From positions 1-32,531 of the forward strand of contig JACQXL010000073.1 in NCBI GenBank assembly GCA_016208805.1: a DNA stretch of 32,531 nt. Reading direction: 5' to 3'. The notes beneath the pieces were generated by a model. The model was not told the origin of the DNA and made no database searches. It saw only the letters and a list, made by a program, of their open reading frames with translations. Below, piece by piece: positions 1-32,531 of this stretch (within the stretch, counting starts at the first letter, position 1; each line of letters begins with the position of its first letter). The position numbers and the translations under genes were made by a program. This stretch comes from Planctomycetota bacterium (lineage in GTDB: Bacteria > Planctomycetota > MHYJ01 > JACQXL01).

Positions 1-94
1 ATTCTGAACGGAGTCCCGCTTCAGCGGGACGAAGTGAAGAATCTCCGTTTTATGCGTATTTGGGACGAGATTCTTCGCCCTTCGGGCTCAGAAT
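1..94. repeat. REP-like composite palindromic element (nested hairpins), truncated by window start
   Basis: Outer inverted repeat ATTCTGA (1-7)/TCAGAAT (88-94). Perfect hairpin GTCCCGC-TTCA-GCGGGAC (13-30). 10-bp inverted repeat GAAGAATCTC (37-46)/GAGATTCTTC (67-76). GCCC-TTC-GGGC hairpin (77-87). It lies just 3' of the minus-strand regulator gene, so it may also act as its terminator. Confidence 0.5.
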
Positions 95-175
95 GACACT
101 CTCCGGGTGGTCTTTTTCCCATTTCGCAAGAGTTCAGTAACTTGTTAATTTACAATGAGTTATATAAAGTTGCGC

Positions 176-907
176 CTAGTTCACCTTTACCCAAACGACC
201 GGCCAGGCCCAGAGGACGTCCGTTTCCCGGACCATCAGCGGCTCAAACCGGGGGTTAAAGAAGCGCAGGACTGCCATATCGCCGTCCAAACGGTTGAGTT
301 CGGCCAGATAGGTGCGAAAGTCGGACAGGGTCAGCAGGATAATATCGCCGAGGTAGGGTTGTTTCTGGGGTGAGATGACAAAGAACGCACCAGGCCGGAA
401 GGGCGGATAGAGGGCATCGTCCTGGAGCCGGATGCCAAAGGCGTCCGGGTCGGTCAGTCCAGCTACAGCAGGGTAGTTCTCAGATGCCTGGGTCTGGCGC
501 CAGCCGGGTGCGCCGAACTGGTTATTAACCGTTCCGCCGGAAGTGATGGCAAAGACCGGGATAAGGGGAGTCGGTCGGTCTCCCCCGACATAACTCGGGG
601 TCGGCTGGTCTTCCGGTCTTCCGGTCTGACCATCTGGCTGGTCCTCTCCCGCCATAAGTGGCGGGATCTCCACCGACTGATGTATCAGGTTTATCAGGTC
701 TTGAACCGGCACCTGTAAGAGTTCAGACAGTGATTTAAGTTTGTCGTTATCAATCTTGCTGGGGTAGCGGCCGTTGAGGAGGTCAACTAGGTAACTATAG
801 TTTATGGAGAGTTTCTCAGCCAGGACCTTCTTGGGGATGCCGCTCTTGATGCGGAGGTCTTCTATGATTTCCCAGGGGTATTTTGGTTTTTGCTCTTCCA
901 TAACCAC
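176..907 (-). CDS. XRE-family HTH regulator with C-terminal LexA/CI (S24 peptidase)-like domain that appears to lack the catalytic Ser
   Basis: 243-aa ORF. The N-terminus IKSGIPKKVLAEKLSINYSYLVDLLNGR is a Cro/C1-type helix-turn-helix. A Pro/Gly-rich linker follows. The C-terminus LQDDALYPPFRPGAFFVISPQKQPYLGDIILLTL...AVLRFFNP follows the S24 beta-barrel pattern (GDSM..GD.v.v) by eye, but has Ala where the nucleophile Ser is expected. The ORF-track start at 907 is GTG; an ATG at 901 is an alternative start. Confidence 0.75.
   Translation of the reverse strand: MVMEEQKPKYPWEIIEDLRIKSGIPKKVLAEKLSINYSYLVDLLNGRYPSKIDNDKLKSLSELLQVPVQDLINLIHQSVEIPPLMAGEDQPDGQTGRPEDQPTPSYVGGDRPTPLIPVFAITSGGTVNNQFGAPGWRQTQASENYPAVAGLTDPDAFGIRLQDDALYPPFRPGAFFVISPQKQPYLGDIILLTLSDFRTYLAELNRLDGDMAVLRFFNPRFEPLMVRETDVLWAWPVVWVKVN
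648..677 (-). repeat. 30-nt shared hairpin-containing segment, copy in the regulator linker (reverse orientation)
   Basis: The reverse complement of 648-677 is GTCGGTGGAGATCCCGCCACTTATGGCGGG, identical to 3393-3422. It is translated in frame as SVEIPPLMAG in both genes. The core is CCCGCC-ACTTAT-GGCGGG, a 6-bp stem. Confidence 0.85.
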
Positions 908-976
908 AGATGAACACAGATAAACACAGATATTTCCGGATAATTTATCAGGGTTAATCCGTGTTTATCTGTGGTT
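902..976. repeat. CACAGAT-family inverted-repeat element with no cargo between the arms
   Basis: The left arm AACCACAGATGAACACAGATAAACACAGAT (from 902) faces the right arm GTGTTTATCTGTGGTT (961-976), whose reverse complement is AACCACAGATAAACAC. It abuts the start codon of the regulator gene. Confidence 0.7.
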
Positions 977-1073
977 TCATTAAATACGGATTTTTTCCAA
1001 ATAATATTCAAGAATTATTCGTAGATATCCGATATAATAGTAACTCGTATTCTACATTAATAGCCGTAGAGTA

Positions 1074-1091
1074 CCCCGCCATACGGCGGGG
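1074..1091. repeat. GC-rich hairpin CCCCGCC-ATAC-GGCGGGG
   Basis: Perfect 7-bp stem with a 4-nt loop. The stem sequence is related to the CCCGCC/GGCGGG core of the 30-nt shared segment. No T-tract follows on either strand, so it is not a classical terminator. Confidence 0.5.
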
Positions 1092-1174
1092 CAGGCACGG
1101 ATTTATACGAACAACTTACAATGATTACGGATGAAGTCAAGAAAATATACAGAGTTTCTGAAGTTTTATGGCAA

Positions 1175-1202
1175 ATTACAGAAATAGTGATATAGTTATA
1201 AT
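1175..1202 (+). promoter_or_regulatory. Candidate sigma-70-type promoter for the ATPase-secretin block
   Basis: ATTACA (1175-1180), a 16-nt spacer, then TATAAT (1197-1202), about 125 nt upstream of the 1329 start. This is a pattern match only. Confidence 0.2.
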
Positions 1203-1328
1203 GGGGAAAAATACGGATTCCCTACGGGATTCACATAATGTTGATCCCGCAAGGGATACCGGATGCGCGATGCGGGATATGAGATGTGAGAACCCATATC
1301 GCACATCCCATATCTCGTATCGCAGTGT

Positions 1329-2261
1329 ATGAGTTACTTTAAGATTTTAGGATTGACGCAGGAGCCGTTTTCCACGAGTCCGGACCCGGTTTTCTTTTAC
1401 GAGGCCCGGGCGCACAAGACCGCACTGACCAACCTGATTATTGAACTGCGGCTCCGGAGGGGTTTGAACGTGATTTTAGGAGATGTCGGCACGGGCAAGA
1501 CGACCTTAAGCCGGAAACTGATTCAGGCGCTCTCGGTCCGGGAGGGATTCCTGTTCCATATCATCCTTGACCCGACCTTTGACCCAGCACCTACTTTGGC
1601 TGAAGGATCTACTTTAGCGTCTTGCCCTTATGCCAAAGTGGGTGCTGGGGAGTTTCTGTTCCTGTCATCTATGGTTCGGACATTCGGGATAGAGGTTGGG
1701 CCGAATGCCACTGTTTTAGACCTCAAGGAGGCGCTTAAGGCGTTCCTGTTTAAGACCGGCGTGGAAGAGCGCAAGACCCTGGTGTTGATTATAGATGAAG
1801 CCCAGAAATTGACCGAGCCGGCGCTGGAAGTCCTGCGCATCCTGTTGAACTATGAAACCAATGAGTACAAACTCCTGCAATTAGTGCTATTGGGGCAGTT
1901 GGAACTGTATTCCCGGATTATTACCATCCCGAACCTGACGGACCGGATAAGTTTCAAATACACCCTGAACCCGCTGGACGAGGACGAGACCCGGGAGATG
2001 ATAGATTTCCGTCTGCGCCAGGCGGGATATCAGGCCAGAAGCGGGTTGTTTACGGCCGGCGCGGTCAAGGAGATACACCATCACACCAAGGGCTATCCGC
2101 GCCAGGTGGCGCTTTTGTGCCACCAGGCGCTTAAACAGGCGATAATGAAAACCAGGTCAGTGGTAGATGACAAGATGGTCAAGGATGTTATCCATGAGGA
2201 GGTAAGAAACGGGTGGTCGGTGCAAACCCCGCCAAAGGCCGCATCGACTCAAATGAAATGA
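1329..2261 (+). CDS. ExeA/GspA/MshM-family AAA+ ATPase (secretin-assembly type)
   Basis: 310-aa ORF. N-terminus FKILGLTQEPFSTSPDPVFFYEARAHKTAL, Walker A GDVGTGKTT, Walker B LVLIIDEAQKL, then LQLVLLGQLEL and LNPLDEDETREMIDFRLRQAG. These are the hallmark blocks of the COG3267 ExeA family. The protein ends after the ATPase core, with no TM or peptidoglycan-binding extension. Confidence 0.85.
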   Translation: MSYFKILGLTQEPFSTSPDPVFFYEARAHKTALTNLIIELRLRRGLNVILGDVGTGKTTLSRKLIQALSVREGFLFHIILDPTFDPAPTLAEGSTLASCPYAKVGAGEFLFLSSMVRTFGIEVGPNATVLDLKEALKAFLFKTGVEERKTLVLIIDEAQKLTEPALEVLRILLNYETNEYKLLQLVLLGQLELYSRIITIPNLTDRISFKYTLNPLDEDETREMIDFRLRQAGYQARSGLFTAGAVKEIHHHTKGYPRQVALLCHQALKQAIMKTRSVVDDKMVKDVIHEEVRNGWSVQTPPKAASTQMK

Positions 2262-2400
2262 CGAATGTCTAATGACGAATGACGAAATAATGACTAAATG
2301 CTCAAATGCCGAAATTTAGGCATTAGGTCATTCGGTATTCTTTCGTCATTAGGGTTTAAACATTAGTCATTGTTTCGGATTTAGATATTCGGATTTCGTA
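2262..2400. repeat. Imperfect long palindrome built from AATGACG/CGTCATT-type heptamers
   Basis: AATGACGAATGACGAAA (2271-2287) faces TTTCGTCATT (2341-2350). AATGCC (2305-2310) faces GGCATT (2319-2324). AATGACTAAATG (2289-2300) faces CATTAGTCATT (2361-2371). The region lies between the ATPase gene and the next ORF. Confidence 0.6.
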
Positions 2401-2416
2401 TTTAAGGAGATAGTGG

Positions 2417-3208
2417 ATGGCAGGACCTGATACCACCAAAGACGGTCTGACCCCGGAAGAGCAGTTATTACGTATCATAGAGTCAGACAGTCCCGCTAAT
2501 AAGCAGTCCCGACACGGTGGTGTCGGGACTGCGGCTCAACAAAATCCGGCGGTATCAACTGATGCCACCTTAATTGAGGGGCTTCAGATAAAGGAGTCGC
2601 CCCGAACCGGACTGGTTAAGTCGCTGGGCGCGGTGTTAGGACGGTCGTTGGCCGGCCGTTCGGCGCTTAAGGTGGTCAACCGGTTGTTGATGGTGGCGCT
2701 ATTGGGGCTGGCCGGCTATCTGGCCTGGGACGTGTCCGGAACGGGCCAGGGTAATGCCGCACAAATCCCGAATACAGGCGGCGAGATAGTTGTGCCGGAT
2801 ATCCCGGCCCAGCCGCCCATTGACGAGGTGATTAAAGAGGTGGACCGACGTAATATCTTCCGGCCGGTTGAGGTCAAGATAATTGAAACCGCTACCGGAC
2901 CGACCACGCCGACCGCCACCGCGACCGGGCCGACCGTCGTTGAGGTAAAATCACCCCTTACCGAAATCATCAAAAACTTCCGGCTGATCGGAATTATGTG
3001 GTCGGCTGAAAAGCCGGTGGCCATTATTGAGGATAAGTCCTTGAATAACCAGACCCATTGCGTGGCCAAGGACGAGGAAATCTTCTCCCGGGACCAGGCC
3101 AACGCCACCCGGGAGGTGAAGATAATTATCAAGGAAATCGCCAAAGACAAGGTGATTCTCCAGTTTGAGGACGAGGAAAAGGAATTAAGGGGGGAGACAA
3201 AATGGTAA
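2417..3208 (+). CDS. Bitopic membrane protein with C-terminal GspC-HR/PilP/ExeB-like beta domain (putative secretin-interacting assembly factor)
   Basis: 263-aa ORF with an AAGGAG RBS (2404-2409) 7 nt upstream. It has a hydrophilic N-terminus, one TM (VVNRLLMVALLGLAGYLAW) and a Pro/Thr-rich linker (TGPTTPTATATGPT). The C-terminus FRLIGIMWSAEKPVAIIEDKSLNNQTHCVAKDEEIF...VKIIIKEIAKDKVILQFEDEEKEL resembles GspC-HR/PilP domains. Position and topology mirror ExeB next to ExeA. The stop overlaps the secretin start. Confidence 0.55.
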   Translation: MAGPDTTKDGLTPEEQLLRIIESDSPANKQSRHGGVGTAAQQNPAVSTDATLIEGLQIKESPRTGLVKSLGAVLGRSLAGRSALKVVNRLLMVALLGLAGYLAWDVSGTGQGNAAQIPNTGGEIVVPDIPAQPPIDEVIKEVDRRNIFRPVEVKIIETATGPTTPTATATGPTVVEVKSPLTEIIKNFRLIGIMWSAEKPVAIIEDKSLNNQTHCVAKDEEIFSRDQANATREVKIIIKEIAKDKVILQFEDEEKELRGETKW

Positions 3209-4923
3209 CCACAGATAAATCACACCATGTCGGTATGACGTGGCACAGATGGACACGGATAACACTGATATTGTTAGGGGTTCTCTGCGTGCTCGGCGTC
3301 TCTGCGGTGCGGACGGATTACCTGGCTGAAGAGAAGGTCGTGAAAGAGGCGGCGGCTCCGCCCGTAGTTAAGTTAGACCCGATTCAGGAAGGGTCGGTGG
3401 AGATCCCGCCACTTATGGCGGGGTTGAGCAAGACCTTTTCGCCCCAGGTCAAAGAGGCCAATATCCGCGATGTCCTCTGGTCGCTTAAGAAAATCGGCAA
3501 CCTTAATATCGTCACCACCAAAGAGGTGTCCGGCACGGTAACATTGTTTTTAGAGAATGTCACCATCGGCGATGCCCTGGAAATCATCCTGATTACCAAC
3601 GGTCTGGCCAGGGAAATCAAGGGCAATATCATCAATATTATGACCGAGACCCAGTACCAGGCGCTCTACGGCGACCCGTATAATAACAAACGGGTGATTC
3701 AGACCTTCAAACTCCAGTATGCCCGCCCGCGCAAGGTGTCCGCTTTCCTTGAGAAAATCAAGACCAGCGGCGGCTCTATCATTCCGGACGACGGCAGCGG
3801 CACCCTCATCGTCATAGACGTCCCGGATAAAATCAACCTCTTAGCCGAGTCCATCAAACGGCTGGATATGCCGACTGAGACCAGGACATTTGAGTTGAAA
3901 TACGCCGCGGTTGAAGATGTGGAGCCGTCCATCACCAAACTGTTGACGCCGGACTACGGCGAAATCAAGATTGATAAACGGATGAAAAAGTTGATTGTCA
4001 CGGATTCGCCCAGGAATATGGGTGTCATTGAGAATATGGTCAGGGAATTTGACTCCAAACCCAGGCAGGTGTTGATTGAGGCCAAGATGATACAGGTGAT
4101 TTTGTCCGAGGAGCATCTGATGGGCATAGACTGGCGCCAGGTATTCTCGGGGTTCTCGTCCCTGGAGAATGTCAAGTTTATGGGTTCGTTTCCGATGGGT
4201 ACCAAAGATAAGACCTGGCTGGTTCCGGATAAGATTATCAAGGGCGAGGAGACTATTGTTAAGGATGTCGTAAACCGCAACATCCTGCAGGCCCAATTCG
4301 GTACCATCGGCCAGACGCATTATCAGGCGGTTCTCCAGGCGCTCCAGGGCTACGGCACCAATAAGGTCATCTCCGCCCCGCGGCTGATTGCCTTCCAGGA
4401 AAAGGAATGTGTCTTTGAGGTAAAGACCCAGGAGGCATATACCCAGACGACCGTGACCACATCCCAGGCCACTTCCACCACATCCGAGCAGGTGATGTTC
4501 AAGGATGTGGGCGTATTCTTGAGGGTGACGCCGTCCATCAATCAGGATGGTTTTATCACAATGAAGGTGGCGCCTACGGTCAGCCAGGTGACCAAAATCT
4601 ATGAAACGCCGCAGGGCAATAAGATACCCATTGTAGAAGAGGCGACCACGACCACAACGGTCATTGTCAAAAACGGTGTCTGTATTGTCATCGGTGGGCT
4701 GATTAAAGACGACAAGTTCCAGCAAAAAATGGGCGTGCCGGTGCTTTCCAGCATCCCGCTCATCGGCGGGCTATTCGGTTCAACCCGCGATTATACCGCC
4801 AAGACCGAGACGGTGGTGTTTTTAACGCCGTCCATCGTCACCGGCGAGGCGGATTCATCAGTCATTACCAAGAAAGGCGATTTGGAAGAGAAGGAGTTGA
4901 AAGACCTGAAACCTATAAAATAA
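3202..4923 (+). CDS. Secretin (GspD/PilQ/MshL family) outer-membrane channel
   Basis: 573-aa ORF with an N-terminal signal-like segment (MTWHRWTRITLILLGVLCVLGVSAV). N0/N1-type ring domains are present (FKLQYARPRKVSAFLEKI..., FELKYAAVEDVEPSITKLL...). The C-terminal secretin core includes VLIEAKMIQV, NKVISAPRLIAFQEKE, GVFLRVTPSINQDGFITMKV, VIVKNGVCIVIGGLIKD and GVPVLSSIPLIGGLFG...TETVVFLTPSIV. An alternative start is the ATG at 3235. Confidence 0.92.
   Translation: MVTTDKSHHVGMTWHRWTRITLILLGVLCVLGVSAVRTDYLAEEKVVKEAAAPPVVKLDPIQEGSVEIPPLMAGLSKTFSPQVKEANIRDVLWSLKKIGNLNIVTTKEVSGTVTLFLENVTIGDALEIILITNGLAREIKGNIINIMTETQYQALYGDPYNNKRVIQTFKLQYARPRKVSAFLEKIKTSGGSIIPDDGSGTLIVIDVPDKINLLAESIKRLDMPTETRTFELKYAAVEDVEPSITKLLTPDYGEIKIDKRMKKLIVTDSPRNMGVIENMVREFDSKPRQVLIEAKMIQVILSEEHLMGIDWRQVFSGFSSLENVKFMGSFPMGTKDKTWLVPDKIIKGEETIVKDVVNRNILQAQFGTIGQTHYQAVLQALQGYGTNKVISAPRLIAFQEKECVFEVKTQEAYTQTTVTTSQATSTTSEQVMFKDVGVFLRVTPSINQDGFITMKVAPTVSQVTKIYETPQGNKIPIVEEATTTTTVIVKNGVCIVIGGLIKDDKFQQKMGVPVLSSIPLIGGLFGSTRDYTAKTETVVFLTPSIVTGEADSSVITKKGDLEEKELKDLKPIK
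3207..3262 (+). repeat. 56-nt CACAGAT-family repeat, copy A (inside the secretin 5' end)
   Basis: AACCACAGATAAATCACACCATGTCGGTATGACGTGGCACAGATGGACACGGATAA matches 4942-4997 with 3 mismatches. Confidence 0.85.
3393..3422 (+). repeat. 30-nt shared hairpin-containing segment, copy in the secretin N-terminal region
   Basis: GTCGGTGGAGATCCCGCCACTTATGGCGGG is identical to the reverse complement of 648-677 and encodes SVEIPPLMAG. Confidence 0.85.
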
Positions 4924-4941
4924 CAGCGTCTAACATAATGA

Positions 4942-4997
4942 AACCACAGATACATCACACCATGTCGGTATGACGTGGCACAGATGAACACCGATAA
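4942..4997 (+). repeat. 56-nt CACAGAT-family repeat, copy B (just 3' of the secretin stop)
   Basis: AACCACAGATACATCACACCATGTCGGTATGACGTGGCACAGATGAACACCGATAA. Its 3' end is one arm of a 10-bp hairpin, ACACCGATAA (4988-4997) with TTATCGGTGT (5009-5018). Confidence 0.85.
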
Positions 4998-5045
4998 ATT
5001 ATACTGGATTATCGGTGTGCATCATAAGACAGTGGAAAACAGGAT

Positions 5046-5414
5046 ATGGCCTTTGAACACAAAGAAATAATCCACGAAATACTCAATGCGTCGTTTGAGG
5101 TTCATAATACTTTAGGATGCGGATTTTTAGAAAAGGTTTACGGAAAAGCCCTCTTATATGAACTGAGGCGAAGAGGGTTAAAAGTAGAAGCACAAAAGGA
5201 GATAAAGGTTTATTACAAGAAAGTTGAGGTGGGTAATTATATCGCAGATATGATCGTTGATGGGAAGGTAATAATAGAATTGAAAACTGTTGAAGAAGTG
5301 GTTAAAATCCACGAAGCCCAATTATTAAACTACTTGAAGGCAAGCGGCTATAAAGTAGGACTTATTTTAAACTTCGCTAAGACGAAATTAGAATACAAAA
5401 GATTAGTGATGTAA
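5046..5414 (+). CDS. GxxExxY family protein (PD-(D/E)xK nuclease-like fold family)
   Basis: 122-aa ORF. The signature GCGFLEKVY matches the G-x-x-E-x-x-Y motif. Family-typical blocks are EVHNTLGCGFLEKVYGKALLYELRRRGL and ADMIVDGKVIIELKTVEEV..HEAQLLNYLKASGYKVGLILNF. Confidence 0.9.
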   Translation: MAFEHKEIIHEILNASFEVHNTLGCGFLEKVYGKALLYELRRRGLKVEAQKEIKVYYKKVEVGNYIADMIVDGKVIIELKTVEEVVKIHEAQLLNYLKASGYKVGLILNFAKTKLEYKRLVM

Positions 5415-5478
5415 AAGATGAACGCAGATAAAAATCCGTGTTTATCTGTGTGTATCTGTGGTTACAAGGAGGTTAGTT

Positions 5479-8400
5479 ATGAGACTGCGTAATATTCTGG
5501 TAATTGTATTTCTTGCCTATGTGCTCGGGGTTAACATCCTGGCCTTTGTCTTTATGACCTCGGCCTCGTCGGCCAAGGCGAAGATAGCGGACAAAGACCG
5601 GGAGGTGCAGGCGGAAAAGACCCGGCACGAGCAGTCCGAGCAGAAACTGCTGGCCGAGAACAGTCAACTGGCCGAGAAACTGGCCTTGATACAGGATGAC
5701 CGGAACAGCGATAAAAAGACCTATGAAGGGTCGGTGACCCAGGCCGAGAAACTAACCCGTGAGGTTGCCTCATTAAAGAAAGACTTGGAAACGGCCAAGG
5801 CCGAGGCCAAGAAGGCGATGGAAGAAAATATCAGCCTGCAGGCCGAGCTCACTGCCAAGAAAGACGATCTCATCAGGAAGACCCAGTCGGAATTGAGGAG
5901 TAGTTTTGAAATAGAAAAGGCCAAACTCCGTAAGGAGCGCGATGATGCCAAAGAGATAACCGAGCGGACCCAGAACGAGCGCGATACCTTCCGGGCCGAA
6001 CTCCAGCGCACTAAACAGGAGTTATCAGGCCTGCGGGACGAGAAACCGGCCCTGGAGCGTAAAATCACGACACTGGAAAAACAGGCCCGCAACGAGATGG
6101 ACGAGAAGAACAAACTGACCGAGCAACTACGCGATGAACGGGCCAAGACCAATAACCTGACCACCCAGAATGCGGCACTGACCGCCACCAATAATAAACA
6201 GGCCGACCAGATTAAGAACAACGAGAGCCAGATTGCACTGCTGACCAGACAGTCCCGCGATATGCGGGACTCGGCTGCGGCTGCGCAGAAGGATGCGACC
6301 GAATTGATTTCTACGCTTAAGACGCAGGGGTTGAGCCAGGAAACCCAACTCAAGACCGAGAAAACCGAGAAGGTCAAGTATTACGAGCAGGCCAAGAAAC
6401 TGGAAGACCAGATTGCCCTGCTGACCAAGGATAAAGAGGCGTTGGAGAAGACGGTGGCCCGGCTGAATAAAGAGGCCGCGGAAGACAAGGCGGCTGCCAA
6501 GAAGCAGGAAGCGGATGCCAATAAAAAGATTGCGGAATGCGGAGTGCGGAATGCGGATTTAGAAGAGAAACTGGCCAAGAGCGAGGAGCGAGGCGCCAAG
6601 TCAGACGCGCGCGTAGCGAATTTAGAGAAGCAAGTAACCGATGCCAATAAGCGGAATGCGGATTGCGGATTGTCCCTCGTTGCTCGGGATAAACGGATTG
6701 CGGATTTAGAGAAGCAAAACGTCCAGGCAAAGGATGAAATCACTACCGCACTCAAGGAGATAGCCGGTTTGCGGGCTGATAAAAATACCCTGCTGGCCGA
6801 GAAAAACCTGGCCCAGAAGGAGTCGGCCGGTCTCTCCCGCAGTATGCGGGACTCCGCTGCGGCTGCGCAGAAAGAGTTATCTAATGTAAGGGCGCAATTT
6901 TCGGAGCAATCCGGCGCACATAAAAAGGCGTTAGACGAACAGGAAGGCAAACTCAAAGAAGCCAACTCCATAAATGCGGAATGCGGATTGCGGATTGCGG
7001 ATTTGGGAAAACAGTTAGATGATGCCAATAAGCGGAATGCGGATTGCGGATTGTCCCTCGTTGCTCGGGATAAACAGATTGCGGATTTAGAGAAGCAAAA
7101 CGTCCAGGCAAAGGATGAAATCACTACCGCACTCAAGAAAGTGGCCGGTTTAACCAATGATAAAAACACCCTGTTAGCCGAAAAGAACCTCTTAGAGAAA
7201 GAAGCCACCGGCTTGCGTAAGGAGATAGCCAACGTAAAGACCCAACTCTCGGAGCAGGTTGCCACCGCCAGGAAGTCAGCAGACGAAGCAGAGTCCAGGG
7301 TACGTTCCGTGCGGGACGAAGAGACGGCTAAATACAAGAAACTCCAAGCGGATATGGAATCAACCCAAGGTCTGGCCAAGAAAGAAAAGACGGATTTGGA
7401 AGAGTCCAATACCGGGCTCCGGAGGGAAAATACCGACCTGAAAGATACGTTGACCAGGCAGAAAAAGGCAATGGAATTGGTCCAGGCCGACGCGGACAAG
7501 AACCGGACCGAACTGCGTAAAATAACGGACGCGGCCACAGCGGAGTCCCGTCTATGGCGGGATGACCGTGACAAACTCGCTCGGGATAAGGCGAATCTGG
7601 AAGAAACCAAGACGGCTAAAGATGTGGAGATTGCCTCATTAAACGCCAATATCAAGACCCTGGCCGCGTCCAACACAGACGCGCAGAATACCATCCAAAA
7701 GATGAAGGACGAAAACGGCAAGATGAAGGAAGACCTGGCCAAGAGCCAACAGCAAATAACCAAGAGCGCCGAGCAAACAGCCAAATTGTATCAGGTCGGC
7801 TCGGCCAAGGATGCTGAAATTGCCGCGCTTAATGCCGAATTGACCAAGATAAAAGATGAGAACGGAAAGATGTCCCTGCGGGAGGCCGCGCTCAAAGACG
7901 ATTTAGCCAAGAGCGAAAAGAGCAACTCCACATTGCAGGCCGACCTGAAGAATCGGACGCAGATAAACGCAGATTTACAGGATAAATTGACCAAGAGTGA
8001 GGAACGAGTAGCGATGAGCGCGGGGCAACTGGCCAAGGTAGAGGGGAGCAACTCCAAGAGCAAAGAGCAAATTGCCAAACTGGAAGAGTCCAAAACCGCC
8101 AGGGATAAAGAGGTCGTTTCGCTCAATGCCGAACTCGGAAAGATGAAAGATGAAAGCGGAAAGATGAAAGAAGACCTGGCGAAAAGTCAACAGCAAATAG
8201 CCAAGAGTGAGGAGCAGATAACCAATCTTAAGTCCCAGATATCAAGTTTGCAGGTGCAAAACACTTCACTGAATAAGCAACTTACGGAACTGGGCAACGA
8301 TAGTCGTAAGCAGACGACCGACCTGACCGACCGCCTGCGTAAGGAAACCATTGCCAAAGAAGAAATGGTCACCCAGTACCGTTTTGCCACGGACAAGATT

Positions 8401-9678
8401 TCCCTGATGGAGAAAGAGGTCAAGCGGCTGGAAGGGATAAATCAGACCGCAGAAAAGAACTATTATGCGGCCGAGAAGGAGCGCAAACAGGTTGAGACCG
8501 AAAGGGCCAAGTTGGCAGACGATGTAAAGAAGTCGGACGACCAGCGAGCCAAGGCCAAGGAACAAATCGCCGGTCTGCAGGATACCATTGCCAAGGTGAA
8601 AGATGACAGGGATAAGATGTTGGCGGAAAAAACCAGCGCCGAGGGATTAGCAAGCAAGACGGCTAAATCTATGGAAGAACAGACCGCCAAGACGGCTCAG
8701 ACCGTGGCCGGGCTGGAATCGCAGATTGCCGCCCTCAAGACCCAGGTAGCCGATGCCGCCAAAGAGGCCAAGGATAAGGCCCAGGAAGCCGCCAAGGCCA
8801 GGGATGAAAGAGACAAGGCCAAGGAGGATGCCACGCGGGTAACCAAAGAAAACACGGCTTTCAGGGATAAGAACGACCAGGTGTTATTGGACATCTCGGC
8901 GCTCCAGAATAAGATTAAGGCCCAGGAATACGAACTGAACGAGGTCATCCGCAAGGAGCGGGCGGACAAATTCACCGCGGTCAACGACCTCAATACGGCC
9001 AAGGGGACCATCCAGACCCTGACCTGGCAGAACTCGGAACTGACGGCCAAGGTAGATAATGCCACTAAAGCCGAGGCGACCCTGAAGGCACAATTGAAGA
9101 ACCTGGATTCTGATATGCAGGCGGTGATTAAGCAGGAACGGGACGCCAAGAACGCCCTGTCCGCCAAATTGGACGAGTCCGAGGCCAAGGTTAACGGGTT
9201 GATTAAAATAGAGACGGATTTAAGGCAGAGGAATGCCGCCCTGGATAAGGAGATTGTTGCCTTGAAAACCGGTATGGAGCAGAAAATTGCCGATACGATG
9301 AAACAGCGCGAGGCCGAGTATATCAACCAACTCAAGGAGGCCAGGGAGAAAATCAAGTATATGGAAGAGACGATGACCAAGGAGCGTTCGTCCTTCCATT
9401 ATAACTTGGGTATTGCCTATACCCGGAGCCGGTTGTTTGACGATGCCGTGCGCGAGTATCAGCAGGCCCTGACGCTGACACCCAAAGAACCGGCCATTTA
9501 TTACAATATGGGCGTTCTCTATGACGAGTATTTAGACGAGCCGTCCAAGGCCATCTCGGCCTATACCAAATACCTGGAATATGCGCCGCCCGATGCGGCC
9601 GACCGGGATAAGGTTAATAAATGGATAGAGAGTTGCCAGAAACGGATAAAAGAGCCCAAGGGGGGATTTAATAGGTGA
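5479..9678 (+). CDS. Membrane-anchored giant coiled-coil protein with C-terminal TPR repeats
   Basis: ATG at 5479 preceded by AAGGAGG (5466-5472); the ORF-track start at 5458 is an upstream GTG. N-terminal hydrophobic anchor LRNILVIVFLAYVLGVNILAFVFM. About 1,250 residues are K/E/A/L/Q-rich heptad-like sequence with no Pro-rich breaks seen. The C-terminus FHYNLGIAYTRSRLFDDAVREYQQALTLTPKEPAIYYNMGVLYDEY...AISAYTKYLEYAP is TPR-like. Confidence 0.88.
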   Translation: MRLRNILVIVFLAYVLGVNILAFVFMTSASSAKAKIADKDREVQAEKTRHEQSEQKLLAENSQLAEKLALIQDDRNSDKKTYEGSVTQAEKLTREVASLKKDLETAKAEAKKAMEENISLQAELTAKKDDLIRKTQSELRSSFEIEKAKLRKERDDAKEITERTQNERDTFRAELQRTKQELSGLRDEKPALERKITTLEKQARNEMDEKNKLTEQLRDERAKTNNLTTQNAALTATNNKQADQIKNNESQIALLTRQSRDMRDSAAAAQKDATELISTLKTQGLSQETQLKTEKTEKVKYYEQAKKLEDQIALLTKDKEALEKTVARLNKEAAEDKAAAKKQEADANKKIAECGVRNADLEEKLAKSEERGAKSDARVANLEKQVTDANKRNADCGLSLVARDKRIADLEKQNVQAKDEITTALKEIAGLRADKNTLLAEKNLAQKESAGLSRSMRDSAAAAQKELSNVRAQFSEQSGAHKKALDEQEGKLKEANSINAECGLRIADLGKQLDDANKRNADCGLSLVARDKQIADLEKQNVQAKDEITTALKKVAGLTNDKNTLLAEKNLLEKEATGLRKEIANVKTQLSEQVATARKSADEAESRVRSVRDEETAKYKKLQADMESTQGLAKKEKTDLEESNTGLRRENTDLKDTLTRQKKAMELVQADADKNRTELRKITDAATAESRLWRDDRDKLARDKANLEETKTAKDVEIASLNANIKTLAASNTDAQNTIQKMKDENGKMKEDLAKSQQQITKSAEQTAKLYQVGSAKDAEIAALNAELTKIKDENGKMSLREAALKDDLAKSEKSNSTLQADLKNRTQINADLQDKLTKSEERVAMSAGQLAKVEGSNSKSKEQIAKLEESKTARDKEVVSLNAELGKMKDESGKMKEDLAKSQQQIAKSEEQITNLKSQISSLQVQNTSLNKQLTELGNDSRKQTTDLTDRLRKETIAKEEMVTQYRFATDKISLMEKEVKRLEGINQTAEKNYYAAEKERKQVETERAKLADDVKKSDDQRAKAKEQIAGLQDTIAKVKDDRDKMLAEKTSAEGLASKTAKSMEEQTAKTAQTVAGLESQIAALKTQVADAAKEAKDKAQEAAKARDERDKAKEDATRVTKENTAFRDKNDQVLLDISALQNKIKAQEYELNEVIRKERADKFTAVNDLNTAKGTIQTLTWQNSELTAKVDNATKAEATLKAQLKNLDSDMQAVIKQERDAKNALSAKLDESEAKVNGLIKIETDLRQRNAALDKEIVALKTGMEQKIADTMKQREAEYINQLKEAREKIKYMEETMTKERSSFHYNLGIAYTRSRLFDDAVREYQQALTLTPKEPAIYYNMGVLYDEYLDEPSKAISAYTKYLEYAPPDAADRDKVNKWIESCQKRIKEPKGGFNR
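6640..6810 (+). repeat. Internal in-frame duplication in the coiled-coil gene, copy 1
   Basis: GATGCCAATAAGCGGAATGCGGATTGCGGATTGTCCCTCGTTGCTCGGGATAAAC... recurs at 7021-7191. The offset is 381 nt (127 codons). The first ~115 nt differ at one position. Peptide: ANKRNADCGLSLVARDK.IADLEKQNVQAKDEITTALK. Confidence 0.85.
6976..7003 (+). repeat. Heptanucleotide tandem repeat GCGGAAT(GCGGATT)x3 inside the coding sequence
   Basis: Four contiguous 7-nt units are read as NAECGLRIADL. Shorter or imperfect arrays occur at 6532-6559, 6651-6671 and 7032-7052. Confidence 0.9.
7021..7191 (+). repeat. Internal in-frame duplication in the coiled-coil gene, copy 2
   Basis: See 6640-6810. The two copies diverge after about 115 nt (LKEIAGLRADKNTLLAEKNL versus LKKVAGLTNDKNTLLAEKNL). 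Confidence 0.85.
9394..9600 (+). other. TPR repeat region of the coiled-coil protein
   Basis: Two to three units of about 34 residues with the TPR small/large residue pattern (YNLGIAY...A...Y..AL...P; YYNMGVLY...A...Y..YL...P). Confidence 0.7.
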
Positions 9679-9758
9679 GCGACGTTATACGAAACCACAG
9701 ACCGCAGGCACAGATAGACACAGATACGATGAATTATGGGGGTAATGGGCATCCCCAG

Positions 9759-9905
9759 AGGTTTCGGGGACATCCCTACGAGTTAGGGGGAACTCCCCCC
9801 GAGTTAGGGGGAACTCCCCCCGAGTCAGGGGGAACTCCCCCCGAGTTAGGGGGAACTCCCCCCGAGTCAGGAGGGCTTCCCTATGAGTTATAGGGACTTC
9901 CTTCT
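9759..9905. repeat. 21-bp tandem repeat array (GAGTYAGGGGGAACTCCCCCC) with degenerate flanking units
   Basis: Core units at 9780-9800, 9801-9821, 9822-9842 and 9843-9863 are identical except for one T/C position. Degenerate units lie at 9759-9779, 9864-9884 and 9885-9905. Each unit has two mutually exclusive hairpin options, GGGGG-AACT-CCCCC or GAGTT-AGGGGG-AACTC. There are no spacers, so it is not a CRISPR array. Confidence 0.9.
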
Positions 9906-9967
9906 ATTTCCGGATAAATACGGATGTAATCCGTGAAATCCGTGGCTGGGACTCCAGAAAAATCCGT

Positions 9968-10003
9968 GTTACGAAAAGGTAACAAATGTTACGATATCGT
10001 AAC
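9968..10003. promoter_or_regulatory. Paired palindromic sites: GTTAC-N6-GTAAC and a perfect 16-bp palindrome GTTACGATATCGTAAC (candidate operator/UAS)
   Basis: GTTACGAAAAGGTAAC at 9968-9983 and GTTACGATATCGTAAC at 9988-10003. The centre lies about 140 bp upstream of the -24 element at 10138. Confidence 0.4.
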
Positions 10004-10136
10004 AGAACCACCTGTAAACGGATTAAACGGATTGAGCGGATAAGATTTATTTACCACCGGGAAAACCCTGTAAAATCTGCTAAATCCGTTAAATCCGCTT
10101 ACTAAAGCGAAAAAATCCGTGTAATCCGTGGCTGGC

Positions 10137-10152
10137 TGGCACGGGTTTTGCA
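10137..10152 (+). promoter_or_regulatory. Sigma-54 (RpoN) -24/-12 promoter element
   Basis: TGGCACG-GGTT-TTGCA matches the consensus TGGCACG-N4-TTGCW exactly (GG 10138-10139, GC 10150-10151, GG-N10-GC spacing). It sits 13 nt upstream of the giant-ORF ATG (10165). Confidence 0.6.
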
Positions 10153-10164
10153 TATATGTAGTTC

Positions 10165-13100
10165 ATGAGAAATGAGCCACAGATTAAGTTAGGTGGCTGG
10201 CGAGCCGTTAAGTTCATCGGGCTTGCGGCCGGTATCGTCTTTATTGCCTTCCTGCTTGCCTATACGGCCAGCCAGAACTGGCATTTCGTTGACCCGGCCA
10301 CGGACTATGTGCTTGATTCAACCACGGACACCATTTCCGGATTGCCCAATATAGAACTGGTCACCCCCTCTTCCATAGCCCGGCTGACTCTGCATCCGGG
10401 CCGGACCTATACGGCCGAGACCAAGAGCGGCGGGGACTATAACTTTGATAGCGGTCTATACGGGTCATATCTAACTGCAACCGTCCCGGAGAAGGTTGTC
10501 CGGCTGGCTAACTCCGCTAACGGTGGCTACGGCAACTTTGACCCGGCGGCCGGGCTGGCCAGCGGGTCGTTCCTGTCCCGGATATTTGACTCCACCGTAG
10601 CCGGCTCAAACTGGACCAATATCGGCTGGACGGATAAGCGGTCTGAGACGGCTGAGGCATCGGCGGCCCTGACCGCGACTATTTCCGCCCTCTATCGTTT
10701 CAACACGGCACCGGGCATTATAGCCGATTCCGGCACTTATGCCAATACGTTGGCTAACAGCGGCGCGGCGCTCAGCGGGGTCCAGCCGAATGACGCCAAC
10801 GGCGAGGGGTTGTATAACCAGTCTGGCTATTTTAACGGCGCCAGTTATCTTTCAAGGGCAGACGCCGGCTCAACAAATCTTAACTTCGGACAGGATAGTT
10901 TTTCAATGGAATGCTGGGTCAAGACCAGTATGACCGGCAAAGGTCCGATAATAAATAAACGGGCCGCCGTAATTACAGGCACCCTGGGATGGGAAATCGG
11001 GTTGAACTATGATGACACACCGGCAAATGCCGGCAAGCCCTATTTAGCCATTATCTTGCAGGACTATGACGTTGAATTGTCACAGGCGGCCAATTTCCCC
11101 CAGTATCTTTCGGCCGGCAGGCCGGTTAACGATAACCAGTGGCACCATATCGCGGCCTATCGCCAGATAGACCAGATAGCGATATATGTGGACGGTATCT
11201 TTCAAGGCAAGTCAGGGCTGGATAACCCGGCCGCTAACGTAAATAATGCCGCCACAATGTATATCGGCTGGGCGACTGAAACTTATGAAGGAACAACAAC
11301 GAATTACTATTATACCGGTAAACTGGACGAATTAATCCTCTATAAAGGCAGGGTGTTGACAGAATCAGAGATTTTCAGTCGTTATGAACGGGGTTTAGGC
11401 GTGAAATTCAGGGTCAGGGCGAGCGATACGGCCACATCCGGCTGGACGGATGCGGTGCCGGCCTGGTCAGGCGAGATTATCAATTCATCTACAACGCCAT
11501 CAAGCGTAACCACGGTCAGCGGCCGGTATTTCCAGTATCAGGCGGTATTAGAAAGCCGCAACCGCGGCGCCACGCCGATGCTGACCCAGGTGGCAGTTTC
11601 CGGCCCGGCCAGTCCGGCCGATAAGACTGATGACGGCTCACAATCGGTAGAGTTTGACCCGGAGCAGATATATACGAATCCGTGGGGGACGAGCAGACGT
11701 ACGATGACGGTCTATCGGACGGACTATATAAGTGTAAAGCCGAGGACGGACCTAACCGCGGCCCGGGCCGGCACGGAAGATGGCATCACGGCTTTGTGGC
11801 GGTTGGAAGGCAATACTACTGATTTAGCCGGAGGTGATAATCCGGCCATTCTTATGAATAGCCCGGTCTACAGCACGACCGTAGTGGCGCTCAGTCCGTC
11901 CAACACTAATTCTATCCAGTTGGATGGGGTGAATCAGTATCTGACCGCGGCGCATAGCGCCAATATCGCCTTTAAGTATGACCATACACTAGAGGCCTGG
12001 ATATATCCGACTGTTGCCCTTGATGCCTCGGGCTTGCCTTCTCAACTGGCGCCGGCAATGACTATTTTGGACAAAGGCGGCTATAAGGTATGGTGGGATA
12101 ACAAATCGGGCAAGATGCTCTATGAACTGCAGGATGTGACGGCAAAGGGGGTATGGCAGAAGGATAATCTGTTTAAGAATGCTACGGCCAATTTCCAGTC
12201 CGCCACGCCGTATTTTTCAGAGTTGATACAGTGTATGGCGGTCTATCGGGGTAAACTATATGTTGGGGTATCAGGCAATTTTGTTGCGACGACTACTACT
12301 AATGGTGAGGCAAGAATTTATGTCTATGACGGCAAGACATGGGAATTAGCATATGACCCAGTTCCATTAGGTGCATTATTAGACTATGAACGAGTGCTAT
12401 GTATGACAGTTGCTTATGATAGACTATACTGCGGATTAGGGATTACTATTGATGATGGTGACCTTGCCATATTTGATGGCACAAATTGGACTATGAATTA
12501 TGGACTTGATGCTGCAGATTACGAAGGTGTTTATTCGCTGGGTACCTGGAAGGACGGCGGGACAGAGTATCTCTATGCGGGAGTAGGGTATAGCGGTAAC
12601 GATGCTGATGTATATTATATTAACAGCGCCGGCACCTGGACACAGGTTGCAAATAACTTGGGCAATGATGATGCCGTAACAAGTTTGTATGTATTTAAGA
12701 ATAAACTCTATATCGGGACAGGACTTGATAGAGATGAGGCAATTGTCTATCGTTATGATACGCCGCCTACTGTAGCGACTGCACCGGTCACGGTTTATAA
12801 CCCGTCTGCCACCGAGGCGTTAGAGAATGTGCAGTGTATGACCGAATATAATGGTAAGATATATGTGGGGTTTGACGGCAATGCGGCCGGCGATGCGGAC
12901 TACGCAGTCTCTGACTCGGGCGATTCCGGCACCTGGACGCTCTATAAATATAACCAGATTGGCGGGGTCGGCACGTTTGAGGGTATCTATACGATGTTCA
13001 CCTATGACGGCAAGTTATATGCCGGGTTAGGCACATCAGCCGGTGATTGCCAACTCTGGTATACGACAGATGGAACCGGTTGGACGCGCGATGATGACCT

Positions 13101-16100
13101 GTATGGGATTGCCGGCGGATACCGGACCATCAAGAGTCAGGCCGAATATATGGGCAGATTATATTTAGGGTTCGGCAGCGCCCTCTATAACGCAACCACT
13201 TCTATTGCTATCACGGCCGGCGAACCATATGACCTATTCTATCTCCAGAGCAAGGGTTATATCGCTTCTACGATGAATTCGTTCAACGTCAATACCTGGT
13301 ATCATATTCAGGCGGCCTATGACCGCTCTGTTAACAGAAAGATGTATTTGCGGATTTCCGACACGGGCGGACTGATAGAAGAAAACACGGTTCGGGCAAA
13401 TATGATATTAAATGCGTCGTCCGTGCCGTTGTATATCGGCGCCGACCGGCAATACGGCAGGTATTTCAGGGGGTTAATAGACGAGGTCGGGCTGTTTAAT
13501 ACGGCCTATATCGGCGCTCATCAGGGGCCGGCCTATTACGAATCGGGCGAGATTGCCGCGCCCAATAACGGTTATGTCAGATGGAATAATATCGCCTGGG
13601 GCGAGCAGGAACGATATGGTGATGAACTGACGGCTGAATCAGGTGTGGAGATGGCCGGTCTCTGGCACCTGAATAATAACACCATAGACGAGTTCGGTAG
13701 CACGACCGACCCGGCAAATACCCTGCTTGATTTTACTGCCGGGGCCAAGTTCGGGGGTTATGCGGGTTGGTTTAACGGGACAAATAATAAGATAGCCGTG
13801 TGGGATGGCGCGGCGTATAACTGGACATCAGCCGGGCTGACCGTAGAGGCGTGGGTCAAGAACAGCACGATGTTGCCGCAGTCAATCGTGGCCAAGGGCG
13901 CCGGCACGACATTAGAATTCCGGCTCTATATAGAAAACGATTACCGGCCGGCCTTCTGGGTATCAAGTGGTGGCTCAGGTAAATCACCACTTGCCTACGG
14001 GCCTGTTGCCCGAACAGTTACGGATAATAGGTGGCATCATATTGTCGGGGTCTATGACGGCACATCGGTTAAGGTCTTTGTGGACGGTGAGTCGGGAGGT
14101 TCCGTTAGTTATAGCGGCACGGTCTATAACGGCGCTGATGCGGTATGGATTGGCTCCGACCAGGAAGGTGAGTGGTATTATACCGGCGTGATAGACGAGG
14201 TGGCCATATATCGGAGGCCGTTACAATCTGCCGAGGTTCTATCCAGATACCAGAAGGGCGTTACTTCTCTTAAGTTGAGGGTAAGTGTACGGGACGGGGG
14301 CGGTTACGGCTCGTGGGTCGGGCCGAACGATACGGACAGCGATTTTAAGATAGGCCAGAGTGAAGTAATCAGCGGGACTACAGGGCTGGTCGGGCGGGCT
14401 ATCAAATACCGGGCTGAGTTCACCACAGCCAACCCCCTCTACCCGGCTCGGTTTGACTTACTTAAACTCGCCCACCAGCCATATTATTCCAACCAGTCGC
14501 CCTGGGTAAGTAATTCCAGCGGCTGGGGTTATACCGGATTGGCCGGTTTCTTTGAGACACGGGGAAGCGGCTCGGCAACAGTAGATAATGTCAGATACCA
14601 AATCTCGCATCCGGCTAATCCGGCCGAGTGGTGGTGGTATAATGCCGGCTGGCAAATCGCTACTTCATCGGTAATGTCTTCCACCTGGCAGACCATCAAT
14701 GATAATATTTATACCTTTGACCCTGATGGCGCGCCTCAAAGCGGTAATTTCTATTTCAAGGCATTCCTGGTTTCTAACGGTATAGAATATGTGGCGTTGG
14801 ACGAGGTCAAGGTGGCAGACCAGTCGGTTACGGTTACCTATCCGAACGGCGGCGAGCAATGGGCATTAGGCGAACAACGGCAGTTCCAGTGGAGCAAGAA
14901 AGGGGCGGTGACTGCGGTTAAGATAGAACTGGCCAGAAACGGGCTGGGTGGTTCGTGGGAAGTGATTACCGATACGGTAGATGCCGCGGCTGGGGTCTAT
15001 ACATGGACCGTCACCTCGCCGGTTTCCACGACCTGTTATGCCCGGATAACATCCCTGCAGGATGCCAGCGTCTGGGACACCTCAAATGCTCAATTTGAGA
15101 TAAAAGAGGTTTCGGGCAAGAGCATAACAATCGGTTCGCCCAGCGCCGGAGATAATTGGATAGCCGAAGACCCGCATTCAATTACATGGACGACATTAGG
15201 CGGGGTGGGCAATGTTACCATCCAGTATTCCAAGAGCGGTAATTTTGATGACACTAAAACACTGGTAACCGGCATACCAAATACTACCACAATTTATAAC
15301 TGGACGCCGGTATCTTCGGATATTTCATCGGCGGCCGGCGGTAAGATAAGAATAATGGAAGACGATGGCTCGCCTACTACCGATTCAAACGCTTTCTTTG
15401 TCAAGGCCGGTTTTAATATCACCGTTCCGAATACTTATCCTATTTCCTGGGTGGTGGGTACAAACCAGACGATTCAGTGGTTCACCAAGGGCGATTCCGG
15501 CGATGTCAAGTTGGAATATTCCAGAGATGACTTCAATAGTGATATTAATATAATTACGCCGGCTATTTCCAATTCGCCCGGCGCGGGCAGTTATGTCTGG
15601 ACGCCGATTCCGATTACCACGACCTTAGGCGCGGCGTATAATGTCAAGGTCAGGATTAAAACGCTTGACGCAACCAAACCGCCCGCAGAAGATAAGTCTG
15701 ATAACGGTTTCAAGATATGCGGCAGTATCACGGTGGGACAGCCCAATGGCGGCGAGACGCTTTATGTCAACGATATGGGTAATGTCATTACCTGGACCAA
15801 GGTCGGCAATATCGTCAACTACCAGATAAGGTATTCAACAAACGGCGGGACGTCCTGGCCTTATAATATCGTGGCATCCACCGGCGGTACAGATTTAGGC
15901 GGTGGGGTGCGCGGGTTTACCTGGGAGCCCATCCCGGATACCATCTCTCCTGACTGCCGGGTAAAGATTACCGATGCGGACGACGGCCCGTTCTATGAGG
16001 TGCTGGATACCTCTAATGCTAATTTCACTATAAAGGGTAAGTTAGCGCTAACTACTCATCCGGGTCAGGCATCGGGTCAGGAATTCGTGATAGATTCAAC

Positions 16101-19100
16101 CACGCCCATCTCGTGGAATACGGTTGGGACAATACCGAATGTGAATGTTTGGTATATAGATGACTTCGGTTCAGTTAAAATCACCGGTCCGATATCCAAT
16201 ACCGGTGGAATTCTCTGGACAATCACGGACGACCTCAATCCCGACCCTAATAGTAATGTAAGGGTCTGGGTGGAGAATGCGGACGATACAACAGTCAAGT
16301 CACAATCACTCAATGCCTTCAAAATAAAGGGTGAGATTACGGTGGGTAAACCGGTGGGCGGCGATACCTATCTGGCTTATCACTCGTCTTATCAAACCAC
16401 GACATATTCCATAACTTGGACAGTTACCGGTTCAATCCCGTTTGTCAGGTTAGAGTATTCTACGACCGGCGAATTCGGGGCATATTCTACCGTAGCGCCG
16501 CCGGCGCCGGTAATCATTGCCTGTGGTGCGACCGGGACATATAATTATACCTGGCAGGTGCCATCTGTCCTCTCCGTGGCCTGCCGGGTCAAGGTGTCTG
16601 ATAGTGCCGATACAGCGGTCTATGGACTTTCTCAGCCAACAGACTTCACCGTAAAGGGCAAATTAGAGGTTACCGCTCCGATAAGTAGCGACATCTGGGC
16701 GGTGGGTGATACTGATAAGATTATTAAATTTAAGGTTACCGGCAACATCGGCGATGCCAGGATAGAGTATCTGGATAATACCAGTACCTGGCAGCCAATT
16801 ACCACAAGTTTCCCCGCTACGGCCGGCATAGAAAATTCGTATCAATGGTCAAGCGGGGTGGCGGACGTAATCACAACTACTGCCAGAATCAGAGTGAGGC
16901 CGGTGATTGCTGAGCGGGCTGACCCGTCGGAATCACCGCTCTTTACCATAAAGACTAATATTAATGTATACAAACCGGCGCTTAATGACTCGGTCTATGT
17001 CTATCATCCGACCTATCAGCCGACTAAATACCCGATTACATACACATATACCGGCACGGTTACCAATGTCAAATTCCAGTATTCAGCCAACGGCGATGCC
17101 GGTCCGTGGACGGATATCGGGACGGGCTTTACTAACGGCGATGGCACCGGGCAATATAACTGGGAGGTGCCGAATGTGATTACTTCCACCGCTAAGGTAA
17201 AGGTACTGGATAATGATGCCAACCATCCGGCGGCCGAGGGCAAATCCCAGCAATTCCTGATTAAAGGTAGACTGATTGTGGCTTATCCGTCCGCGGGCGA
17301 TGCGGTAACGTATCAGGATAATATTGCCATTAGTTGGACCGCGGTCGGGTCTTTTACGCCGGTTAAAATAGAGTATTATGACGGCACCAGTTGGGTTACG
17401 CCGGAGATTACTTCCAGCGCGGCCAGTGTTTCAGGGACAAATAACTCATATCCTTGGAATATACCGGATAAGGATTCTGATACCTGCAAGATAAGGGTTT
17501 CATCAACCGACTGGCAAAATATCTCTGCGGAAGGCGGCGTATTCCGGATAAAGGGTAAGGTGCAGGTAACCACGCCGGCCGGCGGTGAAGTATATGTGAT
17601 AGGCCAGAACCCGGTTATCAGTGGCACGAAATCAACCTCGGTAAGCGCAATTAAGTTAGAGTATTATAATGACGGTTCGGTTTCTCCAGGCTGGGAGACA
17701 GTAGTAACGAGTTATGCCGTAGCGCCATTGACCACCTGGAGTTACAGCGGCTGGACCGTACCGGATAAGATAAGCGCCGACCCGTTCAGCCCGGCCGCCA
17801 AGATAAGGATAACTGATGTGACCGTGGCAGGTTATTCGGATGTGACTTCTACCAGCAATAGTTTTAAGGTAATAGGCAGTTTCACCATTACCTATCCAGA
17901 TGCAGTCGCAACCTGGGGTGTAGGGGAACCAAGACCTATTACATGGACGACCAACGGTTCAATCAGTAAGGTCAATATCCAGTGGAGCATTAATGGTGTT
18001 ACCTGGACTAACTTTGTGACTAATTACGACAATAACGGCAACGGCACCACCGCTATCGGCATTACCGTGCCCGATGCCATCACCAACACTTTCAGGGTAC
18101 GTGTTGCTGCCAATACGGATAGCACGGTCTATAAGGACTCGCCTAATTTTGTGGTCAAAGGCAGATTCCTGATGACCCAGCCGATTTCTACAACCAAGTG
18201 GTTGGTAAATAATCAGGAGGATATTAAGTGGGATGTCTGGGGAACAATCAGTAAGGTAAATATATATTACTGGAATCAAACTATCCCTGACTGGGTTAGT
18301 ATTACAACTAACGCCCCGGCCACCAATACAGTCACTACAGGACAATACCTCTGGACCATCCCGAACCTTATCAGAGATGACATTAAGGTGAAGGTGGAGA
18401 ATGTAGATGACACTTCGGTGGTAAGAGAATCGGACCCGTTTAAGATAAGAGGAAAAGTGCATATAGATGTTCCTAATGGCGGGCAGGTGTATTATGTCTA
18501 TGACACGGTTGACCAGCCGACCAAGAGCCCGATACAATTCACGATAACCGGTTCAATAACCACTGCGCTTAATTTAGAATATTCTATCGATGACGCTGTC
18601 TGGAATCCGATAGCAACCACAACCGTAGCCAGCGCCGGAGTATATACTTATCAGTGGGAAGTGCCTGGCACAGTACCAACAAATATTTGCAAGACCGTTA
18701 AGGTCAGGATAGTAGATACGGCGGTTGAGGGTGAAATAGACCCTTCTGATGCCAATTTTGAGATAAGGGGCAAGATATTTGTAACCGGTCCGATTACCAC
18801 CACGGTCTGGGCAGTAGGCGAGATTGGAAACAGCATCGTCTGGACCTCCGTAGGTAACATCGGCAGTGTAACCCTGCAGTATCTCAAAGACATCACCTGG
18901 ACGAATATAACCACGGTTGCCAGTAATGACGGTACGAACAATTACCTCTGGTCGGCCGGGGTAGCGAATGCCATATCCAGTGCGGCGAAGATACGGGTCG
19001 TGCCTGACCCGGCATTTGACCGTGCCAGCCCGGCCGAATCGCCCGCATTCAGTATCAAAAGCACGATCACGGTGGGTAGCCCGATGGCCAATGCGGTCCT

Positions 19101-22100
19101 GCTGGTAGATAGTACCACTCCGATAACCTGGACATATACCGGGACAGTAAGCAAGGTGAATATAGAGTTCAATATCAATGAGGAGGTCACCTGGACGGCG
19201 GTTGCCACAGCCGATACCGCGGGCAATGGGACCGGTAGTTATGACTGGAAAGTGCCCAATGCCATCTCAACCAATGTCAATATCCGGATATCGGATGCGG
19301 ATGCGGGACATCCGGCTGGGACAGTAGAAGGCCCGACCTTCAATATCAAGGGCAAATTGACTGTGGGCGCACCTATCTCAACCAGCGAGTGGACCACGGG
19401 AGAGTCCAGGGCTATTACCTGGACCGCTAATGGTGGACCGTTTAATATCAAGTTGGAGCTGTCTACCGATGACGGTCTCAGCTGGGAAGCAACACCGATA
19501 GTTGCATCATACGGAAGCGTCAGCGGGACCAACACCTATACCTGGAACCCGGTCTGGGACCGGGTATCATCCAAATGCAGGATAAGAATCTCACCCACTC
19601 AAACGTGGCAGAGTATCTCTGATGTAAGCCCGCAGTTTAAGATAAAGGGTCTGCTAACAGTAACCGCGCCATCAATGGCCGGTCAATCCGGATACCTGAC
19701 AATCGGACAGAACCCGAGCATAACGGGTACCAAGTCCACAGCGGTAACCAGCATCAAGATAGAATACTACAATGATAGCGCGATACCGGGCTGGGAAACA
19801 CTTATAGCAAGTCATGGGGTCGGGGTAGGCACGACCTGGAGTTATGGCTTGTGGACCGTGCCGGACAAGATAAGCGCCGACCCGTTAAGCCCGGCTGCCA
19901 AGATAAGGGTAACCGATGTTACTGATGCCGGTATCACTTGTTCTTCTGAAAGCGGCACATTCAAGGTGTGTGGTAGTTTCACGGTAACCTATCCGCCGGC
20001 ACTGACCGTCTGGTTGGTAGGCGAATCAAGACCGATTACCTGGACGACCAACGGTTCCATCAATAATGTCAATGTCCAGTGGAGCAAGGACGGCGGTTCT
20101 AACTGGACGACCTTTAGCAACGGCACTAATGTTTCTAATAACGGCAACGGCACCACGGCACTGACTATTACCGTGCCTGATGCGATAGCCAACACCTTCA
20201 AGGTCAGGGTGGTGGCCTCCGGTGACAGTACTGTTTGGGCATCATCACCTAATATAGAGGTCAAGGGCCGGCTCCAGATAACCGCGCCGATAGCGACAAC
20301 CATCTGGCGCGTGGGTAATCAGGAATATATCACCTGGGATGTCTGGGGAACAATCAGTAAGGTAAATATATATTACTGGAACCAGACTATCCCTGACTGG
20401 GTTAGTATCACGACTAATGCCCCGGCCACCAACACGCCGACCACGGGACAATACCTCTGGACCATCCCGAACCTTATCAGAGATGACTTTAAGGTGAAGG
20501 TGGAGAATGTAGATGACAGTTCGGTGGTAAGAGAATCGGACCCGTTTAAGATACGGGGTAAGGTTCAGGTCAATAACCCCAACGGCGCAGAGGTCTATTA
20601 TGTCTATGACTCGGTAGACCAAACTACCAAATACCCGATCACCTACACCGTTACCGGCGCTATCAGCCAGGTAAAGATAGAGTATTTACAAAGCGGGATA
20701 ACCTGGACCTTGATTAGCACAACTAATGCAACCGGGCTCTGGATGTGGGAGGTGCCGGGTGCTGCGGCGGATATCTGCAAGGCCGTCCGGGTGCGGGTTA
20801 CAGACAATATTAACTCCGATACGGCTGATGACTCCAATGCCGATTTTGAGATAAGGGGCAAGATATTTGTAACCGGTCCGATTACCACCACGGTCTGGGC
20901 AGTAGGCGAGATTGGAAACAGCATCGTCTGGACCTCCGTAGGTAACATCGGCAGTGTAACCCTGCAATACCTCAAAGCAGGGAGTTGGTATGATATCACA
21001 ACGGTTGCCAGTAATGATGGTATTAATAGTTATCTCTGGGTAGCCCCGGGAGTGGCAGATGCTATCTCAACCGCGGCTAAGGTCAGGGTCAAACCGGATG
21101 AGACATTTGACCGGGCTAATATTGCCGAATCACCGGCATTCACTATCAAGACGACCATAACAATAGGCAAACCAACTGCAGGCGAATCGCTCTTTGTGGA
21201 TAACACCTACACCATCACCTGGACATATACCGGCACGGTTAGTCAGGTAAAGATAGAATACAATAAAAATGATGAGGTAACCTGGACGCAGGTGGCATTG
21301 GTTACAGCCAGTCAGAAGTTCTATGACTGGCAGGTACCGGATGCGATATCGGATAATGTCAATATCAGGATATCAGACAATGATGCCGGTCATCCACCTG
21401 CCACAGTAGAGAGCGGGCAATTCTATATTAAGGGGCAGGTAACTGTTGGCGCGCCTGCATTCGGGGCTGAATGGACTTATAATGAATCAAGGAATATTAC
21501 ATGGACCGCAAACGGCGGACCGTTTGATGTCAGGATAGAATTATCCACCAATAACGGCGGCAGTTGGGAGGCCACACCCATTGTTGCCTCATACGGCAGC
21601 GTCAGCGGCACCAATACTTATCCCTGGAACCCGGTCTGGGACAGGGTCTCAGCACAGTGCAAGGTAAGAGTCAAGTCAACTGGTGACTTGCAGAATATCT
21701 CTGATGAGTCAGAGGTATTCAAGATAAAGGGTCAATTGCAGATTGGGTATCCGGCAGGCGGAGAGGTGTTCGTGGTCAATAGCAGCCCGACGATTACCGG
21801 GACTAAATCAACCGCGGTGCGATATATCAAGATAGAGTGTGATTATGATGACACGGCGCCGGGCGACTGGGTAACGCTGGCAGCCAGTTATGATGTCGGA
21901 GCAGGCACGACCTGGAGTTATGGTGGCTGGACAGTGCTTGACCGGATTAGCGCCAATCCGCTGGGCCCGGCTGCCAGGATACGGGTTACCGATGTGACCG
22001 ATGCCAGCATCACCAATGTCATTGCAACAAGTAATAACTTTAAGGTCATCGGAGGATTCACAGTAACCTATCCGACTGCAGGCACGACCTGGCTGGTGGG

Positions 22101-25100
22101 CGAATCTCGTCCGATAACCTGGACGACCAATGGAGCTATTAATGCGGTTAATGTTCAGTGGAGCAAGGACGGCGGTTCTAACTGGACGACCTTCAGCAAC
22201 GGCGCTAATGTGCCCAATAACGGCAACGGCACGACCGCGCTGACCATCACCGTGCCGGATGCCATCACCAATACCTTTAAGGTCAGGGTGGTGGCATTCA
22301 GCGATGACACGGTCTGGGCCGCCTCGCCTAATATTGAGGTCAAAGGCCGGCTCCAGATAACCCAGCCCATAAGCACGACCAAGTGGCTGGTGGATAACCA
22401 GGAAGAGATTAAATGGGATGTTTACGGGTCAGTATCAAGTGTCAATATAGATTATCGGACGGGTCTGTTACAACCTTGGGTTTCTATAACCACGACCGCG
22501 CCGGCGACTTATACATCCGGGGCAGGGCGTTATGGCTGGACGATACCTAATGTTATCGGTGATACTCTGCAGGTCAGGGTAGTCCAGAGTAATGACAGCG
22601 CCGTAGAAAGTATCTCAGCCCAGTACCTTAAGATAAGAGGTAAGGTACAGATAAATAATCCTAACAATGGTACCGAGGTATATTATCCTTATGATGCGGT
22701 TTACCAGACCACCAAATACCCGATAACCTACACTGTTACCGGTTCAGTATCACAGGTGAGATTGGAATACTGTCCGGATGGGGTAGCCGGGCCCTGGACC
22801 CAGATAACGCTGGTTGATACACCGGTTTCCGGGACCTCCACCTATCTGTGGGAGGTGCCCGGGGCATTAACCGATATCAAAAAGACGGTGAGAGTCCAGA
22901 TAGTGGATACGACGGCCGATGGAGAATCGGACTATTCCGATGCCAACTTTGAGATAAGGGGTAGAGTGACGGTAACCAGTCCGGATGCCAGCGCAACCTG
23001 GGCGGTCGGAGAGACCGGTCGGACGATTAACTGGGATGGCGTGGGCAATATCGGTAATGTTACATTAGAGTATCTAAAAGGCGTCAGTTGGTATTCTATA
23101 GCCACGGTAGCCAGTTCCAATGGGCCGAATAGTTATCTCTGGAATGCCGGGACGCCACCTTATGTAGCGGATGCGATATCAACGGCCGCCAAGATACGGA
23201 TAGTTCCGGACCCTGCATTTGGCCGTGCCATTACTGACGATTCAGACCCGTTTACTATCAAATCAACATTAATGCTCGGTAAACCCACGGCCGGTGAATC
23301 GCTTTATGTGGATAATAGTTATACTATTACCTGGACCTATACGGGCACGGTTACAAATGTCAAGTTGGAATACAACATCAATGACGAGGTAACCTGGACT
23401 AATATAGCAACGGTATCGGCTGGTGCGGTAGGGCAGGGTTCATATGACTGGACCGTGCCCAATGCCATTTCAAGCAATGTCAATCTCAGGATATCAGATG
23501 CGGATGCGGGTCATCCGGCTGCCACTGTTGAGGGGGTCCAGTTCTTTATCAAGGGGCAGATAACGATTGGTTCGCCGGCGCTGGATGCGGAATGGACCAA
23601 GGGCGAATCACGGGCCATCACCTGGACGGCCAATGGCGGTCCATTCCCGGTCAAGATAGAGTTATCCACCAATAACGGCGGCAGTTGGGAGGCCACACCT
23701 ATTCTGGGGGCATATACCAGTGTCAGCGGGACAAATAGTTGGACCTGGAATCCGGTCTGGGATAGGGTTTCGTCACAGTGTAAGATTAAGATATCATCTA
23801 CTGATGGGTGGCAAAATATATCAGGATTAAGTAACTCATTTAAGATAAAGGGCACGGTGACTGTCGGGTATCCGGCCGGTGGCGAGACATTTGTGGTTAA
23901 TAACAATCCGACGATAACCGGTACCAAATCAGGCGCGGTGACTGCCTTTAAAATAGAGGTTGATTATGACGACACGGCGCCGGGCGACTGGGTAACGTTA
24001 GCGGCCAGTTATGCGGTGGTCTCGGGCTCTGCGACCTGGAGTTATGGCGGCTGGACCGTGCTGGACAGAATCAGCGCCAATCCGTTAAGCCCGGCCGCCA
24101 GGATACGGGTTACCGATGTGACCGATGCCAGTATTACCAATATTATTGCGATAAGTAATAATTTTAAGGTAAAGGGTGCCATAAGTGTGTCATCGCCGGC
24201 TTTCCCGGATGAGTGGTTGGTTGGCTCAAGCCAGACCATCACTTGGAGCGCTACTGGTTCAGTTAGCCCGGTTAATATTTATTACTCAACAGATGATTTT
24301 GCCACTATAACTAAGACGATAGCCACGAATGTTTTGGCTGGTTCTGGGACAAGGATTTATACCTGGCCAGCAGTGGCAGACAATATTACCTCTGGTTATA
24401 CGGTGAAGGTAAAGGTCTGTGCTTCCAATGACCAGGATGATGTAAAAGGCGTAAGCAGTATCTTTAAGATAAAAGGTGCGATAGAAGTACGGGAGCCATC
24501 CAATCCTGGGATAGAATTAGAGGTCGGCAGTGCCTATACGATTACCTGGAGAACCACCGGCCAGCCCAAGAATGTCAGGATAGTATATTATACTGATATT
24601 ATACCGGAAACTGAAATAGTTGCCTCAACTCCGGCTACATATGTTCCGATTGCGGGTGTTACTTATGAGGGCAGATATCCTAATTGGGTCGTTCCGCCCG
24701 CTGTTTCCAAGCAGGCCAGGATAAAGATATATGATAAAGATGATAACACCGTCTATGATATATCCGATAATGTCTTCAGGATAAAAGCCAAGATAACCGT
24801 TACCAGCCCGAATACAGGTAACGAAGTCGGTATAGTCGGAGCCGACCCAGGATTATCCATCTCGTGGGCAATCACAGGTACTGCGACCAATGTTAAACTG
24901 GAGTATACGGTTAATAATGGTTTAACATGGACTAATATTGCCACCGTAGACGCAGGCGCCACGCCTTATAACTGGGTTATACCGGATGTGACTGGAATTA
25001 TTTCTAATAACTGCCGTGTTCGGGTGACCGATGCCGATGCCGGCGAAACTGATATATTGGATATTTCGGACAACCTTTTCAGGATAAGAGGTAAACTTAA

Positions 25101-28100
25101 TCTTGATACGCCTAATGTGGCCGCAGATTTTGAGGTGGGCGATACAGTGGTATTCCAGTGGACCGCCACCGGACCGATTGCGCAGGTTAATATCCTCTAT
25201 TCAACCGATGACTTTGCAACCGTCACCAAGACATTATTCAGCGGACTGGCATCAGGTTCAGGGACAAAGACCCAGAACTGGACAATACCAAATGATTTTG
25301 CCGACCTAACTACTTCAAGAATCATCAGATTCAAAGTGGTAGATTCGTCAGATAGCGCGGTTTATGACAATTCTGATGCGATGTTCAAGATAAAGGGTAA
25401 ATTCCAGGTAATTGACCCGAATTCCAGCAACCTGACCTGGCTGGTGGGCGAATTAAGAACCATCACTTGGACTACCACCGGCAAGATTGCGTCCGTGAAT
25501 GTGCAGTACAGCAAGGACGGCACCACAAACTGGACGACCTTCAGTAATGGTAGTGGCGTGCCTGACAATGCGGCTGGTAGCGGTTTAGGAACCACGGCGC
25601 TAATCGTTACCGTGCCAGATGCGATAAGTCCAACCTTCCGGGTGCGGGTGGTTAATCAGGTAGACACCGCAGTTGCCGACCCTTGCGATTATGATATCAG
25701 GATAAGAGGCCGGTTACAGATATATGACCCGATTGCCACGACCAAGTGGCTTGTAAGTAATCAGGAATTTATTAGATGGAATGTCTATGGCTCTATTCCT
25801 ACGGTAAATATTGAATACCAGGATGCCCTTGTGCCGGGTTGGATTCCGATAACCACCTCAGCACCGGCCACAAACACCCCGACCACCGGACAATACCTGT
25901 GGGCAATTCCTAACTTTATCAAAGATTCTGTCCAGGTCAGGGTGGTGCAGAGTGACGATGCGGCAGTATTTAGCGAGTCAGCCCAGTTTAAGATAAGAGG
26001 TAAAGTCAGGATAGATACGCCAAACGGCGGAGAAACATATTATCCGTATGACGCAGTTTATCAGACGACTAAATACCCAATAACCTACACGGTTACCGGT
26101 TCGGTATCACAGGTAAGACTGGAATATTGTCCGGATGGCGTGGCAGGTCCGTGGACGGTCATAGCGCTGATTAATCCGCCTTCCGCAGGTACTTATACTT
26201 ATATGTGGGAGGTGCCGGGGGCTTTGAATGATATAAAGGAAACCGTGCGAGTTCAGATAGTGGATACTATGGCTAACGGAGAATCTGATTACTCGGACAA
26301 TCCATTTAAGATTAAGGGTATAATGCAGGTTAGTGAACCACCTGATGCAGACGGTGTTTGGGAGGTTGGTCAATCAGGCACAATTCTGTGGAGTGTGGTT
26401 GGAGCAGTGGGTGATGTAACCTTGCAGTATCTCCAACCGGCTGATGGATTCTGGTATGATATTGCAAGCGTTTCAACCACATCGGGCGCCAATAGTTATG
26501 TCTGGGGTAGTGTGGCGGATGCGATAACCTCAACCGCGCGGGTGCGGGTAAAACCAGTGATTTCAACTAAGGCGGATATCGCCGTTTCTAACCCATTTAA
26601 GATTAAAGGACGCGTTTTAGTAACCGCTCCGACTCTTGGATATGTGGCTAAGGTGGGCGAGAGTTGCCCGATTTCCTGGGTGATTTCCGGGACGATGAAT
26701 ACGGTTACTCTTCAGTATAAAGTCGGGATAGATGCCTGGCAAGATATAACTACTGTGCCCGCCGGACTACTCGGCGGAACATATAACGGCTGGACTACAC
26801 CGGATAGGATTTCAACCAATGTCCGGGTTAGGGTCTTTGATACCTCTGTGCCGGAGGCATTTGACGACTCCGACCAGTTTGAGATACGCGGCAAACTTCA
26901 TCTGGATTATCCGTCTGATAGCGGGCTACCGGACTGGGTAATATTCGGAACTTACCCCATCACCTGGACGGCTTATGGCACTATTAATCAGGTAGAATTA
27001 AGATATGACCTTAATAATGGCAATGGACCGGACGGTAATCCGGATACGGGGGATGAATATCTAAATGTAATTACTACAACCGCTTCAGGCGCGCTAACGC
27101 ATGACTATTACTGGACTGTGCCGGATATTGCATCGGCTAATACCCGTATCAGGGTCGTGGATGTAACTAATTCTGCCGTGAAAGACGAAAGCGATTACCC
27201 GTTTAGAATCGCTGGTACTATTACTGTAGAATACCCGGGCACTGGCAATGTCTTTACCGTAGGCGACCCTATCGTGATTACCGGCACCAAAAGCAGCGGT
27301 GTTACTCAGGCGGATATCCAATACTGGAATGGCAACTTGAGTCAATATGTATCTGTGGCAATATCCGCTTCTATCGGAACCGGTTTGACCTGGTCGTATA
27401 ACTGGATTGCGCCTGACTGCCTCATGGGCGACCTACGTATCAAGGCAATATTCTCCGAAGATACAACCATCTTTGACATCGGCGACCAGTTCCGCGTCAA
27501 AGGTAACCTTACCCTCGGTCGGCCAAACGGCAACGAAGTCTTCACGGTCGGCACAACCGAACCGATTACCTGGACAATGATGGGCTCTATAATCAATGTC
27601 AATCTCTATTATTCACTGGATAATTTCGTTTCGTCGTCTAGGACCATCGCGACCGACCTTAGCGCCGTGGCCGGTTCATACAACTGGCCGGTGCCCGATG
27701 ATATTACCGCCGGCTACAGCGTTAAAATTAGAATAACGGACTCTGCTTATGAAATAGGCACCTATGACGACAGTAATAATCCATTTAAGATAAGGGGCAA
27801 AACCGAGGTTCAACCGATTACATGGACGGTTACCGGCTCAATCCAGAAAGTAAGACTAACATATACCTATGGTGAACCGGATGGCCGGACAACTGAGATA
27901 GAAATCACTCCCGACACGGCGGGAACAACTACAGGCAATACCGGCGTATACCTCTGGACCGTTCCGAACCTGATTACATCAAAAGCCAGAATCAAGGTTT
28001 ATGATAAAAACGATAATAATACCTGGGATGAAAGCGATAATACCTTTAAGACCAGAGGCAATATCACGGTTGGTTCGCCCAACGGCAACGAGGCTTGGTT

Positions 28101-31100
28101 GGTTGGCGTGGAATATCCGATTACCTGGACCACAGTAGGACCGATTGCCAATGTGGGCATTCAGGTATCCATAGACCCGGCGCATTCTACATGGGAAACA
28201 CTGGTTACTTCTACTGCTGCCGCGGCTGGTGTCTATACATGGACAGTATTAGACCGTATCTCGGCTACCGCACAAATCCGCGTCCTTGATGCCGCCGATG
28301 CAACCGTCAGGGATGATTCTAATAACGACTTCAGGATTAGGGGTCGGTTCAATGTCGTCTATCCTAATGGCGGTCAGATATTTGTAGTCGGCCAGACTAA
28401 TGTTCCGATTACCTGGACTTCCACCGGCACGATGGATACCGTCAAGATAGAGTATTCCAGGGATGACTTTAATAGCGATATTAATACCATTATTGCCTCA
28501 ACCGAGAATGATGGCAGTTACCCCTGGCCGGTTATTCCTGACGCGATTGTGTCAACCATGGCTGTAAAAATCAGGGTTTCTTCTACCACTGACTACGGCG
28601 CACGAGACGACTCCGACAGCGGATTCAAGATAAGGGGCGATTTAAACGTCCTTGTCCCAAATAACCCGGGTATTGTCTGGACTGTAGGTGAACAGAGAGT
28701 TATCCAGTGGAGCAAGACCGGCTCCATCAGCCAGGTGGAACTAAGATATTCCGATGATAATTTTGGGACTTATAACTCCATAAGTATTACTAATGCCGCG
28801 GCACTCTCTTATACCTGGACCGTGCCGGATGCGATAGGCGTAACCCCCAAGATGAAGATTCGGATTCTGGATGTTGCGGACAGCACGGTCTATGACGACT
28901 CTGATAACGCCTTTAAGATAAAAGGCAATATTACTATCGGTTCGCCTAAGATAAACGATATATTCACGGTCTATCACGCCAGTTATTACCCGACCACGCA
29001 TCCGATTACCTGGACACTAACCGGCACTATAAATAATGTCAAGATAGACTATTCTAAAGATAATTTTGCCACCAGTTGGCCGGTTGTTGCTTCTACTTCT
29101 GGTCCGGCCGGTCTATATAATTGGCCGGTGCCCGATGACATATCGTCAACCGTGCGTATCAGAATATACGATGCGGCTGATTCAACGGTCTATGTTGACT
29201 CGGATACTTTCTATATAAAGGGTAAGTTGTTTGTTACCGCGCCTCTGGCCGGTAATGCTTGGAAGGTCGGCTCTTCGCAGAATATCCAGTGGAACACCAC
29301 GGGTACTATTGCCAGCGTTAAACTTGATTACTTATCGCCGGCAGTGAACGATTGGATTAACATTACACCATCAACTACTAATACCGGTATCTTCGGCTGG
29401 TTGATACCGAATGATATTACCTATAGTAATAATGTTATTGTTCGCGTAATCAATCTATCAGACCCTAATGTTTATACCGATTCCGGTGGCTTTAAGATAA
29501 GAGGCGATTTTATAGTTGCCCAGCCCAACAGCGGTGCAGAAATATGGGAGGTCGCGACCAACCAGGTTATATCCTGGACCACCACCGGCACAATCAATAA
29601 CATAGACCTGCTCTATTCAACCGATAACTTCGGCCCGAATACCTGGACCATCTTCACCAATACGCTCAATAGCAGCCCTTACAACTGGGCTGTGCCTGAT
29701 AATGTTTCAAATAGCGTCCGGGTCAGGGTGCGCGATACCAATGACCCGAATCTGGTCTATGACGATTCCAATAACGACTTTTCTATTGTCGCCCGGATGC
29801 AGGTAACCAAGCCGTCAGCCGGTGAGAAATGGCAGGTGGGTGAAAAATACAGCGTAAAGTGGAAATGTTGGGGAACCGTGCCGAATGTCAAGATTGATTA
29901 TTCTGTTGCGCCGCCGTTCACGGTCTGGAAACCGGTCATCGCGTCATATGTTAACAACGCCAGCAATGACGGGCTGGTAGAAGGTTCATATGAATGGACT
30001 ATACCTGATGATATTTCAGAAACGGTTATTGTCCGTGTGGCGGATACCCGTTATCCATCACTGGTCTATGCCGATTCAGGACAATTCAAGATTAAGGGCG
30101 CTGTCAGAATCACCGCTCCGGTTCTTGATGATGTCTTCTATGTCTATCATCCGACCGCGAACCCGAATCCACATAATATTGTCTTCAGCGTAACCGGCAC
30201 AGGAGTTGGCGCGGTTAAGATACAATATTCCAAAGACAACTTCGCCACCACGCCGACCCTTATCGCAACTATGGCAACGGTTCAGGGTGTTAATACTTAT
30301 CAGTGGCAGGTGGACGATGCGATTGGCATAAATGTCAAAATCAGGGTAGAAAAGGAAACCGACTCCGAGACCATGGTTGATTCTGAATTCTTCATGATTA
30401 AGGGTAAATACACAGTAACCGCTCCGGGACCAGGCGCCTATATCGTCGGCTCTACCACTGCTATCCAGTGGATATCCTCCAGTACCATTTTTAATGTCAA
30501 GTTAGAATACTGGTCGCAGTCGGCCGGGAATTATGTGGTTATCCCCGGTGCCGGCAATATCCCGAACACCGGCTCATATTCCTGGCAGATACCCGACGAC
30601 ATCACCGCGGTTAACAATGTCAAGGTCAAGGTTTCTAATGCCGCTGACTCTTCAAGTTATGACGAAAGCGATGTTTCCTTTAAGATACGCGGCGATTTTG
30701 CCGTCCTGTTCCCTAATGCCGTCATAGACACCCTCCGGGTCGGCGAGGCCACGCCGGTCTCCTGGACCACCACCGGCAACATTCAGTATGTCAAGCTGGA
30801 ATATTCCACTGATGGTGGAACTACCTGGATTGACCCGCCCATAGAATCCAACCTCTTCCCTAACCCAAATACATATATTTGGACTGTGCCGGATGCCATT
30901 ACGACTACCGCCCGCTTCAGGGTGGCTGATGTGGCTGACCCAACCGTCTATGATATCTCTAACAATAACTTCAGGATTATGGGCAAGATTACGGTTAATC
31001 AACCTTCAGGTTCTGGTATTGTCTGGGTGGTCGGCACGAGCCAGAAGATTCGCTGGACCACCACCGCAACTATACCACGGGTTAAAATAGAATGGTCTGA

Positions 31101-31197
31101 AACCGACTTCTCCACGGTTTATTCCAGCACAGAGGTAGATTGTGGTCCGGCCGGCGTCTATGAGTATGACTGGACCATCCCCGGCCGGCGTCTATGA
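10165..31197 (+). CDS. Giant cell-surface protein (TM anchor, 3 LamG-like domains, beta-propeller-like insert, Ig-like repeat array); ORF interrupted at 31197 by a 34-nt tandem duplication and continuing to the window end
   Basis: 21-kb stop-free frame (7,010 codons) with recognisable domain grammar throughout. An in-frame TAG at 10159-10161 bounds the ORF upstream. No other in-frame ATG retains the TM anchor. Confidence 0.92.
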   Translation: MRNEPQIKLGGWRAVKFIGLAAGIVFIAFLLAYTASQNWHFVDPATDYVLDSTTDTISGLPNIELVTPSSIARLTLHPGRTYTAETKSGGDYNFDSGLYGSYLTATVPEKVVRLANSANGGYGNFDPAAGLASGSFLSRIFDSTVAGSNWTNIGWTDKRSETAEASAALTATISALYRFNTAPGIIADSGTYANTLANSGAALSGVQPNDANGEGLYNQSGYFNGASYLSRADAGSTNLNFGQDSFSMECWVKTSMTGKGPIINKRAAVITGTLGWEIGLNYDDTPANAGKPYLAIILQDYDVELSQAANFPQYLSAGRPVNDNQWHHIAAYRQIDQIAIYVDGIFQGKSGLDNPAANVNNAATMYIGWATETYEGTTTNYYYTGKLDELILYKGRVLTESEIFSRYERGLGVKFRVRASDTATSGWTDAVPAWSGEIINSSTTPSSVTTVSGRYFQYQAVLESRNRGATPMLTQVAVSGPASPADKTDDGSQSVEFDPEQIYTNPWGTSRRTMTVYRTDYISVKPRTDLTAARAGTEDGITALWRLEGNTTDLAGGDNPAILMNSPVYSTTVVALSPSNTNSIQLDGVNQYLTAAHSANIAFKYDHTLEAWIYPTVALDASGLPSQLAPAMTILDKGGYKVWWDNKSGKMLYELQDVTAKGVWQKDNLFKNATANFQSATPYFSELIQCMAVYRGKLYVGVSGNFVATTTTNGEARIYVYDGKTWELAYDPVPLGALLDYERVLCMTVAYDRLYCGLGITIDDGDLAIFDGTNWTMNYGLDAADYEGVYSLGTWKDGGTEYLYAGVGYSGNDADVYYINSAGTWTQVANNLGNDDAVTSLYVFKNKLYIGTGLDRDEAIVYRYDTPPTVATAPVTVYNPSATEALENVQCMTEYNGKIYVGFDGNAAGDADYAVSDSGDSGTWTLYKYNQIGGVGTFEGIYTMFTYDGKLYAGLGTSAGDCQLWYTTDGTGWTRDDDLYGIAGGYRTIKSQAEYMGRLYLGFGSALYNATTSIAITAGEPYDLFYLQSKGYIASTMNSFNVNTWYHIQAAYDRSVNRKMYLRISDTGGLIEENTVRANMILNASSVPLYIGADRQYGRYFRGLIDEVGLFNTAYIGAHQGPAYYESGEIAAPNNGYVRWNNIAWGEQERYGDELTAESGVEMAGLWHLNNNTIDEFGSTTDPANTLLDFTAGAKFGGYAGWFNGTNNKIAVWDGAAYNWTSAGLTVEAWVKNSTMLPQSIVAKGAGTTLEFRLYIENDYRPAFWVSSGGSGKSPLAYGPVARTVTDNRWHHIVGVYDGTSVKVFVDGESGGSVSYSGTVYNGADAVWIGSDQEGEWYYTGVIDEVAIYRRPLQSAEVLSRYQKGVTSLKLRVSVRDGGGYGSWVGPNDTDSDFKIGQSEVISGTTGLVGRAIKYRAEFTTANPLYPARFDLLKLAHQPYYSNQSPWVSNSSGWGYTGLAGFFETRGSGSATVDNVRYQISHPANPAEWWWYNAGWQIATSSVMSSTWQTINDNIYTFDPDGAPQSGNFYFKAFLVSNGIEYVALDEVKVADQSVTVTYPNGGEQWALGEQRQFQWSKKGAVTAVKIELARNGLGGSWEVITDTVDAAAGVYTWTVTSPVSTTCYARITSLQDASVWDTSNAQFEIKEVSGKSITIGSPSAGDNWIAEDPHSITWTTLGGVGNVTIQYSKSGNFDDTKTLVTGIPNTTTIYNWTPVSSDISSAAGGKIRIMEDDGSPTTDSNAFFVKAGFNITVPNTYPISWVVGTNQTIQWFTKGDSGDVKLEYSRDDFNSDINIITPAISNSPGAGSYVWTPIPITTTLGAAYNVKVRIKTLDATKPPAEDKSDNGFKICGSITVGQPNGGETLYVNDMGNVITWTKVGNIVNYQIRYSTNGGTSWPYNIVASTGGTDLGGGVRGFTWEPIPDTISPDCRVKITDADDGPFYEVLDTSNANFTIKGKLALTTHPGQASGQEFVIDSTTPISWNTVGTIPNVNVWYIDDFGSVKITGPISNTGGILWTITDDLNPDPNSNVRVWVENADDTTVKSQSLNAFKIKGEITVGKPVGGDTYLAYHSSYQTTTYSITWTVTGSIPFVRLEYSTTGEFGAYSTVAPPAPVIIACGATGTYNYTWQVPSVLSVACRVKVSDSADTAVYGLSQPTDFTVKGKLEVTAPISSDIWAVGDTDKIIKFKVTGNIGDARIEYLDNTSTWQPITTSFPATAGIENSYQWSSGVADVITTTARIRVRPVIAERADPSESPLFTIKTNINVYKPALNDSVYVYHPTYQPTKYPITYTYTGTVTNVKFQYSANGDAGPWTDIGTGFTNGDGTGQYNWEVPNVITSTAKVKVLDNDANHPAAEGKSQQFLIKGRLIVAYPSAGDAVTYQDNIAISWTAVGSFTPVKIEYYDGTSWVTPEITSSAASVSGTNNSYPWNIPDKDSDTCKIRVSSTDWQNISAEGGVFRIKGKVQVTTPAGGEVYVIGQNPVISGTKSTSVSAIKLEYYNDGSVSPGWETVVTSYAVAPLTTWSYSGWTVPDKISADPFSPAAKIRITDVTVAGYSDVTSTSNSFKVIGSFTITYPDAVATWGVGEPRPITWTTNGSISKVNIQWSINGVTWTNFVTNYDNNGNGTTAIGITVPDAITNTFRVRVAANTDSTVYKDSPNFVVKGRFLMTQPISTTKWLVNNQEDIKWDVWGTISKVNIYYWNQTIPDWVSITTNAPATNTVTTGQYLWTIPNLIRDDIKVKVENVDDTSVVRESDPFKIRGKVHIDVPNGGQVYYVYDTVDQPTKSPIQFTITGSITTALNLEYSIDDAVWNPIATTTVASAGVYTYQWEVPGTVPTNICKTVKVRIVDTAVEGEIDPSDANFEIRGKIFVTGPITTTVWAVGEIGNSIVWTSVGNIGSVTLQYLKDITWTNITTVASNDGTNNYLWSAGVANAISSAAKIRVVPDPAFDRASPAESPAFSIKSTITVGSPMANAVLLVDSTTPITWTYTGTVSKVNIEFNINEEVTWTAVATADTAGNGTGSYDWKVPNAISTNVNIRISDADAGHPAGTVEGPTFNIKGKLTVGAPISTSEWTTGESRAITWTANGGPFNIKLELSTDDGLSWEATPIVASYGSVSGTNTYTWNPVWDRVSSKCRIRISPTQTWQSISDVSPQFKIKGLLTVTAPSMAGQSGYLTIGQNPSITGTKSTAVTSIKIEYYNDSAIPGWETLIASHGVGVGTTWSYGLWTVPDKISADPLSPAAKIRVTDVTDAGITCSSESGTFKVCGSFTVTYPPALTVWLVGESRPITWTTNGSINNVNVQWSKDGGSNWTTFSNGTNVSNNGNGTTALTITVPDAIANTFKVRVVASGDSTVWASSPNIEVKGRLQITAPIATTIWRVGNQEYITWDVWGTISKVNIYYWNQTIPDWVSITTNAPATNTPTTGQYLWTIPNLIRDDFKVKVENVDDSSVVRESDPFKIRGKVQVNNPNGAEVYYVYDSVDQTTKYPITYTVTGAISQVKIEYLQSGITWTLISTTNATGLWMWEVPGAAADICKAVRVRVTDNINSDTADDSNADFEIRGKIFVTGPITTTVWAVGEIGNSIVWTSVGNIGSVTLQYLKAGSWYDITTVASNDGINSYLWVAPGVADAISTAAKVRVKPDETFDRANIAESPAFTIKTTITIGKPTAGESLFVDNTYTITWTYTGTVSQVKIEYNKNDEVTWTQVALVTASQKFYDWQVPDAISDNVNIRISDNDAGHPPATVESGQFYIKGQVTVGAPAFGAEWTYNESRNITWTANGGPFDVRIELSTNNGGSWEATPIVASYGSVSGTNTYPWNPVWDRVSAQCKVRVKSTGDLQNISDESEVFKIKGQLQIGYPAGGEVFVVNSSPTITGTKSTAVRYIKIECDYDDTAPGDWVTLAASYDVGAGTTWSYGGWTVLDRISANPLGPAARIRVTDVTDASITNVIATSNNFKVIGGFTVTYPTAGTTWLVGESRPITWTTNGAINAVNVQWSKDGGSNWTTFSNGANVPNNGNGTTALTITVPDAITNTFKVRVVAFSDDTVWAASPNIEVKGRLQITQPISTTKWLVDNQEEIKWDVYGSVSSVNIDYRTGLLQPWVSITTTAPATYTSGAGRYGWTIPNVIGDTLQVRVVQSNDSAVESISAQYLKIRGKVQINNPNNGTEVYYPYDAVYQTTKYPITYTVTGSVSQVRLEYCPDGVAGPWTQITLVDTPVSGTSTYLWEVPGALTDIKKTVRVQIVDTTADGESDYSDANFEIRGRVTVTSPDASATWAVGETGRTINWDGVGNIGNVTLEYLKGVSWYSIATVASSNGPNSYLWNAGTPPYVADAISTAAKIRIVPDPAFGRAITDDSDPFTIKSTLMLGKPTAGESLYVDNSYTITWTYTGTVTNVKLEYNINDEVTWTNIATVSAGAVGQGSYDWTVPNAISSNVNLRISDADAGHPAATVEGVQFFIKGQITIGSPALDAEWTKGESRAITWTANGGPFPVKIELSTNNGGSWEATPILGAYTSVSGTNSWTWNPVWDRVSSQCKIKISSTDGWQNISGLSNSFKIKGTVTVGYPAGGETFVVNNNPTITGTKSGAVTAFKIEVDYDDTAPGDWVTLAASYAVVSGSATWSYGGWTVLDRISANPLSPAARIRVTDVTDASITNIIAISNNFKVKGAISVSSPAFPDEWLVGSSQTITWSATGSVSPVNIYYSTDDFATITKTIATNVLAGSGTRIYTWPAVADNITSGYTVKVKVCASNDQDDVKGVSSIFKIKGAIEVREPSNPGIELEVGSAYTITWRTTGQPKNVRIVYYTDIIPETEIVASTPATYVPIAGVTYEGRYPNWVVPPAVSKQARIKIYDKDDNTVYDISDNVFRIKAKITVTSPNTGNEVGIVGADPGLSISWAITGTATNVKLEYTVNNGLTWTNIATVDAGATPYNWVIPDVTGIISNNCRVRVTDADAGETDILDISDNLFRIRGKLNLDTPNVAADFEVGDTVVFQWTATGPIAQVNILYSTDDFATVTKTLFSGLASGSGTKTQNWTIPNDFADLTTSRIIRFKVVDSSDSAVYDNSDAMFKIKGKFQVIDPNSSNLTWLVGELRTITWTTTGKIASVNVQYSKDGTTNWTTFSNGSGVPDNAAGSGLGTTALIVTVPDAISPTFRVRVVNQVDTAVADPCDYDIRIRGRLQIYDPIATTKWLVSNQEFIRWNVYGSIPTVNIEYQDALVPGWIPITTSAPATNTPTTGQYLWAIPNFIKDSVQVRVVQSDDAAVFSESAQFKIRGKVRIDTPNGGETYYPYDAVYQTTKYPITYTVTGSVSQVRLEYCPDGVAGPWTVIALINPPSAGTYTYMWEVPGALNDIKETVRVQIVDTMANGESDYSDNPFKIKGIMQVSEPPDADGVWEVGQSGTILWSVVGAVGDVTLQYLQPADGFWYDIASVSTTSGANSYVWGSVADAITSTARVRVKPVISTKADIAVSNPFKIKGRVLVTAPTLGYVAKVGESCPISWVISGTMNTVTLQYKVGIDAWQDITTVPAGLLGGTYNGWTTPDRISTNVRVRVFDTSVPEAFDDSDQFEIRGKLHLDYPSDSGLPDWVIFGTYPITWTAYGTINQVELRYDLNNGNGPDGNPDTGDEYLNVITTTASGALTHDYYWTVPDIASANTRIRVVDVTNSAVKDESDYPFRIAGTITVEYPGTGNVFTVGDPIVITGTKSSGVTQADIQYWNGNLSQYVSVAISASIGTGLTWSYNWIAPDCLMGDLRIKAIFSEDTTIFDIGDQFRVKGNLTLGRPNGNEVFTVGTTEPITWTMMGSIINVNLYYSLDNFVSSSRTIATDLSAVAGSYNWPVPDDITAGYSVKIRITDSAYEIGTYDDSNNPFKIRGKTEVQPITWTVTGSIQKVRLTYTYGEPDGRTTEIEITPDTAGTTTGNTGVYLWTVPNLITSKARIKVYDKNDNNTWDESDNTFKTRGNITVGSPNGNEAWLVGVEYPITWTTVGPIANVGIQVSIDPAHSTWETLVTSTAAAAGVYTWTVLDRISATAQIRVLDAADATVRDDSNNDFRIRGRFNVVYPNGGQIFVVGQTNVPITWTSTGTMDTVKIEYSRDDFNSDINTIIASTENDGSYPWPVIPDAIVSTMAVKIRVSSTTDYGARDDSDSGFKIRGDLNVLVPNNPGIVWTVGEQRVIQWSKTGSISQVELRYSDDNFGTYNSISITNAAALSYTWTVPDAIGVTPKMKIRILDVADSTVYDDSDNAFKIKGNITIGSPKINDIFTVYHASYYPTTHPITWTLTGTINNVKIDYSKDNFATSWPVVASTSGPAGLYNWPVPDDISSTVRIRIYDAADSTVYVDSDTFYIKGKLFVTAPLAGNAWKVGSSQNIQWNTTGTIASVKLDYLSPAVNDWINITPSTTNTGIFGWLIPNDITYSNNVIVRVINLSDPNVYTDSGGFKIRGDFIVAQPNSGAEIWEVATNQVISWTTTGTINNIDLLYSTDNFGPNTWTIFTNTLNSSPYNWAVPDNVSNSVRVRVRDTNDPNLVYDDSNNDFSIVARMQVTKPSAGEKWQVGEKYSVKWKCWGTVPNVKIDYSVAPPFTVWKPVIASYVNNASNDGLVEGSYEWTIPDDISETVIVRVADTRYPSLVYADSGQFKIKGAVRITAPVLDDVFYVYHPTANPNPHNIVFSVTGTGVGAVKIQYSKDNFATTPTLIATMATVQGVNTYQWQVDDAIGINVKIRVEKETDSETMVDSEFFMIKGKYTVTAPGPGAYIVGSTTAIQWISSSTIFNVKLEYWSQSAGNYVVIPGAGNIPNTGSYSWQIPDDITAVNNVKVKVSNAADSSSYDESDVSFKIRGDFAVLFPNAVIDTLRVGEATPVSWTTTGNIQYVKLEYSTDGGTTWIDPPIESNLFPNPNTYIWTVPDAITTTARFRVADVADPTVYDISNNNFRIMGKITVNQPSGSGIVWVVGTSQKIRWTTTATIPRVKIEWSETDFSTVYSSTEVDCGPAGVYEYDWTIPGRRL
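10204..10269 (+). other. N-terminal transmembrane anchor or uncleaved signal of the giant protein
   Basis: AVKFIGLAAGIVFIAFLLAYTA is preceded by basic residues (KLGGWR). No prepilin-type G/FTLIE motif and no lipobox are present. Confidence 0.7.
10801..11400 (+). other. LamG/ConA-like jelly-roll domain 1 (LamG_3-like)
   Basis: FSMECWVKTS...WEIGL...NQWHHIAAYRQIDQIAIYVDGIFQG...MYIGW...YYYTGKLDELILYKGRVLTESEIFSRYERG. A further beta-rich segment follows, ending RYFQYQAVLES..ATPMLTQVAVS. Confidence 0.75.
11782..13500 (+). other. LamG-like domain 2, split by a ~330-aa insertion
   Basis: The N-half is LWRLEGNTTDLAGG...HTLEAWIYPTV...ILDKGGYKVWWDNKSGKMLYELQD (to about 12135). The C-half is NTWYHIQAAYDRSVNRKMYLRISD...LYIGADRQYGRYFRGLIDEVGLFN (13221-13500). 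Confidence 0.6.
12220..13190 (+). other. Beta-propeller-like repeat region (6-7 blades) inserted in LamG domain 2
   Basis: A blade motif recurs every ~45-50 aa: VYRGKLYVGVSG, AYDRLYCGLG, TEYLYAGVGY, FKNKLYIGTG, YNGKIYVGFDG, YDGKLYAGLG, YMGRLYLGFG. Each is followed by ..Y.YDG..W-type strands. The DNA is visibly more AT-rich than the flanking LamG halves. Confidence 0.5.
13651..14259 (+). other. LamG/ConA-like jelly-roll domain 3
   Basis: LWHLNNNTIDEFG...LTVEAWVKNS...NRWHHIVGVYDGTSVKVFVDGESGG...VWIGSDQEGEWYYTGVIDEVAIYRRPLQSAEVLSRYQKG. A beta segment follows, ending GRAIKYRAEFTTANPLYPARFDLLKLA. Confidence 0.75.
16333..22641 (+). repeat. Three complete tandem copies of a 7-domain super-repeat (2121, 2106 and 2082 nt)
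   Basis: The unit order a-g recurs with starts at 16333, 18454, 20560 and 22642. a = YVYD..QTTKYPITYTVTG. b = VWAVGE..I.W.SVGNIG.VTLQYL. c = ITWTYTGTV. d = ITWTANGGPF...SWEATPI. e = NP.ITGTKS.AV. f = RPITWTTNGSI. g = I.WDVWGTISKVNIYY. Confidence 0.85.
22642..26610 (+). repeat. Fourth super-repeat copy interrupted by a 4-domain insertion, plus a partial fifth copy
   Basis: Domains a-e lie at 22642-24177. Unrelated domains lie at 24178-25398. Domains f-g lie at 25399-26001. Domains a-b occur again at 26002-26610. Confidence 0.75.
24178..25398 (+). other. 1,221-nt (4-domain) block inserted between domains e and f of super-repeat copy 4
   Basis: The domains start AISVSSPAFPDEW, AIEVREPSNPGIE, KITVTSPNTGNEV and KLNLDTPNVAADF. 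The first and fourth share YSTDDFAT[IV]TKT. The length is an exact multiple of 3. Confidence 0.7.
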
Positions 31198-31214
31198 GTA
31201 TGACTGGACCATCC
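31147..31214 (+). repeat. Exact 34-nt tandem duplication that breaks the giant ORF (+1 shift)
   Basis: CCGGCCGGCGTCTATGAGTATGACTGGACCATCC occurs at 31147-31180 and again at 31181-31214. The downstream domain continues perfectly in the +1 frame. Confidence 0.95.
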
Positions 31215-31663
31215 CGATGGCAATGCTCAGACCCCATTCCAACTGGAAGGTCAGGATTTCGGATATCAGATATCCGTATCCGGCGGTATATGATGATTCT
31301 AATAACGGCTTCAAACTCCGGGGTGATTTCGCCTGGCTCAATCCAGTCGGTAACGAAATATGGGCTGTCGGCGACCCCAGAACCATCTCCTGGACCACCA
31401 CCGGTCCAATCAATAACGTCAAGCTCCAATATACCAGAGACAACTGGGGTAGCGTTCGTAACATCCTGACCAATGCAGATACCAATGATACGATGGCAAA
31501 TGACGGATATTATAACTGGTCTGTGCCTGACTTCATCACCACGGATATCAGGGTAACGTTAAAGATTACCGATGCCAATGACCCGACGGTCTATAAACTT
31601 ACTCCGATAATCTCACCAAACACCGGGACACTCAAGATTCGCGGTACACGGATATCAGGGTAA
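31181..31663 (+). CDS. Continuation of the giant protein (frame 2 segment between the two duplications)
   Basis: PAGVYEYDWTIPMAMLRPHSNWKVRISD...DFAWLNPVGNEIWAVGDPRTISWTTTGPINNVKLQY... keeps the same Ig-like grammar. It ends at a TAA created by the 107-nt duplication. Confidence 0.8.
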   Translation, partial: PAGVYEYDWTIPMAMLRPHSNWKVRISDIRYPYPAVYDDSNNGFKLRGDFAWLNPVGNEIWAVGDPRTISWTTTGPINNVKLQYTRDNWGSVRNILTNADTNDTMANDGYYNWSVPDFITTDIRVTLKITDANDPTVYKLTPIISPNTGTLKIRGTRISG

Positions 31664-31754
31664 CGTTAAAGATTACCGATGCCAATGACCCGACGGTCTA
31701 TAAACTTACTCCGATAATCTCACCAAACACCGGGACACTCAAGATTCGCGGTAC
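31541..31754 (+). repeat. Exact 107-nt tandem duplication causing a second frame break (+2 shift)
   Basis: 31541-31647 is identical to 31648-31754 (ACGGATATCAGGGTAACG...AAGATTCGCGGTAC). Together with the 34-nt duplication it returns translation to the original frame. Confidence 0.95.
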
Positions 31755-32531
31755 GCTCTCAGTTAGTGAGCCGGCGGCCGGACGCATCTGGCTGTATAAC
31801 ACCAGCCAGAATATCCTCTGGAATTCATTAGGTTCTATCAGTGCTGTCAAGCTGGACTATTCTAAAGATAATGGAACAACCTGGGTTACCCCGCCTATTG
31901 AAGCAGCCCGGGCAAATAATAATGGTCCTAATTCCTATTCCTGGCTTGTGCCTGATACGATTGTGCCTGATTTCAGATGTCTGATTCGTCTTACCGATGT
32001 GAGTGATTCTACTATATCCGCCACCTCTGGTGCATTCAAGATTCGTGGAGATATCTCCGCGGTCTTCCCAACTACCCCTGACCTTACTCTCTATGTGGGT
32101 GAATCCAGGACCATTACCTGGACAACATCAGGCACGATTCCTTTCGTTAAGATAGAGTATTCTATGAATGACGGGTCAAGCTGGGTTACGCCTCCTATCG
32201 CCGAGTCAACCAGTAATACTAATTCCTATCCCTGGACCGTGCCGGATGCGATTACTAATACGGTCAAGATTCGTGTGGCTGATGCAGCCGACCTTTCGGT
32301 CAATGGTGTCTCTATGAGTTTTAAGATTATGGGCAGGGTGCTGGTCAACCAGCCGTCGGATATCGGTCTTGCCTGGGTTGTCGGCACGACCCAGAAGATT
32401 CGCTGGACCACCACCGCAACTATACCACGGGTTAAAATAGAATGGTCTGAAACCGACTTCTCCACGGTTTATTCCAGCACAGAGGTAGATTGTGGTCCGG
32501 CCGGCGTCTATGAGTATGACTGGACCATCCC
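31648..32531 (+). CDS. Continuation of the giant protein (frame 1), open at the window end
   Basis: Hand translation gives TDIRVTLKITDANDPTVYKL...KIRGTLSVSEPAAGRIWLYNTSQNILW...KIRGDISAVFPTTPDLTLYVGESRTITW...KIMGRVLVNQPSDIGLAWVVGTTQKIRWTTTATIPRVKIEWSETDF...YEYDWTIP with no stop. Confidence 0.8.
32391..32531 (+). repeat. 141-nt exact copy of 31041-31181, terminating the window
   Basis: Base-for-base identity at an offset of 1350 nt. The identity starts after a single G/C mismatch at 31040/32390 and runs to the last base of the window. Confidence 0.95.

Follow-up and report, generated by a model that had tools for sequence, protein, structure and literature searches.

Does a secretin module encoded just ahead of a giant repeat protein form with it a dedicated export apparatus, as the first-pass annotation of this locus suggested, or does it belong to a more familiar machine to which the giant is coupled, or merely adjacent? 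The plus strand of the 32,531-nucleotide stretch analysed here (hereafter the window, its locus being abbreviated as W and those of relatives by L-numbers) carries in succession genes for an AAA_22 ATPase, a PilP/GspC-HR-like protein, a secretin, a GxxExxY insert, a coiled-coil/TPR protein and a giant protein combining LamG domains with Ig-like repeats. We favour, with moderate confidence, a reading in two coupled units: an outer-membrane sub-assembly of T2SS/MSHA-like kind and the giant as likely cargo of its secretin, the core genes presumably lying elsewhere. The features discussed below are the following.

176–907, minus strand: HTH_3 plus Peptidase_S24 (LexA/CI-like) regulator, divergent from the cassette (Pfam)
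908–1328: divergent promoter spacer with CACAGATR and AATCCGT repeats of putative function
1329–2261, plus strand: MshM/ExeA-like soluble P-loop ATPase (AAA_22), 310 aa (Pfam, NCBIfam)
2417–3208, plus strand: bitopic PilP/GspC-HR-like connector, 263 aa (ortholog alignment and profile search)
3202–4923, plus strand: secretin with N0/STN, two N domains and a secretin domain (Pfam, NCBIfam, PDB matches)
5046–5414, plus strand: GxxExxY / PD-(D/E)XK gene (Pfam PDDEXK_3)
5458–9678, plus strand: predicted periplasmic coiled-coil rod (~1,270 aa) with N-terminal membrane anchor and C-terminal TPR head (Pfam, periodicity, AF2, homology)
9679–10164: 486-bp spacer before the giant gene, with a tandem repeat and AATCCGT motifs
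10165–31197, plus strand: giant ORF as assembled, 7,010 aa (ORF call, domain search, repeats)
14827–32531, plus strand: 59 tandem Ig/FN3-like beta-sandwich repeats of ~100 aa, running off the window end (repeat analysis)
31147–31215: perfect 34-bp tandem duplication (two copies), with frameshift and stop (repeat search)
31540–31754: perfect 107-bp tandem duplication (two copies), with frameshift (repeat search)

Gene row and control regions

The five plus-strand genes of the first-pass annotation are all present, and the GxxExxY cassette that it saw amid them was located by Pfam. Its remark that motor and pilin genes are missing also holds, since no homolog of GspE, GspF, pseudopilins, PilMN or PilO was found among all ORFs of the window; at the level of the locus, the secretin module can be called an orphan. 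No PDDEXK_3/GxxExxY gene is called between the secretin and coil genes in the locus of any relative, where the gap spans ~12–370 nt, and this comparison indicates an insertion peculiar to the W genome and extraneous to the system. In L009, an 87-aa ORF without Pfam match sits between these two genes.

The HTH_3/Peptidase_S24 gene, absent from the first-pass annotation, is conserved with the cassette: a divergent S24 gene lies upstream in L001, L002, L004, L005, L006, L009, L016, L026 and L038, namely every planctomycete locus with upstream sequence present. The spacer common to regulator and cassette would control the unit formed by ATPase, connector, secretin and coil protein. The spacer before the giant gene contains a 21-bp tandem repeat (4.4 copies at 9779–9871, palindrome GGGGGAACTCCCCC) and nine AATCCGT motifs at 9928–10129. 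Its length of 486 bp in W, and of 0.85–1.2 kb in the closest relatives, argues for the giant being a separate transcription unit, probably with its own promoter in this spacer.

The four-gene cassette and its relatives

The ATPase matches Pfam AAA_22 (1.8e-16), with Walker A GDVGTGKT and Walker B IIDEAQ, its top NCBIfam match being TIGR03015 at 178 bits, under the cutoff; it has neither a TM segment nor a peptidoglycan-binding domain. It is 50–67% identical to the counterpart preceding the secretin in all related cassettes. The connector, which has no Pfam match, shows in alignment a conserved cytoplasmic N-terminal motif, LTPEEQLLRIIE, followed by a TM helix at about residues 86–106 and a periplasmic beta domain; the last 7 nt of its gene, stop codon included, already belong to the secretin gene. 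A profile of eight orthologs gave PilP (3jc8, E 0.002) and the HR domain of GspC (3oss_C, E 0.28) as the top two PDB matches, weak E-values on which we call the protein PilP/GspC-like; of the earlier label "ExeB/GspC-HR-like" the second part is thus retained, the likeness to ExeB being poorer.

The secretin was correctly recognized from the outset, as it contains STN/N0, two Secretin_N and one Secretin domain (3.4e-41), AMIN domains and a long S-domain being absent in the domain search. Its scores for PilQ (231 bits), GspD (211) and MshL (165) are all under equivalog cutoffs, and its best PDB matches are XcpQ (1e-33) and Vibrio PilQ (7e-29). In a neighbour-joining secretin tree (without support values) the planctomycete cassettes form one clade.

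The coiled-coil/TPR protein has 1,406 aa and an N-terminal hydrophobic anchor. Its rod is documented by a single proline across residues 36–1341, a heptad periodicity of 3.16 (vs 1.07 ± 0.17 in shuffles) and the long helices of the AF2 model, and ends in a conserved TPR at residues 1313–1390 (nt 9394–9627), the profile of which retrieves only generic TPR matches in PDB. The window protein has no lipobox, its first Cys being residue 361. The 250–450-aa TPR proteins that follow the secretin in Omnitrophota cassettes match its C-terminus with 26–44% identity, an alignment indicating that the window protein is their expanded homolog; since several of these short proteins have cleavable signal peptides, the family appears to be periplasmic. 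The coil is about 10 times longer in planctomycetes than in Omnitrophota (1,100–1,650 vs ~100 residues) and is long in every planctomycete cassette, including five without an adjoining giant, whereas the giant-bearing Omnitrophota clade has a TPR protein of only 340–380 aa. Coil expansion thus tracks the phylum and not the giant, which leaves the original idea of a tether or scaffold for the giant unsupported. The exported TPR protein would serve as assembly factor or tether, its lengthened coil spanning the wide planctomycete periplasm.

In ~25 Omnitrophota loci, the four-gene cassette closes, on the 3' side, a complete gspE-gspF-pilMNO-gspG-minor pseudopilin operon; one of these loci, L023, comes from Ca. 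Velamenicoccus archaeovorus, the genome of which is complete (NZ_CP019384.1). The fuller order is gspE(MshEN)-gspF-gspG-minor pseudopilin-gspK-pilMN-pilO, then ATPase-connector-secretin-TPR; canonical operons are followed by a two-component system and then by DUF2341/Ig-like proteins of 800–1,100 aa that share the repeat type of the giant. Judged from this homology, the cassette is not a new apparatus. The claim that no described system has this combination is contradicted by these operons and by the MshM/MshK(PilP)/MshL/MshN type of the block, as well as by Omnitrophota giants reported near T2SS-like loci (10.1101/2023.11.21.568195; 10.64898/2026.06.07.730766).

The first unit would be the outer-membrane and periplasmic sub-assembly of a T2SS/MSHA-kind machine of the type IV filament family, with MshM, MshK/PilP, MshL and MshN/TadD as counterparts. 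The secretin would form the outer-membrane gate, its N0 ring being anchored to the inner membrane by the bitopic connector, while the P-loop ATPase probably acts on the cytoplasmic tail of the latter (following the ExeA-ExeB paradigm) in assembling or positioning the secretin. Motor, platform and pseudopilin genes would presumably be encoded elsewhere.

The giant protein and its linkage to the cassette

The giant begins with a signal/anchor containing one hydrophobic segment and a conserved W-x-F...Y..D motif, has three or more LamG domains (at about residues 238–399, 1030–1114 and 1205–1358) and enters its Ig-like repeats at residue 1555. The repeat is modelled as an Ig/FN3-like beta sandwich (pLDDT 92.4; Foldseek TM 0.55–0.68), and some copies carry an Asp-box-like S-x-D-x-G-x-x-W. 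The whole would fold into a thin rod of at least 59 Ig-like domains, roughly 0.2–0.3 µm long, with the lectin-like LamG modules near its N-terminus. Orthologs are found in L005 (colinear over the first 1,800 aa, with 70% identity), L004 (52%), L001 and L026, and the motif W-x-F...Y-x-x-D...I...G-x-A-x-L after the N-terminal signal is common to planctomycete and Omnitrophota giants. The C-terminal T1SS or T9SS sorting signal that the first-pass annotation regarded as telling against secretin export is not on record for a complete 5,838-aa homolog (the C-terminus of the window giant is missing), nor are RTX, autotransporter, Por_Secre_tail, PEP-CTERM, T1SS or T9SS families; T1SS genes are absent from the window.

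A giant lies downstream of the cassette in five of the ten planctomycete loci (W, L001, L004, L005 and L026, with gaps of 0.5–1.2 kb) and is absent from that position in L002, L006, L009, L014 and L157. The planctomycete cassette itself stands alone beside the divergent HTH/S24 regulator. In Omnitrophota clade X (L021, L029/L154, L041, L060, L065 and L155) all six loci have the giant directly behind the TPR gene (−39 to +64 nt); it combines four LamG domains with the same Ig-like repeats and is 30–32% identical over ~1,300 aa (E 1e-149 to 1e-170). When the search was reversed and started from the closest giant in the database, the cassette again lay upstream; a distant LamG protein taken as starting point had none. 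The proposed secretin–giant linkage therefore stands in four other planctomycete assemblies and throughout clade X, and fails in half of the planctomycete loci. This distribution supports functional coupling, and the recurrence of the pairing in a distant lineage suggests that the giant is probably the cargo of the channel: it would be exported by Sec via its N-terminal signal/anchor and then reach the cell surface through the secretin. We know of no T2SS substrate of this size.

It is rather unlikely, in our estimation, that cassette and giant are neighbours without coupling, the former serving a T2SS or type IV pilus with its genes at another locus and the latter using another export route, so that their adjacency would stem from ancestral gene order or from envelope genes clustering loosely. 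The five loci lacking the giant fit this explanation, as do the 0.5–1.2 kb spacer in planctomycetes and the commonness of large LamG proteins, mostly away from secretins; moreover, the four closest planctomycete loci share the upstream housekeeping genes parA-parB-DJ-1-GDT1, so part of the adjacency may be mere inheritance. However, the pairing recurs operon-tight in clade X, the secretins of which are only ~36–39% identical to that of the window, and is kept in the deep planctomycete branch L026 (secretin 39% identical), and gene order rarely persists over such divergence without selection.

More doubtful still is a stand-alone machine without pseudopilus, in which ATPase, connector, secretin and TPR protein extrude or anchor the giant in functional analogy with the filamentous-phage pI/pXI-pIV assembly-export pair; this corresponds to the dedicated secretin-based apparatus of the first-pass annotation. 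In its favour, no T2SS/T4P core gene lies within 8–10 kb upstream of giant-linked cassettes where sequence reached that far (gspE, gspF, gspG and pilMNO being absent over ~8–9 kb, and over the 1.3–3 kb available in W, L026 and L065). Cassettes joined to a core operon, in addition, have only 800–1,100-aa DUF2341/Ig proteins downstream, and the N-terminal motif of the connector is strongly conserved, with the ATPase gene adjoining. Yet the five cassettes without adjoining giant are equally core-less, a 10-kb flank is silent on the remaining genome, and no Zot/pI-like family was detected in domain searches. Furthermore, ATPases of the MshM/ExeA type have an accessory role in known systems and do not serve as export motors (PMC6668835), and the genes of MSH-type systems are known to be spread over several loci (PMC6668835, MSH model section).

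The 3' end of the giant gene requires a separate comment. The ORF as assembled closes at the stop codon 31195–31197, short of the >7,400 aa first proposed; only when both tandem duplications are collapsed does the reading frame continue, over 7,408 aa, as far as the window end, the original frame resuming because together they add 141 nt. The window end (32320–32531) repeats 30970–31181, and duplications and repeated end are probably assembly joins. That the giant ORF or its adjacency to the cassette is itself a repeat-driven chimera, as the two perfect frameshifting duplications and a contig end within a repeat might suggest, is hardly credible, given that the same order occurs in four independent planctomycete and six Omnitrophota assemblies, that most repeats are just 60–88% identical in DNA and so diverged enough to assemble, that the N-terminal colinearity with L005 is preserved and that the suspect features are confined to the final ~1.4 kb.

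Comparison with known systems

The T1SS adhesins LapA and SiiE resemble the giant as surface fibres in which Ig-like domains are repeated in tandem tens of times and accompanied by lectin-like modules. These adhesins have no N-terminal Sec signal, carry C-terminal RTX/T1SS signals and are encoded next to ABC/MFP/TolC genes, whereas the window giant has an N-terminal signal/anchor, the window is free of T1SS genes, and the complete homolog has no recorded RTX family. Aeromonas ExeA/ExeB (GspA/GspB) likewise pair an AAA_22 ATPase with a bitopic protein, the periplasmic domain of which contacts the secretin, and their genes lie beside secretion genes. ExeA, however, resides in the inner membrane and has a domain that binds peptidoglycan in the periplasm, whereas the window ATPase consists of the ATPase domain only, and the bitopic protein appears closer to PilP/GspC-HR than to ExeB, on weak evidence. 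The TPR pilotins PilF/PilW/Tgl and TadD, ~250-aa outer-membrane lipoproteins required for secretin assembly, compare with the window TPR protein in being encoded with a secretin, but the latter has a membrane anchor and very long coil in place of a lipobox.

The last four genes of the Omnitrophota operon (L023) are homologous and colinear with window positions 1329–9678, with identities of 50–58% for the ATPase, 35–40% for the secretin and 26–44% for the TPR C-terminus. In contrast, loci of the window clade are without the inner-membrane, motor and pseudopilin part, have a divergent S24 regulator where Omnitrophota have MerR or none, and encode a TPR protein with about five times the total length.

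MSH systems are a class of the type IV filament superfamily, with the block MshK-MshL-MshM-MshN in Vibrio MSHA (Denise et al. 2019, PMC6668835). As in that block, a PilP-like protein, a short AMIN-less secretin, a soluble ~300-aa AAA_22 ATPase and a TPR protein adjoin, MshN being a TadD homolog and the counterpart of the window TPR protein; GspE in the operons of Omnitrophota relatives carries the MshEN domain, and several homologous secretins are named MshL by JGI. Differences lie in the order (M-K-L-N vs K-L-M-N), the MshL score of the window secretin (below the 250-bit cutoff), the lack of mshE, mshG and pilin genes at the window locus, the ~1,270-aa coil and the T2SS-type pseudopilins (T2SSG/J/K), with no MSHA pilins, in related operons.

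Published Omnitrophota giants have 30,000–147,000 aa, many TM segments and SecA-DEAD-like domains, with loci of >10 subunits including gspE/F and the Tad-like rcpC (10.1101/2023.11.21.568195; 10.64898/2026.06.07.730766). The window giant differs in its size of ~7,400 aa, its one N-terminal hydrophobic segment, its LamG plus Ig-like architecture, its adjoining outer-membrane cassette only and its planctomycete host. The two nevertheless share a huge, repeat-rich, signal-bearing protein straight after secretin-containing genes in a PVC-group host, T2SS-like loci generally lying upstream of Omnitrophota giants (10.1101/2023.11.21.568195, section 11; 10.64898/2026.06.07.730766), which the authors read as a secreted or displayed adhesion fibre (West-Roberts et al. 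2023, 10.1101/2023.11.21.568195; 10.64898/2026.06.07.730766).

The secretin cassette and its relatives

ORF listing and translation of the window bore out the plus-strand gene row described in the first-pass annotation, which had overlooked a divergent regulatory gene on the minus strand.

176-907, minus strand: HTH_3/Peptidase_S24 gene, divergent from the cassette (Pfam)
1329-2261, plus strand: AAA_22 ATPase gene
2417-3208, plus strand: connector gene
3202-4923, plus strand: secretin gene
5046-5414, plus strand: gene for a GxxExxY/PDDEXK_3 protein (Pfam, NCBIfam)
5458-9678, plus strand: gene for the coiled-coil/TPR protein
9779-9871: 21-bp tandem repeat (4.4 copies) in the spacer before the giant gene, with the palindrome GGGGGAACTCCCCC in each unit
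from 10165, plus strand: gene for the giant LamG and Ig-like-repeat protein

The 310-aa ATPase matches Pfam AAA_22 (1.8e-16) with both Walker A and Walker B intact; its Pfam matches are of the AAA_22 type only, with no PG_binding domain, and no PDB relative was found by sequence. The best curated NCBIfam match is TIGR03015, under cutoff. (A PEP-CTERM/XrtA system was rejected on account of this score and of the lack of any exosortase or PEP-CTERM family in the window or in a 5,838-aa homolog of the giant. A prophage or inovirus origin was also rejected, since PHROGs and Pfam identify a MuB-like AAA_22 rather than a Zot protein, and no other phage genes.) The secretin contains STN/N0, two Secretin_N domains and Secretin (3.4e-41) in Pfam, and scores 165-231 bits with the NCBIfam PilQ, GspD and MshL models, each under its equivalog cutoff: TIGR02517 (GspD) gives 211 bits versus 351, a result indicating superfamily membership and not GspD orthology, and TIGR02519 (MshL) 165 versus 250 bits. 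Of note, a ~45-bp sequence at the 5' end of the secretin ORF as annotated (3205-3250) recurs nearly identically just past its stop (4940-4990), and translation may in fact begin further downstream, at the Met of codon 12 (MTWHRW...).

The 263-aa connector has no family match in Pfam or NCBIfam. In a profile of eight orthologs (alignment A1), the cytoplasmic N-terminus carries a conserved motif (LTPEEQLLRLIE), followed by a single TM helix and, at the C-terminus, a beta domain. The profile has as its top two PDB matches PilP from the T4P machine of Myxococcus (E 0.002) and the HR domain of GspC (E 0.28), a weak but coherent sign of a PilP/GspC-HR-like protein. The GxxExxY/PD-(D/E)XK gene between the secretin and coil genes occurs in this genome only among the compared loci and is an insertion peculiar to the window; the corresponding gap in relatives measures ~12-370 nt and holds no GxxExxY/PDDEXK_3 gene (planctomycete locus L009 has a small unannotated ORF there). 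In L001, L005 and L023 the cassette has small 23S_rRNA_IVP genes nearby, suggesting that such loci attract small selfish genes.

The nearest secretins belong to Planctomycetota and Candidatus Brocadiia MAGs (46-58% identity), followed by those of Omnitrophota at about 40%; the closest match, 93% identical, lies on a 3.8-kb contig, and an exact-protein look-up with the window secretin returned no match. The gene contexts of secretin homologs were compared together with 62 loci from a connector-profile scan at one genome per species; loci were annotated by BLAST with a small query set and spot Pfam checks. At about 25 Omnitrophota loci, ATPase-connector-secretin-TPR closes, on the 3' side, an operon of core genes (GspE, GspF, pseudopilin and PilMNO genes), the order before the block being gspE(MshEN+T2SSE)-gspF-gspG-N_methyl minor pseudopilins-gspK-pilMN-pilO; such an operon with its terminal block is also present in the complete genome of Ca. 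Velamenicoccus archaeovorus (L023). Since the homologous block ends these core operons, the four window genes are, judged by sequence, the MshM/MshK(PilP)/MshL/MshN(TadD)-type outer half of a T2SS/MSHA-like type IV filament machine.

The block stands alone in the planctomycete clade, which comprises ten species-level loci (the window, L001, L002, L004, L005, L006, L009, L014, L026 and L157). No core genes were found upstream of these cassettes within 4.5-8.4 kb (six loci) or <2 kb (the other four); the genes encountered there are parA, parB, DJ-1, GDT1, radical-SAM, sigma factor and similar. The S24 regulator gene accompanies the cassette in every planctomycete relative with upstream sequence. 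Three Omnitrophota loci (L017, L019, L058) carry two tandem secretin genes ahead of the TPR gene, and downstream of the L019 cassette lies the gene for a Kelch-repeat protein of >1,444 aa.

Essentially every intergenic spacer of the window contains short repeats (905-973, 3210-3251, 4945-4986, 5433-5460, 9709-9726 and 9928-10129). CACAGATR is found 14 times in the window versus 1.75 expected, and AATCCGT forms a cluster of nine upstream of the giant, with four copies in the S24/ATPase spacer and one upstream of the coil gene. Neither motif is enriched in the loci of relatives, and the 21-bp spacer repeat is absent from all 154 loci compared. CACAGATR and AATCCGT may act as a common operator, perhaps of the S24 regulator, or belong to a REP-like element specific to this organism. 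Scans with Rfam and for promoters and terminators found no match exceeding chance.

The giant protein and its linkage to the cassette

The giant has a hydrophobic signal/anchor at its N-terminus and, from residue 1555, 59 tandem repeats of ~100 aa; its Pfam content is restricted to LamG and Kre9_KNH/Reelin-B-like families. An AF2 model of the repeat, built on an alignment of 54 of the window's own repeats, is a nine-strand beta sandwich (pLDDT 92.4) with Ig V-type and FN3-like modules as best PDB matches (TM 0.55-0.68), in agreement with the Ig-repeat nature previously proposed. A ~2.1-kb super-repeat of seven Ig-like domains, in three to four copies with 60-98% DNA identity, occupies 18139-24200 and indicates recent internal expansion of the array.

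residues ~238-399, 1030-1114 and 1205-1358: LamG domains of the giant
31147-31215: perfect 34-bp tandem duplication (two copies), shifting the frame (Tandem Repeats Finder)
31540-31754: perfect 107-bp tandem duplication (two copies), shifting the frame (Tandem Repeats Finder)

The ORF as assembled stops at 31195-31197, so that the literal sequence encodes 7,010 aa and not the >7,400 aa initially claimed. The two duplications jointly add 141 nt, and removal of one copy of each restores an uninterrupted frame of 7,408 aa, open at the window end, which makes the larger figure plausible. The final 212 nt (32320-32531) repeat 30970-31181. Duplications and terminal repeat are likely unmerged assembly overlaps or joins within the repeat, so that the final ~1.4 kb of the window cannot be relied on.

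Four planctomycete loci have an orthologous giant after the coil gene: identity is 70% over 1,800 aa in L005, 52% in L004 and 32% in L001, and the fourth locus, L026, lies on a deep branch. Each of these giants extends to the contig end. The five other planctomycete loci have genes unrelated to the giant 3' of the cassette. A second group is an Omnitrophota clade (clade X: L021, L029/L154, L041, L060 or Ca. Taenariivivens baikalensis, L065 and L155), in which AAA_22-connector-secretin-TPR is followed by a giant at -39 to +64 nt from the TPR gene. The clade X giant contains four LamG domains and an Ig-like repeat of the window type, and aligns with window residues 6061-7381 at 30-32% identity over ~1,300 aa (E 1e-149 to 1e-170); both groups of giants have in common a signal sequence followed by a W-x-F...Y-x-x-D...I...G-x-A-x-L motif. 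No gspE, gspF or gspG was found upstream of clade X cassettes in ~6-9 kb (five of six loci) or 3 kb (L065). One clade X giant, complete at 5,838 aa, has LamG, Kre9_KNH and faint noise-like matches on its Pfam record, with no RTX (HemolysinCabind), autotransporter, T9SS or PEP-CTERM families. Canonical Omnitrophota operons continue with a histidine kinase and a LuxR-type regulator, and then with 800-1,100-aa DUF2341/Ig-like proteins of the window repeat type.

Other genes adjoin the clade X cassettes. Upstream of the cassette, L021 (4652-9058) and L154 (3921-8348) encode a TPR + reprolysin-like metallopeptidase, then an additional, divergent ATPase of the AAA_22 type and an HD_5 phosphohydrolase; L155 (2474-5400) has only the AAA_22 and HD genes, preceded by sugar-modifying genes. 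The AAA_22/HD genes (and the metallopeptidase) may be additional conserved partners.

A reverse look-up starting from the closest database homolog of the 5,838-aa giant again found an adjoining cassette, and one from a distant LamG protein did not. The only true orthologs in a metagenome reverse-synteny scan, one pattern of which is a generic LamG motif, were L074 (the same contig as L005) and L075 (a locus with no upstream sequence). In a large protein database that apparently holds no very long proteins, the N-terminus of the window giant found no homologs, and that of the L154 giant (the 5,838-aa gene), used as an exact query, no protein longer than ~2,100 aa.

The giant-linked loci fall in two separate clades of an NJ secretin tree without support values. 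Conservation of the secretin-giant synteny, which the first-pass annotation had made a test of its proposal, holds for four planctomycete relatives and clade X and fails at five planctomycete loci. That the adjacency is kept between phyla, with operon-tight spacing in one, speaks for a functional coupling. We regard it as rather unlikely, though deserving serious weight, that the adjacency is inherited synteny without coupling: the giant is missing at half of the planctomycete loci, planctomycete spacers before it measure 0.5-1.2 kb, and the closest relatives also have upstream housekeeping synteny in common. Were the adjacency incidental, the finding would shrink to an ordinary split T2SS/MSHA-like system.

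The coiled-coil/TPR protein

The only specific domain of the 1,406-aa protein in Pfam and NCBIfam is a C-terminal TPR (residues 1313-1390). Its previous description as a coiled coil is well founded, for the rod has a single proline across residues 36-1341 and a 3.5-residue hydrophobic periodicity of 3.16 versus 1.07 +/- 0.17 in shuffles, while a single-sequence AF2 model of the last 400 residues gives three long helices and then short TPR helices. A PilF-type lipoprotein pilotin was rejected as its identity, given the absence of a lipobox and of any Cys before residue 361, and the length of 1,406 aa.

The TPR proteins of the ten planctomycete loci measure 1,224-1,804 aa. Their counterparts 3' of the secretin in Omnitrophota core-operon loci are signal-bearing proteins of 250-450 aa, in which a short coiled coil is combined with a C-terminal TPR that is homologous to the corresponding end of the window protein, and those of clade X have 340-380 aa and a cleavable signal peptide. 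The coiled coil spans ~100 residues in ultra-small Omnitrophota versus 1,100-1,650 in planctomycetes, and across planctomycete and clade X cassettes its length tracks phylum, not the presence of a giant. The role of tether for the giant, suggested earlier, does not fit this pattern: all planctomycete cassettes have a long coil, whether or not a giant adjoins, and the giant-linked TPR proteins of clade X are short. On an Omnitrophota-like 599-kb contig (L018, 844-9511), a second secretin gene is followed by one for a coil/TPR protein of 2,296 aa; downstream of the pair lie a normal connector-secretin-TPR block (TPR protein of 345 aa) and the gene for a DUF2341 protein of >1,696 aa. Long versions therefore exist also outside planctomycetes.

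Fully extended, ~1,270 coiled-coil residues could span roughly 190 nm, or less if folded back, and the expansion might adapt a membrane-anchored TPR assembly factor to a wide planctomycete periplasm. The contrast in coil length between the phyla constitutes a natural experiment on trans-envelope machines and the width of the periplasm, and is relevant to the debate over the planctomycete cell plan.

Possible export routes and comparison with known systems

The reading that we favour is a secretin cassette with an adjacent cargo gene, the motor and pseudopilin genes presumably being encoded elsewhere in the genome; MSH-type systems are indeed modelled as multi-locus (PMC6668835). The giant would take a two-step route, first Sec and then the secretin, a path consistent with the Sec-type signal at its N-terminus and with the absence of sorting signals of other kinds. 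If true, a secretin route for a Sec-exported fibre of 6,000-7,400 aa would be a new cargo class for the T2SS/type IV filament family, and would account for many giant proteins of the PVC group reaching the surface.

A less probable reading, to which we give a small share of credence, takes the core-less cassette as a self-sufficient, pseudopilus-independent secretin machine. Gating of the secretin would fall to the MshM-like ATPase, acting via the PilP-like connector, together with a coiled-coil/TPR strut that spans the periplasm; a Sec-exported Ig-domain fibre of 0.2-0.3 um would be threaded through the secretin and held. In line with such a machine, none of the giant-linked cassettes has core genes in the upstream sequence compared; however, known MshM/ExeA ATPases are accessory factors and no Zot-like ATPase is present. 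If true, it would represent a previously unrecognised display route for giant adhesins in a Brocadiia-related planctomycete lineage and an Omnitrophota clade. That the giant-cassette arrangement is a mis-assembly is contradicted by ten independent assemblies and hardly credible.

The locus is a compact and testable case, with four accessory genes and one putative cargo gene kept in two phyla. The initial statement that no system of this kind had been described was too strong, given the Omnitrophota giants reported beside T2SS-like loci: a T2SS-like locus of >10 genes, gspD, gspE and gspF among them, generally lies ahead of the giant genes (West-Roberts et al. 2023, 10.1101/2023.11.21.568195, section 11), and secretion or pilus genes flank 13 of 14 giants in a 2026 preprint (10.64898/2026.06.07.730766). 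As far as our searches show, the literature holds no description of the core-less four-gene cassette, of its presence in Planctomycetota with a conserved S24 regulator, of a TPR protein whose coiled coil has expanded roughly ten-fold, or of a LamG and Ig-repeat giant family common to planctomycetes and one Omnitrophota clade. The literature on planctomycete crateriform structures yielded no link to secretins.

With the type II secretion system (Gsp) the window shares an outer-membrane secretin with N0, N and secretin domains, but no ORF encodes GspE, GspF, GspG-K pseudopilins or GspC/L/M homologs. Compared with the MSHA-type pilus (component set of Denise et al. 2019, PMC6668835), the window has an MshM-type soluble AAA_22 ATPase and an MshN/TadD-type TPR protein encoded beside the secretin, the TPR gene being directly downstream of it here and in ~40 related loci, a likeness at domain level; however, the window secretin is not MshL at equivalog level, and MshE, MshG and the MshA pilin, all mandatory in the MacSyFinder MSH model (PMC6668835), are absent from the window. 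In ExeA/GspA the P-loop ATPase is fused with a TM segment and with a domain that binds peptidoglycan in the periplasm, a fusion that the window ATPase lacks, and PilF/PilW/Tgl/TadD pilotins are small TPR outer-membrane lipoproteins with a lipobox Cys, unlike the coil/TPR protein. The pI/pIV pair of filamentous phages has a Zot-family ATPase, whereas that of the window is a MuB-like AAA_22 protein and the secretin matches pIV only as a generic secretin. Giant Ig-repeat adhesins are known to use T1SS or T5SS. RTX/LapA-type adhesins of the T1SS carry a C-terminal RTX/secretion signal and are accompanied by ABC/MFP/OMP genes; the window has no T1SS genes, and the 3' end of the giant lies beyond it. 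Finally, the Omnitrophota giants of West-Roberts et al. (2023) have 30,000 aa or more, many TM regions, a SecA-DEAD-like domain and a T2SS/Tad-like locus of >10 genes, whereas the window giant has 7,010 aa (7,408 corrected), LamG and Kre9_KNH/Reelin-B-like families only, and four adjacent secretion-related genes.

Follow-up and report, generated by a model that had tools for sequence, protein, structure and literature searches.

The 30-nt segment that a secretin gene and the gene of a nearby regulator carry in frame is likely a copy of a REP-type tagged palindromic repeat, here called el29, which would be dispersed in the genome and of which two copies would have come recently to lie in coding DNA; the decapeptide encoded by both would be a by-product of insertion. 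Most likely, el29 does not link secretin and regulator functionally. The analysis is based on a metagenome contig of 32,531 nt from a planctomycete (JACQXL010000073.1, the window, representing genome A), which was compared with a relative of roughly 90% identity (genome B) and a more distant one (genome C).

An identical segment in frame in two unrelated genes

The 30-mer GTCGGTGGAGATCCCGCCACTTATGGCGGG is present in exactly two copies in the window, at 3393-3422 on the plus strand and at 648-677 on the minus strand, and was matched in 0/100 dinucleotide shuffles. The first copy lies in the secretin gene (3202-4923, plus strand; domains STN, Secretin_N and Secretin) and the second in the regulator gene (176-901, minus strand; HTH_3 and Peptidase_S24-like), 2.7 kb apart and in inverted orientation. 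Their flanks are unrelated and the similarity ends at the boundaries of the 30-mer. As read from the sequence, the T of TCGG is codon position 1 in both copies, and SVEIPPLMAG forms residues 65-74 of the secretin and residues 76-85 of the regulator. The preliminary description of this DNA had reported the shared in-frame segment and its identical translation, and both are confirmed, with exact matches at both positions and the same frame. Exact-protein look-ups with the secretin and the regulator of the window gave no other record holding either of them.

The el29 unit of 29-30 nt starts with the unpaired head TCGGTGGAGA, which is followed by the hairpin TCCCGCCA-CTTA-TGGCGGG(R). It had been described as a 30-nt repeat with a CCCGCC-N6-GGCGGG core. 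The exact pair indeed measures 30 nt, but the conserved unit is 29 nt long (3394-3422), as the leading G is replaced by A or C in other copies. Likewise the hairpin itself stands, but its geometry is not restricted to 6+6+6, since CCCGCCA-CTTA-TGGCGGG forms a stem of 7-8 bp with a loop of 4 nt. Folded as single-stranded DNA the unit reaches -9.3 to -10.3 kcal/mol (z about -4). The distance to the stem foot is 3-4 nt for the GTGG of the head and 1 nt for its GGAG; the reverse strand ends in CCGA. Five of the six possible frames contain no stop codon. The whole window matched no Rfam family.

A derived insertion in the secretin and a probable one in the regulator

In the secretin, el29 (TCGGTGGAGATCCCGCCACTTATGGCGGGG, 3394..3423, plus strand) is a 30-nt in-frame insertion at residues 65-74. 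Genome B (L001) shares 92% nucleotide identity with the window over orf3 and the secretin gene, and relative to this orthologue the insertion is clean, with a junction that is ambiguous over GGGT. The orthologue from L001 (P0001, 93% identical) as well as P0002 and P0004-6 read an uninterrupted IQEGLSK, lacking the 10-aa insert, and so does the secretin of genome C. Judged from these alignments, the secretin copy is clearly a recent and derived insertion.

The regulator copy (TCGGTGGAGATCCCGCCACTTATGGCGGGA, 647..676, minus strand) lies in frame in the linker at residues 76-85, and its trailing A extends the stem to 8 bp. In genomes B (L002) and C (L067), the regulator encoded at the syntenic position lacks the peptide at that site; the linker is variable and the orthologues are at most 62% identical, and on this comparison the regulator copy is probably an insertion as well. 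The order regulator-exeA-orf3-secretin is conserved in genomes B and C. For both genes, the proposed comparison with orthologues spoke for an insert that the orthologues lack, clearly for the secretin and probably for the regulator. No consistent target-site duplication accompanies el29, and the four flanks share no duplicated k-mer.

Both peptides had been placed in a disordered linker. For the regulator this agrees with the structural model, in which residues 76-108 have a pLDDT <50, but for the secretin it applies only in part: a low-confidence stretch (31-66) has the peptide at its C-terminal edge, and in the model residues 70-75 form a short helix adjoining the first folded domain.

Further copies of el29 in intergenic DNA

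Positions 1-132 of the window are 100% identical to the end of the NCBI contig JACQXV010000085.1, giving an overlap of 132 nt. This contig harbors two more el29 copies, one exact (30/30 against the secretin copy) and one with 2 mismatches, so that the recommended check for additional copies found them in non-coding DNA of the same assembly. Both lie between genes, 14-15 nt before a start codon, and turn the same end towards the gene. In the diverged copy both bases of the closing pair are changed, to T·T, which is not compensatory; this variant is also present in a separate Logan assembly (L064, from SRR12113406). Relative to the gene that follows, both intergenic copies are in antisense orientation, whereas the two coding copies are sense to their own mRNAs. 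In total four el29 copies are known, and provided the two contigs are truly adjacent, they all fit into about 14 kb. In genome B, the corresponding position in front of the acyl-CoA dehydrogenase gene is occupied by a different tagged hairpin.

When the genome collection was scanned, full el29 was found only in L009 (the adjoining contig), and its 18-nt hairpin core gave 19 matches, about the estimated chance number and mostly terminators in unrelated taxa. A scan of JGI metagenomes for GGTGGAGATCCCGCC-N3-9-GGCGGG yielded 40 matches, mostly in unrelated high-GC contigs and none with the ACTTAT loop, and viral contigs contained no match to el29. In genome C, which is more distant, about 42 kb (L066-L068) were covered, and nothing el29-like was detected there at up to 7 substitutions.

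A local superfamily of tagged hairpins

el29 is one member of a local superfamily whose hairpins combine a G[GT]AG tag with a TCCCG stem. In genomes A and B, at least seven hairpins show a stem that opens with TCCCG and, on one strand, GTAG or GGAG ahead of it; in the sister hairpins with the tag directly at the foot it is GTAG (2) or GGAG (3). One of them, GGAG-TCCCGC-ttca-GCGGGA-CGAAG (10..30, plus strand), is located downstream of the regulator inside the 132-nt contig overlap. Two others are in frame on the plus strand: AGTCCCGC-gatat-GCGGGACT with the tail CGGCTGCGGCTGCG (6251..6282) in a 1399-aa coiled-coil protein, where it encodes SRDMRDSAAAA, and TCCCGCA-gta-TGCGGGA with the tail CTCCGCTGCGGC (6835..6864), encoding SRSMRDSAAAA and reading GGAG-TCCCGCA... 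on the reverse strand. The former is 87% identical over 31 nt to an insertion specific to the secretin of genome B, with which the latter has 18 nt exactly in common.

The hairpin noted earlier at 1074-1091 exists as well. With its head it spans 1066..1091 (plus strand, intergenic between the regulator and the exeA-like gene) and reads GTAG-agta-CCCCGCC-atac-GGCGGGG, with GTAG 4 nt from the foot. Because its head (GTAGAGTA vs GTGGAGAT in el29) and its stem, with the common core CCCGCC/GGCGGG, are both alike, it is plausibly a diverged relative of el29. Another resemblance, at 2217-2232 with 3 mismatches to the el29 head, was discarded as a chance match, the sequence being ancestral and shared with L001.

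About ten superfamily hairpins and four copies of el29 were counted in the 49 kb examined. Inside coding sequence lie 2/4 of the el29 copies and about 7/11 of the superfamily. Perfect hairpins are about 3-fold more frequent than in shuffled sequence (10 vs 3.1±1.6 in window positions 1-10200, and 15 vs 5.5±2.3 in L063).

Other in-frame hairpin insertions between genomes A and B

Over about 5.4 kb of aligned coding DNA, four further in-frame hairpin insertions separate A from B: exeA +63, orf3 +45 and acyl-CoA dehydrogenase +33 in genome A, and secretin +33 in genome B. All four differ in sequence from el29, and two of them contain TCCCG-stem hairpins. The +45-nt insertion of a sister family (2491..2535, plus strand, in the ORF 2417-3208) forms the perfect 13-bp hairpin GCAGTCCCGACAC-ggtg-GTGTCGGGACTGC (-17.6 kcal/mol) and is missing from L001 and genome C. 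In the exeA-like AAA_22 gene the insertion (1583..1649, plus strand; net +63 nt, 21 aa) has 24-nt arms that differ only at a GTAG/GTGG position and a folding energy of -21.9 kcal/mol; L001 has GAGC at this site, and the 21 aa are missing from genome C. The resulting rate, for relatives that are about 90% identical, is about one in-frame hairpin insertion for each kb of coding sequence compared.

Discussion

The proposal that the shared segment is a miniature repeat tolerated as an in-frame insertion is supported by the insert missing from orthologues, the extra copies in non-coding DNA and the relative at 1074-1091. In the mechanism we propose, el29 would have spread as single-stranded hairpin DNA, as REPs and the ends of IS200/IS605 elements suggest, and a putative tyrosine HUH transposase (RAYT/TnpA-REP-like) would cut and rejoin it in trans, leaving no target-site duplication. 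No Y1/HUH transposase gene was found in the window or in L063 (49 kb). Two copies would have landed recently within coding sequence, and would persist there because the length is a multiple of three, stop codons are absent from five of the six frames, and the sites, which vary in length among orthologues, are permissive.

A mobile element would not be needed if the two gene copies arose by local, one-off copying of a 30-nt patch between regulator and secretin, through template switching or microhomology-mediated repair. The 100% identity of two copies so close together, the GGGT microhomology at the secretin junction and the likeness of the inferred ancestral targets (TCAGGAAGGG in the secretin, TCAGGAGGGG in the regulator of genome B) would fit such an event. 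However, two more copies reside in intergenic DNA of the adjoining contig, one of which matches the secretin copy at every position; A and B also contain several other tagged hairpins built on this stem core, and since both gene copies appear derived, no obvious donor stands out between them. We therefore regard local copying as quite improbable. An origin in misassembly or a chimera is still harder to sustain and extremely improbable: in its favour, the contig is metagenomic and exactly these two proteins are found in no other record, but both copies are in frame within one contig, and el29 recurs in an NCBI contig and, as its variant, in the Logan assembly.

Selection for a cis-acting signal, such as a protein-bound DNA or RNA hairpin, a 5'-UTR stabiliser or a translation element, with the gene copies functional or co-opted and coupling regulator and secretin, would account for the position and uniform orientation of the intergenic copies in front of start codons and for the different tagged hairpin that occupies the same place in genome B. 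In addition, effects of REPs on mRNA stability and on translation are known (PMC6006769). On the other side, the orthologous genes in B and C lack el29 despite the conserved gene order, the sole diverged copy of el29 shows the non-compensatory T·T pair, and no Rfam family was matched. Since the coding copies are sense to their mRNAs and the intergenic ones antisense to the following genes, no common RNA-level reading exists, and the shared RNA hairpin signal suggested at first is not borne out; as a whole, selection for a cis-acting signal appears unlikely. The other early suggestion, a shared peptide motif such as a recognition or cleavage site tying regulator to secretin, fared no better. 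LexA-type repressors self-cleave at Ala-Gly in their linker, and SVEIPPLMAG, in the same frame in both genes, brings Ala-Gly into the linker of a LexA-like regulator. However, the regulator has Ala at the position of the presumed catalytic Ser of its orthologues (DDAL vs DDSM/DDSL) and Arg where most of them have Lys; self-cleavage is therefore unlikely and a LexA-type cleavage site was rejected. Moreover, the coding copies are identical at the DNA level with no synonymous differences, two copies are untranslated, the peptide is missing from all orthologues compared, and with five of six frames open two insertions agree in orientation and frame with a probability of about 0.2. A shared peptide function is thus very improbable. 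Read as an insertion by-product, the decapeptide common to the secretin and the regulator next to it is explained by selfish-DNA traffic and not by a regulatory link, which averts a false functional annotation of SVEIPPLMAG.

Among known systems, a REP-type origin of el29 finds its closest parallel in REPs, which are hairpins of 20-40 nt with a tag of the GT[AG]G type that is degenerate in some families and reads GTGG in Opitutus terrae; published tag variants include GTGG but not GGAG (PMC3733652). Planctomycetes are among their hosts, and in-frame copies within genes, located in linkers and loops, have been documented (PMC3733652; PMC6006769), although intragenic copies are a minority elsewhere (PMC3733652). 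With REPs and their RAYT/TnpA-REP enzymes (PMC3733652, PMC3116915, PMC6006769), el29 shares the size, the short GC-rich stem-loop, the one-sided unpaired tag, the several sequence families per genome, the lack of a target-site duplication and the occurrence in the PVC group including Planctomycetes. It differs in its tag (GTGG/GGAG, 1-4 nt from the foot) and in its location, which is not mainly extragenic, most members here being intragenic. Two of the sister hairpins have the canonical GTAG at the stem foot. The 63-nt exeA insertion is similar in style to a REPIN doublet, but has GT[AG]G inside its arms. One candidate mobilising system from the right phylum is that of the class 3 TnpA-Y1 loci of Planctomycetes and Acidobacteria, whose CnGA-footed hairpins reach high copy number (PMC6006769), although the CCGA of el29 lies 3' of the hairpin, 7 nt away, and not at the 5' foot.

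Rickettsia palindromic elements are likewise palindromic, inserted in frame in unrelated genes and adding a family-specific peptide, and their host proteins probably stay functional (PMC10969869; PMC3733652). They belong to Alphaproteobacteria, RPE-1 measures about 100-150 bp, the short RPE-4 and RPE-6 have a CGTC tag, and no sequence similarity exists to el29, which adds only 10 aa. An assignment of el29 to these elements was rejected, as size, tag and sequence differ and only the in-frame behaviour is common to both. Elhai et al. (2008, cited in PMC3116915) reportedly described small dispersed repeats (SDR, 21-27 nt) of Nostoc/Anabaena, some palindromic, which were recognised as insertions against related genomes. 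They resemble el29 in being very small (<30 nt) and dispersed, but are cyanobacterial and unrelated in sequence. Other classes were rejected too. MITEs have TIRs of 15-30 bp, a length of 70-300 bp and flanking direct repeats, while the sole inverted repeat of the 30-nt el29 is 7-8 bp; uptake sequences (USS/DUS) occur in very many copies and arise by substitution at existing positions and not by clean insertion; the absence of an array and the presence of copies as in-frame coding insertions speak against a CRISPR repeat or a dif/att site; and no T-run follows the hairpin as in a transcription terminator. REPs are a kind already known in bacteria; el29 extends them by a REP-like family of very small size (30 nt) from an uncultured planctomycete lineage that has been little studied.

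More speculatively, and with considerable doubt, this lineage may possess an unusually active hairpin-element system that targets mainly coding DNA, and alternatively or in addition the upstream copies may be exchangeable translation or stability modules. If such activity in coding DNA were true genome-wide, hairpin elements would be a major source of variation in protein linkers and loops. An insertion density of this kind, if general, would make a good natural system for the movement of tagged hairpins and for the tolerance of proteins to insertions in loops and linkers. Among the targets hit so far are acyl-CoA dehydrogenase, which is a conserved enzyme, as well as an AAA ATPase and a secretin.

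A hairpin repeat common to the secretin and regulator genes

The 30-mer GTCGGTGGAGATCCCGCCACTTATGGCGGG is found exactly twice in the window, at 3393-3422 on the forward and at 648-677 on the reverse strand, and none of 100 dinucleotide shuffles yielded a match to it. In a k-mer census the match extended over exactly 30 nt with unrelated flanks, which bears out the identical segment reported in the preliminary description. According to Pfam, the first copy lies in a secretin gene (3202-4923, forward strand; STN, Secretin_N and Secretin domains) and the second in a regulator gene (176-901, reverse strand; HTH_3 and Peptidase_S24-like domains). Between them lie a gene for an exeA-like AAA_22 ATPase (1329-2261, Pfam) and an unannotated ORF, orf3 (2417-3208). 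The T of TCGG is the first codon position in both genes, and therefore both encode SVEIPPLMAG, as had been claimed (residues 65-74 of the secretin and 76-85 of the regulator).

The hairpin of this repeat, named el29, had been described with a CCCGCC-N6-GGCGGG core, but is better drawn with 7-8 bp in the stem and 4 nt in the loop, (T)CCCGCCA-CTTA-TGGCGGG(A). Folding of el29 as single-stranded DNA gave -9.3 to -10.3 kcal/mol (z about -4). The proposed location of the peptide in disordered linkers holds for the regulator, where in the AlphaFold2 model it opens a low-confidence linker (76-108, pLDDT <50) right behind the last helix of the HTH domain. For the secretin it holds only partly, as the peptide is modelled at the C-terminal edge of residues 31-66, a stretch of low confidence, with its second half forming a short helix beside the first folded domain.

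Comparison with orthologous sites

The source organism is a planctomycete, with best matches named Planctomycetota or Brocadiia. Its sequences (genome A, comprising the window and NCBI contig JACQXV010000085.1) were compared with those of a close relative, genome B (Logan run SRR22387954), and of the more distant genome C (GCA_043808305.1; L066, L067), whose secretin is 58% identical. In genome B the exeA-orf3-secretin-next gene region (L001) and the acyl-CoA dehydrogenase gene (L065; 91% amino acid identity) show 89-94% nucleotide identity. The regulator gene (L002) diverges far more than its neighbours, with 76% nucleotide and 62% amino acid identity. Genome C keeps the order parB ... regulator (reverse strand), exeA-orf3-secretin-large protein. 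The gene downstream of the window's regulator differs from genomes B and C, where parB is found.

The secretin of genome B reads KLDPIQEGLSKTFS compared to KLDPIQEG-SVEIPPLMAG-LSKTFS in the window, and the distant secretin orthologues P0002 and P0004-6 have an uninterrupted IQEGLSK. Because the 10-aa insert is missing from all of these, the secretin copy is a derived, clean 30-nt insertion, with GGGT as the sole ambiguity at its junction. The regulators of genomes B (IHQEGEDPDSA) and C (LFH-P-DNTTG) also lack the peptide, where the window has IHQ-SVEIPPLMAG-EDQPDG. Here an insertion is probable but not proven, since the linker is variable and the orthologues are at most 62% identical.

In the S24 (LexA-like) domain of the regulator DDAL is present, compared to DDSM/DDSL in 10 of 10 complete aligned orthologues, so that the presumed catalytic Ser would be changed to Ala. 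The regulator also has Arg where most orthologues have Lys.

Further copies on an adjoining contig

About 186,000 species-representative genomes were scanned with the 18-nt hairpin core as query. The 19 matches are about the count estimated for chance; one (L009), with 29/30 nt, lies on contig JACQXV010000085.1, deposited in GCA_016208715.1, a bin labelled Candidatus Woesearchaeota. The close relatives of its acyl-CoA dehydrogenase are planctomycete only, the nearest relatives of its bacterial genes are all Planctomycetota, and it has intergenic repeat families in common with the window. Its last 132 nt match window 1-132 at 100% (reverse complement; positions 1-132 of L063, the sequence from this contig). 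Taken together, overlap, relatives and repeat families indicate that the contig comes from the same assembly as the window and probably adjoins it; the contig was probably mis-binned or the MAG mislabelled.

This contig adds two el29 copies (L063 5344-5372 and 10254-10283) to the initial pair. One copy equals window 3394-3423 exactly over 30 nt. The other deviates at two positions, which together form the closing base pair (C-G to T·T), and this variant is present too in L064, an independent Logan assembly from SRR12113406. Both copies are intergenic; a start codon follows 14-15 nt downstream, and the TCGG end points toward the gene. Across the four copies the first base of the 30-mer varies (G, G, A, C), and the conserved unit is a 29-nt core with a trailing G or A.

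Tagged hairpins and other in-frame insertions

In many perfect hairpins of genomes A and B the stem starts with TCCCG and is preceded on one strand by GTAG or GGAG. Examples are GGAG-TCCCGC-ttca-GCGGGA-CGAAG at window 10-30, GGAG-TCCCGCA-tac-TGCGGGA on the reverse strand at 6835-6855, and GTAG-TCCCGACAC-ttc-GTGTCGGGA-CGAAGG in the acyl-CoA dehydrogenase gene of genome A. GGAG-TCCCGA-ctatc-TCGGGA occurs in a secretin insertion restricted to genome B. In place of the el29 copy that precedes the acyl-CoA dehydrogenase gene in genome A, genome B (L065 300-372) has GTAG-TCCCGAT-gtcc-ATCGGGA-CGAAGG, so that one site carries different hairpins in different strains. el29 itself reads GGAG-a-TCCCGCCA-ctta-TGGCGGG(A). 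The intergenic hairpin at 1074-1091, previously regarded as related, is plausibly a member of this set, as GTAG-agta-CCCCGCC-atac-GGCGGGG (1066-1091). Perfect hairpins are about 3-fold enriched over dinucleotide shuffles (10 vs 3.1±1.6 in window 1-10200; 15 vs 5.5±2.3 in L063).

Besides el29, genomes A and B differ by four in-frame hairpin-bearing insertions within about 5.4 kb of coding DNA aligned between them: in exeA (+63 nt), orf3 (+45 nt) and the acyl-CoA dehydrogenase gene (+33 nt) of A and in the secretin gene (+33 nt) of B. The exeA insert is absent from genome C and the orf3 insert largely so. At about 1 per kb of the coding DNA compared, strain-specific in-frame hairpin insertions are locally dense enough to merit a genome-wide count.

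The exeA insert (window 1583-1649, 21 aa), absent from B and C, forms a long hairpin (-21.9 kcal/mol) with 24-nt arms that differ only at a GTAG/GTGG position, and could be a doublet of the REPIN kind from another family. The orf3 insert (2491-2535), absent from genome B, contains a hairpin with a perfect 13-bp stem. In the gene for acyl-CoA dehydrogenase (L063 5387-6586) the GTAG-tagged hairpin at 5909-5941 adds residues around PTRSVGTTEGK, which are absent from the genome B protein and all other close homologues. The secretin insert of genome B (L001 1616-1650) encodes SRDSRDSAAA, and a coiled-coil protein of the window contains SRDMRDSAAAA (6251-6282) and SRSMRDSAAAA (6835-6864). A second hairpin family encodes SRDxRDSAAA and is read in one and the same frame in these unrelated proteins.

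Origin and classification of el29

As a repeat of 29-30 nt that folds into a hairpin, el29 is dispersed between and within genes, is missing from orthologous sites in relatives and belongs with several other hairpins that carry similar tags. The finding is real, and the first interpretation in the preliminary description, a miniature repeat tolerated as an in-frame insertion, is right: orthologues without the insert, the extra intergenic copies and the related hairpins all support it. Survival inside genes is explained by a length that is a multiple of three and by a stop in only one of six frames (TAA, reverse strand). With the other five frames open, two insertions would share orientation and frame with a probability of about 0.2, so that the common decapeptide can be accounted for without a shared function. 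The idea of a common peptide motif or cleavage site is in addition contradicted by the untranslated copies, by identity at the DNA level and, for cleavage, by the substituted Ser and Lys positions of the regulator. The two extra copies and the existence of a related hairpin family make local templated copying between the two genes less likely, and an assembly artefact is unlikely given the in-frame structure of the copies and the presence of el29 in independent assemblies.

The two copies upstream of start codons may be a selected cis-signal, as they are alike in spacing and orientation and genome B carries another hairpin in the position of the one before the acyl-CoA dehydrogenase gene. However, relative to the direction of transcription the coding copies have the opposite sense, orthologues lack them despite the conserved gene arrangement, and no Rfam family matched. 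The earlier suggestion of an RNA-level hairpin linking regulator and secretin is therefore not supported.

Repetitive extragenic palindromes (REPs) are 20-40 nt palindromes with a GTAG tag (PMC3733652; PMC6006769), which is degenerate in some families (GTGG in most Opitutus terrae elements) and in some separated from the stem by spacer nucleotides (PMC3733652). They occur in Planctomycetes, e.g., Rhodopirellula baltica (PMC3733652; PMC6006769). REPs are known in frame inside genes, where insertions in linkers or loops are regarded as neutral, and O. terrae, of the same PVC superphylum, has the largest reported number of intragenic GTAG repeats (PMC3733652); the classic in-frame palindromic insertions are the Rickettsia palindromic elements (PMC10969869). 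el29 resembles REPs in size, hairpin, in-frame behaviour and the absence of a consistent target-site duplication at its copies, and was on these grounds filed as REP-like. Family membership is incomplete, as its tag is non-canonical and most of its relatives seen in genomes A and B are intragenic. By analogy, el29 would move as a single-stranded DNA hairpin on which a tyrosine HUH transposase acts in trans, as proposed for REPs with their associated transposases (RAYTs) and demonstrated for IS200/IS605 ends (PMC3116915, PMC6006769). This kind of element and its in-frame tolerance have been described before; el29 is unusually small and recent.

Other repeats in the window

A 33-nt exact direct repeat covers the first secretin codons (3219-3251) and the spacer after its stop (4954-4986). 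It belongs to a CACAGATAAACACAGAT / AATCCGTGTTTATCTGTG intergenic type, also found at 900-982, 5416-5460 and 9690-9720. The N-terminal end of the secretin (MVTTDKSHH...) and the extended C-terminus of the genome A acyl-CoA dehydrogenase (...TTDTHR), both different in genome B, are encoded by repeats of this type. In genome B a 96-nt spacer takes the place of a PD-(D/E)XK_3 nuclease gene (5046-5414) with repeat-rich sequence on either side (4924-5466); this region resembles an inserted cassette with CACAGAT-type repeats at its borders. Logan run SRR12113406 encodes an identical nuclease beside the same neighbour.

Hairpins of tandem 8-9-nt motifs lie at 1255-1323, 2257-2371 and 10014-10102, the latter two with 69-90% identical counterparts in contig JACQXV010000085.1. 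Four tandem 21-nt units GGGGGAACTCCCCCCGAGTTA, each a hairpin, occupy 9779-9871 in the long spacer before a giant gene. This single 7010-aa ORF (10165-31197) has internal repeats with a period of about 2.1 kb (e.g., 18755-18878 equals 20843-20966), and the end of the window (32391-32531) repeats 31041-31181.

Follow-up and report, generated by a model that had tools for sequence, protein, structure and literature searches.

A giant lectin-headed Ig-repeat gene in an uncultured planctomycete lies next to secretin genes that may export its product

The window analysed here, a stretch of 32,531 nucleotides, carries a real, incompletely assembled giant gene of an uncultured planctomycete, the product of which exceeds 7,400 residues and may be exported by the outer-membrane secretin genes located next to it. 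We give a probability of about one half to the reading in which this product is a Sec-exported, C-terminally tethered and lectin-headed Ig fibre that would pass through the secretin module, the frame breaks near the contig end being artefactual. Giants combining LamG and Kre9-type domains are already found in databases; their link to secretin genes is the unstudied part. The location of all features is given in Table 1.

Table 1. Features of the window (positions in nt, residues in aa)
Feature	Position	Strand	Remarks
HTH_3 + Peptidase_S24 (LexA-like) regulator	176..907	-	Pfam; divergent from secretin module
AAA_22 P-loop ATPase, MshM/GspA(ExeA) type	1329..2261	+	310 aa, no TM; Pfam AAA_22 61 bits
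PilP/GspC-like bitopic protein	2417..3208	+	263 aa; profile of 11 orthologues
Secretin (STN, two Secretin_N, Secretin)	3202..4923	+	573 aa; Pfam
Coiled-coil/TPR protein	5458..9678	+	1,406 aa; ~1,250 aa coiled coil, C-terminal TPR
Giant ORF as assembled	10165..31197	+	7,010 aa, ATG at 10165; stop 31195-31197
N-terminal hydrophobic export signal	10204..10266	+	aa 14-34; predicted cleavage after AYTA (aa 35)
LamG domain 1	10876..11373	+	aa 238-403; Laminin_G_3 61 bits (profile 11-150), Laminin_G_2 34 bits
LamG domain 2, split	11923..13506	+	aa 587-651 and aa 1030-1114; Laminin_G_3
Nested 7-bladed beta-propeller within LamG 2	~12226-13182	+	aa ~688-1006, ~320 aa
LamG domain 3	13777..14238	+	aa 1205-1358; Laminin_G_3 98 bits (profile 2-150)
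59 Ig-like (Kre9_KNH-type) repeats	14833..32531	+	self-profile, repeat alignment; last repeat cut by contig end
7-domain cassette, slightly over three copies (r10-r31)	17566..24186	+	partial copies r7-r9, r36-r39
Frame break 1: exact 34-nt tandem duplication	31148-31181 / 31182-31215	+	creates stop 31195-31197
Frame break 2: exact 107-nt tandem duplication	31540-31646 / 31647-31753	+	restores frame 0
Terminal 141 nt	32391-32531	+	exact copy of 31041-31181; contig end on repeat node

As assembled, the gene is a single plus-strand ORF, in agreement with the ca. 21 kb of stop-free reading described in an earlier note on this DNA, and with three stop codons in 64 a run of 7,010 stop-free codons is beyond chance. 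The ORF does not stay open to the contig end, as that note had it, since the assembled frame stops shortly before; the repeat grammar nonetheless persists past the frame breaks as claimed, other frames carrying repeats to base 32531. When both tandem duplications are reduced to one copy, 7,408 stop-free codons reach this last base and the gene is still incomplete. The lengths of the duplications (34 + 107 nt) sum to 141 nt, which is the length of the terminal exact repeat, indicating that the contig ends on a k-mer-length repeat; its last 1.35 kb are unreliable. In the relative L083, neither duplication occurs and the frame reads through both sites. Mis-assembly at a repeat node is the most likely origin of the two breaks, and the intact gene is probably uninterrupted there.

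Breaks that are real, either in a pseudogene that was recently truncated or is decaying, or in a gene that tolerates a shifted stretch through mutually compensating shifts, seem quite unlikely to us. The assembled ORF does stop, the shifts of +1 and +2 bring the frame back after 141 nt of extra sequence and, as a pure de Bruijn assembly takes every k-mer from the reads, the duplications may be in the reads if k = 141; yet both are exact with zero divergence, both are confined to the last 1.4 kb beside the repeat node, the 21 kb before them are intact, and the reading with the duplications removed is conserved residue by residue in L083. The same anomalous tail, together with a repeat r59 that is a 92% copy of r55 and with cassettes similar enough to be open to miscounting, could also reflect an assembly chimera or collapse, in which the ORF was stitched from repeats of several genes, as the earlier note had considered, or in which the repeat number is wrong. 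This is very unlikely given that two independent assemblies are collinear with the giant, namely P0089 from an independent Brocadiia MAG over aa 12-3170 (69% identity) and L083 over aa 3979-7408 (37% identity). Furthermore, exact repeats inside the gene, tandem duplications excepted, are all ≤124 nt, identity between repeats is only ~30% in the background, and complete relatives are known that have 5,600-6,900 aa and 42-58 repeats.

The N-terminal head of ca. 1,520 aa comprises an N-domain, three LamG/ConA-like jelly rolls and small beta domains. All three jelly rolls proposed earlier are matched by Laminin_G_3 (PF13385; gathering score of 27.6 bits for a jelly roll of ~150 residues), with the qualification that the second is split by a propeller into a C-terminal half scoring 41 bits (profile 63-144) and an N-terminal half that is sub-threshold at 15 bits (profile 1-56). 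The nested propeller consists of seven LYxGxG blades spaced by ~50 aa and matches by Foldseek 7-bladed propellers that include the Photorhabdus lectins PHL/PLL and LGI1 EPTP. In the AF2 model of this segment the propeller core has pLDDT values of 75-96 and the LamG halves fall below 35, being left unresolved because the alignment is shallow. The same LamG-with-blades arrangement is found in P0003.

A profile built solely from the protein's own repeats detects 59 of them over aa 1557-7408 (frame-corrected) with a period of ~99 aa. The count of ~59 Kre9/KNH-like Ig domains given earlier thus stands, as does the Ig-like fold, but the match to Kre9_KNH (PF10342) is weak. This is the top Pfam family, recognised at E<0.01 in 14 of 54 single repeats (best 1.1e-6), and against its gathering score of 24.6 bits repeat 1 reaches 21.3 bits, the middle piece of the protein a summed 21 bits and the last 1,810 aa (aa ~5201-7010) 35.7 bits; the Pfam scan of aa 1501-3600 gave no PF10342 match. 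Close homologues of the repeat carry precomputed PF10342 matches, and NCBI names such arrays after this family. Modelled with AF2 from the 54-repeat alignment, the repeat is an eight-stranded beta sandwich of Ig/FN3-like fold (pLDDT 93), supporting the proposal of a beta-sandwich array, extracytoplasmic and with a lectin-type N-terminal region; in the PDB, its top matches are to Ig/FN3 domains of a generic kind (TM ~0.5), and no structure is close. Repeat-to-repeat identity rises at a lag of seven to 55-88%, versus the ~30% background, which delineates the cassette of Table 1. A fibre length of >200 nm is a reasonable extrapolation.

A Kyte-Doolittle scan finds a single hydrophobic segment at the N-terminus of the giant (aa 14-32), which had been read in the earlier note as a TM anchor holding the binding modules at the membrane. 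This segment and the motif that follows it, YTA/SQNWxF..P..Y.LD..GIARL (slash, cleavage site), align instead with the canonical Sec signal peptides and mature N-domains of P0025, P0026 and P0030 (VWA/QSQKWDF, LYA/QVQQWDF and LFA/KIEKWDF, respectively), three distant complete relatives, and the segment is probably a cleaved Sec signal peptide, as predicted from these alignments. For the other end of the protein, L083 is available as a proxy with 37% identity overall and its own 5' end missing. It has ~13 repeats more and then a C-terminal region of ~800 aa, with a TM helix and a basic tail at its very end (WLVILIVLAFLGILSAVFFFIW followed by QSHLKKAR...). A 310-aa protein encoded separately in L082, just downstream of the array gene P0058, is a homologue of the final ~250 aa of L083 (E 3e-20); it shares the TM helix and possesses a signal peptide. 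The C-terminal module is common to 14 of the top 150 arrays and a T9SS-like C-terminal domain occurs in 28, and neither PEP-CTERM nor LPXTG sorting signals were found in these arrays or in L083. The earlier note had as a fallback that the C-terminus outside the window is the real anchor, and this is what the terminus of L083 and the homologous anchor protein of L082 support. Together with the alignment of the N-terminus to signal peptides, the C-terminal TM helix of L083 suggests a probable distal position for the lectin-like head, with the missing C-terminus as the probable anchor.

Were the N-terminal helix an uncleaved signal anchor, the LamG head would sit beside the cytoplasmic membrane with the Ig array projecting away, or, with insertion of the C-terminal TM helix as well, both ends of the protein would be anchored and the chain between them would form a giant loop. 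Indeed, the hydrophobic core is long (~18-19 aa) and preceded by basic residues, the -3 position holds Tyr or Trp in place of a canonical small residue, and the TM segment and its juxtamembrane motif are unusually conserved in four orthologues, one of which is only 36% identical overall. We regard this topology as unlikely, since the equivalent position in P0025, P0026 and P0030 is a textbook cleavable signal peptide followed by a homologous mature domain and since an anchor is already supplied by the C-terminal helix of L083 and the separately encoded protein of L082. Export with the C-terminus first, as the earlier note also envisaged, would correspond to a giant RTX adhesin of the T1SS type (such as LapA, SiiE or MpIBP) whose N-terminus is retained in an outer-membrane pore. 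The general plan is similar, with tens of Ig-like extenders and a ligand-binding region at one end, and the giant's own C-terminus lies outside the window. This is nevertheless extremely improbable: Pfam scans of the 7,010 aa gave no RTX/HemolysinCabind match, no ABC, MFP or TolC genes occur nearby where the upstream neighbours are those of a secretin module, a Sec-type signal is present at the N-terminus, the C-terminal region of L083 displays a TM helix with no Pfam family and no RTX/T1SS feature, and no RTX-type ends were seen among the top 150 arrays. In T1SS-exported RTX adhesins (LapA, SiiE, MpIBP, FrhA), a long tandem-Ig extender holds ligand-binding modules far from the cell; the likeness to the window giant is a functional analogy only, the polarity being reversed with the head at the N-terminus and a Sec signal being present.

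Upstream of the giant, four genes resemble the outer-membrane sub-complex of a T2SS or MSHA-type type IV pilus, their products matching MshM/GspA, PilP/GspC, MshL/GspD/PilQ and an MshN-type TPR protein. The AAA_22 ATPase scores 178 bits against NCBIfam TIGR03015, below the cut-off of that family, and has no sequence relative in the PDB. In the PilP/GspC-like protein, the motif TPEEQLLxLIE is conserved at the N-terminus, one hydrophobic segment is visible by eye in the alignment and homology indicates a C-terminal beta domain of the secretin-binding type. On its own the protein gives a weak T2SSC match (E 0.09) and a profile of three sequences retrieved nothing from the PDB; the profile of 11 orthologues matches Myxococcus PilP (3jc8, E 3.6e-7) and the GspC HR domain (3oss_C, E 2.4e-4). 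For the secretin, Pfam scores are 141 bits for Secretin, 82 bits for Secretin_N (two copies) and 26.5 bits for STN, and GspD and PilQ structures are matched with E values from 1e-33 to 1e-27 (GspD 5wln, 1e-33; PilQ 6w6m, 7e-29). It reaches none of the NCBIfam subtype cut-offs, those of PilQ (231/284 bits), GspD (211/351) and MshL (165/250). The 1,406-aa protein displays a hydrophobic segment at aa 7-25, SMC-like coiled-coil matches and TPR motifs at aa 1313-1387; its equivalents have 1,224-1,629 aa in planctomycete relatives and 356-379 aa in L109 and L187. A role of the coiled coil as a ruler for fibre length was considered and rejected, the giants of L109 and L187 being similar in length with TPR partners of only that size. 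No GspE/PilB ATPase, GspF/PilC platform or (pseudo)pilin gene is found at window positions 1-10164. The divergent HTH_3/Peptidase_S24 gene occupies the same position in L001, L002, L104, L106, L107 and L190.

The order AAA_22, PilP-like, secretin, TPR and giant is shared by the window, L001, L002 and L106. These four planctomycete loci are close relatives, three of them with wider synteny (ParAB/GDT1), so that the linkage within this clade could be inherited gene order. The same order also occurs in a distant lineage, in L109 (giant P0026, 6,203 aa) and L187 (giant of 5,838 aa), the module proteins of L109 being 51% (AAA_22), 25% (PilP/GspC-like), 39% (secretin) and 33% (TPR) identical to those of the window. 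The module is not exclusive to giants, as it is found with no giant adjacent in L104, L107, L190, L188 and L191. The GspE/PilB, GspF/PilC and (pseudo)pilin genes lie beside the homologous triad in L188 and, in part, in L191; the operon that this triad ends in an Omnitrophota genome is a complete T2SS/MSHA-type one, comprising an MshE-type ATPase, T2SSF, pseudopilins and PilMNO.

Orthologues of the giant were confined to Planctomycetota MAGs related to Brocadiia. When genomes were scanned with the head alignment, the only further full-length head was L003, on the same contig as L002, showing that the head does not extend beyond a narrow lineage. In an index-free search, 27,647 representative proteins matched the repeat profile at E<1e-3; arrays among them comprise 20-59 repeats, and the longest protein has 6,941 aa. 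A word-indexed homologue search gave two fragments only for this profile and LamG-level matches only for the N-terminal 1,556 aa. The window secretin had no exact match in the contig index, a genome scan with the secretin only was without result, and an exact DNA pattern taken from L001 was absent from GTDB representative genomes.

The same repeat domain characterises giants, mainly from Candidatus Omnitrophota, to which NCBI gives the annotation "Ser-Thr-rich GPI-anchored membrane family" (PF10342). The PF10342 literature found was all fungal, with no experimental study of the bacterial giants. P0025, P0026 and P0030 share with the window giant a Sec-type N-terminal signal, a homologous N-domain, several LamG domains and an array, and carry the C-terminal module; their heads are only ~25% identical to that of the window, and P0026 and the giant of L187 have the same upstream secretin module. 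Compared with these PF10342 giants, the window lineage adds the LamG-nested propeller, the TPR partner with its ~1,250-aa coiled coil and, in L083, the fused C-terminal TM anchor. Omnitrophota giants of >30,000 aa with many TM helices and SecA-DEAD domains have been described as preceded by T2SS-like loci of more than 10 genes including gspD, gspE and gspF (West-Roberts et al. 2023 preprint, 10.1101/2023.11.21.568195). The likeness lies in the PVC superphylum, the location of the giant just downstream of GspD-type secretin genes and the proposed role in attachment, whereas the sub-module of the window has four genes, its fibre exceeds 7,400 aa with only one signal segment, and the host is a planctomycete. 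The window also departs from the T2SS and type IV pilus in that the candidate cargo is one giant polypeptide in place of a pilin polymer or a globular exoprotein.

In the reading that we prefer, that of an extracytoplasmic fibre in a Brocadiia-related planctomycete, the assembled gene provides a Sec-type N-terminal signal, the head and, as a stalk, 59 or more Ig-like domains of the Kre9_KNH type. By comparison with relatives, the signal would be cleaved and the missing 3' part would encode about a dozen repeats and the ~800-aa C-terminal region, the terminal TM helix of which would act as a stop-transfer sequence tethering the fibre to the cytoplasmic membrane. Such a tether would make the lectin-like head a free distal tip, about 0.2-0.3 µm away, that probably binds glycans or cell-surface ligands in adhesion, aggregation or capture. 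The gene neighbourhood further suggests that the four upstream proteins may form an outer-membrane passage or docking site for the string of domains. A bolder version, which we consider doubtful, is that this represents a previously undescribed secretin-dependent PVC appendage or "single-polypeptide pilus", in which a Sec-exported chain of >8,000 residues would be threaded through a dedicated secretin, held in the cytoplasmic membrane by a C-terminal TM module and carry its LamG/propeller lectin head ~0.25 µm out. This module would in that case be part of the giant in some lineages and the product of a separate gene in others, and threading would be helped by the MshM-, PilP/GspC- and MshN-like partners.

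Two lessons for annotation emerge: where a gene is incomplete, its domain polarity can look odd and its N-terminus can pass for a "TM anchor", and exact duplications at a repeat node can cause frame breaks close to the end of a contig. Metagenomes commonly contain giant Ig-repeat surface proteins, which are almost unstudied beyond the T1SS/RTX and T9SS groups. Two lineages with secretins of only 39% identity have the four-gene secretin sub-module immediately before a LamG/Kre9 giant, and the pattern of giants following T2SS-like loci, known from Omnitrophota, is extended to Planctomycetota. Together, the module linkage and an anchor module that is fused in one relative and separate in another provide a testable hypothesis for the export and tethering of PVC fibres.

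The giant ORF runs from an ATG at 10165 to 31197 on the plus strand (7,010 codons), where a stop codon is present, so that it is not open at the contig end as the earlier note had it; a stop-free run of this length is beyond chance and argues that the ORF is real. The repeat grammar does continue to the last base through two frame breaks, as that note also stated, passing into frame +1 and then back to frame 0. Each break coincides with an exact tandem duplication (see the table), and deleting one copy of each yields 7,408 codons with zero stops. The longest exact repeat of the gene, 141 nt, occurs at 31041-31181 and again at 32391-32531, that is, as the final 141 nt of the window, and the two duplicated units add up to the same length (34 + 107 = 141), which indicates that the contig ends by re-entering a repeat of k-mer length. 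In MEGAHIT the largest default k is 141, contigs of related MAGs bear names of the type k141_..., and all anomalies are confined to the last 1.4 kb of the window. An assembly artefact is considered more likely to have produced the breaks than two independent real mutations. The frame obtained by removing the duplications is further supported by L083, a 38.7-kb metagenome contig carrying the 3' part of a related giant gene, which reads ...CGPAGVYEYDWTILTTMLRAHSSWKVRVSDIRY... and ...TLKIRGMLNVTGPAAG... uninterrupted across both sites. For most of the giant gene, a chimeric origin is argued against by two independent collinear assemblies: P0089, annotated as 'LamG-like jellyroll fold domain-containing protein, partial' in a Candidatus Brocadiia bacterium MAG (69% identity with aa 12-3170), and L083 (aa 3979-7408; 37% identical over the whole stretch, 56% within the tail).

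Features of the window and of the giant protein (aa, protein coordinates with the duplications removed)
Feature	Position	Strand	Description
LexA-like gene	176-907	-	HTH_3 + Peptidase_S24; divergent from secretin module
AAA_22 ATPase	upstream of giant gene	same as giant gene	
263-aa protein	upstream of giant gene	same as giant gene	
Secretin	upstream of giant gene	same as giant gene	STN, two Secretin_N, Secretin domains
1,406-aa protein	upstream of giant gene	same as giant gene	hydrophobic N-terminus, long coiled coil, TPR C-terminus
LamG1	aa 238-403	+	profile match
LamG2, split	aa 587-651 and aa 1030-1114	+	profile match in two halves
LamG3	aa 1205-1358	+	profile match
Tandem duplication 1	31148-31181 / 31182-31215		exact, 34 nt; frame break
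Tandem duplication 2	31540-31646 / 31647-31753		exact, 107 nt; frame break

A profile built iteratively from one repeat of the giant protein itself detected exactly 59 repeats (r1-r59, of which r59 is incomplete) spanning aa 1557-7408, in agreement with the ca. 59 initially proposed, with a period of ~99 aa and the consensus V..P..G..W.VG....ITWT..G.I..V.I.Y..D....W..I.......G.Y.W.VPD.IS....RV.D..D......S..F.IKG. Background identity between repeats is ~30%, and r10-r31 form a 7-domain cassette in slightly more than 3 copies (55-88% identity at a lag of 7), of which r7-r9 and r36-r39 are partial copies. An exact 124-nt repeat between cassette copies (18755-18878 and 20843-20966), the longest internal one outside the tail, marks a site at which the assembly could have the wrong number of cassette copies. 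At the r43/r44 junction (~27730-27780, aa ~5858-5872), the final strands of r43 and the first strand of r44 are missing, which looks like an in-frame deletion fusing two adjacent repeats. AF2 with a 54-repeat alignment folded the repeat as an 8-strand beta sandwich (pLDDT 93), matching generic Ig/FN3 domains only in the PDB (TM ~0.5). Among Pfam families Kre9_KNH (PF10342) scores highest, though weakly: 14 of the 54 repeats match it with E<0.01, and the summed score exceeds the threshold in the final third of the protein only. The literature found for PF10342 consisted of fungal papers only. The repeat profile matches 27,647 representative proteins, among which are many arrays of 20-59 repeats and lengths of up to 6,941 aa; proteins of this kind bear the name 'Ser-Thr-rich GPI-anchored membrane family protein' at NCBI, mostly in Omnitrophota.

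The head (aa 35-1556) had been read as a LamG triad, two members of which are recovered whole while the middle one appears as a split profile interrupted by blades. Its halves, whose fold was not resolved in the AF2 model, are separated by ~380 aa containing seven LYxGxG...W blades; the blade core (aa ~690-1005) was folded confidently (pLDDT 75-96) and retrieved 7-bladed propellers with Foldseek, including Photorhabdus fucose-binding lectins. The protein P0003 has the same layout of a LamG interrupted by blades. Judged by fold family only, the head would bind a ligand. The full head was found only in a few Planctomycetota MAGs (loci L001, L106 and L002, the last being one contig with L003), in each of which the giant gene is interrupted by a contig end.

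The sole strongly hydrophobic segment of the protein as assembled, aa 14-32, had been taken for a membrane anchor. It is followed by an invariant motif, A(Y/W)TA-S(Q/N/E)NW(Y/H)F..P...Y.LD...GIARL, and both align with the N-termini of three distant complete relatives (P0025, P0026 and P0030) that carry canonical signal peptides (VWA|QS, LYA|QV and LFA|KI, respectively) and then a homologous motif, QxWDF..P..Y.YD...ARL. The segment is therefore most simply predicted to be an export signal, with a long h-region and an aromatic residue at -3 as features at odds with cleavage. The fallback offered in the earlier note, a real anchor at the missing C-terminus, gains from L083, which beyond the point where the window ends has ~13 further repeats and then a ~800-aa region in which no Pfam family was found. 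This region holds a PVIDVYD...GIYEY module, which 14 of the top 150 arrays also carry C-terminally, and it closes with a TM helix (WLVILIVLAFLGILSAVFFFIW) and then QSHLKKAR... Homology (E 3e-20) links its last ~250 aa to a stand-alone 310-aa protein that is encoded directly after the array gene P0058 in locus L082 and has a signal peptide of its own as well as the same TM helix. This suggests a conserved anchor unit that is fused to the giant in one lineage but forms a separate gene in another. By inference from these relatives, the window protein would be tethered through its missing C-terminus with the lectin-like head distal, so that the atypical polarity noted earlier would disappear, being largely explained by the incompleteness of the gene. 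We put the odds of a cleaved signal, a C-terminal membrane tether and a distal head at somewhat better than even. Downstream of each of two array genes that share this C-terminal module, P0079 (L081, 10875-20878) and P0058 (L082, 20772-27817), come first a small gene and next an operon for an F-type ATP synthase (epsilon, OSCP, alpha, gamma, beta); in L082 the operon is succeeded by an MshE-type ATPase with PilZ, and by T2SSF.

In the genes upstream, an 11-orthologue profile of the 263-aa protein gives matches to PilP at E 3.6e-7 and to the HR domain of GspC at E 2.4e-4. The triad AAA_22/PilP-like/secretin ends a complete T2SS/MSHA-type operon in L188 (Omnitrophota) and adjoins MshE/T2SSF genes in L191, contexts which, from gene content, identify the module as a T2SS/type IV pilus-type outer-membrane sub-complex. 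In all planctomycete-type loci (the window, L001, L002, L104, L106, L107 and L190) the LexA-like gene is divergent from the module, which suggests a putative conserved regulator. The order AAA_22/PilP-like/secretin/TPR/giant is shared by the window, L001, L002 and L106. It recurs in a distant lineage, with a giant of 6,203 aa (P0026) in L109 and one of 5,838 aa, bearing LamG_3 and Kre9_KNH domains, in L187; the module proteins of L109 are 51%, 25%, 39% and 33% identical, in module order, to those of the window. The module has no adjacent giant in L104, L107 and L190; the giant gene is thus a recurrent but not invariable neighbour, and the link is not obligatory. The same tendency was reported for Omnitrophota giant genes (preprint 10.1101/2023.11.21.568195). 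L107, with the module alone, and L083, a different contig bearing the 3' part of a giant, both come from JGI metagenome 3300025152 and, if from one organism, indicate that giant and module can be unlinked.

A 122-aa PDDEXK_3 gene (PF13366, 141 bits; 5046-5414) is inserted in the window between the secretin and coiled-coil/TPR genes and is absent from that position in L001, L002 and L106. Between the TPR gene stop and the giant gene start lie 4.4 copies (95% match) of a 21-nt unit, CGAGTTAGGGGGAACTCCCCC, each with a GGGGG-AACT-CCCCC hairpin (9779-9871), and then a terminator-like hairpin (9878-9896). In L191 (5953-10920) a bAvd gene and a reverse transcriptase (DGR-like) stand beside the homologous triad, followed by a 1,048-aa Ig-domain protein; this is a candidate diversity-generating retroelement that may act on a surface protein.

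The domain types and giant arrays of them are already in public annotation; for Planctomycetota, the literature searched contains no description of a propeller nested within a LamG, of the C-terminal TM anchor unit or of the secretin sub-module as a recurrent neighbour. Overall, the gene product is most probably (ca. 0.9) an extracytoplasmic fibre, exported by Sec, in which a stalk of 59 or more Ig-like domains carries a LamG/propeller head. The proposed length of over 200 nm fits an extrapolation, rather than a measurement, of about 210-265 nm for 59 domains at 3.5-4.5 nm each, or about 250-325 nm for the ~72 domains suggested by L083. Tentatively, and at rather less than even odds, the adjacent secretin module may provide the route of this fibre through the outer membrane or its docking site there.

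Follow-up and report, generated by a model that had tools for sequence, protein, structure and literature searches.

The window, by which we mean the whole stretch of 32,531 nt analysed here, is dominated by one giant ORF that is preceded by a set of smaller genes in the same orientation (Table 1). Apart from the GxxExxY gene, this upstream set (1329..9678) has an order that is common to two Planctomycetota MAG contigs, and secretin homologues and synteny lead to nearest relatives labelled Planctomycetota / Ca. Brocadiia. Against the PilQ, GspD and MshL models of NCBIfam, the secretin of the window stays below the cut-offs, and no GspE/F or pilin genes were found in the 10 kb upstream covered by the window. 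Neither strand gave a match to Rfam or a tRNA. Minus-strand ORFs inside the giant gene overlap its continuous 7,000-codon frame.

Table 1. Features of the window, with positions in nucleotides. D, Ig-like domain; lower-case letters, domain subtypes; the digit after a subtype letter, the copy.
Feature	Position	Strand	Remarks
AAA_22 ATPase	1329-2261	+	
263-aa protein	2417-3208	+	
Secretin	3202-4923	+	Secretin and Secretin_N domains
GxxExxY gene	5046-5414	+	
1406-aa coiled-coil/TPR protein	5458-9678	+	immediately upstream of giant ORF
Giant ORF, 7010 aa	10165..31197	+	single reading frame as found in window
D01-D05, unique Ig-like (not a-g)	14824..16332	+	one-to-one orthologues in L008, 58-80% identity
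Copy 1, a1-g1, D06-D12	16333..18453	+	edge copy; a-d 36-47% and e-g 63-87% identical to later copies
Near-identical tract	18229..18504	+	matches 20335-20610; second half of g1/g2 across boundary into a2/a3
Copy 2, a2-g2, D13-D19	18454..20559	+	
Gene-conversion tract, b2/b3	18755..18878	+	124-nt exact match to 20843-20966; flanking a domains ~46-50% identical
Copy 3, a3-g3, D20-D26	20560..22641	+	
Copy 4 part, a4-e4, D27-D31	22642..24177	+	
w-x-y-z block, D32-D35	24178..25398	+	between e4 and f4; junction conserved in orthologue and distant homologues
f4-g4, D36-D37	25399..26001	+	
a5-b5, D38-D39	26002..26610	+	a5 79% identical to a4; b5 diverged (46%)
D40-D43, possible relics of c5, d5, e5, w5	26611..27798	+	HMM margins 3-6 bits, not significant
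D44-D54, unique Ig-like	27799..30984	+	one-to-one orthologues in L010, 59-86% identity
D55-D59, second higher-order repeat	30985..32531	+	period 4 domains; D59 88% identical to D55
34-nt perfect tandem duplication, second copy	31181..31214	+	shifts frame, creates stop at 31197
107-nt perfect tandem duplication, second copy	31647..31753	+	restores frame
Terminal 141 nt	32391..32531	+	identical to 31041-31181

The encoded protein begins with one N-terminal hydrophobic segment, a signal/anchor, followed by three matches to lectin-like LamG (Laminin_G_3) and a propeller-like repeat region. An HMM built iteratively from the giant protein itself, the domain starts of which were then converted to nucleotide positions, divides aa 1554-7008 into 55 contiguous Ig-like domains of ~95-108 aa each, with ~2 residues between them. 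Pfam content is restricted to Laminin_G, Kre9_KNH and weak Ig-type matches. The PF10342 (Kre9_KNH) profile reaches 43.6 bits over aa 4160-7010, against a gathering cut-off of 24.6 bits; 14 of the 55 domains match it singly at E<=0.01 (best 7.4e-08), the majority being too divergent for an individual match. An AF2 model of D25, computed from the 55-domain alignment, predicts an Ig-like beta-sandwich of 7 strands (pLDDT 97.4), for which Foldseek returned only generic Ig V-type matches in the PDB, at TM 0.5-0.6. The domain class is that of a Kre9_KNH-like Ig-like beta-sandwich, with at least 59 linker-less domains in the protein.

The ORF itself accounts for 55 of these. Its stop codon falls within a tandem duplication of 34 nt that is perfect and probably arose in assembly. 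A second perfect duplication of 107 nt restores the frame because 34+107 = 141 nt, or 47 codons, and with both removed the frame is open to the end of the window, where the gene runs off. The terminal 141-nt repeat is what an unresolved loop leaves behind in an assembly graph with an inferred k of 141.

Within the Ig-like array, D06-D31 together with D36-D39 represent seven subtypes in the order a-g. The unit lengths are 2121, 2106 and 2082 nt, and the boundaries proposed in the earlier note fall on domain boundaries: its unit starts at 16333, 18454, 20560 and 22642 are the starts of D06, D13, D20 and D27, and its positions 24178, 25399, 26002 and 26610 are the starts of D32, D36 and D38 and the end of D39. 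Among DNA 12-mer self-matches, offsets of 2079-2124 nt are dominant and those of 4179-4203 and 6300 form weaker sets, so that the diagonals at about 2.1, 4.2 and 6.3 kb for which the note had proposed a self-comparison are present in the DNA, and lags of 7, 14 and 21 domains stand out in the protein. Within D06-D31, the mean amino acid identity at lags 7, 14 and 21 is 62.0%, 53.8% and 43.3%, as against 26-31% at every other lag. Pairs of one subtype are on average 55.7% identical and pairs of different subtypes 28.8%, and none of 10,000 label permutations was as high as the observed value. Subtype HMMs trained on copies 2-4 and a5 assigned the seven domains of copy 1, which had no part in the training, to a-g in sequence (margins from a to g: 14.8, 37.2, 11.7, 25.0, 112, 72 and 132 bits) and the equally untrained D39 to b (38 bits). 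D42 shows a weak likeness to e and D43 to w, at margins of 3-6 bits that are not significant. In a neighbour-joining tree, the domains group by their position in the unit at 87-100% bootstrap (a2-5 92%, b1-5 87%, c2-4 100%, d2-4 100%, e1-4 98%, f1-4 98%, g1-4 100%). The exception is a1, which lies outside the a clade and is assigned from its HMM margin and position alone; the identity of a-d of copy 1 to later copies (36-47%) is near background. Classification, clades and autocorrelation thus confirm that seven subtypes recur in one order, and the period-7 signal and the position-wise clades bear out growth by in-register duplication of multi-domain cassettes. With lag autocorrelation, grouping by position (except a1) and presence in relatives, the array is a multi-domain super-repeat sensu Bjorklund 2006.

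The relatives were found as two orthologue contigs, L008 and L010, with the same architecture as the window gene and with subtype strings that read '.....abcdEFGABCD' and 'dEWXYZFGAB...', respectively. The two overlap by 127 nt at a branch of the graph, and the break in the orthologue falls exactly within the repeat. Its domains correspond one-to-one to those of the window gene at the array edges and in the unique part, including b5 (74% identity to its counterpart in L010), but in the core orthology holds at the level of subtypes only. The residues that are diagnostic of the subtypes are strongly conserved across species, above all in d ('SVSGTN.Y.WN ... WQNIS') and e ('I.GTKST ... TWSYGWTV ... 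IRVTDVTD'). The N-terminal 1553 aa, searched against a set of 5.8 billion proteins, gave only generic LamG matches (22-33% identity, at most 27% of the query), and one unit gave only family-level matches at 24-40%, with P0020 among them. The top match of this search, P0018, had suggested Omnitrophota as the source, a reading rejected in view of the secretin homologues and synteny. No close relative came to light in GTDB species genomes, which were scanned with a single unit, the unit alignment and the secretin, and the exact secretin of the window is not on record.

Given the probable artefacts at the 3' end of the contig, namely the perfect 34- and 107-nt duplications and the 141-nt terminal repeat, the four copies themselves might have been made or mis-ordered by the metagenome assembler. 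We regard this as highly improbable, as the copies differ at 20-50% of their nucleotides, the reading frame is open throughout, and the longest exact repeat in the super-repeat region, at 124 nt, is shorter than the 141-nt contig-end repeat and the inferred k. In addition, independent assemblies of the relatives reproduce both array borders as well as the e|w and z|f junctions.

The same comparison bears on the w-x-y-z block, which the earlier note had described as unrelated domains that interrupt one copy, by insertion or unequal recombination. D32-D35 are indeed not members of a-g; they do, however, belong to the same domain family. Within the window alone, a recent local insertion, in which four foreign domains broke up an (a-g)n array of this lineage that had been regular, would fit the facts that D32-D35 are not classified as a-g in order and that the ends of the block fall exactly on domain boundaries. 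Such an event is nevertheless very unlikely, and the insertion reading of the note does not hold in this form: L010 carries the block at the identical e|f junction with 72-81% identity and saturated synonymous sites, and six further sequences homologous to the gene, which come from uncultured Planctomycetota and from metagenomes, have w-z at this position (L010, L023/P0020, L009, P0153, P0165 and P0214). In L023 and L009 the block is collinear at 38-47% identity, and the HMMs recognise w-z in order in P0153, P0165 and P0214, which are untrained proteins. Self-comparison of P0153 and P0165 places the block in an 11-domain period of a-e, w-z and f-g. Thus, a single cycle exists side by side in a 7- and an 11-domain version, which may be related either by insertion of w-z into a 7-unit or by its deletion from an 11-unit, both of which are compatible with the data.

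The copies are old and overlaid by later gene-conversion tracts, and the array is conserved and recombining still. Between copies, dS is mostly >1 or saturated, with dN/dS of 0.06-0.47 (mostly 0.1-0.3). Among the paralogue pairs, dN is 0.09 for g1/g2 and f2/f3, 0.13 for b2/b3 and e3/e4 and 0.14 for a4/a5, with dS of 0.45-1.0 in most of these, and reaches 0.3-0.45 in older pairs; the orthologous unique domains have a mean amino acid identity of 73%, dN of ~0.19 and a saturated pS of 0.73. By these values, the five named pairs are younger than the split from the orthologue and others are older. Sliding-window nucleotide identity is mosaic, falling from 100% to 46% inside one unit, and the copy trees disagree, with g and e supporting (1,2)(3,4), f and b (2,3), and c and d (3,4). 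The unequal recombination invoked by the note, or gene conversion, is visible in these incongruent trees and in tracts whose identity rises to 100% amid flanks of ~46-50%.

We consider it likely that the array forms the middle stalk of a giant protein that is exported, probably by an uncultured planctomycete, and in which an ordered block was amplified in register, with its interior homogenised and its edges drifting. An ancestral run of already-diverged domains would have been amplified as a block via unequal homologous recombination, giving a family-level cycle of a-b-c-d-e-(w-x-y-z)-f-g, and the window gene would represent three 7-domain units followed by one 11-domain unit and a decaying further unit. 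The amplification would be older than the split from the nearest relative found, after which short gene-conversion tracts may have homogenised the interior copies while the edge copies (a1-d1; b5 onward) drifted to near background, where they now stand. The likeliest functional consequence would be length, as each unit would add seven folded domains to a putative surface fibre through which the protein would project from the cell; an extender role of the Ig array is suggested by its likeness to other surface proteins with giant Ig arrays.

The alternative that the seven (or 11) subtypes are non-interchangeable, owing to a structural repeat of the fibre such as a helical turn or to a partner-docking ruler or scaffold, would make the period itself functional. 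The order of a-g (and w-z) is kept in sequences as distant as ~40% identity, the cross-species conservation of the diagnostic motifs fits subtype-specific roles, dN/dS is 0.1-0.3, units of both sizes recur, and the 1406-aa coiled-coil/TPR protein lies directly upstream in conserved synteny. However, order retention is predicted by in-register homologous recombination alone: as the subtypes share ~29% amino acid identity, such recombination would proceed in register only and hence keep the order mechanically. A fixed domain order therefore need not mean structural or functional periodicity. Moreover, the core domains are no better conserved between species (55-74% identity) than the non-repeated domains (59-86%, mean 73%), the edge copies a1-d1 and b5-e5 are near background, and 7- and 11-units are mixed in one protein, which leaves no strict period. 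A functional period is unlikely on this balance. Less likely still is its strongest form, a structural code of a bacterial surface fibre that would be exported via the dedicated secretin as a prokaryotic analogue of the titin/nebulin ruler; here each subtype may occupy a defined position, e.g. along the 1406-aa coiled-coil/TPR protein or a cell-envelope lattice.

An in-register amplified stalk has precedents among known systems. Titin has 7- and 11-domain super-repeats, those of nebulin and titin dock partners at fixed spacing, and an identity below ~30% between neighbouring domains is thought to guard tandem arrays against misfolding. Repeat expansion proceeds mostly by multi-domain duplication in mid-array, which anti-aggregation selection may favour, and nebulin has a 7-module super-repeat (Bjorklund et al. 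2006, PMC1553488). The window protein resembles both in its long one-fold tandem array with a block of diverged domains as the duplication unit, in its lag-7 autocorrelation peak, mid-array duplications and low neighbour identity, and resembles titin in having 7-unit and 7+4 = 11-unit versions side by side. The super-repeat is thus of a known type, multi-domain repeat expansion, and its mechanism is not new. In contrast to nebulin and titin, the gene is bacterial, without introns and of an unrelated domain family, and any match of its period to a partner lattice is hypothetical. Unlike the extra four domains of titin, w-z show no detectable descent from four of the seven subtypes; profile-profile scores gave no pattern of a duplicated contiguous a-g run. 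The mixture of 7- and 11-units and the decayed edge copies speak weakly against a ruler or scaffold function of the nebulin/titin kind.

Giant Ig-repeat adhesins (LapA, SiiE, MpIBP, BapA) carry BIg/Big repeats, in many cases near-identical, and end in a C-terminal RTX/T1SS signal, with T1SS genes next to their own. The window protein is likewise a very long exported protein with dozens of back-to-back Ig-like beta-sandwiches as a presumed extender and ligand-binding modules at one end, whereas its domains are Kre9_KNH-like and ~29% identical to their neighbours, and its neighbouring genes encode a secretin and an AAA_22 ATPase. No RTX/T1SS Pfam match was found in the part of the protein covered by the window, outside which its own C-terminus lies, or in the C-terminal 764 aa of the orthologue, which have no significant Pfam match, and ABC/MFP/TolC genes are not among the neighbours. 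A further comparison is with the giant proteins of Omnitrophota (West-Roberts et al. 2023, 10.1101/2023.11.21.568195), which adjoin type II secretion-like loci, and a 'tandem-repeat scaffold' class of giant proteins has been described (2026 preprint, 10.64898/2026.06.07.730766). Shared with these are >7,000 codons in an uncultured bacterium, upstream secretion genes with a secretin among them, a domain architecture that persists although its repeats are old in nucleotides, and LamG/concanavalin-like domains, which are common there. Unlike those giants, the window protein has none of the multiple TM, SecA-DEAD, HEAT, dockerin or TSP3 features of their Archaeovorin and dockerin types, its upstream locus is much smaller, without GspE/F or pilins in the window, and its nearest relatives are not labelled Omnitrophota.

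Super-repeats of this kind explain why such genes break metagenome assemblies, as with the split orthologue and, in this contig, the unresolved loop and the artefactual stop, and their annotated length and copy number are hence untrustworthy without long reads. Together with its relatives, the gene illustrates, with clear boundaries and in a bacterium, how giant repeat proteins grow, namely by old cassette amplification, interior gene conversion and edge decay, and its two unit sizes of 7 and 11 domains are common to a family of uncharacterised giant proteins of uncultured Planctomycetota.

The seven-domain super-repeat of the giant protein is real, and the earlier note, which described seven domain subtypes recurring in the same order, was precise: the positions it gave (16333, 18454, 20560, 22642, 24178, 25399, 26002 and 26610) are all domain boundaries when the domains delimited by HMM are converted to nucleotides. 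In a self-comparison of the DNA, 12-mer matches concentrate at offsets of 2079-2124 and, less strongly, at 4179-4203 and 6300, and at the protein level the mean identity among D06-D31 (domains are numbered consecutively along the protein) is 62, 54 and 43% at lags of 7, 14 and 21, as against 26-31% at all other lags. Domains of the same subtype (a to g, with the copy number appended) are on average 55.7% identical and those of different subtypes 28.8%, and shuffling the labels 10,000 times never matched the observed grouping. HMMs of the subtypes, trained on copies 2-4, gave the order a, b, c, d, e, f, g for copy 1, which had been left out of training, and assigned D39 to subtype b. A neighbour-joining tree with 500 bootstraps likewise groups the domains by position in the unit (a2-5 92%, b1-5 87%, c2-4 100%, d2-4 100%, e1-4 98%, f1-4 98%, g1-4 100%); a1 falls outside the a clade, and the a-d domains of copy 1, at 36-47% identity, scarcely rise over background. 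Neither of the outcomes that the earlier note named as refuting, a dot-plot without the expected diagonals and domains that do not cluster by their place in the unit, was thus obtained. Among the subtypes, a and c have the mutually closest profiles (hhalign score 146 vs 50-100 for other pairs; e.g. 16333-16659, 16957-17268), and the a-type insertion 'Y.YH..YQ.TKYPIT', which c1 also carries, is suggestive of an earlier duplication between a and c within the unit.

The unbroken Ig-like array starts at aa 1554 and comprises 55 domains of ~95-108 aa each, delimited with an HMM that was built iteratively from the giant protein alone, and it is without linkers, because the spacing between domains is only ~2 residues. 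Pfam Kre9_KNH (PF10342) is matched individually by 14 of the 55 domains, and its gathering score is exceeded by the C-terminal third of the protein. One domain, modelled by AlphaFold2 with the 55 paralogues as alignment, is a seven-strand beta sandwich (pLDDT 97.4), the PDB neighbours of which are generic Ig V-type domains only. D32-D35, referred to as w, x, y and z, belong to the same fold family and are merely not of the a-g subtypes; profile-profile comparison did not identify them as a copy of a contiguous a-g run. D44 (27799-28059) is a truncated domain without the first ~16 profile positions, and its orthologue, 75% identical across 83 aa, is truncated in the same way. The N-terminus of the giant protein has a basic and hydrophobic stretch (MRNEPQIKLGGWRAVKFIGLAAGIVFIAFLLAYTA/SQ), a putative signal peptide or anchor. 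The protein also has a region of propeller-like repeats and three matches to the concanavalin-like Laminin_G_3. In the translation, a LamG-like domain at ~11980-13500 (aa ~600-1115) is apparently split by ~350 aa of propeller-like repeats, within which the motif 'KLYVG...G...Y.YDG..W' occurs six or seven times.

A search for close relatives of the unit in GTDB species genomes and a set of 5.8 billion proteins returned none. When metagenomes were scanned with the aligned four units, an orthologue emerged, its sequence divided between two contigs from a single metagenome, L008 (Ga0265292_1001159) and the 107.7-kb L010 (Ga0265292_1000197). L008 appears to correspond to the 25,255-nt NCBI contig JBBAAP010000019.1 (GCA_041658285.1, labelled Ca. 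Brocadiia), the gene layout being the same. The architecture of the orthologue is that of the window, including the weak a-d of copy 1 and the four-domain block, with the subtype strings '.....abcdEFGABCD' for L008 and 'dEWXYZFGAB...' for L010. Unambiguous one-to-one orthologues are present for D01-D11, D32-D35 and D39-D54 at 58-86% identity (mean 73%; dN ~0.19, synonymous sites saturated), and from g1 through e4, as well as for f4, g4 and a5, the correct subtype is matched but no specific copy. L010 holds 42 Ig-like domains in total, followed by 764 aa in which a Pfam search gave no significant match. Exactly 127 nt, at a d|e junction, are common to the end of L008 and the start of L010. An overlap of this length points to a branching k=127 assembly graph, and the two contigs do not fix the unit number of the orthologue. 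The split illustrates how the super-repeat fragments short-read assemblies.

That the gene grew by duplication of seven-domain cassettes, as the earlier note inferred, is borne out by the lag-7 period and the position-wise clades. Since dS between copies is mostly saturated (>1 or not computable) and dN/dS is low (0.06-0.47, mostly 0.1-0.3), the units are old and every domain is under purifying selection. In a sliding window along the DNA, copies 2 and 3 reach 100% identity over the first half of b and drop to 46-50% in the a domain before it; identity is 88-97% at the end of g in copies 1 and 2, 80-89% in e of copies 3 and 4 and 81-86% at the start of a in copies 4 and 5. The copy trees conflict as well, with (1,2)(3,4) for g and e, (2,3) for f and b, (3,4) for c and d and (4,5) for a. 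Whole-cassette duplication alone is insufficient to account for this mosaic, which also requires that short tracts were later converted or parts of units exchanged. Several paralogue pairs are younger than the species split, among them g1/g2 and f2/f3 (dN 0.09) and b2/b3 and e3/e4 (dN 0.13), and others within the window are far older (dN 0.3-0.45). Read from the sequences, the picture is the classical one of a tandem array, with amplification before speciation, an interior in concerted evolution and diverging edges.

The four-domain interruption of copy 4 had been placed exactly, at domain boundaries, but it is not the local insertion that had been proposed, since the block is shared with the orthologue, which carries it at the identical e|f junction (72-81% identity), and with more distant homologues. 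The order is 'd e w x y z f g a b' in L023/P0020 and 'w x y z F g A B C.. F g A' in L009, the block of which is collinear with the four domains of L023. HMMs of w-z recognised these domains in order, between e and f, in three homologues outside the training set, namely P0153 ('Fg.Bc..WXYZFGaBc..W'), P0165 from a Planctomycetota MAG ('F.abcdEWXYZF') and P0214 ('zFgABc..W'). In self-comparisons, domains 1-8 of P0153 best match 12-19, and the pairs 13/24 and 14/25 of P0165 are 47% and 84% identical, both corresponding to an 11-domain period. Together, the position of w-z in the homologues and these periods define a family-level cycle a-b-c-d-e-w-x-y-z-f-g. The array in the window consists of three 7-domain versions without w-z, then one 11-domain version and then a decaying unit (a5 79%, b5 46% identity, beyond that hints only). 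The interrupted copy is best regarded as an 11-domain variant of the unit that is ancient, whether a 7-unit gained w-z or an 11-unit lost it.

At the 3' end, the two perfect tandem duplications add up to 34 + 107 = 141 nt, or 47 codons, and once one copy of each is removed, the frame that runs from 10165 stays open up to the end of the window (7408 aa) and takes in D55-D59. The shorter duplication creates the stop codon of the giant ORF. Probably the duplications and the terminal repeat of 141 nt arose as artefacts when a second higher-order repeat was assembled with k=141; in this repeat D59 is 88% identical to D55, and domains 25-32 of L010 have the same four-domain period (54-70% identity at lag 4). 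The giant gene is therefore incomplete in the window.

Upstream, the window shares its gene order with two Planctomycetota MAG contigs (L021 and L022), both near parA/parB: a LexA-like repressor, an AAA_22 ATPase, a ~250-aa protein, a secretin, a coiled-coil/TPR protein (~1250-1400 aa) and the giant LamG protein. Among named homologues of the secretin, those of Planctomycetota / Ca. Brocadiia rank first (54-58% identity), with Omnitrophota next (~40%). Judging by synteny, the secretin may be the export route of the giant protein. Giant genes are likewise associated with secretion loci in Omnitrophota (10.1101/2023.11.21.568195), although the domains defining those proteins are absent here. The gene of the 1406-aa protein has a very high AT skew (0.38-0.44) and near-exact internal repeats at a 381-nt offset (6640-6756 with 7021-7137). 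Each 21-nt unit before the giant gene contains a G5/C5 inverted repeat; the stretch that precedes the orthologue (L022 14500-16200) yielded no such tandem repeat. The intergenic palindromes, together with the many copies of AATCCGT/ACGGATT in the same region, could be operator-like sites. No RNA families or tRNAs were found on either strand of the window.

Coordinates of genes and repeats in the window
Feature	Position	Strand	Remarks
LexA-like repressor gene (HTH_3 + Peptidase_S24)	176-907	-	conserved synteny
GxxExxY / PDDEXK_3 gene	5046-5414		between secretin and coiled-coil/TPR gene; missing there in L021, L022
1406-aa protein	5458-9678		SMC-like coiled-coil matches, C-terminal TPRs
21-nt tandem unit (CGAGTTAGGGGGAACTCCCCC), 4.4 copies	9779-9871		in 486-nt gap upstream of giant gene
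TGTTACG-N5-6-(C)GTAACA palindromes, n=2	9967-10004		intergenic region 9900-10150
Giant ORF	10165-31197	+	7010 aa, single reading frame
Exact match, 124 nt	18755-18878 with 20843-20966		b domain, copies 2/3
Second higher-order repeat	30985-32531		four-domain period, 1350 - 141 = 1209 nt (~1.2 kb)
Perfect 34-nt tandem duplication	31147-31215		contains stop codon at 31197; second copy 31181-31214
Perfect 107-nt tandem duplication	31540-31754		downstream of 34-nt duplication; second copy 31647-31753
Terminal 141 nt	32391-32531		exact repeat of 31041-31181

The fixed domain order might reflect function, the protein serving as a periodic ruler or scaffold, and the subtype-diagnostic motifs kept across species, above all in d and e, as well as the persistence of the order down to ~40% identity, are consistent with this. 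However, the order would also be kept without selection, as homologous recombination pairs only like subtypes: neighbouring subtypes are only ~29% identical in amino acids, and recombination therefore alters the array by whole units and conserves the order. In addition, conservation between species is no higher in the core domains than in the unique ones, and the edge copies have decayed. We consider a ruler or scaffold rather unlikely and favour, as the probable explanation, an extender built through in-register cassette amplification. Multi-domain units would lengthen the array yet keep neighbours dissimilar, a plausible selective reason, and dissimilar neighbours in tandem arrays have been proposed to limit misfolding (PMC1553488). 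Arrays in whose interior several domains were duplicated together are well known, for example from nebulin, the duplicated unit of which comprises seven domains (PMC1553488), like the a-g unit of the window. The present array thus represents a known phenomenon, here in giant planctomycetal proteins whose family is uncharacterised.
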